DNA from: a virus
Taxonomy: Duplodnaviria > Caudoviricetes
IMG/VR virus record: IMGVR_UViG_3300011226_000001
Location: 64,001-128,000 of that record
Strand: one strand, 5' to 3'
Length of the DNA: 64,000 nucleotides
Positions 1 through 64,000 of the stretch are shown here, piece after piece; within the stretch, counting starts at the first letter, position 1; every line of letters starts with the position of its first letter. The translations under genes were made by a program, and so were the position numbers. A model generated the notes under the pieces. The model searched no databases and was not told the origin of the DNA. It saw nothing but the letters and a program-made list of their open reading frames with translations.

Positions 1-18
1 TTTAGCAGCTTTAGCCAT
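1..18 (-). CDS. 5' end of a gene running off the window (MAKAAK...)
   Basis: ATG at 18-16, AGGA SD upstream, two copies of ATCTGTAAAT at 65-74 and 122-131. Confidence 0.55.
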
Positions 19-167
19 GATTTGTTTTTCCTGTTTGATTAGAAGCGACGTTGCTTCAATTAAGATTTACAGATTTCGAGAGACAGGCAGCGAGAACATT
101 TTATCTCGCTGCGTACTTAATATTTACAGATTTCAGAAAGTCAGTTAAAAGTCTTCGTCAGACTTTA

Positions 168-722
168 TTACTTTTTTGCTTTCTTTACCAGCTTGGCTGG
201 CTTACCGCCTTTTTCAGCTTTGTCAGCTTTCTTGGCTTTAACCGGAGCGGCAGTGCCGTACTTTTTAGCAGCGGCAGTTTCGTTCACGGTCGGACGAACG
301 GTGTACCCTGGCAGCGCGGTGTTGATCTGAACAACTTCGCCGGTTTCAACAGAAGTAGCGTGGATGAAGTTACCAACGTACTTAACAGTGAAGCCTTTGT
401 ACTCACGAATCGGAGCAGAGATCAGAGCAGTAACGCTACCGTGCGTACCGGCTTCACCCAGAACAGACAGAATCTGGTTCGGACCGAAAGTAGAAACGAT
501 CTGAGCAGAAGAACCGTGACCACGTTTGTGACGAATAGTTACGCTGTTGTCGGTGCGGTCAGTGATAAAACCAATCAGCTCAACGGCGTGGACGCTTTCG
601 ATCAGGATGTCGTGCGGCAGTTCAGCAGGCTTAACTTTAGAGGTGCTGATAGAACCAGATTTCTTAGCGATACGCTGTGCCAGAGTAGGTACCAGTGAAT
701 TGCTCTTTGTTGCTTTAGCCAT
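168..722 (-). CDS. hypothetical basic protein with Lys/Ala-rich C-terminal tail
   Basis: 184 aa ORF, GGAG SD, tail KAKKADKAEKGGKPAKLVKKAKK. Confidence 0.8.
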   Translation of the reverse strand: MAKATKSNSLVPTLAQRIAKKSGSISTSKVKPAELPHDILIESVHAVELIGFITDRTDNSVTIRHKRGHGSSAQIVSTFGPNQILSVLGEAGTHGSVTALISAPIREYKGFTVKYVGNFIHATSVETGEVVQINTALPGYTVRPTVNETAAAKKYGTAAPVKAKKADKAEKGGKPAKLVKKAKK

Positions 723-817
723 TGTAATGCTCCGGGATTTATAAGTGTGAGCTAGTTGCTCGGTTCGAACTTCAATTAGTGTTTACAGTTTCGATTACAG
801 GTAACTTTTACAGATTT

Positions 818-1645
818 CTAAAAGCTATGATTAATCAAATCTAAACAAATCGTGAGAAGCGACTCGCAGAATAATTCTTCGTACTCGTCATCTTCTTCCA
901 GTGCTTCGATATCATCGACAACTGCAACACGCAGCCAGTCGAATGAGTAGCAGATGTTACGCGCACCACTGCCCATGTGAGCCGCTTTCTTATGCGCTTC
1001 CCACACATGCTTCAACATAGTGCGAGACACTTCGAACTGCGGGTCTTTCAAGAACAGGTTAACGTTCGCTTCGATGTAGGCTTTAAGCGCTTCACGCAGC
1101 GTTTCACCCTTAGGTGTATCTGCGTTAATGGCAGAGCAGTACATTGCGACAGAGCGATACAGCGAAGGCTGTTTAATCACGGTGTCAATCTTGTTCTGCT
1201 CGGCGAGTGCGCGAGCAACCTTGTTCGTTTCACGGTTTACAGTACCGTGTGCGAGTTGCATAACGACATTGTGGTAGTGACTAACACCAGCACACATTAT
1301 CATATGCAGAGCAAACGGAAGCGGGTTCGCTGCTTCGTGCTTACTCTTTACAGATTCGAGTTCAGCTTTCACGGTGCGAAGTTCTTGTGTCTGCTCATTG
1401 CAGAATCCAACAAGTTCTTTGATACGCTCGTCACGTAAAGCAATGGTATCGGTGTGCAGACGGTCTTGACGTTGAAGTGCAACACGCAGGATAGTGTTAC
1501 TGCGTGTCTCATTCTCTAAAACGTTTTCCACGTCTTTCTTATCGCCAACAGCCTCCGCCAGTTCGGCAGTAAGCTCACGAATTTTATCGTCACGGCTACT
1601 AAGCATCTGCGCGATGTTAGCTCCGTGGTCTACTTCTTGTGTCAT
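818..1645 (-). CDS. hypothetical protein, N-terminal coiled coil
   Basis: 275 aa ORF with heptad-like N-terminal third. Confidence 0.75.
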   Translation of the reverse strand: MTQEVDHGANIAQMLSSRDDKIRELTAELAEAVGDKKDVENVLENETRSNTILRVALQRQDRLHTDTIALRDERIKELVGFCNEQTQELRTVKAELESVKSKHEAANPLPFALHMIMCAGVSHYHNVVMQLAHGTVNRETNKVARALAEQNKIDTVIKQPSLYRSVAMYCSAINADTPKGETLREALKAYIEANVNLFLKDPQFEVSRTMLKHVWEAHKKAAHMGSGARNICYSFDWLRVAVVDDIEALEEDDEYEELFCESLLTICLDLINHSF

Positions 1646-1702
1646 GTTTACAGATCCCCAGGAAAAGTAAGCGGCCCTTTCGAGCCGCTCAATCAGACGT
1701 TA

Positions 1703-4700
1703 TTACTCGTCTTCGCCGTCTTCGTCTTCGTTCTCTTCGGATTCTTCTTCCTGAGGAGAACACAGTACCAGAACAGTCAAGTCACCGCCATTGTCGAACG
1801 TTGCAGCAGCCAGACCACCAGACAGAATAGACAGCGGCAGGTCGCGGGTGTCGAGAGCACTTGCTACTTCGATCACGTCTTCGGCATCGTCGAAGTTTGC
1901 AGCGTCAGCGGCAGAGTAAGACTGTACGCCTTCCATAGTGCGCAGCGCGGTCAGTGCATCGTACAGGCGGTCGTTGTTCAGCAGTGCTGCGGATTCCAGA
2001 GTGAAGCCTGCGTACACTTTGATACCTTCAACGGTACCGGCCAGAGCGATAACACGATTAACAGCGGCTTGCACCAGCAGAGAAACATCGGAGTCACCCC
2101 AGAAGCCAGGGACAGCAACGTTCATCACAGTGGTGTGCAGCGCGACGTGTGCAGTGTCAACCTGAACAGGACGAACGCGAGACTTAGCGTTGTACAGGCT
2201 TGCAATCGGCAGATGGTCACCCTGCATTTCTGCGAACTGATCTTCGTCGAGATAACCCAGCTCACTCGCTTGCTGCATTTCTTCGTCGTCGATGAAGTCA
2301 CCAACTACGAGACCCGCTTCGCTTGGGTCCATGCCTTCTTCGATACGGCCGGCGTACAGAGAAGCAGAGATTTCTTCTTCCAGAGTTTGCTCAAGGCTTT
2401 CAGCCCAGGCAGCAACGTCGAACGTTTTCGGGTCTGCCATGAAGCGCGTAGTGCTGGTGCGCTCAATGATATCCAGCAGAGACTGCGCTGGCAGGTGCAT
2501 CGCGCCAGGCGCTTTACCAGCTTTGCCCAGGTTGAACGGGTAGCGGTAGTTGAAGCCGTTAATGTCAGACAGTTCGCTTTCAATCGGCGAGTACGTGTTG
2601 CCGTCGGTCAGAGTGAAGTTGATGATCAGCGTCTGGTCCATATCGACAGTCAGCATCGGGCCAACGCGATTTGTGGTGTCAACAGTTTTGACGAATTTCA
2701 GATGATCGTTTTCAGCAACAGCACTAACGTCTGCTTCTTCTGCTTCGTCTTCGCTCTCTTCGGCGTCTTCTTCTTCGTCTTCATCCTGATCGGCAACTTC
2801 GTCGTCGTTCAGGAACGCAGGGAGTACGGCCAGCAGCGCGTCAACAAAGTCCAGGTCTTCACCGTCTGCAACTTCGGACAGGTCGATACCGTAGTTAGTT
2901 GCGATTTCTTCGACAGCAGCAAAGTCGTCTTCGCTACCACCGTTGAGGATCGCTTCGATCATGTCGTCAACAGTTTCGCTTTCGTCAACGAGGATGCCCA
3001 GGCTTTCAGCTACGTGCTGCACGGTCGCTTCGTCGTACTGAGACAGCAGAGCGCGGAGTTCGTCTTCGTTAGAAGTCACGTCAGTGTCTTCTTCAACAGC
3101 GATAGGGCTGGTCTGGCTTTGAATGCGGGTGAACGCTTTCATTACCTGAACGATAGACATTGCAGATACATCTTCGCCCATCGCTTCAACAGCGGCGGCA
3201 CGTTGTTCAGCAGTCAGCACACCGCCGGTGAACTGGAAGTAGTCAAGCGGATCAGTTACTGCATCGATCTGGTCTTGCACTTCGTCGGTTTCTTCTTCGG
3301 ACTCTTCCTCTTCTTCGGAGTCTTCATCTTCCTCCTCAGAATCGTCTTCGTCCTCTTCTTCTTCGCCGTCTTCTTCTTCGTCGGCGTCGTCTTCTTCTTC
3401 GTCTTCATCAGACGGCAGAGCTGCCAGCATGTTCGGGCAGTCGATTTCGTGCTCTTGCAGAGCGCCAACGAAGGTGTTCAGAGTTTCGATCATCTCTTCT
3501 TCGGTCGCACCTTCAACCAGCTCCAGCAGTTTGGCAGTCAGAGTCTCGACAGTATCAGACTTCATGACTTTCAGATCCTGGGTGCGAACAAGAATTTTCA
3601 GACCGGTACGATCCAGTTCTTCGGAGACCAGAACAGAAGCGAGGAATTGAACAGCGTCGAAGCCTTCGCTTTCTTCGTCGTCTTCTTCTTCGTCTTCTGC
3701 GTCATCATCGCTCTGACCGGCATCGCCTTTTTCCAGCCAGATTGCTTGCTCGGTGTCGAACGACTCACGAATACCGTCTTCGTTCATTGCAGTCAGATCA
3801 TAACCAATCGCTTCGAGCGCTTCGGTCATTTGCTCAACAGACAGCGTTTCAGCTTTGTAGCCGAACAGGTCAGTGCCGGTCGCAACTTCTTCTTCGTCAC
3901 CCGCTTCCTGCTGATCAACAACTTCGTCTTCTGCGTCGAAGTCTTCGCTCAGGTTTACAGGCGTTGCGTTGGTAGGTTGTTTCACGTTCAGTTCTCCGTT
4001 ATTTGGAATTGCAGCAACGATCTCGCTGCTAATAGTTTGCATGATGAAAGTACGCACAGCACCAGACAGCACAGTAACAGGGTTAGCTGGCAACGCGCTG
4101 TAGTCAATTACCGCTTTATCGAGAGCACCATCAGTTTCATCAATGCTTGTGATATTTACAGTTTGCAGAGCTTCCACCTGAGCGGCGAGTGCCTGAATGT
4201 AAGTACCTGCTTTGCTTTCTTCAACAATCGAGATTGAGTGAATCCCAAACTCGGCTGCCAAGTCTGACAGATCGCTTTCGCCTGCACTAAACAGTGCGAG
4301 AGACAGACTACCGTGCATCTCAGATACTGCTTTATTTACAGTATATGAAACGATGACAGCATCACCTTCACCCACTTTGATGCGCTCGTCAATGCGAGTC
4401 GGCACACCGTTGTTAGGGTGCAGGATGTAGTACGCGCTGTTCTGATCGGTAGACTGACCAGAGGCACGTTCGATCAGGCTCGGCAGACGATCCATTACCT
4501 TGCCTTCAATCTGCTTTTCGTGCAGTTGCTCGTCGGCGCTCATATACGAGAAGCGACCATGAGCATTCAGTGAAGTCAGGACGACGATTGTGCATTTGTT
4601 CACACGACCGCTTTCGGCAGAATTAGCACGACGCTGTTCGTCGCTGATCTGCTTTTGTGTTTCGGAACCAAATGATGATGCAGCGCCCAGATTGTTATTT

Positions 4701-4705
4701 GACAT
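1703..4705 (-). CDS. large highly acidic multidomain protein with repeated small helical modules
   Basis: 1000 aa ORF, long D/E tracts, GAGGAG SD in hairpin, hairpin terminator-like element downstream. Confidence 0.85.
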   Translation of the reverse strand: MSNNNLGAASSFGSETQKQISDEQRRANSAESGRVNKCTIVVLTSLNAHGRFSYMSADEQLHEKQIEGKVMDRLPSLIERASGQSTDQNSAYYILHPNNGVPTRIDERIKVGEGDAVIVSYTVNKAVSEMHGSLSLALFSAGESDLSDLAAEFGIHSISIVEESKAGTYIQALAAQVEALQTVNITSIDETDGALDKAVIDYSALPANPVTVLSGAVRTFIMQTISSEIVAAIPNNGELNVKQPTNATPVNLSEDFDAEDEVVDQQEAGDEEEVATGTDLFGYKAETLSVEQMTEALEAIGYDLTAMNEDGIRESFDTEQAIWLEKGDAGQSDDDAEDEEEDDEESEGFDAVQFLASVLVSEELDRTGLKILVRTQDLKVMKSDTVETLTAKLLELVEGATEEEMIETLNTFVGALQEHEIDCPNMLAALPSDEDEEEDDADEEEDGEEEEDEDDSEEEDEDSEEEEESEEETDEVQDQIDAVTDPLDYFQFTGGVLTAEQRAAAVEAMGEDVSAMSIVQVMKAFTRIQSQTSPIAVEEDTDVTSNEDELRALLSQYDEATVQHVAESLGILVDESETVDDMIEAILNGGSEDDFAAVEEIATNYGIDLSEVADGEDLDFVDALLAVLPAFLNDDEVADQDEDEEEDAEESEDEAEEADVSAVAENDHLKFVKTVDTTNRVGPMLTVDMDQTLIINFTLTDGNTYSPIESELSDINGFNYRYPFNLGKAGKAPGAMHLPAQSLLDIIERTSTTRFMADPKTFDVAAWAESLEQTLEEEISASLYAGRIEEGMDPSEAGLVVGDFIDDEEMQQASELGYLDEDQFAEMQGDHLPIASLYNAKSRVRPVQVDTAHVALHTTVMNVAVPGFWGDSDVSLLVQAAVNRVIALAGTVEGIKVYAGFTLESAALLNNDRLYDALTALRTMEGVQSYSAADAANFDDAEDVIEVASALDTRDLPLSILSGGLAAATFDNGGDLTVLVLCSPQEEESEENEDEDGEDE

Positions 4706-4732
4706 TTTGCGTTATCTCCTCAGATAAGTGGT

Positions 4733-6013
4733 TTACAGAGACCAGACGCGGCTTGCGTTTTTACGGTCGTATGTAAGGATAGACTTCTTCAAACTAGCAT
4801 TAACAGTATTGACGGTCGTGAATCCCCACGTAGTGAGTATCTTATTCACATCGTCAAGCCCAGACGACACTGACATGTACGTGGTGCGGTCCATGATAGT
4901 GCCACAATCGACAGCAGCAAACAGCGCTTTCGCAGCAGCGAACTTCTTCGCAGCTTTGTGGTTTTCTTTCTTTTCGAACTTGTCGAAGTCGTCCATGAAC
5001 TCTTTGCGCTCTTTGAAGAACGCCTCAGCTTTCTCTAACTTCTCCGCTTGTTCGGGTTTGAGAGTGCGCGTTGTCTTGCCATACTTCGATACGATCTCGT
5101 TCCAGTGTTTCGCTCGCTCGTTCAGTTCAGCACGTTTGTCCAGCAGCTCTTGATACTCAGGTGAGCGGCGGTCTGCGTACTTCTCGTCACTAAGCAGCGT
5201 CAGATACGGGTCGTCGTCGATTGCTTGCAACTCACGGAAGTTTTCAATTGCACTTCCTTCTTCCCAGTAGACAATGCCCATGACCATAGCGTACATGCTT
5301 TTGCCACGCAGCGCTTTCGACTTGAACTCTTTCGGTGCAGCTTTGAACTCAGGTCGTAACGCTACCTGCGCAAACGGCATCGGATAACCGAGCGGGCTTA
5401 TCATGAATGCGTCGCACATCGTGAACGTTGCTTTTTCATGATTCGTGTTCTGGTAGATGAACACGACAGGCACACCTTCAGGAACTTTCAGTTTCTTCGA
5501 GTAGCCTTCTTCTTTCAGATGAATGAAAGATTGCATGTTGAGCATGTTCGCAGTGTACGCAGCGGGCATCAGCCAGCGACTACCGGCGAAGCTATGACGA
5601 TGCTTGCGGTGATATTCGTTAATCAGTTTGCGGATATACTTGATACCCACACCCTTCTTATCGTTCTCACGCGAGTAGTCTTTCAGGTACACTGCGATAT
5701 CGTGTTGCTTCGGCACACCAAGGCCAAGCTCAAACAACGCAGCGAGACTGTCAGACGAACTCTTTGTTGCAGAGTCACGCACATCACGCACAAGGCGCTG
5801 CACAGTCGCAGAATGAATACGCGGTACGAACGCAGTTGTTATCGTACCACTGCGACGTTGCTCACCACGGTTCGTTACAGTGTGGCGAATCTCAATCGCG
5901 TGTTTCGACTTCTTCAAATAATCGGGGCAGTCAAGTCTCACCAAATATTTAGACTCAGCCACTGACAAGAGCAATTGCTTCTCGTCGTGGCTGAATACAT
6001 GATCATAAAACAT
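4733..6013 (-). CDS. hypothetical protein
   Basis: 426 aa ORF packed in operon. Confidence 0.75.
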   Translation of the reverse strand: MFYDHVFSHDEKQLLLSVAESKYLVRLDCPDYLKKSKHAIEIRHTVTNRGEQRRSGTITTAFVPRIHSATVQRLVRDVRDSATKSSSDSLAALFELGLGVPKQHDIAVYLKDYSRENDKKGVGIKYIRKLINEYHRKHRHSFAGSRWLMPAAYTANMLNMQSFIHLKEEGYSKKLKVPEGVPVVFIYQNTNHEKATFTMCDAFMISPLGYPMPFAQVALRPEFKAAPKEFKSKALRGKSMYAMVMGIVYWEEGSAIENFRELQAIDDDPYLTLLSDEKYADRRSPEYQELLDKRAELNERAKHWNEIVSKYGKTTRTLKPEQAEKLEKAEAFFKERKEFMDDFDKFEKKENHKAAKKFAAAKALFAAVDCGTIMDRTTYMSVSSGLDDVNKILTTWGFTTVNTVNASLKKSILTYDRKNASRVWSL

Positions 6014-6464
6014 TGTATCCCTCTACTGTTTTCGCATCAGTCACAAACTGCGGGTAACCATCTGCTTCAACTGTTTTGAACAGGGAGTCGATGGCCGACT
6101 GGCTCAATGCGTTTTTCTGCACATGCTCCCAAGGAATCGCTACAACCTCGTCGCCAGCATAATCACTAGCAGAAGTATGGGGCATAATTAGTAAACCCAG
6201 CGATATCTTGTGCATTCTACAGAACGCATTAAGTTCTTTTACAGTTTTGTGCAACGCAGCTTGGTTCGCTGCATTTGCTTTGCCAGTGTCTGCGATAGAC
6301 GTCAGGTAATTATAGTTAGCAATGTTCAACAGCATTTGCTGACTGATAACAGTAGGGTCAACGCCGATAGTACCAAGAATAAATTCAGCTATCAGCTTTT
6401 GTGCTTCTTCTTGCGATGACGGCCTGTAGCCGCCGCGACTAATTACTACTTTTGACTTTTTCAT
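6003..6464 (-). CDS. hypothetical protein
   Basis: start re-called at MKKSKV (ATGA overlap with upstream stop, GGAG SD). Confidence 0.7.
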   Translation of the reverse strand: MKKSKVVISRGGYRPSSQEEAQKLIAEFILGTIGVDPTVISQQMLLNIANYNYLTSIADTGKANAANQAALHKTVKELNAFCRMHKISLGLLIMPHTSASDYAGDEVVAIPWEHVQKNALSQSAIDSLFKTVEADGYPQFVTDAKTVEGYNVL

Positions 6465-6844
6465 GATGGCTCCCGAAGATTTGGTGCATAGCTGTTCCAC
6501 ACATTTTCGACGAGTGCTTGCCATTCAGTTTCTGACAAATGCTTGCCCGTGAGCTTGTGGTACTCACGAAAGAATTTCTTAGCGGGCAGTTTACTATCGG
6601 TGGCCCGTGATACATACAGTGCAGCAAGCGGTGGTCTGCCATGCGATATATCGACACGCATGGTTTCGCGCACTAATCCCCACAGCGCATCGTACTGCGC
6701 ACTACTAATCACGGACAGTTGAACGCCGAACACAATCGGCGCTAAGTCAGAGTAGAACACGTGGGTCTTCAATACTGCGGCTGTTAACAGCCGCGCGTAG
6801 AGTTGAGCAAACATGCCTGACAAAAGGATTTCGTTATTTGTCAT
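6461..6844 (-). CDS. hypothetical protein, possible winged-helix fold (GRPPLAALYV motif)
   Basis: 127 aa ORF, ATGA coupling at both ends. Confidence 0.65.
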   Translation of the reverse strand: MTNNEILLSGMFAQLYARLLTAAVLKTHVFYSDLAPIVFGVQLSVISSAQYDALWGLVRETMRVDISHGRPPLAALYVSRATDSKLPAKKFFREYHKLTGKHLSETEWQALVENVWNSYAPNLREPS

Positions 6845-8076
6845 ACAGCAGCATCCAGTTCAGAGTTAGTACCCAAGGTCAGGTTGAAGGTGTCTTGCAC
6901 GTTGGCATGTGCCATTACGCATTCGCTACCGTCTTTCTCGATGAAGACAGGGCCGGTCATGTCACACGCGACGAACATCAGTTCAACACCGTTCGGTTTA
7001 TAGCAGAGCAGACCACGCTTCACATCAGCAGGTGCAATGCCCAGCTTCTTGGCGATGATTGCTTTCGATTCTTTTATGTGCGCTTTCGCTGCGGCCATTT
7101 CTTTCTTAGGCGGCTTAATGAGTTTGATAGTCATTTTGCGCACACGCTTGGTCTGTTCTTTCTCAGAAGCGTAGGTCGGCACAGCAAGTTTGCGCTTCGC
7201 TTTCTTCTCTTTCACTTTCGGGTTCTCAATAGATTTGTCGAGTGACAGCTTGAGATTACCCAGCAGCGTTTGCATCGCAACGTCGTAGAATTTCACGTCG
7301 AGGTCAAGCGCACTCAGTACGCGCTCAATCTGCGCTTTGTTCAGCGTCAACGCACCGTCTTGAATCAGACGTTTCAGCGCGATAGGCATCTGCTTGATGA
7401 ACGTGTCTTGCGTCACGGTCGCGTTCAGTTTGTTCATGGCAGATTGTGCAGCTTTGCGTCCCATGTGCTTAATCACACCCCTACCGCCATGCTTCTTCAC
7501 ATCTTTCCAGTCCATGTCAAACGCTTCGCTCAACATCTTGCGACGGTCTTTCGTAGTCGCGTCGGCGATGGTTGCGTCGATGATGCCCGCCAGTTCAGCT
7601 TTGCGATCAACTTTATCAGACGGCAGCATGTCGATTTCGTCTTTAGACGCGGCGACTTCTGCTTTACGCTCTTTCTTAGAGCGAGTGTCTTTGTTGCGTT
7701 CGCGTGTCGCTTTCACACCGCCTTTCTGCTTCGCAGCTTTCACAGCAGCAGGCTTGCCTGTCTCAGGGTCGATATACACCAAAGAGCTAAAGTCAGGCTT
7801 GATTGCGTCAAGGTCGATTTCGTTGTTACGCAGATCTTTTTGCAGGCGCTTGTTCAGCTTCACGCTGATACCGTCAATCAGAACGTGCTCAGTTTTCGCA
7901 TACGGCGACTCAATCTCTTTCAGAGTTTTGCCAGCAAGCACAATACGCTTCACTGGAATCTGCGGACCTTTAGCGTCGGTGCTATAACCATTAGCGTTCA
8001 CTTTGTTGATGAAAGTGATAGTACCGTCCAGACGACGAACACGGGCATTCAACAGGTTTGCATTTGCGTTTGACAT
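6841..8076 (-). CDS. basic protein sharing N- and C-terminal domains with 8163..9761
   Basis: start MSNANAN after GAGG-loop SD hairpin; Lys-rich. Confidence 0.8.
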   Translation of the reverse strand: MSNANANLLNARVRRLDGTITFINKVNANGYSTDAKGPQIPVKRIVLAGKTLKEIESPYAKTEHVLIDGISVKLNKRLQKDLRNNEIDLDAIKPDFSSLVYIDPETGKPAAVKAAKQKGGVKATRERNKDTRSKKERKAEVAASKDEIDMLPSDKVDRKAELAGIIDATIADATTKDRRKMLSEAFDMDWKDVKKHGGRGVIKHMGRKAAQSAMNKLNATVTQDTFIKQMPIALKRLIQDGALTLNKAQIERVLSALDLDVKFYDVAMQTLLGNLKLSLDKSIENPKVKEKKAKRKLAVPTYASEKEQTKRVRKMTIKLIKPPKKEMAAAKAHIKESKAIIAKKLGIAPADVKRGLLCYKPNGVELMFVACDMTGPVFIEKDGSECVMAHANVQDTFNLTLGTNSELDAAV

Positions 8077-8162
8077 AGTGTGATTCCTCAATCAGCTTAG
8101 TTGTCAGATATGCGGCTCTGTATGAACCGCATCTTGTTTCAGTGTTACAGTGTTACGACAGA

Positions 8163-9761
8163 TTACTTCAGGAGCTTACGCAGCTGGGCAGCAGTCATTT
8201 TGTCTGCTTTGCGCGGCGTAGTCAGACCCGCTTCGACAGCGCGGTCACGCAGTTCGTCTTCGGTCAGGTCTTCGAGGTCTTCGGTTGGTGCGTCGTCAAA
8301 TTCGAAGTCTTCTTCGTCTTCTTCTTCCTCACCGTCTTCGTCTTCGAAGTCAACGTTGTTATCGTCTTCTTCTTCGCCGTCTTCTTCGGCGTCTTCTTCG
8401 CTTTCGCCACTATCGATCACAGGGCTAAAGTCGGTCAGCGTTTTGATATCAGCTTTGCTGTAGACCAGAACGTTGTCGTCTTCGTCTTCTGCGTCAACGT
8501 CGATTACCAGCAGCCCGCCTTTGCTATCGCAGCCCAGGTAAGCAAAAGTCGTATCGCCGTCAGTCAGCATCAGGCCAGGGGCAAGCGCTTCTTCGTCTAC
8601 ACCGAAACGTTCGGCGAGTGCAGCGTGATACTTCGCGGTCACTTTCTTGTTGACCAGTTCGAGTTGTTCCGCTTCGACAGCAACGAACTCGTACTCTTGC
8701 GCATCACCCTCTTCTTCTTCGCCGTCTTCTTCTTCGGCGTCTTCTTCTTCGGCGTCTTCTTCTTCGACTTCTTCCTCTTCTTCTTCTTCGACTTCTTCCT
8801 CTTCTTCTTCGACTTCTTCTTCTTCGCTTTCATCAGCGACGATTTCGAAGTCGGACAGCTTGTCGGCGCCGAATGATTTGAAGCCGTCAGTGTCTGCGCT
8901 ATACATCAGCGCTTTACCTGCGTGTTTCGCAGATTCACCCACGAACACGAACTCAGCATCACCGCTAGTCAATACAGTACCCGGCAACAGGTCGTTCGCA
9001 TCGTCGAGGTCGAACGCAGCTTTGATTGCTTTCGCCAGCACTTTGCCAATCTTCTTAGACGCGAGCTTGGCGGCACGTTTCGCAACAGCTTCGTCCAGCT
9101 CAGGAGCAACAGCAGTGTCTTTCACAGGTTTCGCGTATTGCAGGCTCAACGTGATCTGCATTGTGTTGTTCTCTTCGGCGTATTCAGCACCGTAAGCAAC
9201 AGACACAGCGTTAGCGATCGGCGTTTTGTTGTCTGCGCACACTTTCGCAATTTCGCTGTTTTCAAGCAGCGCCACCAGACGTTTTGCCACAGTATCGGTC
9301 AGCGCTTCGTCTACAGTTTCGATTTCAACTGCGGGTTTAGCTTTGCCGCCTTTGATGATAGCGTGTGCCAGATTCTGATAATCTTCGGACTGTTCTTCGG
9401 AAGATTTACGACGAACTTTCGGTTCTTTCTCTTTCGATACTTTGCCAGCAGTCTTCTTACCAGAAGTCTTAGGCGCTTTCTCTTTCACTGCGTCTTTCTT
9501 GCCGGTAGCTTTCTTGCCGGTAGCTTTCGCTTCTTTCAGCTTAACGTAACCTTCGCCTGTGTCTTCGAGCTGGCTCATGTTCATACGTTCGATCTCACGG
9601 AAGTGAGAACCCTCTTTGATAACGCAGCGGGTTGCGATACGTTTGCTCTGACCTTTCACCTTGTAGCCGGACGCGATAGCATCTTCGATTTTAGATTTGG
9701 TGCCGTTCAGCAGGATGATAGTTTTGCCAACCAGGTTAGAGTTAGTTTCGATACGTGCCAT
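8163..9761 (-). CDS. acidic protein with duplicated beta domain and C-terminal HEH/Rho-N-like module
   Basis: 532 aa ORF directly after early promoter and SD hairpin; poly-E tracts. Confidence 0.85.
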   Translation of the reverse strand: MARIETNSNLVGKTIILLNGTKSKIEDAIASGYKVKGQSKRIATRCVIKEGSHFREIERMNMSQLEDTGEGYVKLKEAKATGKKATGKKDAVKEKAPKTSGKKTAGKVSKEKEPKVRRKSSEEQSEDYQNLAHAIIKGGKAKPAVEIETVDEALTDTVAKRLVALLENSEIAKVCADNKTPIANAVSVAYGAEYAEENNTMQITLSLQYAKPVKDTAVAPELDEAVAKRAAKLASKKIGKVLAKAIKAAFDLDDANDLLPGTVLTSGDAEFVFVGESAKHAGKALMYSADTDGFKSFGADKLSDFEIVADESEEEEVEEEEEEVEEEEEEEVEEEDAEEEDAEEEDGEEEEGDAQEYEFVAVEAEQLELVNKKVTAKYHAALAERFGVDEEALAPGLMLTDGDTTFAYLGCDSKGGLLVIDVDAEDEDDNVLVYSKADIKTLTDFSPVIDSGESEEDAEEDGEEEDDNNVDFEDEDGEEEEDEEDFEFDDAPTEDLEDLTEDELRDRAVEAGLTTPRKADKMTAAQLRKLLK

Positions 9762-9818
9762 GATTAATACTCCTCAGTATATGTGTTTTGTATGCGACGC
9801 ACTATTGCGTCTGTATCT

Positions 9819-9872
9819 ATTATAGCATAGGTCGCTTTCAGATAGCAACCACGATTTTGTCCAGATTTCTGC
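9819..9872 (-). promoter_or_regulatory. phage early promoter: CTGGACAAAAT box, TTGCTA, TG-extended TATAAT
   Basis: - strand CTGGACAAAAT (9864-9854), TTGCTA (9848-9843), TATGC-TATAAT (9829-9819). Confidence 0.8.
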
Positions 9873-9924
9873 ATACTTCGCAGATAGCAGGGCAGCTATA
9901 TTTCACTACCCTGCTCGTTATTGC

Positions 9925-10374
9925 TTAGTGAGTCTCGCCTCTCATGATAGCTCGCACAAGTGACGCTCTATCGTCGAAGCCCTCTTCGTCAGGCTGTAAG
10001 AAGTCGTTACGCTGCGCGAAACCTTGTAGCTCAGGCAACGTCCACGTATCATACTCAGACGTGGGCTCGTCGTTCGGTACAACACGTTTCGCGCTCAGTG
10101 TCGTCCAGTTCTTTGCCACTTCATACGACATGAAGATAAACATGCCAGCGTCATATCGTGCCATCAACCAGTCAATTTGCTGTAGCTCAACGACAAGCTG
10201 TTCGACATAACTTTCAGGCAGCAGACGCGAATGCCCAGATATGCGGCGTATCGCGGTGTCTGACATTTTGAAGCGCGGTAGCGTGTGCTCGTGCGACTTC
10301 TCATGAGAATAAAGAGAAACGTTTTCGATGATCATTGCAGCAGTTTCGGCTGCGGGACGAATTGAAGAGGTCAT
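9925..10374 (-). CDS. hypothetical protein with C-terminal HEH-like module
   Basis: 149 aa ORF, TAATG coupling. Confidence 0.7.
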   Translation of the reverse strand: MTSSIRPAAETAAMIIENVSLYSHEKSHEHTLPRFKMSDTAIRRISGHSRLLPESYVEQLVVELQQIDWLMARYDAGMFIFMSYEVAKNWTTLSAKRVVPNDEPTSEYDTWTLPELQGFAQRNDFLQPDEEGFDDRASLVRAIMRGETH

Positions 10375-10988
10375 TATTCTTCGCCCTCTTCTTCTACATG
10401 AGATTCGTCTTCGTCGTCATATTCGACGTTCTCAGGAATCTCGTCTACATCGTCGCCGCCGTTATCCAGCAGCACCTCACTTGAGGTTGTTATAGCAGGA
10501 GACGTTGCGCCTGTTCTGTCAACTGAGATATCCGCGCGAAGCACAGGCGTGCTGTTTTCCGGTAGACGCACGAAGATCCAATCTGGACTGTCATGCTCTA
10601 CGTACACCCACTGACCAAACTCGTTCCAGATCTCGTTATACACGAGGACGTCATTAATGAGCGTCGGGATCTTAGTGAAGCGTGTATTCTTGAGGTCACG
10701 CAAGGCACCTTCAATCTTACGACGCGACACTTTGATGATGCCACTAGATGCAGCAGTGTGTTCAGCGTGACCGATATCTGCTTTCCACGCTGAGAGGATT
10801 GCGTGTACGAGATTGTACACACGTTCTTCATCGCGCATCTTCGGCGCCGCGTCACGACGAGCAACCCATTCTTTTTTACTCAGATTCGGTTTCTGAGATT
10901 CTCTTTCGTCACGCTCTTTTGCGGACTTAGGTTTAACAGAAGACGGACCACGCGGAGTACGTTTAGCAGCTACTTTAGTATTTGACAT
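10374..10988 (-). CDS. hypothetical protein (basic N-terminus, acidic C-terminus)
   Basis: 204 aa ORF, AAGGA SD. Confidence 0.75.
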   Translation of the reverse strand: MSNTKVAAKRTPRGPSSVKPKSAKERDERESQKPNLSKKEWVARRDAAPKMRDEERVYNLVHAILSAWKADIGHAEHTAASSGIIKVSRRKIEGALRDLKNTRFTKIPTLINDVLVYNEIWNEFGQWVYVEHDSPDWIFVRLPENSTPVLRADISVDRTGATSPAITTSSEVLLDNGGDDVDEIPENVEYDDEDESHVEEEGEE

Positions 10989-10994
10989 ATCAAT

Positions 10995-11192
10995 TTCCTT
11001 TGCGGTTTAGCATGAGAGCACACAAGGCGGAAACCGCGTAAAGCCCGGTGCGCTCAAAGGGTATCGAACCCTTTTTAAAGCAGCCTCACAGGAAGCGACT
11101 TTAAAAAGGACCGTGTGTCCGGGAAAACGAAAAACACACGGTCAAGCATTAACAAAGGCATATAGCAGAGAGAACGTGTCTCACTGTCTATA
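10995..11192 (-). ncRNA. candidate structured 5' leader / small RNA
   Basis: ~200 nt ORF-free stretch after promoter with about five hairpins, including a T-arm-like AAAGGG-TTCGATA-CCCTTT. Confidence 0.4.
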
Positions 11193-11193
11193 T

Positions 11194-11247
11194 AGTATAG
11201 CTTAGGGTGCTATTCTGATACAACCCTCATTTTGTCCAGATTTTTGC
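11194..11247 (-). promoter_or_regulatory. phage early promoter
   Basis: CTGGACAAAAT, TTGTAT, TATACT at the same spacing as the 9819 promoter. Confidence 0.75.
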
Positions 11248-11460
11248 TTAGTAGCCGCTCGACATAAGCAGTCTGATACAGTCTTGTCGGCTGTAGTCGT
11301 CTACGTCGTCGTTTTCGACAAAGACTAGACCATTCTCTAACAGTGCATTGCGTAGGTCGTCGTCTGACCAATCGTCATAACGTGCTTCACGCGCATTATA
11401 ACGTTGTTCTTCGGAGGCAGCTATCTGACCGTTGATTTCGTCTTGCGTCGATCTTCCCAT
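11248..11460 (-). CDS. small acidic protein with HEH-like module
   Basis: TGATG coupling to upstream gene. Confidence 0.6.
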   Translation of the reverse strand: MGRSTQDEINGQIAASEEQRYNAREARYDDWSDDDLRNALLENGLVFVENDDVDDYSRQDCIRLLMSSGY

Positions 11461-11921
11461 CAGTAGCCTCTGCACTCGCACACTTGCTGGTGACAGTTAC
11501 GACAGACGCCATCTTCATCGAGATTCTGCCACCCATTTTCGTCAGTCTGATCGTCATCGTTCAGATTGCCAGGACGTTCTTCCATAGTGTCGAGATCTTC
11601 GTCGTCATGTTCACATTCACAATCTTCGACACGCTGATCACATTCGGGACATGTACCGAAGTCTTCTGGGTCTTCTTCGAAGTCATCGTCAGGGTCAGCA
11701 GCAATTGTCTGGACAGACGCGACCTCAGCTTCAACTTCTGGCGACATTTCGGTCATCAGAGTACGGAACTCGTCGAACGTCAGACCGACTTGACGCAACG
11801 CAGTTTCAATCAAATGCTTGCCCTCGTCTTCGTCATCATGACCAAAGACTTCAACTACACCCGCGAGTGCGCCACCCATGAGAATGACCTGAGCGTCTTT
11901 GCTTACATCGTTAAACTTCAT
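11460..11921 (-). CDS. acidic protein with two Cys clusters (CPEC..CEC, CRNC..CEC)
   Basis: 153 aa ORF, GGAGG SD in hairpin. Confidence 0.75.
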   Translation of the reverse strand: MKFNDVSKDAQVILMGGALAGVVEVFGHDDEDEGKHLIETALRQVGLTFDEFRTLMTEMSPEVEAEVASVQTIAADPDDDFEEDPEDFGTCPECDQRVEDCECEHDDEDLDTMEERPGNLNDDDQTDENGWQNLDEDGVCRNCHQQVCECRGY

Positions 11922-12058
11922 AACAGCCTCCTGTTTGTTTTGGGTTCTTTCTGCAACGCACTAAAGGTACGTTCTAAAAAGGACCCGCACCGTCACGCCT
12001 CTGCGAGGGGCGCCTCGTTGGGGTGAGCATTTCTGGACGGGCGAGCCAAACTGGATTG

Positions 12059-12250
12059 TTAGTGCATATTCGTCAACTTGATTGTGATAACGCGGCCGCG
12101 CTTGGTCGTTTCCACTTCCCGCTTCTTGTATGTGAGACACAGACAATCAAGCGTGAACGTTAAGTCGGGCACTACGTCTTTCTGGCGTTCTTCAATAACA
12201 AGCTCGCCGCGTTGTCTCAACTCTTTGATCATTTCGTTTGTGGTTTTCAT
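12059..12250 (-). CDS. hypothetical protein
   Basis: 63 aa ORF, TAATG coupling. Confidence 0.55.
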   Translation of the reverse strand: MKTTNEMIKELRQRGELVIEERQKDVVPDLTFTLDCLCLTYKKREVETTKRGRVITIKLTNMH

Positions 12251-12936
12251 TAGAAGTATTTGTCCTTCGCATCAGGTGCGAGTGGCAGTTCAATGTCAGA
12301 ATCGACGCCCACTTCAAGGCTATGTACCTCGCTAACTTCTTCGTCTGTCAGCGTCACTGCCCAGTCTTCTGCGCGATACCCCCAACTGCTAATCATCATA
12401 CGGTCAGTAGCAGGGTCGATGGTTTCCAGATCGTGAAACTCGTCGTCGAAGTCTTCATCTTCATCTTCGTCTTCATCGTCCCACTCGTCGTCTTCCATGT
12501 TAGAGTCAGCACACTCGACCACGACTGCTTTAAGCTCACGCACTAGATCAGCAACGATATCACAGTCAATGCGAATCTCGCTAATCATAGGGCCTTCTAC
12601 ATCGAACATGGTGCGAACGTCTACAGGCACAGAGAGACTAACAGCAGCGCCTTGCGCACGTAACATCAGGCACACTGAGTAGTAGTTCATGATTGTGTCC
12701 AGAGACACGAACTTGCGAACGCGATGCACCACCAGATGTTCAACGGTGCGAGTACCATCACGCCACAGCACATCGACTTCTTTCACGTCAGGTGATTTGT
12801 GCGCTTTTTCAAATGCACCATATAACTTGCTTGGCGTGAACTCAGCAAGCAAGTCATCGTCGTACACAAAAGCAAAATGATCAGGATTGACTTTGCTTCG
12901 TTTCAGTAGAGTGTAGTCAGGTTTCATGTTATTCAC
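12250..12936 (-). CDS. hypothetical protein
   Basis: 228 aa ORF with acidic tract. Confidence 0.7.
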   Translation of the reverse strand: MNNMKPDYTLLKRSKVNPDHFAFVYDDDLLAEFTPSKLYGAFEKAHKSPDVKEVDVLWRDGTRTVEHLVVHRVRKFVSLDTIMNYYSVCLMLRAQGAAVSLSVPVDVRTMFDVEGPMISEIRIDCDIVADLVRELKAVVVECADSNMEDDEWDDEDEDEDEDFDDEFHDLETIDPATDRMMISSWGYRAEDWAVTLTDEEVSEVHSLEVGVDSDIELPLAPDAKDKYF

Positions 12937-13390
12937 CTTTAAGGTTCATAGTGTAGTTTTTCTTGCTGTAACGGAAGCAAACTTTATCAACCGTACCAGC
13001 AAGCCCGTCATAACCAATCATGAACAGGCGTCCTGAACAAATCGCTAAGTCCATCAGCGAATGACCTTCTTCGTTCGCTTCGGCGACAGTAAGAATAGCA
13101 TCGCAGATTTCCATCTGCTTTTCTTTGTCGATATCGTTCGCAATGAACTCGCCGCCGTCAGTCGATTCATTCAGGTTGAATGAGATCTTGCATGGCTTGC
13201 TGTTGTGAACGAAACGCATCTCAGGAATCGGGCCACCGAGTTGGTTACACACGGTCAGATACAACCGAAGACCCGCAGCACAAACGTCGATCCATTCAGG
13301 TTTCAGTTCGATAACTTTCTGGACAGCGGCGTCCATCATGCGGTCCTGCAATTCTATATCAGCTAAAGTTGCTTTCGTTTCGTTCAGCAT
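12929..13390 (-). CDS. hypothetical early protein
   Basis: 153 aa ORF following promoter and GAGG-loop SD hairpin. Confidence 0.75.
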   Translation of the reverse strand: MLNETKATLADIELQDRMMDAAVQKVIELKPEWIDVCAAGLRLYLTVCNQLGGPIPEMRFVHNSKPCKISFNLNESTDGGEFIANDIDKEKQMEICDAILTVAEANEEGHSLMDLAICSGRLFMIGYDGLAGTVDKVCFRYSKKNYTMNLKGE

Positions 13391-13443
13391 TTTGTTGTCT
13401 CCTCAGACATAAGTTAAAAAAGCGCAGCACAAGCTACGCTTTT

Positions 13444-13497
13444 AGTATATCACAGGGAGGCATCAGATTGATAGCCTCATTTTGTCCAGATTTTTGC
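13444..13497 (-). promoter_or_regulatory. phage early promoter
   Basis: CTGGACAAAAT box, core 31 nt upstream of TATACT (TGTGA-extended). Confidence 0.75.
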
Positions 13498-13526
13498 TTA
13501 CTTGAGCTATATGCGCTTCGTCCACA

Positions 13527-13949
13527 TCACAGCATATCAGCGGGGATTTCAGTGCCAGTGAACGGGAAGTTTGCTTTCACAGGGAAGACAGTCAACTTGA
13601 ATCCGTTCTCTTCGGCGACACGTTTGATTGTGTGCAGATGATTGAGATAGTCGTGGTCTTCGTAGTGATTCAGCACTTCACTGTCAGCAGACGACGAAAT
13701 GACAAACAGACCGCTAATTGAGATAGCACCGTAGTCTGTCCAGAGAAGTTCAGGACGAGCACACGCTTCCGGGTTCTCACTATGTAGAGCGGTCAGAATA
13801 CGCTGCTGGAGTTTTGCCAGAATAACCACAGTTGCATATTGTGCAGCTTCGCGGTTGGCGTTTGCTGCCTCGCCCCATTTTTGAACCAGCGCGTCATCCA
13901 TAATCAGAGCGATGCGATTTAGTACCAGAATGTTTTGTTCGAATTTCAT
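13527..13949 (-). CDS. hypothetical protein
   Basis: 140 aa ORF. Confidence 0.7.
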   Translation of the reverse strand: MKFEQNILVLNRIALIMDDALVQKWGEAANANREAAQYATVVILAKLQQRILTALHSENPEACARPELLWTDYGAISISGLFVISSSADSEVLNHYEDHDYLNHLHTIKRVAEENGFKLTVFPVKANFPFTGTEIPADML

Positions 13950-13984
13950 TTTTGTTCCCTACAATGTTAGGTGTGATTAGACGA

Positions 13985-15580
13985 TTAACGCAGTGCGTGT
14001 TTAATTAGTTCTTTCAGGTACTCGGCGTCACGAGGATAACGATCACCGTCTTTCATTTTGGTCAGAGCACAAGCAAGAGTCTCTAACTGCACCTGAGGCA
14101 AAGTGTTCAGAGCATTGCTGTTAGCAAAATCTTTCAGGCTGCTGATTACTTTCTTACGGGCGGCCGCTCGTGTGGAAACGACACCGGAACGTAACTTGCC
14201 GCTGTACTGAGACATAGGGATTTTGGCGTAAGACAGGACTTTGCGAATAGCCTCGTAAGCTATATTCGCGTCATCGCATACAGCAGGGAATTTGCGTGGC
14301 TCGCGTTCTGCCTCAACCTCTTCTTCTTCCAAATCTTCTGGCCAGTTAGACCCGCAATAGTCAGCACACAGGTCAACCAACGCTGCGTGATCCATTCGCA
14401 GTAACTTCGTCGTGCTCGCTAACTTAAACAGCTTCGCGTAGTGACGTAACTTGGTGTCGCTCAGGCCACCGAGGAAGGTACGCACTTCTGCGGCTTCTTC
14501 TGACATAGACGTATCTTCGTCTTCGTCTTCTTCTACCTCGTCAACCACATCTGTATCTGTTGCAGCAGCAGACTCAGCTTTCAACAAGACTTTACCTTCT
14601 TCGACAACAAACACACTGCCTGGGCGCTCGACTTCGTTTTTCAGTTCTTGCATCAGACGGCGAATCAGAGACTCTTGGTAGTCTCGCGTTTCGTCATTGA
14701 TATGCAACCAGTTCAGGTCTTTTGCTAAGGCGTAGATACCGTTAACAACAAACTGACCATTGTACTTCACAGCATCGAAGCGCTCTTTGGCGTTTGGCCC
14801 GTAGATGAATGCTTGTGCGACACGACGCAGACCTTCATCCCAATCAGGATTCATGTGGTCAAAGTCGTCCGTATCATCAAGCTCAAAGATGCGGACGATG
14901 TTAGCAAGCTCACTCGCCATCATCTCAATCGTTTTGCCTTTGGCCATGTGACGCTGGCGTAACCACTTACCGTGATCGTCATACAGGTCAGCAGGGAGTT
15001 TATCGTCAGGGTCAACACCGCAAGCGTTGTGCGTGTACTTATATTCTTCATCGTGCTTGCGCTGCCAATCTCGGTGAATCTTGATCAGTTCTTCACGATC
15101 TGCACGTTCGATACGCATAGGCCCGTGACCAAGAGCACACAGCAATTCACGCATATGATTCTCTGACATATCGCGGAACCACGTAAGTTTTTCCACAGTA
15201 CGACCGACAGCTTTCTGGTGAATCTTAATCACAGTTCGTTTATGATCGCTGATTTCGAAACCGTTAATGACGTTAAATCCATCGTGACCGATAACCATCT
15301 CAAGAGGCAACAGCGTGTGACAGGTGGCATTCAGAGAAACTGACCACATCAAATCACCGTTATCCGCAAACTCGAAAGTCTCACAGTTTGACTTGTTCGA
15401 GAACCCCCAGTAAGTAGTGACGCCAGACATACGACCTTCGAAATGGCGGTCATAGATCTCTTTGAGTTGATAACCAGGCAGGGTGAAGTCCAGGCCTTCG
15501 GCATTGTAGAAGTTGTAGAATGGTTGGCCGTGAATCAGAGAGCGAACCATGAGTACGTTCTGGCGCATATCGAATGACAT
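13985..15580 (-). CDS. hypothetical multidomain protein with several HEH-like modules
   Basis: start re-called at MSFDM (AGGAG SD). Confidence 0.75.
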   Translation of the reverse strand: MSFDMRQNVLMVRSLIHGQPFYNFYNAEGLDFTLPGYQLKEIYDRHFEGRMSGVTTYWGFSNKSNCETFEFADNGDLMWSVSLNATCHTLLPLEMVIGHDGFNVINGFEISDHKRTVIKIHQKAVGRTVEKLTWFRDMSENHMRELLCALGHGPMRIERADREELIKIHRDWQRKHDEEYKYTHNACGVDPDDKLPADLYDDHGKWLRQRHMAKGKTIEMMASELANIVRIFELDDTDDFDHMNPDWDEGLRRVAQAFIYGPNAKERFDAVKYNGQFVVNGIYALAKDLNWLHINDETRDYQESLIRRLMQELKNEVERPGSVFVVEEGKVLLKAESAAATDTDVVDEVEEDEDEDTSMSEEAAEVRTFLGGLSDTKLRHYAKLFKLASTTKLLRMDHAALVDLCADYCGSNWPEDLEEEEVEAEREPRKFPAVCDDANIAYEAIRKVLSYAKIPMSQYSGKLRSGVVSTRAAARKKVISSLKDFANSNALNTLPQVQLETLACALTKMKDGDRYPRDAEYLKELIKHALR

Positions 15581-15628
15581 AATGTTTCTCCTGTGCAGCA
15601 CCCGTGAGCGCTGCTACTATTGGGTAGA

Positions 15629-16204
15629 TTAGATTGTGCGGTAGATGGCGTTTTGTGAGTGTACGCGATACACTTTGCTTTTATTGATGAAGCTCTCAAT
15701 CTCGTTGAGCATCGCCAACGTTTCTTCTGCGGTGACAAGCGGATCACCATTCTCTGCAAACACCAACAAGCGACCATCATATACAGTCGCAACCGTAAAC
15801 AGATGAACAGCATTCATGAAGCCCGACATGAAGTCTTCGAAGTCACGCATGAACAACGCAACCTTCTCAGTGTGATTGTACACATTGATCAGGTACTGCG
15901 GGTCGATGTTGCCCATCTGGCGAACATTGCCTTGTTTCTTGAGCAGACTTTCCTTGAGCTTGTCGTGCGTGACCAACACAAACTCTTGAATCATCACCAG
16001 CTTCTTACGAAACTTCAATTTGCCCGGTACCAGACTTGGGTATTTCTCAAGATACTCTTGGGTAAGTACCGGGTCACCGAACGCGGCGAATACTCGCCTG
16101 TCACACTGCGTAATGTGCGCGGCGGGTAAACGGTCATATTCGAGTTGCGTGTACTCTGAGATCTCATGCGCACCGGCAGTATCAAACAAATCAATCTGAT
16201 CCAT
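15629..16204 (-). CDS. hypothetical protein
   Basis: start re-called at MDQID (GGAG SD). Confidence 0.7.
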   Translation of the reverse strand: MDQIDLFDTAGAHEISEYTQLEYDRLPAAHITQCDRRVFAAFGDPVLTQEYLEKYPSLVPGKLKFRKKLVMIQEFVLVTHDKLKESLLKKQGNVRQMGNIDPQYLINVYNHTEKVALFMRDFEDFMSGFMNAVHLFTVATVYDGRLLVFAENGDPLVTAEETLAMLNEIESFINKSKVYRVHSQNAIYRTI

Positions 16205-16205
16205 G

Positions 16206-16514
16206 TTACATCTCCAGTTCAACAATGTCTTCGAGGTCAGCAACAGGCTGGAATGCAACCATCAGACCTTTGTTGCTGCTATACACAGTCGCAACGTGTC
16301 GACCGTACATGTTAATATTCACAGGGTCACGCAGCATTACGTTCAGCATCTTCAACTCGCCCTCAAACAAGTTGCGTCCGTCTGAGGCAAACGACGAAGC
16401 AAGAAACGCATAAGTCGTGGGACCTGAATTGTTTTTCGCCGTTTCGTTCCAGCACTTCTCCAGTGCCTGGCGTACTTTGTTTTCGAGTACATCGTTGTGA
16501 TTCATCTCAGCCAT
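16206..16514 (-). CDS. hypothetical protein
   Basis: 102 aa ORF. Confidence 0.65.
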   Translation of the reverse strand: MAEMNHNDVLENKVRQALEKCWNETAKNNSGPTTYAFLASSFASDGRNLFEGELKMLNVMLRDPVNINMYGRHVATVYSSNKGLMVAFQPVADLEDIVELEM

Positions 16515-16519
16515 GATTT

Positions 16520-16750
16520 TTAGTCTCTCAGTTTACGTGGGCGATACCGTGCGCGTTCTTCTGCTTTACGCAAGCGGCGTTTAATCAATTCATGCGGCGT
16601 CTTCACTTTGGCAATCTTCGCCCGTGCTTTCTGCCGCATCTCTTTTATCTTCATCCAGTTCTTCACGAAGCCAACGATATGTGCAAGGAAAGCCATAGCG
16701 CCAAGCAAGTAGAACAGGACAGCACTCACCTTGTATATATCGTGCATCAT
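16520..16750 (-). CDS. small membrane-anchored basic protein
   Basis: N-terminal hydrophobic segment followed by K/R-rich tail. Confidence 0.65.
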   Translation of the reverse strand: MMHDIYKVSAVLFYLLGAMAFLAHIVGFVKNWMKIKEMRQKARAKIAKVKTPHELIKRRLRKAEERARYRPRKLRD

Positions 16751-16782
16751 GATTAACTCTCTTTGTTAGTGCGTCTACGCAT

Positions 16783-16835
16783 ATTGTAGCATAAACGCAC
16801 TTTAGACAGTACGGCGATTTCAGCCTATTATTTGC
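16783..16835 (-). promoter_or_regulatory. phage early promoter (degenerate upstream box)
   Basis: TATGC-TACAAT with GCAAATAATAGGCTGAAAT at equivalent distance. Confidence 0.6.
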
Positions 16836-17790
16836 GTCTTTCGACTGCTACGCACTTCTCACCGTTGCGCAGATGAAGCGAGTCACCGTCATTGAAATAG
16901 ATGTTGAAGCCAACGCCCATGTCTGTAATGCGCTCGATCAGACGGCGCTTCGTCGTTGCATCTTCTGACGTGTCGATAAACAACACGTCATTCGCTTTCA
17001 ACGCATTTGCGGTGGTAACGTAGAACACAGGGTCATCGCTCACCCACGCCTGCAATTTATCTTCGTGGCCATTGTCGTTGGTCGAAGACAACTCCCAGCC
17101 CATGATTGCTTCGGCTGTCGGCGTATAGATTTCGATAGATAGCAGGAAGTCAATGCGCATTGATGCCCACTGCTCTCGGTCATACTTCAACGTAGAAGTT
17201 TTCGGGCGGCGATTCAGCTCACGGCGAAGCGAAAACATTACATAGTCGATAACATCATCTTGCATACCGTACAGGATATCCGCATCACGGATGCAACGCT
17301 CGATCAGATTCTTCGGCTGGCGGGTGTCCATGTATGGGAATTGAGTGATTTTGATCAACTCAAGAATAATGTCCTGTTGATCGATGATACGCTGATCTTC
17401 GGTATCAGTGAGATACTTCTTGAATGCCTCTTGGGCTACGGCCACGTTCTGCTCGTCGTCAGTTTTACCGAGCGAGTGATTCATGTCGTGGAACATACAC
17501 GCGACTGCCAGAGGTAATGCACCGACGTCATACTGCCATGCTTGCTCTGACTCACGCTCTAACAACCAGAGAGCAATCACTGTTACCTGACGCATGTGCT
17601 CGGTAGAGTGGTAGTGCATCATGGATAGAAGCGCGTCGCCTTCTGGGTCAGGCTTGTTGTTCGCCTTAACGTAGTTCCACGTTTCCATCAGATTCAGTTT
17701 GTTGATACGCAGTGCGAAGTCCATGTTACGATGGTCAGCACTTTTCCACGGGAAGGTAGCAGTCTTAGTCATTGTCATTGTCATTGTCAT
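16828..17790 (-). CDS. HD-domain metal-dependent phosphohydrolase
   Basis: YHSTEH...ACMFHDMNH...IRDADI motifs. Confidence 0.8.
   Translation of the reverse strand: MTMTMTMTKTATFPWKSADHRNMDFALRINKLNLMETWNYVKANNKPDPEGDALLSMMHYHSTEHMRQVTVIALWLLERESEQAWQYDVGALPLAVACMFHDMNHSLGKTDDEQNVAVAQEAFKKYLTDTEDQRIIDQQDIILELIKITQFPYMDTRQPKNLIERCIRDADILYGMQDDVIDYVMFSLRRELNRRPKTSTLKYDREQWASMRIDFLLSIEIYTPTAEAIMGWELSSTNDNGHEDKLQAWVSDDPVFYVTTANALKANDVLFIDTSEDATTKRRLIERITDMGVGFNIYFNDGDSLHLRNGEKCVAVERRK
17767..17790 (-). repeat. (ATGACA)n hexamer tandem repeat at the start codon
   Basis: ATGACAATGACAATGACAATGACT encodes MTMTMTMT. Confidence 0.8.
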
Positions 17791-17850
17791 AGTCTCAAAA
17801 ATTTGCGCAGAAATGAAAAACGGGAAACCAGTTAAGGTCTCCCGTCGAGT

Positions 17851-18537
17851 TTATTGTGCCACTACGTCTAAGCCACGTGCAGGCTTAACGCTACGCAGAC
17901 GAGAGATAAGCTGATTAGCAATCGCTTTAGCTTTCCCACTCGGCTGTAGAGCTTTAGTGAAGTCCAGACTGCCCGAGAACATATTGCTGTCACGCAGCAT
18001 CTCAAACGAGAGCATACGATCATCACGCATGGCCTGTTGTTGTTTTGAAGGACGAACAACCATAGGCAGCACACCGCAGTTGTATGCGTCAAGCATACCA
18101 TCAACAAACTGACCGAGCAGGTACGGCAGAGCATCGTGTACCAGAATCAGTTCGGCGCCTTCGCGCATCAGCAATTCATCAGGCGTTTCACGCATCATTA
18201 CAACGCGGGTCAGTGCCTGATACAGAGAGTCACGCAGTTCTGGTGCTACAACAAGCGCGTGATTCTGAATGCAGAAGATCTCTTCGGTAACTTCGTCCGA
18301 GTTCAACACAGGTACGATGAAAGGTACTGCGTTTTCGTATTGATTAGCAGCAGCAAACGCATCATACAGACGCGCAACGTGCGGATAATCACGAACGATT
18401 ACTTCTGCCAGTGCAGCCACATCACCATCTTTCACGTTGTCGCAGAGCAACACGACGAGCGCATACTCCTGACGTGGCGATAAAGGTTTCAGCAACTGGA
18501 ATTGCATTTTGTACAGTGCGGTGATATTGATGTTCAT
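17851..18537 (-). CDS. hypothetical protein
   Basis: 228 aa ORF, GAGG SD, hairpin terminator downstream. Confidence 0.75.
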   Translation of the reverse strand: MNINITALYKMQFQLLKPLSPRQEYALVVLLCDNVKDGDVAALAEVIVRDYPHVARLYDAFAAANQYENAVPFIVPVLNSDEVTEEIFCIQNHALVVAPELRDSLYQALTRVVMMRETPDELLMREGAELILVHDALPYLLGQFVDGMLDAYNCGVLPMVVRPSKQQQAMRDDRMLSFEMLRDSNMFSGSLDFTKALQPSGKAKAIANQLISRLRSVKPARGLDVVAQ

Positions 18538-18551
18538 TATTATGTCCTCGA

Positions 18552-19229
18552 TTAAGAAGATGGAGTATGCTTGCGGCGATACTCAGTCTGTACTTTAGCT
18601 AAATATTGAGGGGCACGTACCCCTTTCAAATATGCTCCCCAACCAGTGTTGTAACTCTGGATAACGCAAGCGCGTTTCCCACGACACTGCTTGTTTAGTG
18701 ACGCAACAATCTGGGCCGCCTGATCAACATTGACTCGGTAGTCCATAAGTTCCCGTGCAGAACGTCCGTGCATGTTAGGCATGATTTGACATAGACCTGT
18801 AGCACCAGACTTGTTCCTGACCTTTGCACGAAGATGCGACTCGGACACACAGATTGATAGAAGCAGTTTTGCGTCTACATTGTACTTCTCTGCGGCCAAA
18901 TCAATCTGCTTGCCTAAGTCAGACGGATGAGGCAAGTGAGCATAAAGTTGTCGGAGGCGCTCTCTCGTTACATAACGTTTGGGCCTTCGTTCTTCTTTTA
19001 CAGCTACTGCCTTTTCTATCTCCTTGTATTTGGTTGCCACGCGATTGGAGGGATCGAGTGACACGGAAGATGAAAGATCAATGGCGTTGTCAGGGCCTGT
19101 AGACATACTGGCGTTTGCATTGCTCACGATTGCGATGTATACAGCAAACATGATAGCGACACAAAACCATACTGCTACGTTCAGGCGTTTCATTACCTCG
19201 TCGGTACGATTGTTAAGAACAGTTATCAT
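18552..19229 (-). CDS. SLT-domain lytic transglycosylase with N-terminal signal/anchor
   Basis: AAEKYNVDAKLLLSICVSES...GATGLCQIMP...SYNTG motifs; hydrophobic N-terminus. Confidence 0.85.
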   Translation of the reverse strand: MITVLNNRTDEVMKRLNVAVWFCVAIMFAVYIAIVSNANASMSTGPDNAIDLSSSVSLDPSNRVATKYKEIEKAVAVKEERRPKRYVTRERLRQLYAHLPHPSDLGKQIDLAAEKYNVDAKLLLSICVSESHLRAKVRNKSGATGLCQIMPNMHGRSARELMDYRVNVDQAAQIVASLNKQCRGKRACVIQSYNTGWGAYLKGVRAPQYLAKVQTEYRRKHTPSS

Positions 19230-19267
19230 CGGAACATTTCCCCTAGTGTGAAGGCGCTAGGACCTAA

Positions 19268-19582
19268 CTATAAAAGCAGGCCGTAAAGGTTTTTGTACTC
19301 TACTATTCTCCTTTGATGATTGAGAACAAGACAGTCATAGTTGTATGGGTCTATCCAGACAACCGTGTATGCGAGCTTGTTCGATTTCGTATACACTTTG
19401 TAGCCAAAGAGCTTACCCACAAAGAAACGGTCGCGGCGCATTTGAGCCAGACTTGCTTTGCAATACGATTCTAATACTGCGCGATTAGCGTTGGGCTTCC
19501 GGGCGAGAAACGCGAGATAGGCTCGTAAATTCGGCAACGGGCTTGGGCGTTGACTAGGTAGCAGATAAGTTTTCTTTGCCAT
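19268..19582 (-). CDS. hypothetical protein
   Basis: 104 aa ORF. Confidence 0.6.
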   Translation of the reverse strand: MAKKTYLLPSQRPSPLPNLRAYLAFLARKPNANRAVLESYCKASLAQMRRDRFFVGKLFGYKVYTKSNKLAYTVVWIDPYNYDCLVLNHQRRIVEYKNLYGLLL

Positions 19583-19639
19583 AGTGTTATATTACGATAA
19601 TGAGGAGCCCACGTAAGGCTCCTAGTGTGAGTGGCATCA

Positions 19640-19855
19640 CTATACGCGAACTATCCAACAAGGAATGTGGATGAATACGACGAACAGTATGACCTTGACC
19701 ATCTCAAAGAGAAGACCGCTATCGGATATATGTTCGAGTTCTCGGTCGAACGCTTTTCTCAATTGCGTATCGTCTGCAACTTCGAGCAGGTCACGAATGA
19801 ATATGATAACGCCTACAATATAGTAGGCGATAAACAATACCCAGAGATTACTCAC
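19640..19855 (-). CDS. small two-TM membrane protein
   Basis: two hydrophobic segments; GTG start overlapping the dUTPase end. Confidence 0.5.
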   Translation of the reverse strand: MSNLWVLFIAYYIVGVIIFIRDLLEVADDTQLRKAFDRELEHISDSGLLFEMVKVILFVVFIHIPCWIVRV

Positions 19856-20342
19856 TAGGCTTAGTGGTGGAACCGAAACCACCCTCGCCGCGCTCGGTAT
19901 CATCCAGTTCGGTAACCTGAACGACAGGCATCAACGGTACAGGGAAGAACAGCACTTGCGCATACGCTTCGCCTTTCTTGACAACAAGGCGCTGCGTTTC
20001 GCCGTGATTCGGTCGATATGTTTCAGTGCTTTCAACTTTAGTGCCCTTGCCACCCAGATGCAGAGCAGCCATCCACTGACCACGATAGTCACTGTCAATC
20101 ACACCGAGAGTGTTAGACAGTTGGCAGTTGAACTTAGCGCCCAGGCCGCTGCGCGGGAAGATGATACCAACATAACCTTCAGGTACCGCAGCTTTAAAGC
20201 CCAGCTCGAACAGCTGGGTGTTGTTTGTGATTTCCATATCTTCCTGAGCGAACAGGTCAATACCAGCAGCCTGACCAGAAGCGCGTTCAGGCATAATGAA
20301 GTCGGGGAAACGTTCGAGGTCGGGCATTACTTTGAATTGCAT
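19848..20342 (-). CDS. dut: dUTPase (trimeric type)
   Basis: AAGIDL, PRSGLG, GVIDSDYRG, AQ, ERGEGGFGST motifs. Confidence 0.95.
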   Translation of the reverse strand: MQFKVMPDLERFPDFIMPERASGQAAGIDLFAQEDMEITNNTQLFELGFKAAVPEGYVGIIFPRSGLGAKFNCQLSNTLGVIDSDYRGQWMAALHLGGKGTKVESTETYRPNHGETQRLVVKKGEAYAQVLFFPVPLMPVVQVTELDDTERGEGGFGSTTKPSE

Positions 20343-20352
20343 TCTTATATCC

Positions 20353-20811
20353 TTAGTTGTCGATTAGTTCTTTTACTGTACGTGGTCGTGGCGCATACTG
20401 ACATTCTTTGCCTGTAACGTAGCGACCAGAGTGCGGGCCCGTAGTAATCAAAATTACCAAGAGCAGATCACGATGCGTCACAACGACGCCCTCGCATTTG
20501 TTCGCCGTGTCATAATCAAACACAACATCGACGAACTGATTTTCGAACTCACCCTTCGCACAGATAGGTGAGTGCTTTGCGTAGTTCTCAAGGAAGTGAC
20601 GCGACACAAACAGGTCTTCATCTTCTTTGAAGTAACGACGCGGAAGATTCTTTGCGTCAATCTTCCATATCTCATTGTATGGTTGATCGTTGTCTTGACG
20701 CACAATCACTGCCGGGTAGATTCCCCAGCGTGACTTGAGAGCAATCTTCTGGCCCTCGTCACGTCCCCTCGAAGGGAACGTGGTTGCTGTTATGCCTTGA
20801 ACAACTCCCAT
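20353..20811 (-). CDS. hypothetical phage protein, apparent internal duplication of a small beta domain
   Basis: 152 aa ORF, GGAG SD. Confidence 0.7.
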   Translation of the reverse strand: MGVVQGITATTFPSRGRDEGQKIALKSRWGIYPAVIVRQDNDQPYNEIWKIDAKNLPRRYFKEDEDLFVSRHFLENYAKHSPICAKGEFENQFVDVVFDYDTANKCEGVVVTHRDLLLVILITTGPHSGRYVTGKECQYAPRPRTVKELIDN

Positions 20812-20823
20812 GAGCGTTGTCTC

Positions 20824-21378
20824 CTAAAACAGAGGCAGATGTTTGTACCGCTCAGGAATATCGTTCTTGCCATAAGCCTGAGCAGGGAAGAGACCGTACT
20901 GCCGGGCTGTCTGCGACACTTCACCGTGAGTACACGAATAAGCGAAGCTGGTCAGCTTACCGTCTAAGAATACGGCTTGATCTTCCATGAACATGTGACG
21001 TAAGAAGTACGGTACGTTAAGCGACTCACCGTTGTCGAAGAAACCGAACTGCTCGGTCAGTTGCTCTTTCGTGTACGCAAACGGCACGAAGAAGCGAATG
21101 CCACCTACAATGGATTCGAGTTCCTGATCGTGCAGAGCCTGCACTAACATCATGCGTTGCTCAACAGTCGGGTTAGTGTCAGCAGACTTCGGGTAGAGCG
21201 AGTCAGTGAGATCACGAACGAGCTTTGCAGCACGAGGTTCAGCGTCATGGCAAGTGAAGATAGATGCGCGATTGAACATGTCCAGTTCAACAAGAGCTTT
21301 GAACCCAACTTCCTTGTTGGGTGCATCTACGGCCATAGCGATGTGGTTCAGAATATAAAAGTAACCGTAGCTTTTCAT
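20824..21378 (-). CDS. hypothetical protein
   Basis: 184 aa ORF, AAGGA SD. Confidence 0.75.
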   Translation of the reverse strand: MKSYGYFYILNHIAMAVDAPNKEVGFKALVELDMFNRASIFTCHDAEPRAAKLVRDLTDSLYPKSADTNPTVEQRMMLVQALHDQELESIVGGIRFFVPFAYTKEQLTEQFGFFDNGESLNVPYFLRHMFMEDQAVFLDGKLTSFAYSCTHGEVSQTARQYGLFPAQAYGKNDIPERYKHLPLF

Positions 21379-21386
21379 TTTTATCC

Positions 21387-21689
21387 TTAAAGGTTACGGA
21401 GCATCTCACGCATTTCGTCGGTCAGTACATCAGCGATTTTCGGATTGTAATCGTTGCTTGTACGACGACGAACCTGGGTAACACGAATAGCCGTGTCGAT
21501 CATATCGTCAACAACTTTGGCAGGGTCTTCGCCGGCCTGAATCTTTGCTACAACCATTTCACGGAACTCGAACAGGTGAGTTGAGTCCATGTCTTCGGCC
21601 AACAGGCGCGGAAGGTATTCAGGATGTTTTGCGTTGTAAGTTGTAGCCATCAGGTTAACTGCTTTCTTGCGTGAAATGGTACGTGACAT
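21387..21689 (-). CDS. hypothetical early protein
   Basis: 100 aa ORF after promoter. Confidence 0.7.
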   Translation of the reverse strand: MSRTISRKKAVNLMATTYNAKHPEYLPRLLAEDMDSTHLFEFREMVVAKIQAGEDPAKVVDDMIDTAIRVTQVRRRTSNDYNPKIADVLTDEMREMLRNL

Positions 21690-21756
21690 AGTGACGATTC
21701 CCGTTATAAACGTATAGTTAAAAAATGACGTTGAGAGCGATATTGCTCTATCTATG

Positions 21757-21809
21757 ATTATATCATAGAAGCGCCTCAGATAGAAGCGCGAGTTTGTCCA
21801 GTTATTTGC
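21757..21809 (-). promoter_or_regulatory. phage early promoter
   Basis: GCAAATAACTGGACAAAC box, core 30 nt upstream of TATAAT (TATGA-extended). Confidence 0.8.
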
Positions 21810-22992
21810 TTTCTAGCGACGAGATAGCGTATGCAATCGCCAGCGCTTCACGATTCGTTGCTACAGCGCGATTGATACCGCACGTGTGGCGAGATACGAG
21901 AGTGATAGCAAAACGACGATCACCGAACTCATGCTTGCTGTCCAGCTCGTGCCAGATCTGTTGGGCATGAGTGAGAATAACCTGCTTGCGTGGTGCTTTC
22001 GGCATCGCTTTCTTTTGCTTCTTCATGTGCGGGTGTTGAGACTTAGGAATGTCCGGCACAGGCAGACGCACAGTAGGCAGATCGATTTCAACTTCCATAA
22101 GCGAGGTGCCTGTAATCCATTCGGCCTCGTCGTAGTCAACGCCGTCGTCAGGATGACCGTACTTCTGGTAGAACACGTCACGCAATTCATCGTCGTCGTT
22201 ATCGAAGTCCTCACGCGTCATAACCTCGTCACAGTCGCATTCGCAATCAAATTCGTCTTCGTCGCAAGTACAACCACGAGGCGTAGCGTTCGGCCCAATA
22301 AGGTTAAGACGCTCACACAGATCAGCCAGAGTGTCGAAGTCCATATGACGAACGCTATCGTATTCTGCAGGACGGCCTTCAACAAGTTTGCGCTCAAACT
22401 CAGCGCGGTATTCGTCAGACCACATGTTGTTTGTGCTGATACTGCCTGTATCTGCATGTGGGTTGTACAGGCTAAAGTGACGAGCGTACCCTTCGTCTTT
22501 ACCCTCAGTCTGCAACGCAATGATAAACTGAGGCAGACGTGTGTGACTGACAACAGGCGAATCTTTGACGAGAAGATTCTCAAGACCGTGCTGCGCGATC
22601 ACCCAGATAAGTGAACGTGTGATCAGCTCACAGCATTCGTTGTTATGTTTCGGCCAGAAGCCTTTACCAGCAGTGCGTGGGTCAGTGCACCACATAGTCA
22701 GCGCCATGTTAGACACAGCATTGAAGAATGTTCCGCGCCACTTCTTATTCAGCAGATTATCGAACGCGTAAATATCATCGGCAGGAAGCAGCAGCGTACC
22801 GTCACCTGAGAACGTAATCTCGTCCAGAATGCGATACGTTGCCTCTACGCTCGGTTCGCTGTCTTCGTACTGCAACGCCAGACTCGGCGCGAGCACAGTG
22901 TTTGCGATAGCGCGTAAAGCATCACGTACTTCGACACTGCCTTTCTCAAACAGGCGGCGGGCAACGACAGTGATCTCAGTTTGTTCGGTCAT
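21802..22992 (-). CDS. hypothetical protein with acidic Cys cluster
   Basis: 396 aa ORF, CTCDEDEFDCECDC. Confidence 0.75.
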   Translation of the reverse strand: MTEQTEITVVARRLFEKGSVEVRDALRAIANTVLAPSLALQYEDSEPSVEATYRILDEITFSGDGTLLLPADDIYAFDNLLNKKWRGTFFNAVSNMALTMWCTDPRTAGKGFWPKHNNECCELITRSLIWVIAQHGLENLLVKDSPVVSHTRLPQFIIALQTEGKDEGYARHFSLYNPHADTGSISTNNMWSDEYRAEFERKLVEGRPAEYDSVRHMDFDTLADLCERLNLIGPNATPRGCTCDEDEFDCECDCDEVMTREDFDNDDDELRDVFYQKYGHPDDGVDYDEAEWITGTSLMEVEIDLPTVRLPVPDIPKSQHPHMKKQKKAMPKAPRKQVILTHAQQIWHELDSKHEFGDRRFAITLVSRHTCGINRAVATNREALAIAYAISSLESK

Positions 22993-23294
22993 TTCTTAGG
23001 TCCTTCCTCAAGGTCAATATAGAGCGCGATCATTTCTTCAAGATTGCGGTTTGCTTTTTTCAACGCCATGAGTTTCAACAGCGTTGCTTTGCAGACGGGT
23101 AGCGGGTACTTATCTTCCGTGTACCAAGTACGTGCAAGATGGCGTACAGCGGCATCTGGGCGAGGCTCAACAGCAACAGCCAGACGCAGATTGAGTAACA
23201 TTTGTTTGAACGTTTCCCAATCTGCGGGAGTTGATGCAGCTTTGTTGATCAGGGTGCGTTGCGCATTGAACGCGGACATATCTTTCTTTGGCAT
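22989..23294 (-). CDS. hypothetical protein
   Basis: 101 aa ORF, translationally coupled. Confidence 0.7.
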   Translation of the reverse strand: MPKKDMSAFNAQRTLINKAASTPADWETFKQMLLNLRLAVAVEPRPDAAVRHLARTWYTEDKYPLPVCKATLLKLMALKKANRNLEEMIALYIDLEEGPKK

Positions 23295-23803
23295 TAGTTC
23301 AACACCGCCATCATATCATCCTGTACGGTCGCTGCGTAGCAATCAAGTAACCAGTCTTTGACAGCAGACTGTTCTTCATAACCCATAGCATTCATATCAC
23401 CGACCTGAACGATCTGATACGCAGGTGCATCGTCTTCGTTCTCGGACTTAACGCGCTGCAACACCATGACGAGCTTAGGCATTGTTGCGTCTTTGTTGAC
23501 GTAAGTGAGCGTCAGGTCGGAGCCCATACGCTCAACACTGATAGACTTAGCTTCAACAGTCGGCGCACAGACCAGAGGCCAAAGTGCGACCGTGTCGATA
23601 GCATCACGCGACACAGCAAAATCAACAACAGCGCTACGCAGGTCATGCGCGTCGGACAGCTTGCTCAGACAGCTATCATCCAGTTTGTCAGAGATGGACA
23701 TGCCTGACGACTGCATACCCGCAGCAGGTGCAGGCGATTTGTAGTTTGCAGCAGACGCGGAAGCAGACATAACCAGTGCGATAGCGATAGAAGTGAATTT
23801 CAT
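23294..23803 (-). CDS. exported protein with Sec signal peptide
   Basis: start re-called at MKFTSIAIALVMSASASA/A (GAGG SD). Confidence 0.7.
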   Translation of the reverse strand: MKFTSIAIALVMSASASAANYKSPAPAAGMQSSGMSISDKLDDSCLSKLSDAHDLRSAVVDFAVSRDAIDTVALWPLVCAPTVEAKSISVERMGSDLTLTYVNKDATMPKLVMVLQRVKSENEDDAPAYQIVQVGDMNAMGYEEQSAVKDWLLDCYAATVQDDMMAVLN

Positions 23804-23880
23804 TTTGAACCTCAATTGATAGTGAATTGTTGTGAAGCCCGTAAGCGCCACGTTAAGAATAGGTGCAGGCGAGGCTGCTA

Positions 23881-24129
23881 TTACTTTACAGACTCGCCGT
23901 GCTCTGTGCGGGTATCGTACATCGCTCTCTCGGAGAAAGCGTTGTAAACGATCCACCCTGTATCGCAAACCTCATGCAGCTTGTCTGCGCATTCCTTTGC
24001 GCTCTCGAAGTCTCTAAACTCGGCGGAAGTAACTTGATGGCCGTTGAGTGCTATCTCTTTCAGCCACGTACCTTCATATGCTTCGCCGTAGTATTTATGG
24101 GCCGCACTAAACACATGATACCGTGCCAT
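23881..24129 (-). CDS. hypothetical protein
   Basis: 82 aa ORF, GGAGG SD. Confidence 0.65.
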   Translation of the reverse strand: MARYHVFSAAHKYYGEAYEGTWLKEIALNGHQVTSAEFRDFESAKECADKLHEVCDTGWIVYNAFSERAMYDTRTEHGESVK

Positions 24130-24484
24130 GTAAACCTCCGAAGATTGTCTCTACGTATTTCAGACCATTCAGTCTGTACTCGAAGTGCGGATTACGGAAC
24201 GCGATTGTTCCGAATACGCGGCTATTAAACTGAGGACATGCTGCGTTGAGTTCAAACGGTTTAATCTGGGCGAACGCCCGGATCTTAATCACATGCGTTG
24301 CGCCCGTAAGCTCGGGAGCCCAAACAACATCAGATTTGCGTATTACATAGATACTATTGTTCTTGTCGGTCAGGACGATATAGTCAGCACGTAACAACAT
24401 GCGAGTCTTACCAAAAACAAAAGCATCCCCGTGTGCAAGACGATCTGCACAAAACTGTCTTGAAGAGTTACAGATAACGATCAT
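24107..24484 (-). CDS. hypothetical protein
   Basis: start re-called at MIVICN. Confidence 0.55.
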   Translation of the reverse strand: MIVICNSSRQFCADRLAHGDAFVFGKTRMLLRADYIVLTDKNNSIYVIRKSDVVWAPELTGATHVIKIRAFAQIKPFELNAACPQFNSRVFGTIAFRNPHFEYRLNGLKYVETIFGGLHGTVSCV

Positions 24485-24560
24485 TTTAAGACACCCCCAC
24501 GATAGGTCAGCGCATGAATTTATTGTTTGGTTTATTCTATGGCTTCTGGTTGTGAGCTTG

Positions 24561-24824
24561 CTAGGGCGCCGTTTTATTCGGTTCGCTCTCCTTGCTGTCA
24601 CGCACTTCGAACGATGATGGTGGCAAATATGTTCCATACACTGCTCGACCAAACTGGTCGTAGCCCACCACCACACGCTCATGGATATCATGTGACAATC
24701 GTTGTAATCTAACCTCCGTTCCATCGACATACTTAGATTCGACAGTACGGAAGCCTCGTTTTTCGACTAACGGCGTATTGGCGTTCGTAGCGCCATACAT
24801 AGCTTCCAGCGGCTGAACTTTCAT
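24561..24824 (-). CDS. hypothetical protein
   Basis: start re-called at MKVQPL (GAGG SD). Confidence 0.55.
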   Translation of the reverse strand: MKVQPLEAMYGATNANTPLVEKRGFRTVESKYVDGTEVRLQRLSHDIHERVVVGYDQFGRAVYGTYLPPSSFEVRDSKESEPNKTAP

Positions 24825-24825
24825 T

Positions 24826-25128
24826 TTAAGCCTCGGTGATAGTTGCAAGAATGCGAACAGCCAGTTCAGGGTTGTTCGGCGCCAGATGTTTGGTAACCAG
24901 ATTCAGAATGTCAGCACGACGACCTTTAAAGCGAACACGCATGTAAGCATCAAGGTCAGTCAAGATTTCATTCGCACGACACCAACGTTTGATAGGAGCG
25001 GGAACTTCCAGAGCACCTGGCCAAACGCAAGCGATACGATTGGTAGGCGTGATGCCCGTGATACCGAAAGAATGGCTGGTGGACGGTGCAGCGGTTGTTT
25101 TCTTTGCGATGGTTGTTGTATTGAACAT
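24826..25128 (-). CDS. hypothetical early protein
   Basis: 100 aa ORF after promoter, GAGGA SD. Confidence 0.7.
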   Translation of the reverse strand: MFNTTTIAKKTTAAPSTSHSFGITGITPTNRIACVWPGALEVPAPIKRWCRANEILTDLDAYMRVRFKGRRADILNLVTKHLAPNNPELAVRILATITEA

Positions 25129-25183
25129 GTTTATTTCCTCAGTCTAGTTATATGTGAAAAACGCGATTAAAGTGCTCACTTAC

Positions 25184-25240
25184 ATTGTAGCATAGGGCGA
25201 TCGTCTGAAACAAGCCTTATTTTGTCCAGTTATTTGCAGA
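25184..25240 (-). promoter_or_regulatory. phage early promoter (overlaps the uvsE 3' end)
   Basis: GCAAATAACTGGACAAAAT box, TTGTTT, TATGC-TACAAT. Confidence 0.8.
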
Positions 25241-26197
25241 GTTCGCACGAAAACATGCCAGTTTTATACGTGCTCTGTTTTTAGCTTTAGACTCGCACAT
25301 AAGGTCAAAATCAGTGAAAGTCAGCGCCCAGTCGTTTACGTCGTCATTGTGATAGTAGTCAGAGTGTGCGCGTAACTGCATACGATTAGCAGCGAGCTTG
25401 TTTTGATCTGGCAGACCACGTGACGGCACGAACTCTGGGCGAGATACAGAGTAATGCGCAACAGGCGTGATGCCTCGCCATGACTCTATGACACGTTGAA
25501 CACGATCATCGTTCGGCTGTATGTACTCGTTTGTCATAACCCAGTGATGATGAATATCGAGGACTATCGGGCATATGTCGGCAAGTTCTAAACAGTCTTC
25601 GATGCTGGATGTGATCTCGTCGTTCTCAACGGTCAACATCTTTCGGCAGTGATCAGAAAGTTTCGAGTGCGCTGCACGAAAGCCTTTTGCACCCAGCTTA
25701 CCGCTTAGGTGAATGTTGATCTTGAAGTCTTGAAAGCGACGACCATACCCCATGTGATAGGCGCAGTACGCATGGTACTCAAGTTCGTTAATCGAGTTAA
25801 GCACAACATCAGGTCGGTCAGACGCAAGTACAGTGAACTGACCTGGGTGGAACGAAAGTCTAACGCCAGACGTCTGAGCTAACGTACCGCACTTCCACAA
25901 CCAGTGTTCAATGTGCGTGGCGAGTTCACGCTCTTGGTAGAGGTGCGTTACCATCGGATGTGTATACAGCGGTAACAGTTCACTGGTGATTCGAAACATG
26001 CGCATATCACGGCGCAACATACTGACGTGGGCGATCATGTCGTACAGCGAAGTCAGATTGACTGTCACAACGTCACGCAACTTTTGGCGTCGCTCGTCGA
26101 GACTGAGCTTTGAGAAGTGAGTGAAACTCAGGCTCTTGTTTGGATAAGGCTGTTTGCCTTTGTCGTCTATTAGCTTGCAGGCGAATCCGAATCTCAT
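25217..26197 (-). CDS. uvsE: UV DNA damage endonuclease (UvsE/UVDE family)
   Basis: GFACK, FRITS, RLSFHPGQF, LTVEND, VLDIHHH, RAHSD, MCESKAK motifs. Confidence 0.93.
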   Translation of the reverse strand: MRFGFACKLIDDKGKQPYPNKSLSFTHFSKLSLDERRQKLRDVVTVNLTSLYDMIAHVSMLRRDMRMFRITSELLPLYTHPMVTHLYQERELATHIEHWLWKCGTLAQTSGVRLSFHPGQFTVLASDRPDVVLNSINELEYHAYCAYHMGYGRRFQDFKINIHLSGKLGAKGFRAAHSKLSDHCRKMLTVENDEITSSIEDCLELADICPIVLDIHHHWVMTNEYIQPNDDRVQRVIESWRGITPVAHYSVSRPEFVPSRGLPDQNKLAANRMQLRAHSDYYHNDDVNDWALTFTDFDLMCESKAKNRARIKLACFRANSANNWTK

Positions 26198-26255
26198 GTA
26201 AAATTTGCTCCAGAAATGACTAATGGGAAACCTTGTTAGAGGTTTCCCATGATTG

Positions 26256-26807
26256 TTACTTGCTCTTACGAGCGTGTAGATAGTTTTCGAGTTGATACAG
26301 GTTGTTTACAACGTAGGGCAGAGCCAGCTTCAACATAGGGTCTGCTTTGATCATTTCTTCCAGAGTGCGGAAGTGCTCAATGCAGATATGCAGATCACCA
26401 TCAGACAGAGGCTGGGAAGAGTTGAAGATCTCAAGCGCTCGCTTGGTCGATTCGACTTTGTTCTGCTTGTGCTCTGCGCGACGAACTTGTAGCGGCGTTG
26501 GTTCTTTCACACAGTTGCGGAACTTCAAGTTCGTTATTGTTTTGAGAATGCTGTCAAGCGTATCACCGCTGATCATACCTACGTTACGCCACGACACTTG
26601 CTTAGAGTTACGCAGCTTCTCACGAGACTTAGTATCAAACTCGGCGTACCAGCCTCCCTGCGTTTCACCGTGATCGTCGGTGTACACAGTCTCATAACCG
26701 ACGTCGCCTTCATTGCAACGCAGACCCACCTGCAACAGTGCATGATTGATCTTCTCAACACCAGCAGCAATCTCTTCCTTGCTCAACACGATCTCATTCT
26801 TTTTCAC
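26256..26807 (-). CDS. hypothetical protein
   Basis: GTG start with GGAG SD; terminator hairpin downstream. Confidence 0.65.
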   Translation of the reverse strand: MKKNEIVLSKEEIAAGVEKINHALLQVGLRCNEGDVGYETVYTDDHGETQGGWYAEFDTKSREKLRNSKQVSWRNVGMISGDTLDSILKTITNLKFRNCVKEPTPLQVRRAEHKQNKVESTKRALEIFNSSQPLSDGDLHICIEHFRTLEEMIKADPMLKLALPYVVNNLYQLENYLHARKSK

Positions 26808-26997
26808 TGTTATCTCCGTGACGGGGTTTGCATGCCCACGTAGTAAAGAAGTACACAGCAACGATGATAGCCACCAGCATAGTCAGCATTGGGTTGCGTA
26901 CTTCGAAATAAGGTAAAGCGAAAGCAATGACAACAAGCACTGCCAGTATCATTGCTTCGCGCCAGTAACGTTTAAGAGGGAAGCGCGAAGTTTTCAT
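26794..26997 (-). CDS. small two-TM membrane protein
   Basis: MKTSRF... two hydrophobic helices. Confidence 0.6.
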   Translation of the reverse strand: MKTSRFPLKRYWREAMILAVLVVIAFALPYFEVRNPMLTMLVAIIVAVYFFTTWACKPRHGDNSEKE

Positions 26998-27745
26998 CGT
27001 CTGCCGCCTGATCGTTCGACCCAAACCATTTCCACTCCGGCATAGATAAGGCCTTGATATAGTGACGCACATGGCCTTGAATTTGTTCCACACTTTGAGA
27101 TGAAGCGAGAATGAGACCGTGTACGCAGTCAATCATTTCTTCCTGAGTCATGTCGTCGTAACGATCATAACAATCAGATCCCAATTTATTGGTCAAACGC
27201 GAGCAAAACGCAAATACTGATGAGGTCTTGGCAGCATTCTGGATATACGCGCGAACACTGTCCGCCAATACCAGATGAGGATTGTTGCTCTCAGTCTCAC
27301 TTAGAACACTGCGGGTCTTACCTAACCCAACGCGTACCGTTACTTCACGCATAGTATTCTGGGTAGTATCGTCAATACTGATCATCGCATCAGCCTGATG
27401 TTGGTGAATGCCTTTCAGGCTAATAGTCTGGCGCGTCAGTTCGATATGCTGTTCAATCAGATCAGCAATCTCAGTCACCATGTTTTCAGTGTCTGCATCG
27501 AAGTAGATTGAAGCGTGACGATATTCTTCGAGACACGTAGCAGGGTGCTCATTCATCAGGTTGCGAAACACAAGCCACGGACCGTGGAAGACGCTTGACT
27601 CGTCTTTGGCTTTCTCGCCAATCGCATCGCGCAGAATAGTATACGCATTAGCGATCAGCACACGAATCTCACACACGCGATCACGCGAATCGAGATCAGA
27701 GAAGCGAACTGTGTTTGGGTGACTGCCTACGAATAACTGTTTCAT
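26972..27745 (-). CDS. hypothetical protein
   Basis: start re-called at MKQLFV. Confidence 0.7.
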   Translation of the reverse strand: MKQLFVGSHPNTVRFSDLDSRDRVCEIRVLIANAYTILRDAIGEKAKDESSVFHGPWLVFRNLMNEHPATCLEEYRHASIYFDADTENMVTEIADLIEQHIELTRQTISLKGIHQHQADAMISIDDTTQNTMREVTVRVGLGKTRSVLSETESNNPHLVLADSVRAYIQNAAKTSSVFAFCSRLTNKLGSDCYDRYDDMTQEEMIDCVHGLILASSQSVEQIQGHVRHYIKALSMPEWKWFGSNDQAADDENFALPS

Positions 27746-27746
27746 C

Positions 27747-28118
27747 TTATTTCCCCTTGAGATCGTCGAGTGATGTTGTGCTGCCCATGCGTGGTTGCGT
27801 TTTAGATTCACGTACACGCGCTCGTTGTTGTTTAACCCACGTCTTATACTCACCACGCGTCACGCCTAAGGCAAGCATAGCGTCTACATCAGAGAAGCCA
27901 GCAGCCATTAGAATCTGGATGCCGACTAGATTGGATGTGACAGCATGAGGACCGACAAGAACGACAGTGAACTGTCCATTCTTGTTTGTACCGCGAATCA
28001 ATTTCCACGCACCACGAACCACGGCAGTGTAATCGGTAAGGTTACACGCAGCGGCGTAGTCTTCGATACGCAGTGCCATGTCTTTATCAATTTGCTGGGT
28101 AGGAATTTTCTTGATCAT
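27747..28118 (-). CDS. hypothetical protein, possible HTH
   Basis: GFSDVDAMLALGVTRGEYKTWV resembles an HTH. Confidence 0.6.
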   Translation of the reverse strand: MIKKIPTQQIDKDMALRIEDYAAACNLTDYTAVVRGAWKLIRGTNKNGQFTVVLVGPHAVTSNLVGIQILMAAGFSDVDAMLALGVTRGEYKTWVKQQRARVRESKTQPRMGSTTSLDDLKGK

Positions 28119-28784
28119 TTATTCTTCCTCGTTCTCGTCTTCGGGTTCTTTACAGATAGCAGGGATGTTCTTTGTTCTTTTAAGATCCACCATAGCGACT
28201 AGCGCACGACTAACAGTGTCGTCGTGTCTGTTTTCAGCAACAGCATACATCTGGCCTATCAGGCGTTTTGAATATGCAAGTTCGGTCATGTTACCTACAA
28301 CGCGAATCAGTTTCTCCATAGAGACTGCGATAGCTTCGAGACTCTCTGTTTCCTTCAAGGCATCTTGCATCGCTGCAAGGTACATAGGAAGTCCCTGCGT
28401 CAGGAAAGTCTCATGCCACTCTTCGGCGGTGAATCGCACAAATACAGCAGATCCCCCAAGTTCGTGTACGTGATGACCGACACGAGTAGCACACTTCGCT
28501 AGATCGAGCAGTCTGCGATCAACAGGTCTGTCCCAGCTAATCTGACCACCACTAACTTCTACTCGCTCACGATTGATGGCGGTAGTGTGCGGGATAAGCA
28601 CAAAACGATGTGGTGGCTTTCCAAGCACAGTATGTTTCGAGGACACGTCAGGTGCGGACTCTCGCTCACGCAAAAGCGTTTCGATCACACGACGTTTGTT
28701 TTCATCGGTAGGGTCAGTGCGATACGCGACGAGTGCTTCTTGTACTTCATCCTCGTCCATGAGGAATTGAATGATGTTCATCAC
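28119..28784 (-). CDS. hypothetical protein
   Basis: 221 aa ORF. Confidence 0.7.
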   Translation of the reverse strand: MMNIIQFLMDEDEVQEALVAYRTDPTDENKRRVIETLLRERESAPDVSSKHTVLGKPPHRFVLIPHTTAINRERVEVSGGQISWDRPVDRRLLDLAKCATRVGHHVHELGGSAVFVRFTAEEWHETFLTQGLPMYLAAMQDALKETESLEAIAVSMEKLIRVVGNMTELAYSKRLIGQMYAVAENRHDDTVSRALVAMVDLKRTKNIPAICKEPEDENEEE

Positions 28785-29134
28785 TTAAACCCTTTGTCTA
28801 CCAGTTGATGGAGCGCTGCAAAGTAATTCGGTACTGGACCTACTGCAACACCGTTCTTGTTGAGCAAGCGAATCAAATCACGCTTCGGCCACAGATAGGG
28901 AAGATTATGCTTCACACCACGAGGGCGCTTCAACTCCTGAAAGAAGGAGAGCACCTTGATACAGATGATAGTTCCGTTCTGCATATCACGCTCAGTGAGA
29001 TCTTGCAGAGCTTTGAGCACTTCGGCCTCATGCTCCATAGCAGCGAGTTCACGATTCGCTTTAAGCAGCTTGAAGAAGTGCGTTATCTGTATGCCTGTAA
29101 GCCAGAAGTAACGCGGCAGCTTTGTCAGTTTCAT
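28781..29134 (-). CDS. hypothetical protein
   Basis: 117 aa coupled ORF. Confidence 0.65.
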   Translation of the reverse strand: MKLTKLPRYFWLTGIQITHFFKLLKANRELAAMEHEAEVLKALQDLTERDMQNGTIICIKVLSFFQELKRPRGVKHNLPYLWPKRDLIRLLNKNGVAVGPVPNYFAALHQLVDKGFK

Positions 29135-29448
29135 ACGTGGCGCTCCATAGTAGGCGCATCAATTGCAATTGCAGAGAAGCCGTCATCAGCAAAGACGACA
29201 ACACACGGATAATCCATACGCTGCGCTTTTGCTACCACGTCTTCGTGTTTGTGTTTATTGAGCACGGCCAACGATGGGCTAGAGTCTCGGTATTCATGCA
29301 GGTGATGCGTGAATGCCTCTGCGAATCCGGCACGGTCCATAACGCAGTAGCTCTTATAACCAACGCGTGTACATGCCTGTCGTTTACGCATAGCGTCAGC
29401 AACCGTAGGAAATTTGAAGCCTATAGCTACCCAAAGTTTACGCAACAT
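29131..29448 (-). CDS. hypothetical protein
   Basis: 105 aa coupled ORF. Confidence 0.6.
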   Translation of the reverse strand: MLRKLWVAIGFKFPTVADAMRKRQACTRVGYKSYCVMDRAGFAEAFTHHLHEYRDSSPSLAVLNKHKHEDVVAKAQRMDYPCVVVFADDGFSAIAIDAPTMERHV

Positions 29449-29582
29449 TATGTTGGCTCCCCTTCGTCTTCACGATCAGCGAAGCAGTTCTCACACAGGT
29501 CATCCCACTCGCCGTACACTTCATCTTCTGCTAGAGGTGTACGGCAGTCTTCACAACGTGAGTATGGTTCTTTGTCGCTCAC
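29448..29582 (-). CDS. 44 aa acidic CxxC-CxxC zinc-ribbon microprotein (not in ORF track)
   Basis: VSDKEPYSRCEDCRTPLAEDEVYGEWDDLCENCFADREDEGEPT; GTGA and TAATG overlaps with both neighbours. Confidence 0.65.
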   Translation of the reverse strand: MSDKEPYSRCEDCRTPLAEDEVYGEWDDLCENCFADREDEGEPT

Positions 29583-30001
29583 CACATCTCTCCCCATAGT
29601 TCTTCAACGGCATCACGCATAACACACACAACACGGAACTTGGTGCCCTTGACGTGTTTGTTTTCAGGCGTGATATTGAGTTGATCGATAAGTTGAGTGA
29701 CAGCTTCTGGGGAAGCGATGCCACTACGAATAACTACCCAGTCGTTAGCGGTCGAGATAAACGCCTCAAGCGAATAAGTCACATCAGGCTGATCGACAGG
29801 TTGTATGTTGTCGTGCGGACCCTTCTGCACGAGGAAAGACATTTCGATCTCAACTTCGATATCGAAGCCTTGCTCATGCAGTGCTACCCAGTTGAGATAC
29901 TCCTGCTCATTGGTGTACGTAGCAGTGAACACGTTATCCGGTTTATCTTTCTGGGTGAACGTTACGTTCCACTTCTTGTTAGTCTGGGTAAGTGTTGCCA
30001 T
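29579..30001 (-). CDS. hypothetical protein
   Basis: 140 aa ORF, GAGG SD. Confidence 0.7.
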   Translation of the reverse strand: MATLTQTNKKWNVTFTQKDKPDNVFTATYTNEQEYLNWVALHEQGFDIEVEIEMSFLVQKGPHDNIQPVDQPDVTYSLEAFISTANDWVVIRSGIASPEAVTQLIDQLNITPENKHVKGTKFRVVCVMRDAVEELWGEMW

Positions 30002-30006
30002 TGTTG

Positions 30007-30270
30007 CTACCTCAGTTGGGAATCTTTGGAGCCACGACGATTGTAACCGACGTGCGCTGAACCGTCATGACTTGCCTGACAGTTAATGCAGTACCGCGCG
30101 TTCGGCATAGCGAGCTTGCGCATCACAGGAATCTTTGCACCGCAGTCAGGGTTGATGCAGTAATCAGAGCCTGCACCTTGAAGTTCTGAACGAGCACGGT
30201 CAATCTCGTTCATTACGTTTGTTTCGATGGTATCGTTAACGCCATCATCTTTTACGAAGCCTACAGCCAT
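30007..30270 (-). CDS. ybiI: DksA/TraR C4 zinc-finger protein, YbiI-like
   Basis: MAVGFVKDDGVND...CINPDCGAKIP..R..AMP.A.YCINCQ...GYNRRGSKDSQLR matches the enterobacterial YbiI pattern. Confidence 0.85.
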   Translation of the reverse strand: MAVGFVKDDGVNDTIETNVMNEIDRARSELQGAGSDYCINPDCGAKIPVMRKLAMPNARYCINCQASHDGSAHVGYNRRGSKDSQLR

Positions 30271-30271
30271 T

Positions 30272-30928
30272 TTATTTCTTTTCCTCTCGTTCTTCATCTT
30301 CTGCGGTCAAGCGACACGACAGACACATATATTCATCGTCTACATCAGGGTCACGCTCTGCACCACACTCGGAGCATTTACCCTCTTCAATAAGATCGAG
30401 CTTACGGTCAATCTCGTCACAGGCAGCTTGCTCCTGCATCAGTTCATCGACACTTTCCGCAAGAGAAACTTCCTCATAGCGTCCGATAGTTGCACCGAGA
30501 CCTGAACGCAATTTGCAATACTGCGCTGCACCATACGTCACAAACACGTCAACGCGGTTGTTGTCTGCGTCACGCACTTCAAATTGCAGCGGTTGATTGT
30601 GTCGCTTTGAGTGCGCTTCGGTGTATGCAATACGAATCGCTTTCATGCGAGAAGCACAGGCACGAACGTGTTGTTGCAGTTCGCGTATATCAGGATTACC
30701 GCGAATAAGCATACCAAGACGTTCCCACTCCTCAAACTTGCGTGTCGTATTGACGTTCATGCTGTCACGTCTACGCATAGCACCGATAGCAGTCTGAAAG
30801 TATTTTAGGTCTTTCAGCGTTTCCATACCTTCGAGTTGCAGTTGCTCACACAAATCGCCGTGATACTGCGGGTCATCTTTGCGACGATAGTATTTCTTGC
30901 GGTGTGTATCAGTAAACATGCGAGGCAT
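30272..30928 (-). CDS. hypothetical protein with C-terminal Cys4 ribbon
   Basis: CSEC...CLSC. Confidence 0.7.
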   Translation of the reverse strand: MPRMFTDTHRKKYYRRKDDPQYHGDLCEQLQLEGMETLKDLKYFQTAIGAMRRRDSMNVNTTRKFEEWERLGMLIRGNPDIRELQQHVRACASRMKAIRIAYTEAHSKRHNQPLQFEVRDADNNRVDVFVTYGAAQYCKLRSGLGATIGRYEEVSLAESVDELMQEQAACDEIDRKLDLIEEGKCSECGAERDPDVDDEYMCLSCRLTAEDEEREEKK

Positions 30929-31284
30929 TAGTCGATACTCCATGTGTTAGTTTTAGGCGGCTTGCGTCCGAACTTCTTTTCATACCAGACTGCGTGTTTG
31001 CGTTCGATCTTATCGAAGTGCAAACTTCCAACAACACTGCTGTTATCTAGAGGACCCATCGCAGCAAGCAGGTAGCTCTCGTAGGACCACATGCGAATAT
31101 AGCAAACGCCACCAACGATACCGAAGATGATACCTGTCCAGAACCACATGTCTTCTACAGCAGGTGCTGAACGTCCGTGCATGATCAGAATGGCAATCAA
31201 CATCACGCCAGTAACTGCAAGGCGTCTGCGCCACACGATAAGCCCGTAGTAGAACGGGCTGTCATAGTAATAGTTTTTACGCAT
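30928..31284 (-). CDS. membrane protein (2 TM)
   Basis: start re-called at MRKNYY; two hydrophobic helices. Confidence 0.65.
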   Translation of the reverse strand: MRKNYYYDSPFYYGLIVWRRRLAVTGVMLIAILIMHGRSAPAVEDMWFWTGIIFGIVGGVCYIRMWSYESYLLAAMGPLDNSSVVGSLHFDKIERKHAVWYEKKFGRKPPKTNTWSID

Positions 31285-31300
31285 TATTTCATTTTCCCTG

Positions 31301-32710
31301 TTAGCACATACCGCTACCGAAACCACAACGACCATTACCACCAACATAACCGCAACGCTGGGAGGTGTATTCACAACTATCAGGATAGCCTCTAGGTTCT
31401 TCTTTCTTCGCCTTCTTCACTTTCTTCGCTTTTACCTTCTTGGCTTTCACTTCTGGTACAGGCTCTTTGCGTGACCAGTCGAAGTACAGGTTGCCGTCCA
31501 TGTGGAATACCATTTCGGTGTATTCTTCTTCGTCTTCGTTCGGTTCGTATGAAGACGCTTTCAGATATGCGAAGCTGTTACCGAGGTCGGCGCTGCGATG
31601 CGTGAAGCAAGACGGACAACCAGTAGTAAACGTATCGTCGAAGCCGGGCATAGTCTCGTCGAAAAGGTCATCGTAGTAGCTGCCGTCAAAGATAGAATCA
31701 AACAGCTTGATCAGCTCAGGCTTCTTCTTCAACTTCTTCTCAGCCTCCATAACGTCACGCTGTGAGCCGCGTGTAGCGTTGCGCCACTCTTCATGCGCCA
31801 TGCCATACTTACGCAGTTCTTTGCTCAACTTCTTGTTGTCGTAGTCAACACGGAACACAACGTCGATCCACGGGTTTGCTTTCATCAGTTCGTTCGCCTG
31901 ACGGAACTCCCATTCGATGTTGTCGATGTTCTGTTTGTTGATAACGAAGTTGATATGGAAACTCAGCTTGCGACCTAACTGGCGGCGGAAGCGCACAAGG
32001 TCATCAAGAGTCCACGTATAGTTGACGCCCATGATCTTGTTTGCTTTCTCACGGTCAAATGAGTGCAGACTGATATTCAGATGCGACAGTTTGCTTTCCA
32101 GCATCACGTCTGTATTCAGATCGAGGAACGTCATCGTCTGATTATGCTTTTCAAGGAACTGACCGTTAGAAGTCAGACCCACTTTGTGCATACCAGCTTC
32201 TGCACGAATACGGTCAATCGTTTCGAACAGATACTTCATGCGAAGCGTAGGTTCACCCCCAGAGATTGAGATGTGGTCGACACGATGGCCGTGCGTTTTG
32301 ATTGCAGCCATCAGATTGTCTTGCCACTCTTTCTGCGGCGCTTTGTTTTCCATTTCTTTCTCAGGGCAGAAAGCACAATCAGCGTTACAGGTCACAGGCA
32401 GGATAGCAGTGAAGTTGCGCAGTTCGTTAGGGATCTCACGCTCTTTCTTTTTCTTCTTGCCGTACTTACCTGCTTCCCACTTGTCGAGAAGTGCAGACTG
32501 ATCGTGTTTGATAAGTTTCAAACACTCGGCGGGGTACCATGAAACACGACCATGATGTTTGACGTGCAGTGCGTACTCGTCTTTTTCATCCTGACGACCA
32601 ACGACGATTGCTTCTTCACCTGCACCATCAAAATGCTTCATGGTCACAGGCAGAACGTTGGAGATACGAACAAGGTCGGTCAGGCGGAAAGTGTGCTTAA
32701 TCTTTTTCAT
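31301..32710 (-). CDS. radical SAM enzyme with N-terminal SH3-like domain and C-terminal Cys/Gly-rich tail
   Basis: CNADCAFC (CxxxCxxC), ISGGEPT, LTSNG, LNISLHS; first gene after an early promoter. Confidence 0.88.
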   Translation of the reverse strand: MKKIKHTFRLTDLVRISNVLPVTMKHFDGAGEEAIVVGRQDEKDEYALHVKHHGRVSWYPAECLKLIKHDQSALLDKWEAGKYGKKKKKEREIPNELRNFTAILPVTCNADCAFCPEKEMENKAPQKEWQDNLMAAIKTHGHRVDHISISGGEPTLRMKYLFETIDRIRAEAGMHKVGLTSNGQFLEKHNQTMTFLDLNTDVMLESKLSHLNISLHSFDREKANKIMGVNYTWTLDDLVRFRRQLGRKLSFHINFVINKQNIDNIEWEFRQANELMKANPWIDVVFRVDYDNKKLSKELRKYGMAHEEWRNATRGSQRDVMEAEKKLKKKPELIKLFDSIFDGSYYDDLFDETMPGFDDTFTTGCPSCFTHRSADLGNSFAYLKASSYEPNEDEEEYTEMVFHMDGNLYFDWSRKEPVPEVKAKKVKAKKVKKAKKEEPRGYPDSCEYTSQRCGYVGGNGRCGFGSGMC

Positions 32711-32759
32711 ATACATATCCTCATGTAAGTAGCTAAACGAGTGTCTAGCGTTCATCTCT

Positions 32760-32812
32760 ATTATAGCATAAATCGAGCCAGTCTTGAATGGCTGTTTCGT
32801 CCAGAAATATGC
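32760..32812 (-). promoter_or_regulatory. phage early promoter
   Basis: CTGGACGAAA box, core 30 nt upstream of TATAAT (TATGC-extended). Confidence 0.75.
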
Positions 32813-33355
32813 TTAGTTAGAGTCCAGAAGTCGAATATAGCGAGAAGGTACGTGGTCAGTTAAGATGACCCCGTTCTCTGCTCGGTAGAACTTGTACCCG
32901 TGAGTAATCATTGCCTGGGTGTCGATCTCAAATACAACAGGCACACCGTGACGTTGACCAACGCGTTTCGCTGTTTCAATATCGTTGCTGATATGGACGT
33001 GCTTGCGTTTGCGTTTCAGGATTCCTTCGTGCATGATTGAAGCAATATTCTTTTCAGCGGTGCCGTGATACAAAGACGAACAATCAGTCCACGGTGCAAG
33101 ATTGAGAATGACGTGTTCGACAGAATGACCTTGAACACAACGAATCTTGGACTTGTTCGAGTTAAACTCAAAACGACCTTTATCGTCCGCTTCTACTTCT
33201 TCGATCAGCATCTCTCTGGTCACTTGCTTTTTGTACTTCGCTTTCTGCAAGAAATCCAGAACAGACACCCAGCCTTGGGTGTCCATTGCGATGCCAATGT
33301 CCTGAGGTTTATGACGCAGAATATACGTCATGTATACGCCCAGTGACTTTGCCAT
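32813..33355 (-). CDS. kptA: Tpt1/KptA family NAD+-dependent RNA 2'-phosphotransferase
   Basis: YILRH.P, GWV, DKGRFE, IRCVQGHS, LYHGT, KRKHVHIS, GQRHG, FYRAENGVILTDHVP. Confidence 0.93.
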   Translation of the reverse strand: MAKSLGVYMTYILRHKPQDIGIAMDTQGWVSVLDFLQKAKYKKQVTREMLIEEVEADDKGRFEFNSNKSKIRCVQGHSVEHVILNLAPWTDCSSLYHGTAEKNIASIMHEGILKRKRKHVHISNDIETAKRVGQRHGVPVVFEIDTQAMITHGYKFYRAENGVILTDHVPSRYIRLLDSN

Positions 33356-33356
33356 G

Positions 33357-34409
33357 TTACTCTCCTTCTAAATGATCGTCGTTAGCTTGATACTCGAACT
33401 GCGGGTCGAACTGGCGCGTTTCGAAGTTGAAACCAAGTGATTTAGCAACGGCAACGAAGCACAACCACGCAGGTACATTAGACCAGCTCGTTTCACCTGC
33501 AGGAATCTCTGCGTCGTCTGCAACAGCGATAGCAGCCATACGCCAGTCATGCTCAGTCAAGCGACCGATAGTATCAACACAGGTCGGTGCTTTGTAATCA
33601 AGCACACCATCGAAGTGTGCCACCAGCTCCGCTTTTACGTGAGGGCTAAGACTTCGCAGGAACATAAAGATGCGATGCGTGTCGCTCACACAACCTAGCG
33701 GAATTGCTTTCTGGGCAGCTTTAACATTCGGGCTATACCACTCAGCCACCAGCACCCAGTTACTAAGCAACGTCATAGGCAGATCATCTTCTTTGACGTG
33801 CTCGGTGTTGCGATCATACCAGTTAGTAGATCCACCGTCTTCGTTTGATTCACAGAATGTCCAGCCTTCGCTGCTGTTAGGGAACAGACGGCCATAACGA
33901 ATCTGTTCATGCTCGTCGAGACACAGATACATACCGGCAATGTCAGGCGCTGTATCAGAACCTGCATGGGACAAATCAATATCGCGCAGACCGCAAACCC
34001 ACTGATTGAGTGCTTTGATCACATCACCGCGACTGCTATCACCACCAAGTATGTTTTTACGTCGCTCGTCTGCGAACTTGCGAGCGATCATAATCGGGCT
34101 ATTCAGTTCAGGCATGTTGTAATTGATGATACCCATTGCGTTCATCGCAAGGCCGAGCAGTTGAACGTTGGACAACGTTAAGTCATACTGCGCATTAGGT
34201 GCAGCAAGCGAAAGAATAGTGAACAGGTCAGAATGAGACAGTGCAGCAATGTCTTCGTCATGCAGCATGTTCGGAATAGATAGCTCTGCGCGATGGGCAT
34301 ACGCAATCGCGTTGATCGCATCAGCGATTTTACGCTGGTCATGCGAACTAAAGTTATCAAGCCAATCCAGAACATCTTCGTCAATCACTGATCCAGAAAT
34401 TGTGTTCAT
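33357..34409 (-). CDS. hypothetical protein
   Basis: 350 aa ORF. Confidence 0.75.
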   Translation of the reverse strand: MNTISGSVIDEDVLDWLDNFSSHDQRKIADAINAIAYAHRAELSIPNMLHDEDIAALSHSDLFTILSLAAPNAQYDLTLSNVQLLGLAMNAMGIINYNMPELNSPIMIARKFADERRKNILGGDSSRGDVIKALNQWVCGLRDIDLSHAGSDTAPDIAGMYLCLDEHEQIRYGRLFPNSSEGWTFCESNEDGGSTNWYDRNTEHVKEDDLPMTLLSNWVLVAEWYSPNVKAAQKAIPLGCVSDTHRIFMFLRSLSPHVKAELVAHFDGVLDYKAPTCVDTIGRLTEHDWRMAAIAVADDAEIPAGETSWSNVPAWLCFVAVAKSLGFNFETRQFDPQFEYQANDDHLEGE

Positions 34410-34705
34410 GCTATATCTCCAAGAAAAAGGATATCAGTTGCGGCGTCATGTATCTTGGCCGCAAACGTAAGTAAATCGTCAATGGCTTTCTTTACGTCCC
34501 TGTTCTCACACATTTGACGTGCTGCAAGGAGTGCCATCTCCGCCTGTGCTACGTCTACCACGATAGCGCGATACAACATCTCGCGCACAATCGCCTCGAC
34601 TTCGGGGAGGGCACCCAACATCTCTACTTGCATACTACGCAGAAACACTTTCCTGTCTAAAGAGGGCAATGCAGAAAACTCTTTGAGTTGTTGTTGGGTT
34701 ACCAT
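34406..34705 (-). CDS. hypothetical protein
   Basis: 99 aa ORF, GAGG SD. Confidence 0.65.
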   Translation of the reverse strand: MVTQQQLKEFSALPSLDRKVFLRSMQVEMLGALPEVEAIVREMLYRAIVVDVAQAEMALLAARQMCENRDVKKAIDDLLTFAAKIHDAATDILFLGDIA

Positions 34706-34714
34706 GATGTTGCC

Positions 34715-35158
34715 TCAGTGATGCTTCACGTAAATGAACAGGTACTGATCGTCGTACTCAAAATCAAGCACACGATACACTGACTGGTTGATACTTATCG
34801 CAGGTGCTTTCTTTGTTTTGAGTCCGAACGCGTTGTAGTTACCAACCAGCACATCATGAAAGATACGAGCAATAGGAAATTCTTCATCGACACGAAAGCG
34901 AAGCGCTGCTACGTTTTCTTTGTGAGGGAAGATATCCACATGCGAATGATTAGCCTGAAACGCAGTGTACTTTGCCTGTAGACATTCGATGCGCATACGC
35001 TCAGGCATACCGTTAGCGTATATGTCAGTCAGTGCGTCGTAGTCAAAAGGCTTGAACATCAGGCGCCTGTCTACCGCTGCTCGGAACCACGGGATTGTCG
35101 CATAACACGCAAGCAACGGCGTCAGACAGATCAGTATTGTCGGCCAGTAGATTGTCAT
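34715..35158 (-). CDS. hypothetical protein with N-terminal hydrophobic anchor
   Basis: start re-called at MTIYW (ATGA overlap). Confidence 0.6.
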   Translation of the reverse strand: MTIYWPTILICLTPLLACYATIPWFRAAVDRRLMFKPFDYDALTDIYANGMPERMRIECLQAKYTAFQANHSHVDIFPHKENVAALRFRVDEEFPIARIFHDVLVGNYNAFGLKTKKAPAISINQSVYRVLDFEYDDQYLFIYVKHH

Positions 35159-35595
35159 AGCGAACGCTCCTGTCTGTACATGGCACACTGCGTTGGGATT
35201 GTTTCGTCGTGGAACCAATAGAGACTTCCGTACGGCACTTCGGCATCAATACCAAATGGTTTGAATCCACCACGCTGTAGAAACTTTCTGAACTTAGGTG
35301 TCAGCACGTTTTCAATTTGGAGAATCCAGTCACGCTGCCGACACATTTCTTTAGTACGAGCGAGTAACTTCGAGAACTCGCCTTGGCCAGGATTAGTAAC
35401 ATCAATTGTTGCGAGAACAAGAACAGGTCGATTCCAGAGACATTGATACTGGGTGCGAAAACGCAAGTACATGCGAATGTTTTTCAACTCAGGGTGATGA
35501 TCTTGGACATGGTACGCAACGTTACCCCAGGCAGACGCAAGTGACTTGAGATACGCCCGTTCGAACTCACGGATCAGAATATCTATTTCGCTCAT
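35155..35595 (-). CDS. GNAT-like acetyltransferase
   Basis: LATIDV..PGQGEFSKLL...IENV....RKFLQRGGF resembles GNAT motifs A/B. Confidence 0.6.
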   Translation of the reverse strand: MSEIDILIREFERAYLKSLASAWGNVAYHVQDHHPELKNIRMYLRFRTQYQCLWNRPVLVLATIDVTNPGQGEFSKLLARTKEMCRQRDWILQIENVLTPKFRKFLQRGGFKPFGIDAEVPYGSLYWFHDETIPTQCAMYRQERSL

Positions 35596-35607
35596 TACTA
35601 TTTCCTC

Positions 35608-36147
35608 TTAGGCTACTTTCGGTTTATTGTCGTAAACAGCTTTGATTGCTTTACGCAGTTCTTCGTAACGCTCTTTACCTTCCATGAACAACACTTCTTC
35701 AAACATGCGGGACAGTTCTGCGCTGCGGTGTATCAAGTGTGTTTTCAACCAGACACGTTGCGCATTGATAGGGTCTAAGTCAGGCCCACCGCATTCTTCG
35801 TTGTACGCACGAACATGTTCCTCGCTCATGCTATCGACATGCGCACACAACAGGTCGTTGACTGCTTCTTCGTGTGAGTCATGCGCGAAGTCTTCTTCGT
35901 CTTGCGAGTCAATAGGACCGCCATTCATCTGACGCTCAATCTCATAGGCTGCTTTCGAACCAGTCATGCAGGAACCTTCGATTTCATTAACGCAGAAAAG
36001 CGGATAATGGCCACGCACGTCAAACGTTTTGCCTTTTGCACGGAAGCGCACAGCCATGCTACCGATGATTCGAACTTCTTCAACAGCACGAACGTCTTTC
36101 AGATTGGTCATCATCGCTTGGATGATATGAGTGATTTGATCTAACAT
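35608..36147 (-). CDS. hypothetical protein
   Basis: start re-called at MLDQIT (AAGGGG SD). Confidence 0.65.
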   Translation of the reverse strand: MLDQITHIIQAMMTNLKDVRAVEEVRIIGSMAVRFRAKGKTFDVRGHYPLFCVNEIEGSCMTGSKAAYEIERQMNGGPIDSQDEEDFAHDSHEEAVNDLLCAHVDSMSEEHVRAYNEECGGPDLDPINAQRVWLKTHLIHRSAELSRMFEEVLFMEGKERYEELRKAIKAVYDNKPKVA

Positions 36148-36202
36148 GATTTTCCCCTTAAATGTAGAATGGGACACCCACCTATGTGAGCATCCCTTGT
36201 TG

Positions 36203-36607
36203 TTATTCGTCGCGTTCAAGCAGATCGCCGTGAACTGCTTCATCGAAAGGCACGTACTGTTTGCACTCAGTGCCTTTAGGGTAGACGAACATTGTTGTAT
36301 CAGAACGATGTTCATACGTGTCAGGTTCAATGACACACAGCGCTTCGATTGCTGCGTTATCGACAGCACGGAAGATTGGAATCCACTCGTCTGTCTCATA
36401 CAGATACGTCCACTCAGTATCGGCCCAACCCTCAAGATCTGAGAGGTTAGCAATATGCGACTGCTGAATCACTTGCTCGGTCGCGGAGAGTGCAACGTAA
36501 CGAACTTTCTGCGGGGTGAAGCCTAAGAACGGGCTGTCACGCAGTTCGAGTTCATTCTCGATTTCTTTCAGCGTGTACACTCGGCCGCGTTGTGGATATT
36601 GTTTCAT
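36203..36607 (-). CDS. hypothetical early protein (cassette 4)
   Basis: 134 aa ORF after conserved spacer. Confidence 0.75.
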   Translation of the reverse strand: MKQYPQRGRVYTLKEIENELELRDSPFLGFTPQKVRYVALSATEQVIQQSHIANLSDLEGWADTEWTYLYETDEWIPIFRAVDNAAIEALCVIEPDTYEHRSDTTMFVYPKGTECKQYVPFDEAVHGDLLERDE

Positions 36608-36671
36608 GTTAAGCTCCTCAGCTTATGGGTTATGTTGACAGCAGGCTCTCGTAAGAACCTGCGAGCAACAA

Positions 36672-37025
36672 TCACCGTTTAGGCATACACGCTTCGACTG
36701 CACCAGCGATGCGCTGCAACGTTGAGAACGAATCTTTCTGGCGCTCAATCTGAATCACTGCATCACCGTGTATGATTTCGAAGTCTTCCACGATATCTTC
36801 ACGCAGAACTTCGGACGGCATCAGTATACGCACAGTGCTAATACCGAATGCGTTGTTGCCACCAGCGCGATAAGCAACGTCGATGTGACGACCTTTAATG
36901 TGATGACGAAACTCAAGATCACCGCGCGACACACAGAAAGAGATCGCGTTGCATACTTGCAAGAAAGCGTTATTGCTCAGGTCATCAAAAGCGCGGGCGT
37001 CGATAGGTAATTCAGTTGCTGGCAT
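36672..37025 (-). CDS. hypothetical early protein (cassette 3)
   Basis: 117 aa ORF. Confidence 0.75.
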   Translation of the reverse strand: MPATELPIDARAFDDLSNNAFLQVCNAISFCVSRGDLEFRHHIKGRHIDVAYRAGGNNAFGISTVRILMPSEVLREDIVEDFEIIHGDAVIQIERQKDSFSTLQRIAGAVEACMPKR

Positions 37026-37087
37026 GTTAAGCTCCTCAGCTTATGGTTTGATTTTCAAAGGGCACTCGTAAATGCCCTTCACAAATC

Positions 37088-37405
37088 TTAGCGGTGGTGC
37101 GCTACTTTCAGATACAGACAAGTAGAGGGGAAATGCTCAGTGCCATTCTCAACGGCGTCACGACAGCGAATGTGCTCATGCGTTTCATGACGAGCGATCA
37201 GCATGTTAAGCATCGACTGATCGAAGCGTGACATTGCACCCACGATGTTTGAGTCACCCATCAGACGCAGCGCTTTAACGTCGCTGAATGTTATGTCTCT
37301 GTTTTCGGCGAGACCCAGATACGCAGGAACAACGCCGTTACCGATAGAGACTTCCAGAGTAGTCATTTCTGGGAAGATGAAAGTCAGAGTAGTAGATGAT
37401 GACAT
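37088..37405 (-). CDS. hypothetical early protein (cassette 2)
   Basis: 105 aa ORF. Confidence 0.75.
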   Translation of the reverse strand: MSSSTTLTFIFPEMTTLEVSIGNGVVPAYLGLAENRDITFSDVKALRLMGDSNIVGAMSRFDQSMLNMLIARHETHEHIRCRDAVENGTEHFPSTCLYLKVAHHR

Positions 37406-37473
37406 GTTAAGCTCCTCAGCTTAGGTTGTTTGGATTTTCATAGAGCACTCAGCGAATGCTCTACACAAATCAC

Positions 37474-37905
37474 TTACAGTTCAGGCAACCAGTAGTTCAG
37501 GCGATCTACGAAAGTTTCGTACATGCGCGGGTTACCGTTTTCAACAGTGACATGCTCAAGCATTTCATCGTCAATATCAGAAACAACCAACGAATACGAA
37601 TTGGTCCAGTCGTCGTACATGTTGTCTTCATGTGGCACGGTCAGTATGATTTCCCAAACGCCCTTGTCAGTTGGTTCATCTGGGTCGCGATTAACATAAC
37701 CAATACGAACATGAATCAGGCGGTCACTGATATTTTCAGCAACATCGTTAGGCACGTCGCCACCGTCATATGCGTCCAGCGTAACTTCAATATCGTCACG
37801 GCCAAGTGCGGCGATAAGATTGTCACGCAGGTTTTCCATATGCGCAACAGTCAGGTTAGCAGTAAAGTCAGCAGGCGTTTTCAGATCAGCGATTGAAATA
37901 GTCAT
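37474..37905 (-). CDS. acidic hypothetical early protein (cassette 1)
   Basis: start re-called at MTISIA after SD hairpin. Confidence 0.75.
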   Translation of the reverse strand: MTISIADLKTPADFTANLTVAHMENLRDNLIAALGRDDIEVTLDAYDGGDVPNDVAENISDRLIHVRIGYVNRDPDEPTDKGVWEIILTVPHEDNMYDDWTNSYSLVVSDIDDEMLEHVTVENGNPRMYETFVDRLNYWLPEL

Positions 37906-37951
37906 AATAAGCTCCTCAGCTTGTGTTGTAATGAGCACTGCGCTCACGTTT

Positions 37952-38008
37952 ATTATAACATAGGTCAGTCTCTGAATGAAACGGCTATTTTAGCCAGTTA
38001 TTTGCAGA
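37952..38008 (-). promoter_or_regulatory. phage early promoter
   Basis: GCAAATAACTGGCTAAAAT box, core 31 nt upstream of TATAAT (TATGT-extended). Confidence 0.75.
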
Positions 38009-38315
38009 GTTCAGCAGATTGCAGGGCTTCTGTAGTCTCGTCTGTTTTGAGTACGCGCTCAATATACAGCGTAAATCTTTCAGGCTCGAAAGAAGACCAA
38101 ATAAGCAGATTAACGCAGTCGAACCACTGTAGGCTACCGCACGTCTTGTTGCAGACTTTGACCACATTTGTGGCATTGAGCTTGATAGGCACTTTCGTTT
38201 TAGTACGGCTATCAAGCAGAAACGCCTGCATATCACATTTAGGCAAGATAGGCAGATTCAGATTACCTTCCCTTGTGCTCAGTTCGATACAGGCCAGATA
38301 CTTTAGATTGTCCAT
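37998..38315 (-). CDS. hypothetical protein
   Basis: 105 aa ORF. Confidence 0.55.
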   Translation of the reverse strand: MDNLKYLACIELSTREGNLNLPILPKCDMQAFLLDSRTKTKVPIKLNATNVVKVCNKTCGSLQWFDCVNLLIWSSFEPERFTLYIERVLKTDETTEALQSAELCK

Positions 38316-38938
38316 TGATTATACCAGAGTGGTCGTTCGTGGAATAACATGGCCAATGCGATAACGAACGCGTGTCCGAATTTTGCATTGTCGTTTTGAA
38401 TGGCGGAAAGCCAAGGGTTACGCGATTCAGGATAGGCTTTCTGAATATCGTAGGTGTCATAGTCGCGTAAAACTATGTGAGCACCTTTCTTATATTCTTT
38501 CAACAGGCGCTTGAACTTCGGTTGCTGCACCACCAGCTTTGTGTACTCCGGCACATAGATTTGTTTTCGTGCGGGAATGTACGAAAGGCGCAAGTCGCCC
38601 CATCTGGAGAACAGAGCCTTTTGGCCTTTCCCCATAGGATAGCGATGCGCCTGTTTTGTTGTGCTGCCTTTTAAGTGCCACTTCCACCAGTCGGCAGATA
38701 TCTCACCGTGGAACAGGTCATTCGAATTGACGAGATGTTCTTCGTAGACCTTGCTGTACTGCCAGAGGTTTTCCATGTTGAGGAACATCGTACCGTCAGG
38801 TGTACGACATGGCCCTAAATGAAAGGGACTCAGCGAGCCCCATTCTTCGTCTTTCGACACGGGCGTTATATCTAAGTCACATGACTTTGGTTGTTTGTCC
38901 TTTAATGACAACACCGTTACAATCCCGAGGCGTTTCAT
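38303..38938 (-). CDS. DUF6939/NADAR-like protein
   Basis: WGSLSPF, NMENLWQYSKV, ARKQIYVPEY, FGHA motifs. Confidence 0.6.
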   Translation of the reverse strand: MKRLGIVTVLSLKDKQPKSCDLDITPVSKDEEWGSLSPFHLGPCRTPDGTMFLNMENLWQYSKVYEEHLVNSNDLFHGEISADWWKWHLKGSTTKQAHRYPMGKGQKALFSRWGDLRLSYIPARKQIYVPEYTKLVVQQPKFKRLLKEYKKGAHIVLRDYDTYDIQKAYPESRNPWLSAIQNDNAKFGHAFVIALAMLFHERPLWYNQWTI

Positions 38939-39239
38939 AGTGTCTCCGAACTAAATATGTTTCGAACATCTGGCCGCGATAGTCTTCGAAAACGTATCGC
39001 CAGACATGCGCGTCTGTCTTTTCCATCAGGCGGATCTTGAAGTCAGCGCGTCCTGCTTTGAGCACGTTGTACGGTGTGTAAGTGTCGTATGCAGCACCAA
39101 CATCAATCAGAGGCATCATCTTGAGCACGTCAGACGAATCGACAGTGATCATGTTAGGCTGCTTCATGAAGTTGTACGCGGTGATCTTTAAGCGATGCTG
39201 CACACCATACAGCTTGCAGTAGATATGCGTGTCGGTCAT
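38877..39239 (-). CDS. hypothetical protein
   Basis: 120 aa coupled ORF. Confidence 0.6.
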   Translation of the reverse strand: MTDTHIYCKLYGVQHRLKITAYNFMKQPNMITVDSSDVLKMMPLIDVGAAYDTYTPYNVLKAGRADFKIRLMEKTDAHVWRYVFEDYRGQMFETYLVRRHYETPRDCNGVVIKGQTTKVM

Positions 39240-39481
39240 TCAAGCGTCCCGTAGTCAATGCCATGCTTGTCGCATAGTTCCGCCACTGCGCGTTCAATAG
39301 CACCAGAGCGTGTGGTCTTGAGTTTGATCGCCAGCATGTTCACAGCGTTGTGCAATTCTCTGGTTGTTGCTGCGCTTAACGTGCTTCGACGTGGGTTCGT
39401 TTTCTTACGTGCCTCGATGTTCTCTTTCGAGGTGACGGCGAAGCGAGCGCCCAGTGAAGCGCCCAGTGTTGGTTTGGTCAT
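39236..39481 (-). CDS. ribbon-helix-helix DNA-binding protein
   Basis: STLSAATTRELHNAVNMLAIKLKTTRSGAIERAVAEL resembles a CopG/RHH pattern. Confidence 0.65.
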   Translation of the reverse strand: MTKPTLGASLGARFAVTSKENIEARKKTNPRRSTLSAATTRELHNAVNMLAIKLKTTRSGAIERAVAELCDKHGIDYGTLE

Positions 39482-39846
39482 GAGACAATCTCCAGTTGAG
39501 TGTGGAAGCGCTTGAGTTGGTCTGCATCCATCTCAAGCTGGCGACCGAAGTAGCGAATGCTTGGGTCCTGTGAGTTGTTGACCATAGCTGTAGTGAGTTC
39601 GGTGAATGGCAACACATATGCAGTCACATCACGCGGTGCATCGAAGTCTACCTGACGGATGCCTGGCTCTACACTTGGTTGATAGGTCAGTTCTGAAACG
39701 CACAGCACCTGCTTTGTTTCACGAACAACGAGAAAGACACAGCGAGCACGGCGCAGTGACGAAACGATGTTGAATTTAGACTGAAAGAAGCGACGGTCCT
39801 CAAGCTCTGCCTGAGTGACGTTGAAGACGATAACGAAGCGGCGCAT
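39478..39846 (-). CDS. hypothetical protein
   Basis: start re-called at MRRFVI; TCTGTAAATA motif upstream. Confidence 0.6.
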   Translation of the reverse strand: MRRFVIVFNVTQAELEDRRFFQSKFNIVSSLRRARCVFLVVRETKQVLCVSELTYQPSVEPGIRQVDFDAPRDVTAYVLPFTELTTAMVNNSQDPSIRYFGRQLEMDADQLKRFHTQLEIVS

Positions 39847-39925
39847 TGTATATCTCGCATTGTTGTTTGTGTGCGTGATATTTACAGAAATGAAAAAGGG
39901 CCACCAGCAATGGCAGCCCTTGAGT

Positions 39926-40150
39926 TTAGACTTCGAGTGTTTCTTCGTTCTTGAGACCGTGTGTGCGACAGAATGCTTGCCACGCTTTTTCAACTTCACG
40001 GTCTTCGACGAATTTGATACGACATGAGTAAGCTGTTTTGACCGAGGCCATCACCTGCTTCTTCTTGGGGAACTGTTCACGCCATGCCATAGCAACAGGC
40101 GTCAGCACCAGATGCAGATACTCATTGAGTTCAGTAGGTGTCATTAGCAA
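39926..40150 (-). CDS. hypothetical protein
   Basis: 74 aa ORF. Confidence 0.6.
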   Translation of the reverse strand: MLMTPTELNEYLHLVLTPVAMAWREQFPKKKQVMASVKTAYSCRIKFVEDREVEKAWQAFCRTHGLKNEETLEV

Positions 40151-40404
40151 TAGTCCTCCGAGCCGTCTTGATCTTCACGCGCCGCAGCTTCTTCGTCTAA
40201 GCGATCATAGTGCGCCTGACGGTCAGCTTCCATCTCGTCGGCAACACGCGCATCATTTTGATAGTCGAGAATCATATCTATCAGTTCTTCACGATCTGGC
40301 GCGTCTTGCTCAGGCGCCAAGTCGTCTAACAGGCCGAGACGCTCTGCTTCGTTGCACAGGTCGGTCAGTTGCATTGCATTCATTTGATCACGGTCAAGGC
40401 TCAT
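40144..40404 (-). CDS. small acidic protein with HEH/Rho-N-like module
   Basis: MQLTDLCNEAERLGL...DREELIDMIL. Confidence 0.65.
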   Translation of the reverse strand: MSLDRDQMNAMQLTDLCNEAERLGLLDDLAPEQDAPDREELIDMILDYQNDARVADEMEADRQAHYDRLDEEAAAREDQDGSEDYC

Positions 40405-40452
40405 AGCATTCTCCAAATAGAAAAGCCCCGCGACATGCAGGGCGTTGGTTGT

Positions 40453-41046
40453 TTACAGATAGACTTGCATTGCGTTCTTGCCGTCAGAGATAACAGCAAG
40501 CTGGCTCAGGCGATGGCGGAAGATAGCGTAAGGCATACCTTCTTCGCGTTTGCCGCGTGTAATCAGAGACACAACCTTGAAGTTCATGCGCGTCATACGA
40601 CGTTTAAACGTCGCAGTGTTGAACAGACCACACACGTATTGAGCGATACACACGCGAGCCTCATAAGGCAGCGTCACACTGTATTCACTGCTCAGGTCAG
40701 ACACGATGTTGAAGCGAGGCACGTCGGCCAGCAGTCTAGGCTGCTCAACTTCAATCGCCATGCTTTCAGGCTCGTCGTACTGATACTCACGAATCAGTGT
40801 CGCGTCGATAGGCGTCTTGTCTTTGAACACGATCTTAACGCGATCTTTATCGACAACATGCAACATGAGATCAGTCAGTGCATAGGCTTTTGCGCTGCCC
40901 TGCTCTTTGCCTGTAGTGTACAGCACGGTGATCTCACACTCGCAGAACGCTTCGAAGTGAGGGCGTTTAAGCAGAATCTCGCCGGTCGCCAGAGTAGTGT
41001 CGTTTGTTTTGATGAATGCAACCATGGTCATAGTCGTATCTCTCAT
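40453..41046 (-). CDS. hypothetical protein
   Basis: 197 aa ORF. Confidence 0.7.
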   Translation of the reverse strand: MRDTTMTMVAFIKTNDTTLATGEILLKRPHFEAFCECEITVLYTTGKEQGSAKAYALTDLMLHVVDKDRVKIVFKDKTPIDATLIREYQYDEPESMAIEVEQPRLLADVPRFNIVSDLSSEYSVTLPYEARVCIAQYVCGLFNTATFKRRMTRMNFKVVSLITRGKREEGMPYAIFRHRLSQLAVISDGKNAMQVYL

Positions 41047-41093
41047 TTGATTTGATAATGAGCGGCGCCGTAACGCCGCAGTTTGTTTAGTGC

Positions 41094-41588
41094 TTACAGC
41101 TTGATTTCAATCTCAACGCCTAAACGTTGTTTCAGGTGCGCTACGATTTCTTCTACAGTGAAGTCGTCGAGTGACTTCGTTTCTCTGTTAGCGATCTTGC
41201 GCACAGCGCTCGGCGTGTAGGCGAACTGCGTATGACGATCACGAAATGCTACAGGGATTGTCGTGTCGAGTGTATGATACATGCGATTGTTACGCATTGC
41301 ACGAATAGACGCAGCGAGTTCAGGCGGCAGACGCTCCATGCCTACGTCGATAGTCTCACGGTCGATGCTGCTCCAGCTCAGTCTGGCCCAGTTTTGTTGC
41401 GTGTCAGACTGCAACAGGTCAACGTTAATGCGCGTCAGGTGGTACAAGTTATCAGAGCCATCGACAGATGCGATAACGCCGATGACGTTATCGATACGCT
41501 TGCGATTGAAGCCACGCATCAGAAATTGTTTGTCGTACAGATCAGCGACGCTCATGCGAAGAATCAGATATTGGTTTTTCATAGTCAA
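41094..41588 (-). CDS. hypothetical protein
   Basis: 164 aa ORF. Confidence 0.7.
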   Translation of the reverse strand: MTMKNQYLILRMSVADLYDKQFLMRGFNRKRIDNVIGVIASVDGSDNLYHLTRINVDLLQSDTQQNWARLSWSSIDRETIDVGMERLPPELAASIRAMRNNRMYHTLDTTIPVAFRDRHTQFAYTPSAVRKIANRETKSLDDFTVEEIVAHLKQRLGVEIEIKL

Positions 41589-41630
41589 ACCTCAGGCAGA
41601 AAGTAGAAATGGGGCCGAAGCCCCATAAGA

Positions 41631-41876
41631 TTAACGCACGTCTTCGAGTTCGCCGTCAGTGTCAGGCAGCTTCTCCGCCAAGAAGCGACGCAGATCATCT
41701 TCATGGCCGATGATTGCAACTTCGGGATAGCCGTTCGGGCCGACAGTCTGCGTAACAGTCAGGCGCAGGTCATACGGCTTGAGCCAGTCGTTAGAAGACT
41801 CGCCATCTTCAAATACGATTTCAGTCGGCGATGCTACGTCTGCGATAAGGTCGAGTGTGATTTGTTTCTCTGACAT
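41631..41876 (-). CDS. small acidic early protein
   Basis: 81 aa ORF after promoter, hairpin terminator downstream. Confidence 0.7.
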   Translation of the reverse strand: MSEKQITLDLIADVASPTEIVFEDGESSNDWLKPYDLRLTVTQTVGPNGYPEVAIIGHEDDLRRFLAEKLPDTDGELEDVR

Positions 41877-41923
41877 GATATTGCCTCTTTCTTGATTGAG
41901 CGCGTCATTGCGCTAGAGATTAC

Positions 41924-41976
41924 ATAGTACGCCATTGAGCGCCTAAACTCAATGGCGATTTTGTCCAGATTTGTGC
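41924..41976 (-). promoter_or_regulatory. phage early promoter with perfect 10-bp inverted repeat in the spacer
   Basis: CTGGACAAAAT, TACTAT; CGCCATTGAG/CTCAATGGCG at 41930-41957. Confidence 0.7.
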
Positions 41977-41979
41977 TGA

Positions 41980-42600
41980 TTAGAGATACACGTTCAGGCG
42001 AGCGAGCAACGGGAAGTCGCTACCGTCTTGCTTAACGCCGTTGTCTTTCGACAGTTCGATAACATGTGAGGTGCGTTCTGTGATTTGCGCCACATACTTC
42101 TCTTTGTTGCGTCGATGCTGGTGAATGTCGGTCACTGAAATATCTTGATCGTGCAACACAAGCACCAGCTCTGTCAGGCTGATCATGCCGCCTTTATATT
42201 GAATCAGACGCTCGCGCACGTCATGGTTCAGACACAACATGTTCGGTTCGTTGCCGGATGCGTGGTTAGATACGCAGAAGCGAGGGGCAGCAGCCACATC
42301 TTCGGGGCACATAAGATATTGCTGTGCGCTTTCGGTCAATACGTCTTTAGGCAACACTGACGGTGGCATTGCGTGAACGTCGGTCAGTGGATCGAACTCA
42401 ACACGCACGTTTGCTTCATCAACAGGCGTCAGGGTGATGTTGCGTACGGCGAATGCGTTACCTAACCCCGTGTTCGCATACACGATGAAGATTTCAGATT
42501 CCACCAGCTCCTGCACTTGCTTAGAAGCGATAGTGAATGAACCAGCAGCCAGAGAAGCGTAAGAGCGTTTAACAAAGAAAGTAGTGATGTGCATAGGCAT
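41980..42600 (-). CDS. hypothetical protein
   Basis: 206 aa ORF. Confidence 0.7.
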   Translation of the reverse strand: MPMHITTFFVKRSYASLAAGSFTIASKQVQELVESEIFIVYANTGLGNAFAVRNITLTPVDEANVRVEFDPLTDVHAMPPSVLPKDVLTESAQQYLMCPEDVAAAPRFCVSNHASGNEPNMLCLNHDVRERLIQYKGGMISLTELVLVLHDQDISVTDIHQHRRNKEKYVAQITERTSHVIELSKDNGVKQDGSDFPLLARLNVYL

Positions 42601-42662
42601 GGTCGTGTCTCTCTATAGAAGTAAGAGAAGCGGGGCCGTAACCCCGCAGTCATTGTTAGTGT

Positions 42663-43013
42663 TTACAGCAGGTCGAGTTCTTCGATTGCGGCAGAGAGCT
42701 GGTCTAGGTCAACAGTGCTGAACGTATAGTCATTCATATCTGGGTAGCCTGCATAGTGCAGAACATAATTCTCGTCTTCGCCTGCTTCGTCAGTGTACGG
42801 CAGATCTAAGAAGAAGCCAAACTCGTCACTGACTTCATCTTCTTCGGCATCATAGCCAACAACCATAACAATCAAATCATCTTCGGCACCGTCAGTAACG
42901 ATAACGCGAGCGTCGGTACGTTTCATTTTCGCGTTAAGCGTGTCAGCGAGTTCTTGCAACATCTGACGATCAGATTCAGTGAATACGCGACCAGCTTGTT
43001 TGACTTCGTTCAT
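42663..43013 (-). CDS. acidic hypothetical early protein
   Basis: start re-called at MNEVKQ after GAGG-loop SD hairpin. Confidence 0.75.
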   Translation of the reverse strand: MNEVKQAGRVFTESDRQMLQELADTLNAKMKRTDARVIVTDGAEDDLIVMVVGYDAEEDEVSDEFGFFLDLPYTDEAGEDENYVLHYAGYPDMNDYTFSTVDLDQLSAAIEELDLL

Positions 43014-43066
43014 TGTATGCTCCTCAGCATTAGTTGTATGTGCTACGTCATGTAGCGTCTGCATAT

Positions 43067-43123
43067 ATTGTATCATAGGGCGCATATGCGTGTATATAGC
43101 TATTTTGTCCAGTTATTTGCAGA
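43067..43123 (-). promoter_or_regulatory. phage early promoter
   Basis: GCAAATAACTGGACAAAAT box, core 31 nt upstream of TACAAT (TATGA-extended). Confidence 0.8.
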
Positions 43124-43189
43124 CTTCGCAGATCGTAGGTCGATTCAATTTGAGCTGAGTCACAGTCACTTTTCAGGTCGATCAGACGT

Positions 43190-43219
43190 AAAAAAGGGCA
43201 GCCGAAGCCACCCTCTTTG
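43190..43219 (-). terminator. intrinsic terminator
   Basis: AGGGTGGC-TTCG-GCTGCCCT-TTTTT on - strand. Confidence 0.75.
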
Positions 43220-43220
43220 T

Positions 43221-44861
43221 TTACGCTTTGGGACTCAGAATTGACTTGTCGATCATACCGAGCAGGTCAACGATATCGAACGTTGCACCAATCTTCTTCT
43301 GCTTGCCAGTAGCGCCGGTCTGAATTGTCCACGCTTTGTCTGTCAGGCGAATCGTATACATTTTGGTGCCTTTCGCCACAACAACACCATCAGACGTTGC
43401 GGAGACTTGCGACTTAGGCAAATTGTTTTGCAGGGTGTTGCGCAGCGCATTGAAATATTCTTCACGCGCCTGCAAAGGCTTGGCTGCAATCTTACGTGCG
43501 GTAACTTCTGCCAGTTCGTCCACCAGCGAGATATCAGATTTACCTGACGGTTGATACGAAGCTGCTTTGGTGACAGTGATCTTCGGCTCTGTCTTGAAGT
43601 TGATTGTCTGGGCTTTTTGCTTTTTAACCCAAGACATAAATGCTTTGGCCTGCGCCTCATCAGCAAACTGGAAGATTGCGCTGTTCGGCTGCTGGTGCTC
43701 ATTAACGACACTACCTCCTACCGCAACTACACCGCGCTGCAAGAACGACTCAGCAGTCTGGTAGCCAGAAGAACCATCGTGGTCACTCGTAATAGAGTCT
43801 TTATTGCGACGGATTGTCAGTGACCATTCGTGGTCATTCTTCGGTTGTTTGAATTGCAGTTTAAGTGCGCCACCGGCAGCCGACTTAACGCTGACAAAAT
43901 CAAACGTCGAAGAAGCGAGTTTTTCTTTCGAAACACGCTCAGGCTTGCCGATGTGATCACGCACAACACGCGTTGCACCTTCAGGTACTTTACCAGATTT
44001 AGGCAGCTTCGCAGTGGCAGCAAAAGTTTCGCCAGGCTTTCTCGCAGACAACCACTTGAACACTTTCGTTACGTTTGCAGCAGAGCCTAAATCGAAAGCA
44101 GCATCGCCAGCATCAGCTAAGTACCACTTAGGTTTGATACCGGTAGCTTTGAATGCAGCCACCAGCAGCCCGGCGCCGGTCTCGTGTCCGTTACCGTGAG
44201 ACCCAAGACCCAGAAGCGTCGATTGTGTACCGACACCCTTGCGGAACATCAGTGAAGATGTAGTCTCATGGCCTTTAAAGACGCGGCGAATAATGATAGA
44301 CGTGTTTTTGATAGAAGGGTTTTTAACTACACGGTCAATCACGCTCACGTCGTCAGTTGCAGGTGTAGCAGAACCTTTCTTCGGGTCAATCACTTTGTTG
44401 TCTACTGTGGTAGACTCAGGTGCGCCTGGGTTGTCGAGCTTAATCGGCTTCTCTGGCTTGTTGCCAGCAGTACGACGTGCGCGAATCTCTTTTGTCTCTT
44501 GAGCGCGAGCCGCCGCAACATCAGAATGACCAACTAACCACTTCTGAGGAACGCGAATCAGTTTCAACGCTTTGATAGAAGCAGTCAGGGTCTTAGCTAC
44601 AGCAAATGCCCGAGCAGCAGTAATAGTTCTCTTACCGAGTGCAGACGCGGTGAACTTGATGATATCATCATCTTCACCGTCTTTCATCAGCTTGAGTAAA
44701 CCGTCAAGGTGAGCAGTACGCAGTTCTTTGGCGCGACTGAATTTGTCGAGCACTGCGACGATTGAATGGCCCTTAGAGCCAAACATATATACGGCGGCAT
44801 CTTTCTGCGCTTTTGAAGGTGCAGAGGTGGACGCAACGCCTTGAAGTTTTATCAAAGACAT
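43221..44861 (-). CDS. large basic hypothetical protein (possible virion/internal protein)
   Basis: 546 aa Lys/Ala-rich ORF, GGAG SD. Confidence 0.75.
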   Translation of the reverse strand: MSLIKLQGVASTSAPSKAQKDAAVYMFGSKGHSIVAVLDKFSRAKELRTAHLDGLLKLMKDGEDDDIIKFTASALGKRTITAARAFAVAKTLTASIKALKLIRVPQKWLVGHSDVAAARAQETKEIRARRTAGNKPEKPIKLDNPGAPESTTVDNKVIDPKKGSATPATDDVSVIDRVVKNPSIKNTSIIIRRVFKGHETTSSLMFRKGVGTQSTLLGLGSHGNGHETGAGLLVAAFKATGIKPKWYLADAGDAAFDLGSAANVTKVFKWLSARKPGETFAATAKLPKSGKVPEGATRVVRDHIGKPERVSKEKLASSTFDFVSVKSAAGGALKLQFKQPKNDHEWSLTIRRNKDSITSDHDGSSGYQTAESFLQRGVVAVGGSVVNEHQQPNSAIFQFADEAQAKAFMSWVKKQKAQTINFKTEPKITVTKAASYQPSGKSDISLVDELAEVTARKIAAKPLQAREEYFNALRNTLQNNLPKSQVSATSDGVVVAKGTKMYTIRLTDKAWTIQTGATGKQKKIGATFDIVDLLGMIDKSILSPKA

Positions 44862-44958
44862 GTAAGTACTCCGAGTTCGGTTGTGTGTAATGACAGGGGA
44901 AAATTAGTGTTAGAATAAGAAAAGGGCCATCAGATAATCTCTGAAAGCCCTTTTATCG

Positions 44959-45219
44959 TTAAGCAAGTAGCAACCGGAATTGAAGCGTGTTGTCGCCCTC
45001 TATCTCATGCCAAATAGCTTGACCCACCAGCTCTTGGCCTTTGAAGAAAGAAACTACACTTGACGACTTCTGCTCAGAACGACAATCTTTGGTTGCTTCC
45101 AAGAATTGTTCGCACTGGACGTTTGTCGCCTTCCGCTCACTACAAGCGTTTACTTTATTATTGCACCAGTTCGAAGACCGTGCGTTATACTTCAACCGTA
45201 AGAGGCTACGTCCGCACAT
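44959..45219 (-). CDS. hypothetical protein
   Basis: start re-called at MCGRSL (GGAG SD). Confidence 0.45.
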   Translation of the reverse strand: MCGRSLLRLKYNARSSNWCNNKVNACSERKATNVQCEQFLEATKDCRSEQKSSSVVSFFKGQELVGQAIWHEIEGDNTLQFRLLLA

Positions 45220-45292
45220 GTTATTCTCCAATAACGATATGTCAGCACTACTTGCCAACACATAGAAATTAGATAGCGGGCTAAGATTATTC

Positions 45293-46057
45293 TTAAAAGC
45301 CCGTGAAGTCTCTGAGGATGTATTCCATAAAGAACAAGTGGCGGAAGTGTTCGTGGAAAACGATTCTGTGGTTCTCTGCAAACTTACTGTGCGTAGAGCC
45401 GAGAGACCACAGTAGGTTATGTATTTGCGTCAGGAGTATATCAGGCTGTATACACAGGAACTCCTGCCCGATAGTGATAATCTCTGCGTGTAGCTTGTGG
45501 TAGTCTTCGTTTTCTTTGCACGACATGAGACTATCAATACTGATCGAAGATATGAGATTGGATTGATAGCTAACGTGTTTGCTTTCCAGATTGACGTAAC
45601 TGCGGGCGCCATAATCAAGAATGTGGGCCCATAGATCTGGCGTCTGGTAGACAAGAGACAGCGCACTGTTCTTGAGTTCTGCTTGCCCAGGCTTCTGCTT
45701 CAACGTGTCGATGATATCCAGGACGCGCCCTGAAACTCTACCGAGAGAATCGTCACTGGCGTAGCGCAGATCGTGCATCAACACAATATGAGAGCTGGCA
45801 AATGAAAATTCTTTGTGGCTCACAGGAGGTTCATCAATACCGAAACAGATAAGTGTGTTTGGTAGACTGTTTGAGTTGAGCAATTGTTTGATGTAGGATT
45901 CAACGCTACGTTTTGAAAGGCCTATAATGACCACAGGTTTTGATTTACCGTAGTTCAGGCCGTTATTTTCCAGCGCTCGCGCCATATGGCACAGAGAGCG
46001 GACGTAAGCATCATATGATTCCATAACAGGAATACACAGAGTTTGTACACGAGACAT
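45293..46057 (-). CDS. hypothetical protein
   Basis: 254 aa ORF, GGAGG SD. Confidence 0.7.
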   Translation of the reverse strand: MSRVQTLCIPVMESYDAYVRSLCHMARALENNGLNYGKSKPVVIIGLSKRSVESYIKQLLNSNSLPNTLICFGIDEPPVSHKEFSFASSHIVLMHDLRYASDDSLGRVSGRVLDIIDTLKQKPGQAELKNSALSLVYQTPDLWAHILDYGARSYVNLESKHVSYQSNLISSISIDSLMSCKENEDYHKLHAEIITIGQEFLCIQPDILLTQIHNLLWSLGSTHSKFAENHRIVFHEHFRHLFFMEYILRDFTGF

Positions 46058-46103
46058 ATTAACCTCCGGGCATAACGCCCATACGTGGAGTTGATTAAGA
46101 GAG

Positions 46104-47126
46104 TTATTCTACGACAGTGCCGCGAACAACACATGGTGGTACCCAGCGTGATTTCAATTCACGCTCACCCTTTAGAGGGCCGTACCAGTAGCTATGGTGG
46201 TGCGCTCGTCGTATGTGAGCACGGCGACCATTTGATTCGTGAGACTTCACTTCGTTTTCGTAGGTACGAATTTCATTCAGTAGCTCTGTACCAACATTCC
46301 ACTCACGAACATCACGAACAGGAATGATTTTGTAGCTATTACCGCTACGTCTAGGTTTGAGTGATTTGATTCCTCCTTTATAAATGTTGTCTACCTGCGA
46401 GGCGACAAATAGCAACACGTTAACTACAGGCTTCATGAGAGCCATAACAGCCTCATTGATCTCACTGCCGTTGTCTGAATTAATGTCAACACCAGTCGCG
46501 CCGTTAGCTCCTACAAGGTGCATGAACCAATCGAAACCATCAGATAGCTCCATATCTTTGGTAATGTCGAATATGATATAGAGCGACATTACTTGATTGC
46601 CTGTGCCGTCATTATACACGCCGAGGCAGGACAAGCTCAGGTGAGTTGCCTCTTGGTAGTTGACGTATGTTGCCCAGAACCCTTCAATATCAATTTCGTA
46701 TTTGTGGCCGGTCGCGACATGTTTGTAGTCAAGTGTGAACACGCAATTGATCCACTGCGACCAATGAGGCAATTGGCGCAGTGTAGAAGTAGGCAGCACT
46801 TTAGGCGCATCGCCCTCAATCAGATGCGGCCACAGTTCTTTCTCAATCACAAACGATGCTTTCGTGAAAGACCAAACGTAATGCGTATAGGTCGCTGACG
46901 AAATAAACATTAACTGACGCGCTATGTCAGGATTGATCTCCGTAGGAATCATATTTGCCCAACGAACAAACTCTTCCATAGGGATTCCGAGTGCAGGGAG
47001 TTTGCCATTGTTCTTTTTCAGGTACGTAGTGAAATGATCAGTTATTTTTGATCGTGCTGCACCGCGAGAGGCAGACTCATGCAGGTAAGCCTCATGTACT
47101 TGGACGAATGTTGCTTTTTCAGACAT
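46104..47126 (-). CDS. AcrVA2/FinQ-like protein
   Basis: WSFTK..F.IE.EL...L......LP...L.QLP.W N-terminal block and RAHIRRAHHHSYWYGP...RWVPPCVV C-terminal block. Confidence 0.6.
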   Translation of the reverse strand: MSEKATFVQVHEAYLHESASRGAARSKITDHFTTYLKKNNGKLPALGIPMEEFVRWANMIPTEINPDIARQLMFISSATYTHYVWSFTKASFVIEKELWPHLIEGDAPKVLPTSTLRQLPHWSQWINCVFTLDYKHVATGHKYEIDIEGFWATYVNYQEATHLSLSCLGVYNDGTGNQVMSLYIIFDITKDMELSDGFDWFMHLVGANGATGVDINSDNGSEINEAVMALMKPVVNVLLFVASQVDNIYKGGIKSLKPRRSGNSYKIIPVRDVREWNVGTELLNEIRTYENEVKSHESNGRRAHIRRAHHHSYWYGPLKGERELKSRWVPPCVVRGTVVE

Positions 47127-47221
47127 AAAACCCTCAGACAAAAAAAAAATGGGGAGGCCATCCGGCTCTCCCCTGCCCAATTCGGGCTAGACTACACACA
47201 GCATTGTGTTCGGTTTGGTGA

Positions 47222-47923
47222 TCAGTATTTACAGATTACGTTCATGAAGTAGTAGCGCATCAGGTCTGGATGCAGCATACAATTCTTTTTATGTTTGCGC
47301 AGCATCTGAATGACTTTGTGCAGGTCTTCATAGTGCATGAACATGAAGTCCCGACCAAAAGTATAAGTGGTCGCTGGCATCTCCTGAACTCGCTTCTCAA
47401 ACTCAGGGTCGATTGCCATAGACACAAAGTTGTCTACAGTGATATTAGACTTCAGGTCGAAGTCACCACAAGCAAGTTGAGGCGTACACACCTCTAAGAA
47501 GTCTTTGAATTGCGTGTCTCGAACAATAGACAGGAGTTTCTCAATCGCAGGTTCACCATAGATAGTGATTTGCGTGTCGTTCGTATGTACGGTGCGACCC
47601 AGAGCTTCGAAGATACCTGCGAGAGAATTGGAGAGTCTATCCAGACTTATGTGGTACAAGCTCTCGGACAGCACGACAGGGAGTTGAGCAGGTGCTGTAT
47701 GTCCCCGGAAATTCTGAATGCAATCGTAGGCAGTACCGACGACATTTGCAGGGATATCACGACGCAGAATAGCGTACAGTGCATCGTTAGCGCTGCGGTC
47801 AGTGACGTCCACGTAAAACAATGTTTTGCTCGCAGCATCAGGCTGTTTGGCCTGACGAGCATAACCGTGAATCAAGCCATGCAGTGCTTCGGTCGGCATG
47901 ATATTAGTTTGGATCTTTTTCAT
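47222..47923 (-). CDS. hypothetical protein
   Basis: 233 aa ORF, AGGAG SD. Confidence 0.75.
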   Translation of the reverse strand: MKKIQTNIMPTEALHGLIHGYARQAKQPDAASKTLFYVDVTDRSANDALYAILRRDIPANVVGTAYDCIQNFRGHTAPAQLPVVLSESLYHISLDRLSNSLAGIFEALGRTVHTNDTQITIYGEPAIEKLLSIVRDTQFKDFLEVCTPQLACGDFDLKSNITVDNFVSMAIDPEFEKRVQEMPATTYTFGRDFMFMHYEDLHKVIQMLRKHKKNCMLHPDLMRYYFMNVICKY

Positions 47924-47933
47924 AAGTCACTCC

Positions 47934-47988
47934 TGGCGCATTGCCTATCGAGTTGGGTTGTTTTGCTTGTGGCGCATTGCCTATCAAG
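47934..47988. repeat. 19-bp intergenic direct repeat
   Basis: TGGCGCATTGCCTATC(G/A)AG at 47934-47952 and 47970-47988. Confidence 0.85.
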
Positions 47989-48023
47989 CGAGAGAATGTG
48001 GGAGACTTGCTCCCACTCAGTAT

Positions 48024-48446
48024 TTACAGTTTTACTACAGACGCATTGAAACGAACGATCTCTACGGTGTCAGCGTCACGCACTTCGACAACTGCAACGT
48101 ATGGGTGCTCACCTTGCAGACCGCGAACAACCTGCATACCGACGATAGAACCGATGTTGCCAGCTTCGATATCAGCAACGCGTTCAATCGGATCGAAGTA
48201 GTCGGACAGTGCTTCGCCGTAGAACAGAGGTACTGCGTCAGGCGATGCGATAACGATCAAGCGGCAGTCAGAGTCAGTAGGTTCAGTTAACCCATCAGAC
48301 AGACGCACAAGCTCGTCAACACTGACGGTCAGTTCGCCTTCGACGTTCGGCACGATTGTCTGACTAACAATCTCTTCACCAGTTTCTTCGACGGTCTCCG
48401 TCTTTTCCAGATTGACGATATCAGCAGTAAAGATTTGAGTACGCAT
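48024..48446 (-). CDS. acidic hypothetical protein
   Basis: 140 aa ORF, AAGGAG SD. Confidence 0.75.
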   Translation of the reverse strand: MRTQIFTADIVNLEKTETVEETGEEIVSQTIVPNVEGELTVSVDELVRLSDGLTEPTDSDCRLIVIASPDAVPLFYGEALSDYFDPIERVADIEAGNIGSIVGMQVVRGLQGEHPYVAVVEVRDADTVEIVRFNASVVKL

Positions 48447-48495
48447 TGGTTCTCCTTATACGAGGAAAGGGAGAGCCGAAGCCCTCCCGAATTTA

Positions 48496-51021
48496 TTACT
48501 CGTCGTCACCGTCATCAGAAGACTTCGCAGACTTACTGATAGACGCTTTCAACATTTCTTTGCCCTTCGCAGACTGTACGAACTTGAAGCACCACAGACG
48601 CAGACCTGCAGGTTTGACTTTCAGTTTCTTACAGACAGCGACAACTTGTTCCTTGCTGCCGTTGATAAGAGTACGGAAATCATCCCAGTCCATCTTGACT
48701 TCGGACGCAAGAGGACACGGCGCCTTGATCTTGAAGTTCTTACGAGTACCGTTGATCAGACCGAGAACTTTCAGATAGTGCCACGTATCGAACACTGGGT
48801 CGAAGCCGCGCGCTTCACCATTACCGTCAGCTTCCCACAGACGCAACCAAGTGCTCTGGTTCGGGATGCCGCCCATCTTGTTCTTGATGGTCTTAGCAGC
48901 AATGAAGCGATAGCGGTCAGTACCACCTTCGACAGTAACAGACTTCTCTCCGACAACGCCAGGCGCATCTTTGAGTTTCGGCCAACCTTCTGGCACTGCG
49001 CGAGAAGCCAGACGAACACGCACGTCACTGTTATGTGATACGAAACCGTTAGTGATAACCACAGAGGTTTCTTCGACGTTAACGTCCCAGAACTCAACAG
49101 GCTTGTCGAGAGCTTTGAGCGTGAACGGCACAGGCACAATCGAGTTGTCGAAGTTGAACCAGTCTTCAACGTAAGCGAGTTGAGTCATCAGCAGATCGTA
49201 CAGGTCATCGTAGCCTGCAATCTGCTTGTGCAGAATCAGGTCGAGTGCCTGAGCGAAGTCATTCTCTGGCGCCAGATAGATTTTATCCTGACCAGTCTGC
49301 AACTGATAGTCCAGAACGTAGCGAGTCAGTTCAGGGAACACGTCAGCGATAACAGACAGCATCTGCGTTTGACGTTGACGGCTGGTGGCTTCGAACGACA
49401 GACCAACAAACTCACCGTCAGCGTATTGCTCTACTGCTTGCGTCAGTTCATACTTGTTCAGGCCAGGCATGTGAATGCCTTTGCTGTCTGCACAAGCGAG
49501 TACGCCAATATCCAACAACGCGTTCACACACTTCTTATACATCTCAGGATGATCAGCACCACCGATCGTAGAAAGTGTTAGTATGTTGGCCGCATATGTC
49601 GTATCACCGTGAGTAGTCAGTGAGATTTGGCGACTTGTAGCAACGGAACTACCCAATACCCAACGAACATACGCAGACGCACGGTCAAACGCATCAGGCA
49701 CGTTCTGTTTCAGCTCTTTCACTGGAGGCACACGCAGACCCGCATACTGACCTTTCTTATCAGGCCACTTAGCGAGCTGGTCAAGTGTGTTCCACTCAGG
49801 ACGCAGAACCATCATACCTTCTGCTGTCCAGTCGTACATGAACGTGAATTGGCGGTGCTCTGCGCTGCCGATGTATGTGTGGCCACCAGCATTCATTTCG
49901 ATTGGGAACGGAGCGTCATCAACTTTCCACGCACCCTGAATCTTCTGATAACCGTCGAACGATTCAACACGAACTTCGGTGCCAGCTTCCATCAGCTCTT
50001 TGATCTGCGGCGCAGTCAACACGCCGTGGTCGGTACGAATCAGAGTGTCTCGGTCGAAGCAGTAGAACTTCAACGCATCACCGCCAGGCTCATATTCGGG
50101 TGAGCCGAACATTACAGCAGGCTTCTGACGCAACTGGTTAACGCCAACGATGGTCATCATCTTACGACGCATACCACCACGGAAACGTTTGATGCCGTCA
50201 GAGAACATACGCGCTTGCAGTGCCATTGCTTTTGAACCGTCATCGTCATCTACCTGATCAGGCAGCATTGCCGGATAGGAGTCAACGATAACAGCCGCTT
50301 GCATGTGGCCATCAGCAGCAGGAACTTTGAATTGGTTGTTACGACTGAACCACTTCTTGTCGTACTTACCGGCCAGCTTCTTCGCGTTCTCTTTGTTGTT
50401 CTCAAAGAGATAATACGCGGAGCCGTCTTTCTCAACGATCTTGTCAGGCAGACGACGACGCAGCATCGACATATAATCGAAGAAGCGCTCACCGTTGTCT
50501 GGTGCGTAGTAACGAATCTTAGGCTTGATAATCCACGAGCCGTCTTCGTCACGCACACCGAAGATTGTTTTCGGATCGACTTTAACACCGAACGTTTTGA
50601 GCTGACCAGCAACGTATTCAGCATCGGTCGAACCTTCGTAGTCGAACACTACGCTAATGCCAGAGTATTTCAGACGAATCAGACTCGCCATGATACTCAT
50701 GGTCATGGTTGACTTACACGACTGCTCACCGCCGCTGAACGTGTACCAACCGCCAGGTACGATACCGCCGTCAAGGTACATATCAAGCGCGAGCACACCA
50801 GTAGAGATGCGAGGTGCGTGTCGTGCTGCATCGGCAGAACTTACTTTCGTTTTCTTTTCGATGCCGTCGAGCACGTCATCCATCATGCTGCCGAGGTCAA
50901 AGCCTAATACTTCAACGCCACCGATATCATCAGAGGCGACTGCTTTGTCCTTCGACTTAGAGGCTTTGACTTTAGCTTTCTTCTCAGCTTTTTTCTCAGC
51001 CTTGTTGTTCGTTTTTGCCAT
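48496..51021 (-). CDS. recA: RecA/UvsX-like recombinase precursor containing an intein
   Basis: ISTGVLALD..L.GG, GGEQSCKST, IVDSYPAM, QARMFS, VNQLRQK, MFGSPEYEPGGDALKFY, KTIKNK. Confidence 0.92.
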   Translation of the reverse strand: MAKTNNKAEKKAEKKAKVKASKSKDKAVASDDIGGVEVLGFDLGSMMDDVLDGIEKKTKVSSADAARHAPRISTGVLALDMYLDGGIVPGGWYTFSGGEQSCKSTMTMSIMASLIRLKYSGISVVFDYEGSTDAEYVAGQLKTFGVKVDPKTIFGVRDEDGSWIIKPKIRYYAPDNGERFFDYMSMLRRRLPDKIVEKDGSAYYLFENNKENAKKLAGKYDKKWFSRNNQFKVPAADGHMQAAVIVDSYPAMLPDQVDDDDGSKAMALQARMFSDGIKRFRGGMRRKMMTIVGVNQLRQKPAVMFGSPEYEPGGDALKFYCFDRDTLIRTDHGVLTAPQIKELMEAGTEVRVESFDGYQKIQGAWKVDDAPFPIEMNAGGHTYIGSAEHRQFTFMYDWTAEGMMVLRPEWNTLDQLAKWPDKKGQYAGLRVPPVKELKQNVPDAFDRASAYVRWVLGSSVATSRQISLTTHGDTTYAANILTLSTIGGADHPEMYKKCVNALLDIGVLACADSKGIHMPGLNKYELTQAVEQYADGEFVGLSFEATSRQRQTQMLSVIADVFPELTRYVLDYQLQTGQDKIYLAPENDFAQALDLILHKQIAGYDDLYDLLMTQLAYVEDWFNFDNSIVPVPFTLKALDKPVEFWDVNVEETSVVITNGFVSHNSDVRVRLASRAVPEGWPKLKDAPGVVGEKSVTVEGGTDRYRFIAAKTIKNKMGGIPNQSTWLRLWEADGNGEARGFDPVFDTWHYLKVLGLINGTRKNFKIKAPCPLASEVKMDWDDFRTLINGSKEQVVAVCKKLKVKPAGLRLWCFKFVQSAKGKEMLKASISKSAKSSDDGDDE
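49030..50061 (-). mobile_element. intein (344 aa) in RecA
   Basis: N-terminal CFDRDTLI, block-B-like GSAEHRQF, C-terminal FWDVNV...NGFVSHN followed by extein Ser; removal restores ALKFY-SDVR. Confidence 0.92.
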
Positions 51022-51078
51022 TGTTGGATAGTCCAGATTAGAGAGAAGAAAGGGCGGCGTTAGCCACCCTGTTTCAGA

Positions 51079-52353
51079 TTACTTCTTTTTCTTTTTCTTC
51101 TTCTTCGGAGCGTCGTCGTCATCGTCATCAGAAGACTTTTTCTTTTTCTTCTTATCGGATGATTTCACCTTGTCAGAAGATTTCTTTTTCTTCTTCTTAG
51201 GTGCGTCGTCTTCGTCGTCTTCGTCGTCATCATCTGACTTCTTGGACTTCTTAGACTTAACCTTCGAGGACTTTTTGTCCTTCGAAGATTTCTTTTTCTT
51301 GGACGGACGATCATCTTCATCGTCTTCGTCGTCATCATCGTCTTCGTCATCGTCTAACAGCTTACGAGACTTGGACGCTTTTGACTTCTTGGACTTGCGA
51401 CGATCATCTTCATCGTCATCTTCGTCCTCGTCGTCATCATCGTCGTCATCGCTACGACGTTTTTTCTTGTCTGCTTTGCCGCCTTTCTTTTTGCGGCCGA
51501 GAGACATATCATCATCGCCGTCGTCTTCGTCGTCATCACCGTCATCATCGTTGGTGTTAACGCCGATAACGTCCATCTTCTTGAAGTCAGCCAAAGCAGC
51601 AGCTTCATCAAGACGACCGAGCATGTCGTAGATTTCGTTCCAGTTGTCAAAGTCCCAGGTCAGGTACTCTTTCTCTTCCTTCGTCAGTGGTGTGTGATCA
51701 CCACGTTCGATTGTGTAACGCTCGGCCGGAGATTTTTTCGGGTTGTATTTGATTTCAATATCACAACCGTACTTGTCATCGTTGACCTGGAACGCTTGCT
51801 TCGACTTCTTACCTGACTTCTTATCTTTGACTGTGTGAATGTTACGTTCACCCAGTTCGCGGATTTTGCCAGCCAGAGAGTTCGACAGAGGAATACACAT
51901 AACAGGAGTCCAAGACTCGCTGCCCATTTCTTTCTTGCCGGTCTTCTGCTCTTGCTTAGTGAGCTTCGGCATTTTACGCGGCGCAGCAGCCTGCTCGTCA
52001 CGAATGATCGCTTGCGCATACCACTTATAGTCGTACTGCGCTGGCGCACCAGACTCGTCGTTACCGTGAGCAATACCGCAGTACGGACACTTCATGCCGT
52101 TCAGAGGTTTGTTCTGATTGTCAGGGTCGAAGCTAACGCACATGCGCGGGATTTTGATCTCTTTGTCTTTGTCTTTCCCGCCCATGATCTTGATCCAGTG
52201 CTTCTTGATTGGAAGCAGGTCAAGATTCAGCAGACGAATTGAAACCCAGTTGCCGTTTGCTTTCTTCGAAAGAGGGAAGATTTCAAAGATTTCCGACTCG
52301 CGCAAACTATCGCGTTTGCTGTTGTCTTGAATGTCACCAAATCCACGTGCCAT
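51079..52353 (-). CDS. gp32-like single-stranded DNA-binding protein with D/K-block tail
   Basis: IRLL, HWI, MC...KCPYC, WYAQAIIR core; adjacent to recA; long low-complexity tail. Confidence 0.65.
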   Translation of the reverse strand: MARGFGDIQDNSKRDSLRESEIFEIFPLSKKANGNWVSIRLLNLDLLPIKKHWIKIMGGKDKDKEIKIPRMCVSFDPDNQNKPLNGMKCPYCGIAHGNDESGAPAQYDYKWYAQAIIRDEQAAAPRKMPKLTKQEQKTGKKEMGSESWTPVMCIPLSNSLAGKIRELGERNIHTVKDKKSGKKSKQAFQVNDDKYGCDIEIKYNPKKSPAERYTIERGDHTPLTKEEKEYLTWDFDNWNEIYDMLGRLDEAAALADFKKMDVIGVNTNDDDGDDDEDDGDDDMSLGRKKKGGKADKKKRRSDDDDDDDEDEDDDEDDRRKSKKSKASKSRKLLDDDEDDDDDEDDEDDRPSKKKKSSKDKKSSKVKSKKSKKSDDDDEDDEDDAPKKKKKKSSDKVKSSDKKKKKKSSDDDDDDAPKKKKKKKK

Positions 52354-52392
52354 TGTTGTTCCTCAATATTGAGTTCGCTCTTGTGTGAGCAA

Positions 52393-52402
52393 TGTTTACA
52401 GT
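52393..52402 (-). promoter_or_regulatory. candidate phage-sigma promoter ACTGTAAACA
   Basis: intergenic instance of the recurring WCTGTAAAYA motif. Confidence 0.55.
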
Positions 52403-52403
52403 T

Positions 52404-53441
52404 TTAGGCTAGCCCTTGAGCTTGCATATGTCTACGCATCAGATCAAGTTCGAACTTATCGAACTCCTCACCCACGTCCATCGTTAGACGAGCAACGCCG
52501 AGAGGGTCTACGCGCTTAATAAGCAGTCTCAGTTTTTCAGTACGTCTTTCACTATCTACGTGATCTTCTAAGTGATGATGGTCACTCACTTTTTGATGTA
52601 GGGACGCGTCCGCACCTTCATCAGATTCGTTCGCAGGAGTATCGAGACTTACCGAGAAATTCAGAGAAGTAGTGTCTTCACCTGTAGCCAGTTTCTTACG
52701 TTGAGTCTGGGGAATAGTGTACGCGATGCCGTATTCATGCTCGCTACTACTACAGGTCTGGGCGTTCAAGATCCACCACTTCGTATAACTCACAATCGCA
52801 CCGCGCGACGAGTCATACTTGTTGATAGCCACGATGACGTTACGCAGGAAGTTCTGGCGCACGTCTTTGCTGTCGTACAGCTTGCCGCGGTTCGTATCAA
52901 CATAAAATTTTGTTTGCTTGCTGCATAGTCTATAGAAGTCAGCAACTACCGAGTGGAAGTATTCCATAAACTGCGGCAGCAAATCGTTCAGGCGACACAG
53001 CGCGACGAACAGTTTGGAGCGAGACTCTGCGCCAAACATTTTCACGTACACGTTCAGGCGCTTCGAATACGCGTCACGACGAATCGGATCTTGCGTACTG
53101 ATAAATGCCCGATACAAATCGACGTAAGCCGCGTAGTACCGTTTAATTACATTTTCCAGGAAGACATAAATGAAGTTACGCTCCATTTTGAGTTCCTGAA
53201 TATAAATCATTTTTTGATCGCGAGGCACAGAGAGCGCTTTAATCAGAAGACTAATAGCACGGTCGCGCGTTTCTGCGTTGTACGGCTTGCGCTTCTTATT
53301 CGACGTAATCATGTTCAACAGATAGGTCAGTTGCACATCAAATACGTTGGTGTTCTCAACAATCTCACGGAGGCAGTCATGAAGCATGGTGTCCATGACG
53401 CTTTCTATCTGACCGCCTGTGAGATTCGACTTATTGTTCAT
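52404..53441 (-). CDS. phage sigma70-family sigma factor, region 4 apparently degenerate
   Basis: DVRQNFLRNVIVAINKYDSSRGAIVSYTKWWILNA (region 2) and SLDTP..E.DE..SL (region 3.2). Confidence 0.8.
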   Translation of the reverse strand: MNNKSNLTGGQIESVMDTMLHDCLREIVENTNVFDVQLTYLLNMITSNKKRKPYNAETRDRAISLLIKALSVPRDQKMIYIQELKMERNFIYVFLENVIKRYYAAYVDLYRAFISTQDPIRRDAYSKRLNVYVKMFGAESRSKLFVALCRLNDLLPQFMEYFHSVVADFYRLCSKQTKFYVDTNRGKLYDSKDVRQNFLRNVIVAINKYDSSRGAIVSYTKWWILNAQTCSSSEHEYGIAYTIPQTQRKKLATGEDTTSLNFSVSLDTPANESDEGADASLHQKVSDHHHLEDHVDSERRTEKLRLLIKRVDPLGVARLTMDVGEEFDKFELDLMRRHMQAQGLA

Positions 53442-53473
53442 GGTCAAATACACCTGTTAGTTGCTTTGACTCT

Positions 53474-53483
53474 TATTTACAGA
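53474..53483 (-). promoter_or_regulatory. candidate phage-sigma promoter TCTGTAAATA
   Basis: intergenic, immediately upstream of the sigma gene. Confidence 0.55.
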
Positions 53484-53486
53484 TTC

Positions 53487-53816
53487 CTAGATCTTTGTCA
53501 GGCTATCGTGCTGATTTTGGATATCGGTAGCTGTAAGCTCTTTGTCTTCGATAGGCTTGCGCTGGCCTAGATCCGCAGGCTTTGTAATCTTGCGTTCAGC
53601 GGCAGCTTCTTCTTCACGCTCGATACGATCCTTCTCTTTTTCTTCAACCTCTTCCTTAGGAGTGTCTATGCCATACTCGTCTGCGATACGCTTTTGCTCT
53701 TGCAATTCGAGCGCACGTTGCTGACCATCAGTAGGTGCCAGCTCTTGTGCTCGTGCGTCTGCCTCGTTTTGACGGTCAACACGGATTTCATGCGAGAGAC
53801 TAACTAACATTTCCAT
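53487..53816 (-). CDS. charged hypothetical protein
   Basis: start re-called at MEMLVSLS (GGAG SD). Confidence 0.65.
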   Translation of the reverse strand: MEMLVSLSHEIRVDRQNEADARAQELAPTDGQQRALELQEQKRIADEYGIDTPKEEVEEKEKDRIEREEEAAAERKITKPADLGQRKPIEDKELTATDIQNQHDSLTKI

Positions 53817-53867
53817 CGGATTTTCTCCAGAATGACAAAAGCGGCAGCACAGGGCCACCGCTAGAAT

Positions 53868-54335
53868 TTAGCTACGCTTCTCCAGCACTTTGCGGTCTTC
53901 TTCAATGAAGCGCAAAGTGATTGGCGGACGGCCTGGGTGCTGAATGATCTGATTGAGATATTCAGCCTGACTGTCTTTCGCGTGTTTAAGTAACGTGACG
54001 TGCGGTCTGTACGGAGAGTGCGCAAACTTAGCAGCACCACATGCGTGAATGCGAGCGTGTTCGCGTTGCAGGTCAGGCGATTCGAGTACGAGCACCAGAA
54101 TCTTATCTTGGCCTTCACCAAACAGTTCAGCAGAGTTAACGACAGCGAAGAACTCGCCAGCATCGTTTTGCTCCGCTTTAACGTCAGGGTTAGATTCGTC
54201 GTAGGCCAGCGTAACGTGCAGTTCATCAGGTACGTCGTCGCTGTCACGGTCGATGCCAATAGCAGCACCGAGTTTCAGCAGCATCTCCTCTGAATCATAA
54301 TCAGGGAAGACGCGCCACAGCCCGCCTTTAACCAT
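53868..54335 (-). CDS. 2H phosphoesterase, Acb1 (T4 57B)-like
   Basis: two HxT motifs LHVTLAY and YRPHVTL; ~155 aa stand-alone domain. Confidence 0.8.
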   Translation of the reverse strand: MVKGGLWRVFPDYDSEEMLLKLGAAIGIDRDSDDVPDELHVTLAYDESNPDVKAEQNDAGEFFAVVNSAELFGEGQDKILVLVLESPDLQREHARIHACGAAKFAHSPYRPHVTLLKHAKDSQAEYLNQIIQHPGRPPITLRFIEEDRKVLEKRS

Positions 54336-54861
54336 TTTGAGTTTCCTCTTTAGGTAAGTGGAATGCACCTGCCATTTGCATCTCACCGCACTTATCACAA
54401 TGGAACATGCCGATGGGCTTACCGTACAGCAACTCAGGATGACCTTTGCACACGAAATCCTGATTGCGATAGATACGCAACAGAGCTCCGTTGACTTTGT
54501 GGTCTGCTGTAATGAAGTTACCAGTCAGGTGGCAGTCGAGGTCACGAGCACGAGCCTGATACAGTGCCACAACTTTACGCACAGCTTCATCGAGACCATC
54601 AGCATCGTAGTCGCGTGATTCACCTTCAGCCAGCTCAACTTCCATAACCAGAATGTCCAGCACAACGATAGGCGATTGCTCACCTTCCGGCAGGATGTTA
54701 GAGTAGCTGAGTTGGTGCTTCACGTCTTCGAACGGAGCGACCGTAGGGATCTGAGATGCACTGCTACTGCCTGTCATTACGTTCAGGCGAAATTCTTCGT
54801 AGACAGCGCTGCCAAAGTCTTCCCACTCGTTTTGCTTTTCAAACAGAATAACATCAGACAT
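54328..54861 (-). CDS. hypothetical protein, paralog of the C-terminal domain of 54854..56083, with Cys ribbon
   Basis: 177 aa ORF. Confidence 0.7.
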   Translation of the reverse strand: MSDVILFEKQNEWEDFGSAVYEEFRLNVMTGSSSASQIPTVAPFEDVKHQLSYSNILPEGEQSPIVVLDILVMEVELAEGESRDYDADGLDEAVRKVVALYQARARDLDCHLTGNFITADHKVNGALLRIYRNQDFVCKGHPELLYGKPIGMFHCDKCGEMQMAGAFHLPKEETQNG

Positions 54862-56083
54862 TTAATGCTCCAAGTAAATTTTCAATAACGAAATCCTGGG
54901 CCGGGAAGTCCACGTTGCGCTGCACACGAACCAGCATGGTCTTCAACTCTCCGTTATACCCAACAAGACGCGTGATGGTGTGACAATTAAAATCAAGCGC
55001 GTGTTTCTGAATACGCTCCATAGCTTCATGAAGCGCCTGAATGTGACGCATATCAGGATACGCGTCAGCAGGAACGAATGCAATATCGAAGACATACTTT
55101 TCAGTGTAACGATATATGCTGCGGTACATAAAGTCGTCAGCGCTTGCGTAGATATCCGGAATCAGTTCAAAACCAGAATCACTGTCGTCGGTGGAAGCTG
55201 TAAGGCCTAGACCAGCAGCAACACTTTTCGCAATGTCTTCCCACTTCGCCTGATTCTCGAACATAGGACCCATCTCAGGGATTGGTTCAAACTCCTCCTC
55301 GTCGTCATCCAGAGGCAAGTCTTCGAAAGTCGTATGCTCACCAGTAGCAGCAAACTTAGGCTTGCGAAAAGAGTCACGCGTTATTGGCCACGCAGCGTAA
55401 ATCACATTACGACACTCAGCCACCAGCGGGAAGACAACAGACAGGCCGTAGTCACGCAGCGACACATGAATGTCCAGCGTATCGCTATGCGTCTGCAACA
55501 TCGCTTCCATCAGATGATTGACCAGAACGTTATGCGTAGTCGTAAACGCCAATGGGCTCTCGTTGTGGATGTTCGTAGGCAGATCGAATGCCGGTGCAGG
55601 GTCAGGCAGCCACACATCCGTTTGTTCACGCGCATACTGGTCAAGACAGACCATGTACAGGAACGCGCTCACTTGATCAGCCGTGTACTTGAGGAAACGC
55701 GAGGCGAACTCTTTCTCATGCTCGCCAGCAAGTCGCTCAGGCACAGAAGGTACTGGAGTTCCATGAGGGGATGTGTACGGTCTGCCTTTTGCTATGTCTT
55801 CGCGGCACTGCGAAACATAGTAGCCGAAGATAGAACGAAAGCGATAGAGAATGCCCTGAATCGGAAACTCCAAATCAGTGCGACTGATCGCATTGTCGAA
55901 AGCCAGTTCAATGCTTTCAGCTAACGAGTGCAGCCTACGCTCATTGATAGGTTGATTGTACGGCGCAGCAGGAGGCACAGTACAGAGAGAATTGCCGAAT
56001 TGAATGTGGACCATGTTCTCCGCATAGAAGCGACAATGGTCCAGAGCGGCCACAAGGCCAACGAGATTGTTCATCATGATCAC
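54854..56083 (-). CDS. hypothetical protein
   Basis: 409 aa ORF. Confidence 0.75.
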   Translation of the reverse strand: MIMMNNLVGLVAALDHCRFYAENMVHIQFGNSLCTVPPAAPYNQPINERRLHSLAESIELAFDNAISRTDLEFPIQGILYRFRSIFGYYVSQCREDIAKGRPYTSPHGTPVPSVPERLAGEHEKEFASRFLKYTADQVSAFLYMVCLDQYAREQTDVWLPDPAPAFDLPTNIHNESPLAFTTTHNVLVNHLMEAMLQTHSDTLDIHVSLRDYGLSVVFPLVAECRNVIYAAWPITRDSFRKPKFAATGEHTTFEDLPLDDDEEEFEPIPEMGPMFENQAKWEDIAKSVAAGLGLTASTDDSDSGFELIPDIYASADDFMYRSIYRYTEKYVFDIAFVPADAYPDMRHIQALHEAMERIQKHALDFNCHTITRLVGYNGELKTMLVRVQRNVDFPAQDFVIENLLGALNV

Positions 56084-56295
56084 TCGTCTAATGTGCAGTC
56101 ACATGGCTTATTGATGTTTTCTGCAAAAGGTGAAGGTTCAGATACTTTCCCGCATTTAACGCAGGTGCGCACCCAACCCATCGGAGTTAAACGCGCAGCG
56201 CTTAACGTATCGTCCTCTTCTATCTCAAGTTGAGGAGCAGAGCTGGCGTTGTAGCTGATTCGAGAGCTACGACGTCCACAACCGGCACATGCCAT
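56080..56295 (-). CDS. small Cys-rich protein
   Basis: MACAGC...CVKC...CDC; coupled at both ends. Confidence 0.65.
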   Translation of the reverse strand: MACAGCGRRSSRISYNASSAPQLEIEEDDTLSAARLTPMGWVRTCVKCGKVSEPSPFAENINKPCDCTLDE

Positions 56296-56729
56296 TAGGC
56301 ACTCACCGTTCTCAACACAACGCCTGGCATATCAACCACGGAAGGTTCGATGCCAGTGATAATGATCTTATCGATCTGATCATCAGTCATGCCATGAGAA
56401 CGAAGGCTCGGTCGCATCCAGTCAGGCACAGAGCACGGTTCAAACTCTTTGGCTGGTGGCTGATCGGCAATCAGCTTATGCCACTGTTCGACGAAACGCA
56501 GAATCGAACCAGCTTCATTCTCCGCACAATCAAACGTCGGCTGAATGCCTACAGGTGTTGCAGCCATTGCGTCGAACGACTCTTTGCAGGTCTTACTGAT
56601 TTCACGCAGCAGCATGTTCTGCATGACCTGACCGAATGCGCTTTCTTCTGCGTGACCGTGAACGATATGAGGACCGAAGCTCAAAGACACTGAGTACGGT
56701 TCGCTCGGATCAAATTTCCGCTTCTGCAT
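56295..56729 (-). CDS. hypothetical protein
   Basis: start re-called at MQKRKF (GGAGG SD). Confidence 0.65.
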   Translation of the reverse strand: MQKRKFDPSEPYSVSLSFGPHIVHGHAEESAFGQVMQNMLLREISKTCKESFDAMAATPVGIQPTFDCAENEAGSILRFVEQWHKLIADQPPAKEFEPCSVPDWMRPSLRSHGMTDDQIDKIIITGIEPSVVDMPGVVLRTVSA

Positions 56730-56991
56730 CTTCGCCTCCGACTTGCAAACGTGCTGGTACGCTAATGATAGGACCTGCGAACATGTCGATGTGACGCTGC
56801 ATGATATCGTCAACCTTCGACGCTGCACCAGCAGGTACTTCGATCAACATCTCACCGCAGTTCTCTACCACAGTGCAACCGGCAGCGATAAGCTCACCAT
56901 TGAGTTCTGCTACGCGACGGTGCATCTCCTGAATCGAATGCACAATCGGATAGTTTGGGATAACACCTGGAGCTGGATTGTTAAAGAACAT
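56710..56991 (-). CDS. hypothetical protein
   Basis: 93 aa ORF. Confidence 0.6.
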   Translation of the reverse strand: MFFNNPAPGVIPNYPIVHSIQEMHRRVAELNGELIAAGCTVVENCGEMLIEVPAGAASKVDDIMQRHIDMFAGPIISVPARLQVGGEDAEAEI

Positions 56992-56996
56992 CGAGA

Positions 56997-57653
56997 TTAA
57001 TCTCCGTTACGTTTGACTTGATCAGCTAAGGCCATCAGGTGCTTACACAGACCCGGTGCGTGACCTGGGTTAGTGAAGTCTGGTGGCTCGCCATTGCCAT
57101 AAATGATTCGCGCACAGCCGTGTTCGGCGTTCGCATACTCCCACATGAAAACATAGTTCTCACATGGACAACTGACCAGCACTCGCTTTTGTTTTGAAAT
57201 AGGCTTGAACGGGTCATCCAGACCGATGATCATCGGCTTGTGAATGCGCACTGTTTTATTAGGGCGCAGTGGATCTTTGTGTCGAACGTTTGCCATAATC
57301 ATCGGCAGACCTTTGTTAGTCTTACCGCGTTTGACACCGTTAACATAACACTCCATCGCATTCTCTTTCATCAGGCGGGGAGTCGAGCGCATCAGCGCAG
57401 TAAGCGACAGACCCTTTTCCATCAGAGGAGTTTTCGGTGGCTGAGGCACAACTTGCGGTTTGAAGGGCTGCAATTGAATTGCGCGTTTCTCACCTTTAGT
57501 CATACGTCGAGACTTAGCAGAGGCAGCACTGATTGTCTTCACTGCTTGAGCGAGCTTGCCACGCTTCGCTTGCTTGTGTGCCTTAGTCCGAGTCTCGGCC
57601 TCTTTGGCGGCTTTCGACTTCTTCGGTTTCTTGGCGAGTGATTTGTACGCCAT
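56997..57653 (-). CDS. SWIM zinc-finger protein with basic N-terminus
   Basis: VSCPCENY...GLCKHL. Confidence 0.75.
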   Translation of the reverse strand: MAYKSLAKKPKKSKAAKEAETRTKAHKQAKRGKLAQAVKTISAASAKSRRMTKGEKRAIQLQPFKPQVVPQPPKTPLMEKGLSLTALMRSTPRLMKENAMECYVNGVKRGKTNKGLPMIMANVRHKDPLRPNKTVRIHKPMIIGLDDPFKPISKQKRVLVSCPCENYVFMWEYANAEHGCARIIYGNGEPPDFTNPGHAPGLCKHLMALADQVKRNGD

Positions 57654-58098
57654 AGTCAACTCCATTAAGCAAGTACATTCGCGGCTTACGGATCTGAGTA
57701 AGCTGAGTCAGGTTTCGAATGTCATATTGACGACGATAGGCGAAGTCAGGATCATCCTGAGTGAAATAGCGAGCCATCAGCGGTTGGAAGTCTCCGCTCT
57801 TGTCTGCAATCACAGGCAGCAAATCGAAATGCAACGCTGTACGAGTGAACGCACGTAATAACCAACGCGAGTTCACCTCACAGTTTGGATCTTGCAGCGC
57901 AGTAAAGAAGCTGGTAGGCTTCATCTGGAGACAGGCTTTATTCATCACCAGAAAGTTATTGCTCTGCTCGATTGTTGCAGCAACGACAGGATAGATCATA
58001 CGCTTCACGCACATGTAGCGAATTGCGATCAGAACTTCAATCATCGCATCATGCGTCTTTGGCACATCAACGGGATCGCTATTCGATGTCCTCATCAT
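57583..58098 (-). CDS. hypothetical protein (start uncertain)
   Basis: 3' portion of the 250 aa ORF, largely outside the 58079..58555 gene. Confidence 0.5.
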   Translation of the reverse strand: MMRTSNSDPVDVPKTHDAMIEVLIAIRYMCVKRMIYPVVAATIEQSNNFLVMNKACLQMKPTSFFTALQDPNCEVNSRWLLRAFTRTALHFDLLPVIADKSGDFQPLMARYFTQDDPDFAYRRQYDIRNLTQLTQIRKPRMYLLNGVDYGVQITRQETEEVESRQRGRDSD

Positions 58099-58555
58099 CA
58101 GTGCTTTCAGCATCTGCATCCCCGTCATCACTTTCGGGTTCGTCTGCGTCAGGGTCTTCTGCGTCTTCGTTGTCTGCATCTCCAGCGTCGTCAGATTTCT
58201 TTCCACCTTTCTTAGCTTTAGACTTTCCATCGGAATCGTCTCCAGAGTCATCGGAAGAGTCATCTGTATCATCGTCGCCTCCATCTGAATCAGTGTCGGT
58301 ATCAATGTCAGTATCGTCTTCTTCGGGTTTGTCATCGCCCTTTTTCTTGGCGCCTTTCTTACCCTTTACAGAATCCCCGCCACCAGCTTTCTGCGCCAGT
58401 TTCTCTTTGTCTTTCGCTTCTTCCGTGAGACGCAGTTTCTTTTCGAGACTTGCGTAATCAGACACGTCAACGCGCCCTGTGTTAGACTCAGGACTTGATA
58501 CCTTGCTGCGGTTCTTGTCTGTAGAGTCTTGGCTCAGGCTTACATAAATTTCCAT
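58079..58555 (-). CDS. low-complexity D/K-rich protein
   Basis: start MEIYVSLS, similar to the MEMLVSLS start at 53816; GAGG SD. Confidence 0.7.
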   Translation of the reverse strand: MEIYVSLSQDSTDKNRSKVSSPESNTGRVDVSDYASLEKKLRLTEEAKDKEKLAQKAGGGDSVKGKKGAKKKGDDKPEEDDTDIDTDTDSDGGDDDTDDSSDDSGDDSDGKSKAKKGGKKSDDAGDADNEDAEDPDADEPESDDGDADAESTDDEDIE

Positions 58556-58563
58556 GTTACACC

Positions 58564-58974
58564 TCAAGTGTATCGTGAGTTGGGTTCTTTACCGTCAAGA
58601 ATATCAATCAGGACATTCGCTCTGTAATCGAGTAACAGTCTCTGGCTTTCGATATTCCTGTCTTGATTATTGACCAGTTCTTCCAGACGTCTAATGCGAC
58701 GTTGAATCTCTGGCGTTGGGTGCTTGCGACTGAGTAGAGCCATCTTGACAACCAATTGCTCTCTCATGGTCAAGGCTGATCGAAGATTCTCGCACGACTG
58801 ACTGAACAGCATCAGCATCACCAGATACTTTCTCGACACAACTTGATCAGGGGATTTCACCCTAGAGAGAACGACGTCAACGCAGCGAGGCACAATATAA
58901 CCTAGCTGCTCAGTGCGATGGACAGACTCCTTAAGTCGGCGCAGTGATCGTTCATAATCTTTTTGTATGCTCAT
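58564..58974 (-). CDS. hypothetical protein
   Basis: 136 aa coupled ORF. Confidence 0.65.
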   Translation of the reverse strand: MSIQKDYERSLRRLKESVHRTEQLGYIVPRCVDVVLSRVKSPDQVVSRKYLVMLMLFSQSCENLRSALTMREQLVVKMALLSRKHPTPEIQRRIRRLEELVNNQDRNIESQRLLLDYRANVLIDILDGKEPNSRYT

Positions 58975-60062
58975 AGCTCAAATGTTTTTACGATATGCTT
59001 CGGACGTTGAGACTTCGGCTTCTTGTCCGGCAGCAGACCTTGTTGTTGAGTTTTCCGTCCTGTGCTTACAATCTCCATATAAGTCAGGTCGGGGTTGGCC
59101 ATGATTCGCTGCTCTAACTTCTTCATGAAGTCAATCATGTGTGATTGAATAAAGCAATAGTCAACAAAAGGGCATGTATCATATCCGTGGAACTCGTCCC
59201 AATAATACTCGGCGCTCTTGCATGGCTTACGTTTGATAGCTGGCAGCAGGTCACCCGTACGCGCCGATTTTACCGCAGCGTCCCATGCGCGTATCTGTTC
59301 CATCATAAAGTCTTTCGCACGTTTCGACTCTGCCTCGTCAAACACAAAGGTCTTTTCGACAAACTTCTTCGGGTTGTCGCGTGGCACGTAAACGAGGGTA
59401 TAGTCCACGATGTTATAGCCGTAACGTTTTTTCAGCAGGTACGCGTATGTTGCGATCTGAAAGCGATGGTACTTAACGAAGAATGTTCCGTCAGCGGCTT
59501 TCGTCACCATGGTAGACTTCAAATCGATCAGGCTGTATGTGCCGTCAAGATTATCAATCAGCCCATCGACGTAACCCTTGAGTGACTTATACAGGACTTT
59601 GAGTTCTGCGTATGCCATGGGTTTGTCACACGTCGGACAGCGATTGTTCGTGCTTCGAGTTCGCGTGTACTTGCCCTTCTTATATTTACCGTCAACCATT
59701 TTACCTTTGGTCTTTGGGTATTCAGGGCATTTCTCGTTCGTACATTTCCAGTGACCAACCATCTGACCACTGTGCCCCAGAGCATTCTGCAACGATTCGT
59801 GCATCCCTGTCCCTGCTTTCGCAAAGATGTTCAACAACGTACCGGACTCACCAGTCATGCAGTTGTTATGCTTCTGATAAATCAGTTTGGCAGTTTCTTG
59901 AATCGCACAGATGGGAAACATTGAAGGGCTGACGCGTTTCTTCGGCCAGCGCTTCTCTTGATTCTTTACGTCAAGGGCAGCATCGATCATTTTGCCGATG
60001 CGTGACATTACGCGAGTGTCATTGACTCGCGCTGGTACGTTTGCGAACGTTCTCATAGTCAT
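58971..60062 (-). CDS. Cas4-like PD-(D/E)XK exonuclease
   Basis: SPS...C, GTGMH, E...GYVDG...IDLKS, QIATY, C-terminal C...CPF..YC; inserted zinc ribbon. Confidence 0.8.
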   Translation of the reverse strand: MTMRTFANVPARVNDTRVMSRIGKMIDAALDVKNQEKRWPKKRVSPSMFPICAIQETAKLIYQKHNNCMTGESGTLLNIFAKAGTGMHESLQNALGHSGQMVGHWKCTNEKCPEYPKTKGKMVDGKYKKGKYTRTRSTNNRCPTCDKPMAYAELKVLYKSLKGYVDGLIDNLDGTYSLIDLKSTMVTKAADGTFFVKYHRFQIATYAYLLKKRYGYNIVDYTLVYVPRDNPKKFVEKTFVFDEAESKRAKDFMMEQIRAWDAAVKSARTGDLLPAIKRKPCKSAEYYWDEFHGYDTCPFVDYCFIQSHMIDFMKKLEQRIMANPDLTYMEIVSTGRKTQQQGLLPDKKPKSQRPKHIVKTFEL

Positions 60063-60354
60063 CCTCGCTTACGGCAATCATGCCTTTGAAAAATACGAAC
60101 TTGTAGTAGCGAGTACCAAACAGGTATGAACGCACTTCTACACCTTCTTCCTTGGTTGCGTACATCAGGCGAAGACTCTTGGTCAGTGCTTCAACGTCAG
60201 TGTCAACAGGCAGCGACAGGCCAATCATATCGCCCTGCGTATTGAACGCACCTAAAGTCTGAGGTTCAACTCGTATCAAGTCACATAGCTGTAACCAGTG
60301 CTTATCGTAAAAGCGCCGTACAGCGGTATGCACGTAGCGATGTGGATTACCCAT
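60019..60354 (-). CDS. hypothetical protein
   Basis: 111 aa ORF, AAGGA SD. Confidence 0.65.
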   Translation of the reverse strand: MGNPHRYVHTAVRRFYDKHWLQLCDLIRVEPQTLGAFNTQGDMIGLSLPVDTDVEALTKSLRLMYATKEEGVEVRSYLFGTRYYKFVFFKGMIAVSEDDYENVRKRTSASQ

Positions 60355-60370
60355 TCTAGTTATTCCTTTA

Positions 60371-60380
60371 TCTGTAAATA
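60371..60380 (+). promoter_or_regulatory. candidate phage-sigma promoter TCTGTAAATA on + strand
   Basis: motif flips orientation exactly in front of the only + strand operon. Confidence 0.6.
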
Positions 60381-60419
60381 TGCTTATATGCGTAAATTAC
60401 GAAATGAATAGAGGATGGT

Positions 60420-61478
60420 ATGGCAGAAGATGTCCATCAGATAATACTTGACGAGATCGGCAAATTGCCGGGCGACAAGAAATATAACGGCGACACTGTT
60501 ATGGTGTGCTGTCCTTTCCACAGCGACAAGACCCCTAGTTGTGGTATTTACACTTCTGTAGGGATGGAAATCCCGTTAGGATTCTTCCACTGCTTTGGCT
60601 GTGGTGAGAAAGGCGGTTGGAATAAATTAGCGGCACACGCGAGACTGCAAGAGATTAAAGGCTGGGCGTTGAAAGACGCTGGCACAAACTCACTTAGTGC
60701 GCTACTCAAAACGTATGAACAGATTGGTTCGAAGATTGGTACTTATCCTTCTGTCGGTCTGTTGATGAAAGCTCTCGGTCGTAAGTCTTACATGGAGTGG
60801 CCGCTCGATGTTGAGTGGCGTGGATATCCGGGTGCGCTTGTTCGTGCTGCTGGTGGTCTGCTTAATGCACAGCACACAGGTACGAACGTTTGCTTCTTCC
60901 CATGCAAGCACGGTACGAAATACATAGGTGGGATTGCAGCTTATCTGCGTAAGCAAATGAACGGCACCAGCTATGTGAACTCGCAAGGTGATTGGGCAAA
61001 AGATAAAGGTCTGTTCCCGTTACCTCTTGTGAAAGAGTGTTTGAAGAAATACAAGTTGCGTTACATCGTACTCGTCGAAGGTCCTCGTGATGCGCTTGCT
61101 CTTTTATCTTATGGCATACCTGCACTGGCTGTTCTTGGTGCAGAGCAGTTCGGTGAAACGAAACGTAGAACGATTGAGATGCTGGGCGTGAGTGTTGTCT
61201 ATACGATGACAGACAACGATGGCGGCGGTAAGTTACTGCGTGGGAAAATCAAAGAGGAGTTCGAGCGCAACTCACCAGTACCTGTCAAGCACTTCAAGTT
61301 ACCTCGTGATTTTGATGAAGACGGTAAGCTGATTAAGCTCGACCCTGATAATGCGCCATTCGAGTTAATCAAAGAAGTTCGAATGACACTGCGAGACATT
61401 CACGGTAAGAAATGTATCATGCCAGCAAAAGCGTTAGGCTGGAATCGTCCTAAAGCAATAGAGAAGAAAGGAAAGTAG
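60420..61478 (+). CDS. DNA primase (CHC2 zinc finger + TOPRIM)
   Basis: CPFHSDKTPS...FHCFGCGEKG; LVEGPRDAL; TDNDGGG; KLDP. Confidence 0.9.
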   Translation: MAEDVHQIILDEIGKLPGDKKYNGDTVMVCCPFHSDKTPSCGIYTSVGMEIPLGFFHCFGCGEKGGWNKLAAHARLQEIKGWALKDAGTNSLSALLKTYEQIGSKIGTYPSVGLLMKALGRKSYMEWPLDVEWRGYPGALVRAAGGLLNAQHTGTNVCFFPCKHGTKYIGGIAAYLRKQMNGTSYVNSQGDWAKDKGLFPLPLVKECLKKYKLRYIVLVEGPRDALALLSYGIPALAVLGAEQFGETKRRTIEMLGVSVVYTMTDNDGGGKLLRGKIKEEFERNSPVPVKHFKLPRDFDEDGKLIKLDPDNAPFELIKEVRMTLRDIHGKKCIMPAKALGWNRPKAIEKKGK

Positions 61479-61479
61479 A

Positions 61480-61650
61480 ATGGCTTTGAAGTTCAGGAAG
61501 CAGTACAAGCAACACACGCTCGATGATTTACGCAGTCGCAGTATTCGTCGTATGCAGCGTCTAATCAATCGTATCAAAGTTGAACCGCGATTGATTAAGC
61601 CAGGCGAAGCATCAGCGTTCCTTGTTCGACTGAGACAACAGCAGCAGTAA
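61480..61650 (+). CDS. 56 aa basic protein (not in ORF track)
   Basis: MALKFRKQYKQH...RQQQQ; AAGGA SD; fills the gap to the terminator. Confidence 0.55.
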   Translation: MALKFRKQYKQHTLDDLRSRSIRRMQRLINRIKVEPRLIKPGEASAFLVRLRQQQQ

Positions 61651-61651
61651 T

Positions 61652-61691
61652 AAAAATGGGAGACTCCTTTCGGGGCCTCCCATTTTTTTTT
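61652..61691. terminator. bidirectional intrinsic terminator between convergent genes
   Basis: AAAAATGGGAG...CTCCCATTTTTTTT. Confidence 0.85.
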
Positions 61692-61706
61692 GTCTTGAGC
61701 CAGCAA

Positions 61707-62369
61707 TTACGCGTCGTCGAGGGCCTGAACGATCAGGTCAACGATTGCAGGACGAGTGATGTGTTCACGCAGAATTTTCAGCTCGGCAACTGGCAGATTG
61801 ATACCGCGAGACAGGAACTCACGAACCAGATTGTCGTCTGATTCTTCGCTGTCAGCTGCGGCGCGCAGAATGAATGCGTTAACGAACTGGTTTTCAGAAT
61901 GCTGTTCAGCACCTTCGAAGTGGATCTCTTTCTTACGAGCACCGCCGCCCAGATCGATTTCAGCCAGCTCACCTTCGTTCTCCAACAGATCAGCAGCGAT
62001 AGACGCGTTCATCTTATTCAGGTTACGCATCTCAGCTTGCGCCAGAGAACTTGTACGCAGATATTCTTCCGCGCTCTTAGTGTCGATGATCACCAGCTGG
62101 TTCATACGCAGCGCACGACGCAGGTGAGTAGATTGCAGCAGGCTTGCTTTGGTTGCTTGCTGAGTCAGATCGACAGGGATGAAGGTTGCAGGTACAACAA
62201 CAGCAACAGGCTGGCCCAGATCGTCTTTCGCGCTGAACGCTACGTTACCGCGAGGCTCAGTACGGTTTGCAACATACATAGGAGCTACAACGTCATCGCC
62301 GTAACGTTCGTTGTAAGTTGCGAGAGTGATCGGCTTAACAGTGGTGTTGCTATTCTTTTTCGTACTCAT
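61707..62369 (-). CDS. hypothetical protein, probably virion-associated
   Basis: 220 aa ORF, GGAG SD, follows the Ig-repeat gene. Confidence 0.75.
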   Translation of the reverse strand: MSTKKNSNTTVKPITLATYNERYGDDVVAPMYVANRTEPRGNVAFSAKDDLGQPVAVVVPATFIPVDLTQQATKASLLQSTHLRRALRMNQLVIIDTKSAEEYLRTSSLAQAEMRNLNKMNASIAADLLENEGELAEIDLGGGARKKEIHFEGAEQHSENQFVNAFILRAAADSEESDDNLVREFLSRGINLPVAELKILREHITRPAIVDLIVQALDDA

Positions 62370-62420
62370 GGTAATTCTCCGAATTTCAGTTCTATTAGGG
62401 GCCGAAGCCCCTATAAAGGA

Positions 62421-64000
62421 TTAAGCTGTAGCGACAGCCAAAGTGTCAGTGAAGTCAACGTAGCCCGCATGTTTAACAGTCAGCGTGGCTTGCCCCTCGA
62501 CCAGAGCACCTGACAGAGTAATGATGAACTCGCCAGTGCTCGCGTCTGCTACAGCATCACCGGTAACACTACCCTGAGTCAGAGACACAGTGGAACCTGG
62601 GGTTGCTAAACCTGTAGCAGTATCTTCGCCAGCTTTCAGATCAGCGTCAAGCTCACCGCGAGCCTGTACTGCCTGAGTAACTTCGAAGGAAGCTGTCAGA
62701 TATTGAGCGCGAGACAGTTCGATAGTAACTGGGCCCGGCACAACATTTGTGAAGCCGTCAACAGAGAACGCACCCTGCGGGTTTGAAGACGCAGTTTTGG
62801 TTTCACCGTTCATGGTCACTTTGACAGTCGTGCTTGCAGCGGTATTACCAACAACCGCTGTTTGTCCATCAACTGCTTGCTCCAGAGTAGGAGCAGCGAA
62901 CTCTTCCAGAATCGTGAACGACGTTGAACCATCTTCGTAGAACGCAGAGGTAACGTTAACAACGCCCGTTGCACCGATACCAGCTTTCGCATCAACACCA
63001 GCGATGTTGAAAGTACCCGCACCCAGATTGACTGTACCTTCGTACACGCCCGCCTGAACAGTTACGGTGACAGCGATATCATTCGCTTCTGGATTCAGTC
63101 CAGCGATAGTACCAGACACAACGGTACGAGTCTCACCGAACGCATCTGCATCGTCAACAGCGATAGCGCCGAACTGGAGTTTAGTTGGTTGCATTGTCGC
63201 AGTTGCTTCATCGTAGCCGTCAATCTCAACAGCACGAATAGACACAGCGCCTTTGATTGCACCAACAGTTGCAGTCCAGTTGCCCTGAGCATCAGCAGTA
63301 ACGAACTGGTTAGACTGACCGTCGATCAGGATTTCGACTTCACCGTTAGGGTTTGCTTTACCTGCCAGAGAGGTAGACAGGAAAGCAGCGCTGTTAATCT
63401 GCGCAATGCCCGGAACGCTATCGACAACTACAGCAACCTGTTTAATCAGATAGCCAGCAGCGTCGATGGCCAGATGAATAGTGTCGAACGGCAGTGGGTC
63501 AACGTTGATAGAGAACGCACCCTGATCATCAGCCTGACCAGTGAATGCTTTGCTCGCAACAGTTACAACGATATTAGCATTCGCAACAGTCGATCCCGAA
63601 ACAGTAGTCTCGTTAAAGACAGCGTGTACAGTCGGTTCAGGCATTGGTTGCAGCGGCTGTTCACCAGCTTCGTAGTTGTAACGAGCAGGTGTGAAACCGT
63701 CAGCAGTGACAGTGATAGAAAACGCACCCTGTTTCAGACCAGATACGTCAACAGTGAATACGCCAGCACCGTTTGAAGTACCTGTCCAGACGTTACCGTT
63801 CTGTTCAACGATCACAGTCGCGTTCGGAATGGTTGTACCGTCAACAGACAGTGCACCAGCGACAGGCGGTTGAGACAGAGTAGGCTGAGAAATACCTTTG
63901 CCTGGTTGTGGCATATCGTCAGGGTTCAGCAGCACAACGCGCTGCAAATCGATCAGAGATTTCAGTTGACTACAGGCCAGCAGATTTTCTAATGGCGCTT
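62421..64000 (-). CDS. Ig-like repeat virion decoration protein (5' end outside window)
   Basis: repeated V.G.T..NA.V.V......T..AD..G.F.. units; reading frame stays open to position 64000. Confidence 0.8.
   Translation of the reverse strand, partial: APLENLLACSQLKSLIDLQRVVLLNPDDMPQPGKGISQPTLSQPPVAGALSVDGTTIPNATVIVEQNGNVWTGTSNGAGVFTVDVSGLKQGAFSITVTADGFTPARYNYEAGEQPLQPMPEPTVHAVFNETTVSGSTVANANIVVTVASKAFTGQADDQGAFSINVDPLPFDTIHLAIDAAGYLIKQVAVVVDSVPGIAQINSAAFLSTSLAGKANPNGEVEILIDGQSNQFVTADAQGNWTATVGAIKGAVSIRAVEIDGYDEATATMQPTKLQFGAIAVDDADAFGETRTVVSGTIAGLNPEANDIAVTVTVQAGVYEGTVNLGAGTFNIAGVDAKAGIGATGVVNVTSAFYEDGSTSFTILEEFAAPTLEQAVDGQTAVVGNTAASTTVKVTMNGETKTASSNPQGAFSVDGFTNVVPGPVTIELSRAQYLTASFEVTQAVQARGELDADLKAGEDTATGLATPGSTVSLTQGSVTGDAVADASTGEFIITLSGALVEGQATLTVKHAGYVDFTDTLAVATA

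Follow-up and report, generated by a model that had tools for sequence, protein, structure and literature searches.

Ribosome-binding sites within a block of about 40 kb in this phage genome carry small hairpins which hold the core of the SD sequence in a tetraloop, and comparison with related phages supports selection on their RNA structure. The DNA belongs to an Erwinia/Dickeya jumbo phage with a complete genome of 268,224 bp, which includes the 64-kb stretch here called the window. As the best explanation, a factor-independent cis module is proposed, which would display the SD core and offer a standby site to the ribosome, a reading that may equally well prove right or wrong. With the same even confidence, the hairpins are regarded as parts of a modular leader belonging to host-RNA-polymerase-dependent, probably early, operons of a jumbo-phage clade, a phage group without an RNA polymerase of its own (PMC7412058). 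In either case, 14 genomes with about a dozen sites each represent a clean, naturally replicated instance of RNA-structure selection at ribosome-binding sites, supplying both natural compensatory variants and ready targets for stem breaking, in a clade which is used in the biocontrol of fire blight and soft rot.

Ten core sites lie on the minus strand, where perfect stems of 5-6 bp close a GAGG loop, and all of them end 0-6 nt upstream of the ATG of minus-strand ORFs of 105-1000 aa (Table 1). The 13 sequences of an earlier note, which comprise these ten and three variants, are present unaltered on the minus strand at the coordinates given there; three further members (23002, 20818 and 45220) had been missed. 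The membership of the hairpin at 20818 is tentative, this being a weak structure of -0.3 kcal/mol that overlaps with the upstream gene's end. The count of six unrelated stems in the same note needs correction, as seven distinct ones are present in the window and their inner pairs are mostly shared. In fact, inner C-G and U-A pairs are common to eight of the ten core stems, because the U, A and G at these positions are part of the extended SD (UGAGGAG), and the outer 3-4 pairs alone vary freely. The tetraloops comprise GAGG, AAGG, UAGG, AGGA and GGAG, the only strictly unchanging letters being A-G-G, i.e. the SD core. The loop measures exactly 4 nt and the stem 4-7 bp, the distance from the end of the loop to the ATG is 5-12 nt, and the SD is always on the coding strand. 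All the hairpins are confined to one block fed by six sigma70-like promoters, and roughly two in three leaders of the operons concerned have no SD hairpin. Regarding the three variants, the one at 32712 is conserved and is better reread as UACAUG-AGGA-YAUGUA, with a closing pair that is G.U or G-C (G-C in 2910A and Alexandra), while those at 58558 and 62373 are unsupported as members, since in AD1, SNU28 and Alexandra they lose their pairing with no compensating change; the former is unchanged in SNU20, where the latter holds five pairs by means of one G.U.

Table 1. Hairpins and promoter-like elements of the leaders (positions in the window; SD hairpins given as 5' arm, loop and 3' arm)
Feature	Position	Strand	Remarks
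SD hairpin UUAUCU-GAGG-AGAUAA	4712..4727	-	before 1000-aa gene (1703-4705); -3.2 kcal/mol
SD hairpin UGAUU-GAGG-AAUCA	8081..8094	-	before 411-aa gene (6841-8076)
SD hairpin AUACU-GAGG-AGUAU	9767..9780	-	before 532-aa gene (8163-9761)
SD hairpin AACAG-GAGG-CUGUU	11922..11935	-	abuts ATG of 153-aa gene (11460-11921)
SD hairpin UGUCU-GAGG-AGACA	13396..13409	-	before 153-aa gene (12929-13390)
SD hairpin UAAGCU-GAGG-AGCUUA	36610..36625	-	before 134-aa gene (36203-36607)
SD hairpin UAAGCU-GAGG-AGCUUA	37028..37043	-	before 117-aa gene (36672-37025)
SD hairpin UAAGCU-GAGG-AGCUUA	37408..37423	-	before 105-aa gene (37088-37405)
SD hairpin AAGCU-GAGG-AGCUU	37909..37922	-	before 143-aa gene (37474-37905)
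SD hairpin AUGCU-GAGG-AGCAU	43017..43030	-	before 116-aa gene (42663-43013)
SD hairpin UACAUG-AGGA-UAUGUA	32712..32727	-	G.U closing pair; before 469-aa gene (31301-32710)
SD hairpin CCUU-GAGG-AAGG	23002..23013	-	additional 4-bp member; before 396-aa gene (21802-22992)
SD hairpin UGUUU-UAGG-AGACA	20818..20831	-	additional weak, tentative member; one G.U; before 152-aa gene (20353-20811)
SD hairpin GUUAUU-GGAG-AAUAAC	45220..45235	-	additional member; abuts ATG of 86-aa ORF (44959-45219)
Sigma70-like extended -10 promoter (TGnTATAAT), putative	9819..9864	-	upstream CTGGACAAAAT element; sequence match
Sigma70-like extended -10 promoter, putative	13444..13489	-	sequence match
Sigma70-like extended -10 promoter, putative	25184..25229	-	sole one without SD-loop hairpin downstream
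Sigma70-like extended -10 promoter, putative	32760..32804	-	sequence match
Sigma70-like extended -10 promoter, putative	37952..37997	-	sequence match
Sigma70-like extended -10 promoter, putative	43067..43112	-	sequence match
Hairpin 1, GC-rich	9796..9811	-	begins ~7 nt past -10 hexamer
Hairpin 1 of 13396 leader	13418..13443	-	
Hairpin 1, intercistronic, bipartite	37050..37087	-	outer GAUUU/AAAUC, inner 7-10 bp helix
Hairpin 1, intercistronic, second copy	37432..37473	-	different inner stem
Hairpin 1 of 43017 leader	43042..43056	-	followed by 11-nt G-free spacer

A genome-wide scan for GAGG stems near starts, as the earlier note had proposed, found them enriched. Perfect stems of at least 5 bp surround 10 of the 100 start-proximal GAGG (2-16 nt from called starts) versus 2 of 1086 elsewhere (Fisher p = 6.8e-10, or 6.4e-7 after collapsing the four copies with the common AAGCU/AGCUU). 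Moreover, GAGG is the top-ranking tetraloop on such stems in the whole genome, with 11 cases on the minus strand and 12 on both strands, the mean per loop type being about 1.1. The stem lengths around start-proximal GAGG are bimodal: 71, 9, 7, 2, 1, 6 and 4 sites have stems of 0, 1, 2, 3, 4, 5 and 6 bp, respectively. A partly self-complementary SD consensus (CUGAGGAG) could by itself give chance palindromes, since the extended SD supplies the inner two pairs free, but this reading is ruled out, with a negligible probability left to it, by the enrichment, by the bimodal distribution and by the conservation and compensation of the pairing in 13 other genomes.

The SD hairpins are kept at orthologous genes in 13 relatives, giving 14 genomes and at least seven genera, and they persist in orthologues with a protein identity as low as 32%, so that the pairing in orthologous leaders, also raised in the earlier note, is conserved. 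Within the leader, conservation peaks at the hairpin (95% identity versus 84-86% in the flanks), and individual hairpins are conserved across genera above both flanks and coding sequence. Stem changes among relatives are either double-sided and compensatory or G.U intermediates, and because of them the view that selection acts on RNA structure, likewise anticipated, is supported by sequence comparison. Thus, two pairs are altered on both sides at 9767, the orthologue of which is found in 14 genomes, and three at 37028 in five relatives (UGUUCU/AGAACA), including phB78 with the 5-bp form GUUCU/AGAAC. In Y3, the outer pair of the 13396 hairpin is flipped on both sides (AGUCU/AGACU) and the 36610 stem reads AUGCU/AGCAU, with G.U variants of the latter in 2910A and SNU20; ACGCU/AGCGU replaces the 37909 stem in Alexandra, Y3 and SNU7; and the 43017 cassette displays a stepwise series from U-A through U.G to C-G. 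The SNU7 orthologue of the 23002 hairpin is UUCUU-GAGG-AAGAA, and the 37408 hairpin has an AAGG loop in SNU20. The 8081 hairpin is unchanged in 10 genomes; the one at 4712 has 5-6 bp in the 10 relatives for which the whole region was fetched, together with SNU5 and Yoloswag; and those at 20818 and 45220 were found in 6 and 5 genomes, respectively. Among the eight genomes of Alexandravirus, stem length is cut off sharply at 5-6 bp, with pair 6 formed in 36% of the sequences and pairs 7-8 in about 10%; in distant genera, the stems reach up to 7 bp.

The leaders follow one order: promoter or upstream stop codon, GC-rich hairpin, A/C-rich strand, SD hairpin and ATG. Sequence matching detected six sigma70-like extended -10 promoters in the genome, sharing an upstream element, whose resemblance to such promoters suggests activity and early timing. 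Five of the six are followed by an SD-loop hairpin, and the earlier note was correct in placing four core sites and the 32712 hairpin downstream of an early-type promoter. An upstream stem-loop (hairpin 1) is present in every SD-hairpin leader; the one at 9796 is conserved in orthologues, with loop changes allowed, and is followed by an A/C-rich spacer of 15 nt (9781-9795), while the inner stem of the one at 37050 covaries in relatives. The spacers are single-stranded over 3-15 nt in minimum-energy folds, and the 12 nt located 5' of the SD hairpins contain 45% A, 30% C, 21% T and 5% G, compared with 21% G in other leaders. In the module that is proposed, the parts would be either an extended -10 promoter of sigma70-like type or the preceding gene's stop codon; a GC-rich stem-loop at or near the transcript 5' end; a short A/C-rich single strand, almost without G; a weak A/U-rich hairpin of 4-7 bp with the SD core in its tetraloop (N-A-G-G or AGGA); and 0-6 nt before the ATG.

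Upon transcription, the small hairpin would fold and fix the G-rich SD core in an unpaired loop, protected from capture by other mRNA segments whichever ORF follows. The 30S subunit would then dock on the adjoining single strand (standby), nucleate at the loop and unzip the weak stem, the full helix between UGAGGAG and the 16S 3' end (-6 to -10 kcal/mol) outcompeting the hairpin. The recurrent hairpins, of 4-7 bp, have energies of -1.4 to -6.1 kcal/mol, and the SD:anti-SD duplexes of -6.1 to -10.3 kcal/mol. The extended SD continues into the inner pairs, and the hairpin would exist only before initiation because its 3' arm must turn into the single-stranded SD-AUG spacer. Partition functions over -60..+40 contexts of the same genome gave the four SD-core nucleotides a mean unpaired probability of 0.93 in 11 hairpin leaders versus 0.35 in 275 other genes, and in-silico breakage of either arm lowered it to 0.04-0.81, this high predicted unpairedness following almost by construction from any hairpin. 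Moreover, the benefit of display may be smaller than the thermodynamic model indicates, because four tetraloop bases form no full helix with 16S rRNA without the stem opening.

The standby component, where preloading of 30S/S1 on the single strand would boost initiation, is proposed by likeness to known systems. CA-rich single-stranded tails beside an RBS stem-loop strongly increase translation by ribosome standby (PMC5934652) and rank as the most effective sequences for standby (PMC5934652, PMC6690012), while the standby site of tisB consists of a single strand and a 5' stem-loop (PMC6690012). As in the MS2 coat gene and tisB, the RBS elements lie here within a stem-loop with an unpaired C/A-rich segment 5' of it, and hairpin 1 has its counterpart in the additional 5' stem-loop of tisB. 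Nevertheless, those are single-gene devices whose stable stem is inhibitory and sequesters the SD or start codon, whereas here a standard module at a dozen genes has a looped SD core on a weak stem, and its spacers are shorter than the 16-18 nt reported as the optimum for standby tails, which argues against standby. The resemblance is therefore one of mechanism rather than of strict membership. As regards display, E. coli cspA mRNA in its translation-competent cold form also has its SD looped out between weak A-U/G.U helices (PMC9947658), although this is one large host leader with a big loop acting as a temperature switch, and not a set of 14-18-nt tetraloop hairpins recurring over many genes. 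If display plus standby is true, these phages have evolved an RBS module, portable and with about 50-60 nt compact, which makes translation independent of the downstream ORF, a property that synthetic biologists try to engineer, and which explains how shuffled ORFan cassettes remain expressible.

Display alone leaves the strict tetraloop geometry, the near-invariance across genera and the restriction to one block unexplained, features that would also fit a specific ligand. The absence of the hairpin from most leaders of its operons likewise speaks against the proposed module. The earlier note took the hairpin for a tag recognized by an RNA-binding protein or RNase, a view which the present analysis does not support. 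It could be the operator of a translational regulon in which a trans-acting RNA-binding protein switches early genes jointly, a possibility considered rather unlikely. The regulator would be a phage early or middle product akin to T4 RegA, gp32, gp43 or MS2 coat protein, or else a host factor; and there is only a modest chance that a protein reading the AGG tetraloop on its short stem shuts off or protects a subset of early mRNAs, or that a phage-induced change in S1/30S acts there. The uniform geometry, the very strong conservation of individual hairpins, their confinement to the block served by the six promoters and their presence in only a subset of leaders are what a regulon predicts. However, the A-G-G invariants are already accounted for by the ribosome, and the other loop letters differ; neither CsrA nor RegA homologues are encoded in the phage, a search of its complete genome for RegB (PF10715) gave no hit with E <= 1, and no candidate binding protein was found. 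Rfam families gave 0 matches above gathering score in the window. The hosts Erwinia and Dickeya possess RsmA, and CsrA/RsmA hairpins are similarly short and placed over the SD, the G-G-A being located in the loop or close to it. Nevertheless, GGA here straddles the loop-stem junction instead of being conserved in the loop, the AAGGGG orthologues contain neither GGA nor GGAG, and reading of the leaders gave one GGA in each, as compared with the two or more of CsrA/RsmA targets (dimer bridging). The case for ligands of the CsrA or RegB type is thereby weakened. Should a protein read the hairpins after all, it would define a new translational regulon of early genes, conserved over at least seven genera of a little-studied clade of jumbo phages.

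It is quite improbable that the hairpin serves mainly to stabilize the mRNA, whether as a shield of the A/U-rich RBS flanks against RNase E, a 5'-proximal protector after processing of the spacer or a mark for a RegB-like endonuclease. The stems consist of the A/U-rich bases which RNase E prefers when single-stranded, processing would bring the hairpins, which have a strong hairpin 3-15 nt upstream of them, close to a new 5' end, and GGAG, often present in the early-gene SDs targeted by T4 RegB, crosses the loop-stem junction in eight of the ten core sites. Nevertheless, stems of -1.4 to -5 kcal/mol protect weakly, a strong 5' structure is already given by hairpin 1, and GGAG, which is expected at a RegB cleavage site, does not occur in the GAGGAA, GAGGCU and AAGGGG sites, and no RegB homologue was found in the phage.

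The mobility of the leaders raises a further alternative, namely that the inverted repeats act as DNA, as homology patches or structure-prone sites for cassette shuffling, with the RNA hairpin being incidental; this is very improbable. In fact, identical leaders front unrelated ORFs both in different phages and within the window, and in AD1, 2910A and phB78, which lack the 143-aa gene, its promoter and leader are joined to the next gene at a joint falling in the shared AAGCUGAGGAGCUU. Shuffling has also been proposed for the PeSL cassettes of T4-type phages, whose recombination joints map to the interval from the -10 box to the ATG (PMC2839356). However, with G.U intermediates and double-sided compensations it is only in RNA that pairing is preserved, the SD is invariably on the coding strand, and the hairpins before the conserved 1000-, 532- and 411-aa genes have a fixed synteny, without shuffling; the stems are also excluded as mutual homology because most of their sequences are unique. 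The display-plus-standby module would instead travel with promoter-leader cassettes fused to unrelated ORFs because it is self-contained. PeSL cassettes are similar in being repeated units that join a strong early promoter of sigma70-like type to a stem-loop, an SD and a start codon, and in their association with small ORFs whose function is unknown and with evidence of cassette exchange at the leader (PMC2839356, PMC4122927). Here, too, a sigma70-like promoter is repeated (six copies) next to an SD and start codon, and ORFs are inserted, deleted or replaced with cassettes among close relatives. By contrast, the PeSL stem-loop is a G/C-rich terminator/attenuator around the promoter boxes, with no description of an SD held in a hairpin loop, whereas in the present leaders no stem-loop was seen between the promoter boxes, two follow downstream of the -10 box, the second of them bearing the SD, and the hairpins also front large, syntenic and conserved genes.

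The phage genome is complete (268,224 bp with direct terminal repeats, the window representing its bases 64001-128000), and the public phages closest to it, jumbo phages of Erwinia and Dickeya, belong to the genus Alexandravirus; among them, pEa_SNUABM_1 and _17 show 88-93% identity, and AD1, Alexandra, 2910A and phB78 are further relatives. The minus strand carries nearly all genes of the window. The thirteen hairpin sequences listed in the earlier note were each found in the window as written, and at the ten core sites a perfect 5-6 bp stem carries a GAGG loop, which holds the Shine-Dalgarno (SD) core, with 0-6 nt between stem and ATG. Throughout the genome, 292 perfect tetraloop hairpins with stems of at least 5 bp were counted, where GAGG was the most frequent loop; its 11 minus-strand cases compare with an average of 1.1 for each type of loop. 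Both strands together hold 12 GAGG hairpins, of which ten form the core sites above; the other two lie elsewhere and are as many as chance predicts. Moreover, stems of at least 5 bp surround 10 of 100 start-proximal GAGG motifs, those lying 2-16 nt from a called start, versus 2 of 1086 others (Fisher p = 6.8e-10, or 6.4e-7 once the repeated AAGCU copies are collapsed), and stem lengths around the start-proximal motifs follow a bimodal distribution. Chance palindromes were rejected on this enrichment, and the probability that the hairpins arose in that way is practically negligible.

Selection on RNA structure, which had been proposed from the window sequence, is supported by the comparison of the syntenic 45-kb region in seven Alexandravirus genomes, each of which carries 11-13 SD-tetraloop hairpins at orthologous genes. 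In alignments of orthologous leaders no segment is better conserved than the hairpin, at 95% identity; the leader upstream of it and the first 30 bases of the coding sequence reach 84-86%. Where hairpins change, pairing is preserved (see the table). The presence of G.U intermediates points to selection on the RNA rather than on the DNA. Pairs were counted in ungapped loop-centred windows, because MAFFT placed the AGGA and AACAG groups out of register when all hairpins were aligned. Since pairs 1-4 are 100% paired in such windows by selection, and pair 5 nearly so, they carry no evidential weight, and the independent evidence of pairing is that of the orthologue-based sets. Stems end at 5-6 bp in Alexandravirus, pairs 7-8 being at background (roughly 10%), and reach 7 bp in distant genera. 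As regards the three variants listed with the core sites, 32712 was kept as a member; 58558 and 62373 were rejected, since AD1, SNU28 and Alexandra have lost the pairing and show no compensating changes. Three further members were located in the window (20818, a tentative member, 23002 and 45220), the last conserved in five genomes.

Beyond the genus, the hairpins are kept in Y3 (Sasquatchvirus) and SNUABM_7 (Snuvirus) with the extra compensations AGUCU/AGACU and UUCUU/AAGAA, and an AUGCU stem occurs at the orthologue of 36610. The leader of the 532-aa gene keeps its two hairpins in orthologues from Yersinia phage fHe-Yen9-02, SNUABM_5 (Rivsvirus), JA13 (Salmondvirus, with a UAGG loop) and Yoloswag, protein identity falling to 32% in the distant phages. 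Across the 14 genomes of this set five inner pairs are formed in all, two pairs have changed on both sides, and the covariation score lies above all 500 shuffles. In all, seven genera share the design. Within IMG/VR, exact matches to a 20-nt word from a leader were confined to contigs of this clade measuring 260-267 kb.

Features of the window and changes of stem sequence among relatives
Feature	Position	Strand	Detail
Other core GAGG hairpins	4712, 8081, 9767, 11922, 13396, 37408	minus	
Core hairpin	36610	minus	G.U variants in relatives
Core hairpin	37028	minus	UAAGCU/AGCUUA vs UGUUCU/AGAACA; three pairs altered, both sides
Core hairpin	37909	minus	AAGCU vs ACGCU/AGCGU
Core hairpin, cassette series	43017	minus	AUGCU-GAGG-AGCAU, AUGCU-AAGG-AGCAU, AUGCU-AAGG-GGCAU (U.G), UGCC-AAGG-GGCA (C-G)
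Variant hairpin, UACAUG-AGGA	32712		G.U vs G-C among relatives
86-aa ORF	44959-45219	minus	absent from gene calls; 6-bp GGAG-loop hairpin directly 5' (45220-45235)
Promoter	9819-9864	minus	
Promoter	13444-13489	minus	
Promoter	25184-25229	minus	
Promoter	32760-32804	minus	
Promoter	37952-37997	minus	upstream element copy CTGGCTAAAAT
Promoter	43067-43112	minus	
Intercistronic element	36629-36675, 37050-37087, 37432-37473	minus	outer GAUUU/AAAUC pairs, inner 7-10 bp helix
411-aa gene	6841-8076	minus	hairpin leader
532-aa gene	8163-9761	minus	hairpin leader
143-aa gene	37474-37905	minus	

UGAGGAG can form seven paired positions (one of them G.U) with the 3'-terminal sequence of 16S rRNA, and the SD itself accounts for the inner C-G and U-A pairs that most sites share. 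The recurrent hairpins (-1.4 to -6.1 kcal/mol) are always weaker than the SD:anti-SD duplex (-6.1 to -10.3 kcal/mol), and a tuning of stability, with stem length compensating for G+C content, was not significant (Spearman -0.16, p = 0.27). In partition functions computed on -60 to +40 contexts, the mean unpaired probability of the four SD-core bases was 0.93 in 11 hairpin leaders and 0.35 in the 275 remaining genes in which an SD could be recognised, only 3% of which exceeded 0.8. When either arm was swapped in silico for its complement, the value fell to 0.04-0.81. The model thus suggests that the hairpin shields the SD core from capture by other structure, a computational result that follows in part from the geometry. 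Two minus-strand genes, with starts at 40404 and 48446, show the reverse arrangement: a 6-bp hairpin is predicted whose 3' arm contains the SD (GGAG), which is thereby sequestered rather than displayed.

The leaders have a constant order, in which a promoter or the preceding stop codon is followed by a GC-rich stem-loop (hairpin 1), a short single strand, the SD hairpin and the ATG. Phages of this group encode sigma factors and no RNA polymerase (PMC7412058). Matching of a specific pattern gave six sigma70-like promoters of the extended -10 type genome-wide, all inside the window; a generic sigma70 scan requiring a -35 box gave no enrichment over shuffles. All six carry a CTGGACAAAAT-like element, CTGGAC(A/G)AAA(T/C), which precedes the -10 hexamer by about 33 nt. 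Too far upstream for a -35 box, it may be a factor-binding or UP-like element. An SD-loop hairpin follows five of the six, and all hairpin genes belong to operons fed by these promoters. Hairpin 1 begins approximately where transcription is predicted to start. In the gaps between the small genes it takes the form of a bipartite stem of about 40 nt (about -18 kcal/mol), alike in its loop between copies, covarying in its inner stem among relatives and present also in Y3 and SNUABM_7. Attenuation, processing and stabilisation of 3' ends are possible functions of this intercistronic element. The single strand 5' of the SD hairpin (3-15 nt) is composed of 45% A, 30% C, 21% T and 5% G, compared with 21% G in other leaders.

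With confidence evenly balanced, we read the hairpins as factor-independent parts of a compact translation-start module, in which the weak hairpin would display and insulate the SD core, the adjoining C/A-rich single strand would act as a ribosome landing (standby) site and the 5' stem-loop would be the third part. Close functional parallels are found in CA-rich tails adjoining a stem-loop at the ribosome-binding site, where standby strongly raises initiation (PMC5934652), in the tisB standby site, made of a single strand and a 5' stem-loop (PMC6690012), and in the active cold form of cspA mRNA, whose SD is exposed in a loop between weak helices (PMC9947658). The phage module differs from classical standby by the weakness of the structure at its ribosome-binding site, by the position of the SD in the loop and by its short spacers. 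It is a variant of two known kinds of element, one being the structured or standby ribosome-binding site and the other the early promoter-leader cassette.

CsrA/RsmA and RegB, named earlier as possible ligands, are disfavoured as general ligands, since AAGGGG variants lack both GGA and GGAG and the leaders otherwise contain a single GGA; moreover, the complete phage genome gave no match to the CsrA, RegB or RegA families, and the window none to any Rfam family. The loops found (GAGG, AAGG, UAGG, AGGA and GGAG) share A-G-G as their only invariant letters, and a trans-acting protein that would read the hairpin shape plus AGG and control the genes as the proposed regulon is unlikely. A role in RNA stability or for an RNase is rather improbable.

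The AUGCU and UACAUG-AGGA cassettes stand before different ORFs in different phages, the latter extending into the first codons. In addition, AD1, 2910A and phB78 lack the 143-aa gene; its promoter-leader is there joined immediately to the gene that follows, and the joint lies within shared hairpin sequence. Both observations point to modular shuffling like that of the PeSL cassettes of T4-type phages, which the promoter-leader cassettes resemble; PeSL stem-loops, however, surround promoter boxes, and an SD in the loop is not described for them (PMC2839356). That the hairpins themselves serve recombination at the DNA level is very improbable. No paralogy was detected among the four small genes with AAGCU hairpins, and searches of PHROGs and Pfam assigned a function to none of the ten proteins encoded downstream. 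Two of these, the 411-aa and 532-aa proteins of adjacent genes, resemble each other weakly (29% over 52 aa, E about 8e-4), PHROGs and Pfam returning unknown or nothing. Finally, UUCG (TTCG) is the second commonest tetraloop on perfect stems of at least 5 bp in the whole genome, with 8 copies, and C(UUCG)G hairpins, which are probably terminators, precede the genes starting at 62369 and 41582, just upstream of their leaders.

Follow-up and report, generated by a model that had tools for sequence, protein, structure and literature searches.

Radical SAM enzymes that mature ribosomal peptides are normally encoded in bacteria as genes separate from their substrates. In mycofactocin biosynthesis (and similarly for PqqA/PqqE), the enzyme acts on the last residues of a ribosomal peptide: MftA ends in IDGXCGVY, and MftC decarboxylates its C-terminal Tyr (PMC5264612). 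MftC has a SPASM domain and needs the chaperone MftB. The sactipeptide and ranthipeptide maturases (SkfB, CteB, SuiB, PapB) and anSME act on Cys-containing peptides, carry twitch or SPASM auxiliary clusters and usually an RRE, and their precursors are separate genes. In the bacterial, periplasmic, four-component HXS antiphage system, the radical SAM enzymes HxsB/HxsC mature HxsA, a protein with His-Xaa-Ser tripeptide repeats (PMC13128918). Enzyme and core peptide are joined in one polypeptide in the OphMA-type borosins, with the core at the C-terminus, but these are SAM-dependent N-methyltransferases and not radical SAM enzymes. Literature searches for a phage radical SAM enzyme with a Cys tail, or for a radical SAM enzyme fused to its own substrate, found no description of either.

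Here, a gene of an Alexandravirus-type Erwinia jumbo phage was analyzed that appears to combine these elements in a different way. The analyzed window is a stretch of 64,000 nt (positions 64,001 to 128,000 of IMG/VR record IMGVR_UViG_3300011226_000001). The gene at 31301..32710 (-) encodes a protein of 469 aa plus the stop codon (P0001), and translation of 31304-32710 (-) confirmed every sequence feature of the original prediction, so that its observation holds. The N-terminal domain (aa 1-83, 32462..32710 (-)) is followed by a first Lys linker, GKKKKKE (aa 84-90, 32441..32461 (-)), and by the family core (aa 95-418, 31457..32428 (-)). The core contains the radical SAM cluster motif CNADCAFC (aa 108-115, 32366..32389 (-)), GGEP (aa 151-154) and CPSC (aa 365-368, 31607..31618 (-)), and comprises a partial TIM-barrel radical SAM domain and a family-specific C-terminal domain that ends in the motif HMDGxLYxDWSR. 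A second Lys-rich linker with K, A and V (aa 422-436, 31403..31447 (-)), predicted to be disordered, leads to the Cys tail (aa 441-469, 31304..31390 (-)) with C446-E-Y, C453-G-Y, C462-G-F and the terminal C469. ATG 32710 is the likely start codon, because a GAGGA Shine-Dalgarno motif lies 7 nt before it (32718..32722 (-)) and the orthologues, annotated with the same start in 15 phage records, begin with the same MKKIKH. The longer ORF from ATG 32755 begins only 5 nt after a perfect TATAAT and is therefore unlikely to be used.

Membership in the radical SAM superfamily was clear. Pfam PF04055 covers residues 106-265 with an E value of 7.9e-15 and 55.8 bits, compared to a gathering score of 29.5. 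The CxxxCxxC motif (C108, C112, C115) is invariant in 69 of 69 sequences, and G151-G152-E153 is also invariant. An AlphaFold2 model based on the 69-sequence alignment had a pLDDT above 90 across the core, and its fold matches to viperin, MoaA, GDGT-MAS and SuiB tied at Z values of about 17. The N-terminal domain was modeled with a pLDDT of 78 and is predicted to fold as a five-stranded SH3-like barrel, with a Mib repeat (Z 8.0) and KOW (Z 7.6) as best matches and Tudor and SH3 domains also listed (Z 6-8). A look-up of this domain in the ESM Atlas gave no usable hit. It is present only in the Erwinia/Dickeya/Yersinia phage clade and is absent from the family members P0025-P0065. The pLDDT dips to 56 in the first Lys linker.

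In contrast, the enzyme did not fit any characterized family. The NCBIfam models for MoaA scored 49.9 (TIGR02666, cut-off 284) and 52.9 (NF001199, cut-off 231), those for viperin 49.6 (NF038283, prokaryotic, cut-off 180) and 29.1 (TIGR04278, cut-off 450), and that for QueE 17.9 (TIGR03963, cut-off 260.1), while phrog_2076 was matched with an E value of only 1.4e-5. The enzyme thus does not fall into MoaA, QueE or viperin, which the original prediction had named as a refuting outcome. The best NCBIfam match was HxsC (E 4e-16), yet its score of 58.6 is far below the cut-off of 267.9, and no Hxs partners were found among the neighbors, so that the enzyme is not an HxsC. The models of the sactipeptide and ranthipeptide group scored 17-29 bits against cut-offs of 300-650, and no MftC model appeared among the matches. 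It is thus very unlikely that the protein is an ordinary small-molecule enzyme with an incidental low-complexity tail, although MoaA and viperin are among the top structural matches and the RefSeq record of phage Y3 labels its orthologue 'GTP 3',8-cyclase'. MoaA uses three C-terminal Cys for an auxiliary [4Fe-4S] cluster and has a Gly-Gly C-terminus that takes part in catalysis, whereas only C365 and C368 are invariant here outside the SAM cluster and the protein ends in Cys. An hhalign comparison of the core profile with E. coli MoaA, performed to see whether the CxxC aligns with the auxiliary-cluster Cys, aligned only the generic N-terminal half (residues 9-133 of the core profile). In addition, no Moco or queuosine pathway genes lie nearby, and the tail is under selection across 184 family representatives.

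Next, the distribution of the tail was analyzed. An exhaustive profile search yielded 163 sequence clusters at E<=1e-30, whereas no close relative turned up in 185,579 prokaryote species genomes. As far as this search can see, the family is confined to phages, many of them jumbo phages. Of 206 representatives with a complete core, 184 (89%) carry at least two Cys after the core, and in 156 of these 184 the last Cys lies within the last three residues. Two Cys were found in 81 and four Cys in 45 of the representatives, and the number varies from 2 to 10. The linkers comprise 26-339 residues. Tandem repeats occur (family member P0142), as do several modules spread over about 330 aa (P0191) and duplicated modules in Alexandra-like phages. 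In close relatives the four tail Cys and the aromatic positions are kept, while the residues between them change. Selection thus acts on the Cys positions, and in this clade on the aromatic positions, and the tail is not a chance feature. However, C-x-aromatic, which the original prediction had emphasized, is not the conserved essence. Across the family the constant is a Cys pair in a Gly/Ser context, usually followed by Gly (54% of the units) and spaced 5-9 residues apart at the extreme C-terminus, and the aromatic residue at +2 is a feature of this clade. About half of the close family ends in C-x-Y/F. A scan of the whole 268-kb genome for other proteins with such a tail found none among the real genes.

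It had been proposed beforehand that the tail might occur elsewhere as a separate small ORF, and this turned out to be the case. Nine tail-less members were examined in their DNA context, and six of them have an adjacent small ORF with a coiled coil, a basic stretch and a Cys-pair module (L019 6011-6316, L021 5991-6230, L023 1-177, L106 3344-3580, L107 3334-3531 and L104 21-674, the L numbers denoting the DNA contexts). The three others showed no adjacent module. An enzyme gene beside a short peptide gene is the layout typical of maturase/precursor pairs. No recurrent partner gene other than the Cys-module ORF was found in the genomic context of distant members, and the system therefore looks self-contained.

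Taken together, these results indicate that the enzyme most likely works on, or through, its own tail. The explanation we favor, although it is about as likely to be wrong as right, is that the flexibly tethered Cys-pair module serves as the enzyme's own substrate, as in RiPP or protein maturation. The interpretation given in the original prediction, an enzyme-substrate fusion, is thus partly supported. The architecture, its conservation across the family and its occurrence in split form were established by the analysis, whereas it is inferred that the tail is a substrate and is covalently modified, which chemistry is performed, and what the product would do during infection. In this view, the [4Fe-4S] cluster on C108/C112/C115 would reductively cleave SAM, and the 5'-deoxyadenosyl radical would abstract a hydrogen atom from a tail residue, likely next to a Cys (often Gly) or at or near the C-terminus. 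The resulting radical would be resolved with a tail thiol, giving a small ring (a thioether-type crosslink within a C-x5-9-C unit) or another change at the C-terminal Cys/aromatic end. The CxxC hairpin may hold the substrate thiols or a partial auxiliary cluster. The variable number of units is typical of multi-core substrates and not of a fixed cofactor ligand, and the action of MftC on a C-G-V-Y terminus is a precedent, although many tails of this family end in Cys rather than in an aromatic residue. The fold ties equally with peptide and protein maturases (SuiB, SkfB, CteB, anSME and EpeE, the maturase folds of the sactipeptide/ranthipeptide and anSME group at Z 14-17) and with small-molecule enzymes, and the best NCBIfam match, HxsC, is a maturase of a tripeptide-repeat protein.

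Several results argue against this explanation. AlphaFold2 left the tail disordered (pLDDT 31-37, and below 50 throughout residues 436-469) and did not place it in the barrel. The enzyme lacks the multi-Cys SPASM/twitch domain that most thioether-forming peptide maturases have: no SPASM match in Pfam was obtained with the whole protein or with residues 285-425, searches with the C-terminal domain alone against PDB chains and Pfam yielded only chance-level hits, and this domain contains only one CxxC. Most such maturases also have an RRE. No Pfam hit to a PqqD-like recognition element was obtained, which does not exclude a divergent element, and the N-terminal domain is predicted to be an SH3-like barrel and not a winged helix. 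Furthermore, a substrate fused 1:1 to its enzyme implies a single turnover, which is unusual, and three of the nine tail-less members show no adjacent module.

A paired-Cys tail on a flexible arm is also what a redox shuttle looks like, and a less likely alternative is that the enzyme acts on a nucleotide, a nucleic acid or another protein while the tail delivers reducing equivalents or hydrogen atoms to the active site, for example by re-reducing a C365/C368 disulfide or a thiyl radical. Class I/II ribonucleotide reductases have such a Cys pair a few residues apart on a disordered C-terminal arm. The prevalence of pairs, their spacing at the extreme C-terminus, and the CPSC at the tip of a predicted beta-hairpin, which resembles redox CxxC motifs and contains the only other invariant Cys of the protein, are in agreement with this possibility. 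So are the fold and profile similarity to viperin and MoaA, which act on nucleotides, and the KOW/Tudor-like domain and basic linkers of this clade, which could bind nucleic acid. However, the tails of ribonucleotide reductases are short, have exactly two Cys and are not known to occur as separate genes, whereas up to 10 Cys, repeated modules along linkers of 100-330 aa and separate coiled-coil mini-proteins would be odd for a shuttle, and the aromatic residue at +2 has no obvious role in it.

Somewhat less likely still is that the tail Cys, together with C365/C368, ligate an auxiliary Fe-S cluster or metal ion that the core cannot bind alone, an option that the original prediction had also named, or that they capture or deliver Fe-S to the enzyme in the infected cell. 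In its favor, the C-terminal domain has only two invariant Cys, compared to three in MoaA, and the tail supplies at least two more in most members. In sactipeptide synthases a substrate Cys binds the auxiliary cluster, and thus this role and the substrate role may overlap. The long and variable linkers and the varying Cys counts are unlike a structural ligand set, the ligands would sit on a separate mini-protein in the split forms, and the tail was not packed against the core in the AlphaFold2 model. The Cys spacings almost never include CxxC, CxC or CC, and a metallothionein or zinc-knuckle reading was set aside for the same reason.

It is very unlikely that the enzyme installs a stable glycyl-type radical on a C-G-Y/F unit of its own tail, as activases do on the RVxGY motif of glycyl radical enzymes, with the tail then serving as a radical cofactor. 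Units such as R-C-G-Y resemble the NrdD-type glycyl radical motif, and weak profile matches to the activases NrdG and PflA were found. Nevertheless, the +1 residue is often S, N, R or E, or is absent because the Cys is C-terminal, the tail is disordered whereas glycyl radicals are buried within a folded barrel, and no glycyl radical enzyme domain is present.

If the tail is the substrate, the family would be a compact one-gene system for finding new Cys-based protein chemistry, with natural split pairs available as controls, and it would show that phages make their own post-translationally crosslinked or cofactor-bearing proteins. A more far-reaching version, which remains possible but is tentative, is a widespread, phage-only class of self-contained systems that convert the C-terminal Cys pair into a previously unknown crosslink, or into a cofactor-like or released small product used during infection. 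This would be the first radical SAM enzyme-substrate fusion and a new type of protein modification made by viruses. If the tail is instead a redox arm or a cluster ligand, it defines a new way of servicing a radical SAM active site and leaves a large phage enzyme family with an unknown substrate. In either case the database labels 'GTP 3',8-cyclase' and 'hypothetical protein' are corrected.

The genomic surroundings were also inspected. The upstream neighbor at 32813..33355 (-) encodes the RNA 2'-phosphotransferase Tpt1/KptA (PF01885, E 7e-45), and the same neighbor is present in AD1, Y3 and fHe-Yen9-02. Downstream, at 30928..31284 (-), hydropathy analysis confirmed the predicted two-TM protein, which is syntenic with the enzyme gene across the Alexandra/Y3/Yersinia phage clade (tblastn), lies upstream of the enzyme in the SNUABM5-like phages, and was not found next to distant family members. 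Both genes are syntenic only within the Alexandra/Y3/Yersinia clade and count as one evolutionary observation. That the gene is the first of an early operon, as had been suggested, is plausible from sequence alone. A sigma-70-like promoter candidate lies at 32760..32788 (-), with TTCAAG (32783-32788), a 17-nt spacer and TATAAT (32760-32765). It was missed by a consensus scan because the -35 hexamer matches only 3 of 6 positions, and the generic sigma-70 scan revealed no excess of sites. Just upstream of it, at 32790..32804 (-), lies a 15-bp box, CTGGACGAAACAGCC, the pattern of which occurs 4 times in the window, compared to 0.26 occurrences expected by chance.

The minus strand of the window was found to contain an open frame of 469 codons at positions 31301-32710. 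The start codon, ATG at 32710, is preceded by a GAGGA motif with a spacer of 7 nt, and the annotated orthologues begin at the same position. A longer ORF would start at ATG 32755, but this codon lies 5 nt after a perfect TATAAT and is therefore probably inside or at the transcription start. Upstream of the gene lie a TTCAAG-17-TATAAT site and, just upstream of this site, a 15-bp box (CTGGMNAAAAYMGCY). The box occurs four times in the window, at 32790-32804 (the copy upstream of the radical SAM gene), 37983-37997, 41954-41968 and 43098-43112, all on the minus strand, whereas 0.26 occurrences would be expected by chance. It may be a phage early-promoter element or a regulator binding site. Given the TTCAAG-17-TATAAT site and the box, the gene may head a transcription unit. 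The window is 96% identical in DNA to the Erwinia phage pEa_SNUABM_17 (Alexandravirus, 264 kb).

Next, the anatomy of the protein was analyzed. Residues 1-83 were predicted to fold as a five-stranded SH3-like barrel followed by a helix, with a pLDDT of 78 for the domain model. The best structural matches were a Mib repeat (Z 8.0, 60 aligned residues, rmsd 1.7) and a KOW domain (Z 7.6), and Tudor and SH3 domains followed below. A Lys run (residues 84-90) leads into the radical SAM core, for which Pfam PF04055 yielded a score of 55.8 bits and which contains CxxxCxxC at residues 108-115 and GGE at residues 151-153. The core continues into a family-specific C-terminal domain, which has a predicted beta-hairpin with C365-P-S-C368 at its tip and ends in the conserved motif HMDGxLYxDWSR. 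The only invariant cysteines in the family are the three cluster ligands plus C365 and C368. After R414 the chain is predicted to be disordered, and it consists of a Lys/Ala/Val linker (residues 422-436) followed by a tail with C446-E-Y, C453-G-Y, C462-G-F and a C-terminal C469. Thus, the architecture described in the original prediction, i.e. a radical SAM enzyme with a fused Cys-x-aromatic tail, was confirmed.

To find out whether the tail could be due to chance, orthologues and more distant family members were compared. All 15 orthologues taken from phage records (Alexandravirus, Sasquatchvirus Y3, Rivsvirus, Snuvirus, Dickeya AD1 and Yersinia fHe-Yen9-02) end in a basic linker plus two to five C-x-Y/F units. 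The Cys and aromatic positions are retained, while the residues between them change. The orthologues of Alexandra, SNUABM2 and SNUABM22 (L010 1501-3096, L012 1501-3078 and L013 1501-2991, the stretches of phage DNA with these genes) carry two Cys modules separated by a second basic linker, which shows recent duplication of the module. A word-indexed search retrieved 70 clusters, and an exhaustive HMM search with a profile of the core, from which the tail was excluded, retrieved 163 clusters at E<=1e-30. Of 206 representatives with a complete core, 184 have at least two Cys after the core, and in 156 of these 184 the last Cys lies within the last three residues. The linker has a length of 26-339 residues, with a median of 62. 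The number of Cys ranges from 2 to 10 and is most often 2 or 4. Cys-Cys spacing is 5-9, with a mode of 7, and CxxC is nearly absent. The conserved essence is therefore a Cys pair in a Gly/Ser/Arg context at the end of a flexible arm. It seems possible, though unlikely, that this is an RNR-like dithiol arm that serves another, unidentified substrate. The residue after Cys is Gly in 54% of the units, but a glycyl-type radical carrier was regarded as very unlikely. The aromatic residue at +2, which had been part of the predicted unit, is particular to the clade of this window. In one subgroup (the representatives P0191, P0180, P0193 and P0196), several E-x-C-G-G...G-C-G pairs are spread along 100-330 residues of charged, partly repeated sequence, in some cases followed by an extra C-terminal region with no known domain. 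No other real gene in the 268-kb genome of this phage ends in this way. Taken together, the tail is a hallmark of the family and not a chance feature.

Sixteen representatives stop right after the core, and the DNA around nine of them was inspected for a separate small ORF encoding the tail, a test that had been proposed together with the original prediction. The result was positive. In six cases, a small neighboring ORF encodes an amphipathic or coiled-coil stretch, then a basic stretch, and then a Cys-pair module. In the following, L numbers denote the stretches of DNA around the respective enzyme genes. The ORFs are L019 6011-6316, which ends with SGCTRSTRCG, L021 5991-6230, which contains GGCRSGGCY and further units, L023 1-177, which ends with GTCGFTGC, L106 3344-3580, which ends with RCGLSINRCGLSIRCG, L107 3334-3531, which ends in four C-G units, and L104 21-674, in which the module ECGGGYSYGGCG is N-terminal. 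In the remaining three cases, L020, L105 and the 2-kb contig L022, no such ORF was found. In summary, enzyme and tail are two parts of one system, which are usually fused.

Assignment of the enzyme to a characterized family did not succeed. The curated models all scored far below their cut-offs, i.e. 58.6 bits versus a cut-off of 267.9 for HxsC, 49.9 versus 284 for MoaA, 49.6 versus 180 for prokaryotic viperin, and 17.9 versus 260 for QueE. A plain MoaA- or viperin-like enzyme was therefore considered the least likely of the alternatives. The RefSeq record of phage Y3 (NC_047880.1; L003 4001-5344) labels the orthologue 'GTP 3',8-cyclase MoaA', but in view of the low scores of the curated MoaA models on the protein of the window, this label is probably wrong. 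In a comparison with solved structures, viperin, GDGT-MAS, MoaA, SuiB and DesII tied at Z 16-17, and SkfB, CteB, anSME and EpeE followed at Z 14-15. Therefore, the fold does not separate small-molecule enzymes from peptide enzymes. An alignment with E. coli MoaA using hhalign covered only the N-terminal half. Sequence searches with the C-terminal domain and the tail yielded no Pfam or PDB match, and a SPASM or twitch Cys set is not present. A search of the literature did not reveal a paper describing the family.

The members of the family are located on contigs with phage hallmarks, such as a phiKZ-type protease and T4-type portal, protease and capsid genes, and many of these contigs have sizes of 250-330 kb. 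A scan of one genome for each of 185,579 prokaryote species, which relies on short sequence patterns and thus cannot prove absence, retrieved no close full-length relative, and the best matches were generic N-terminal hits with 24-28% identity.

The pattern best fits a maturase with its substrate on a leash. The features that point in this direction are a dedicated Cys-pair module that is fused or encoded next door, the plastic repeat number, the selection on the Cys positions, and the lack of any other conserved partner. In this view, SAM would be cleaved reductively at the C108/C112/C115 cluster, hydrogen would be abstracted in the tail, and resolution with a tail thiol would close a small ring or alter the C-terminal residue. 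C365 and C368 would position the thiols or hold a partial auxiliary cluster. There are precedents for radical SAM chemistry of this kind, as MftC acts on the IDGXCGVY end of MftA (PMC5264612) and HxsB/HxsC mature the HxS-repeat protein HxsA (PMC13128918). We regard this reading as about as likely as not. The architecture, its conservation and the existence of split forms were established by the sequence analyses, whereas the modification of the tail, the chemistry, and any role during infection are inferred. No experiment or model shows a modification, and the AF2 model leaves the tail disordered. It is also conceivable, though doubtful, that the tail Cys complete an auxiliary cluster together with the CxxC, and this alternative may overlap with the substrate model. 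The original interpretation, that the phage encodes a fusion of an enzyme with its own substrate, was thus partly supported.

The genes adjacent to the radical SAM gene differ between distant family members. An intact gene for the RNA 2'-phosphotransferase Tpt1/KptA (32813-33355, minus strand; Pfam E 7e-45) lies immediately upstream, and it keeps this position next to the radical SAM gene in Alexandravirus, Y3, AD1 and Yersinia fHe-Yen9-02. Because these phages are related, this counts as one evolutionary observation, and a functional link would be hypothetical. A two-TM protein (30928-31284, minus strand; 1437-1790 in the phage DNA stretch L014) stays within two genes of the radical SAM gene across the clade, but it lies on the other side, i.e. 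upstream, in the SNUABM5-like phages. Tpt1 and the two-TM protein accompany the gene only within the Alexandra/Y3/Yersinia clade, and the two-TM protein is absent next to distant family members. A DksA/TraR-type C4 zinc-finger protein (30007-30297, minus strand; Pfam E 6e-8) is encoded a few genes downstream and is also conserved in Y3, AD1 and fHe-Yen9-02. In a T4-like contig, a split pair, consisting of a 74-aa ORF and a tail-less radical SAM gene, is located between the prohead protease gene and the scaffold/major capsid genes, and in L104 the pair is located directly upstream of the tail sheath and tube genes. Therefore, in some phages the system lies in the structural module, in contrast to its early-looking position in the window.
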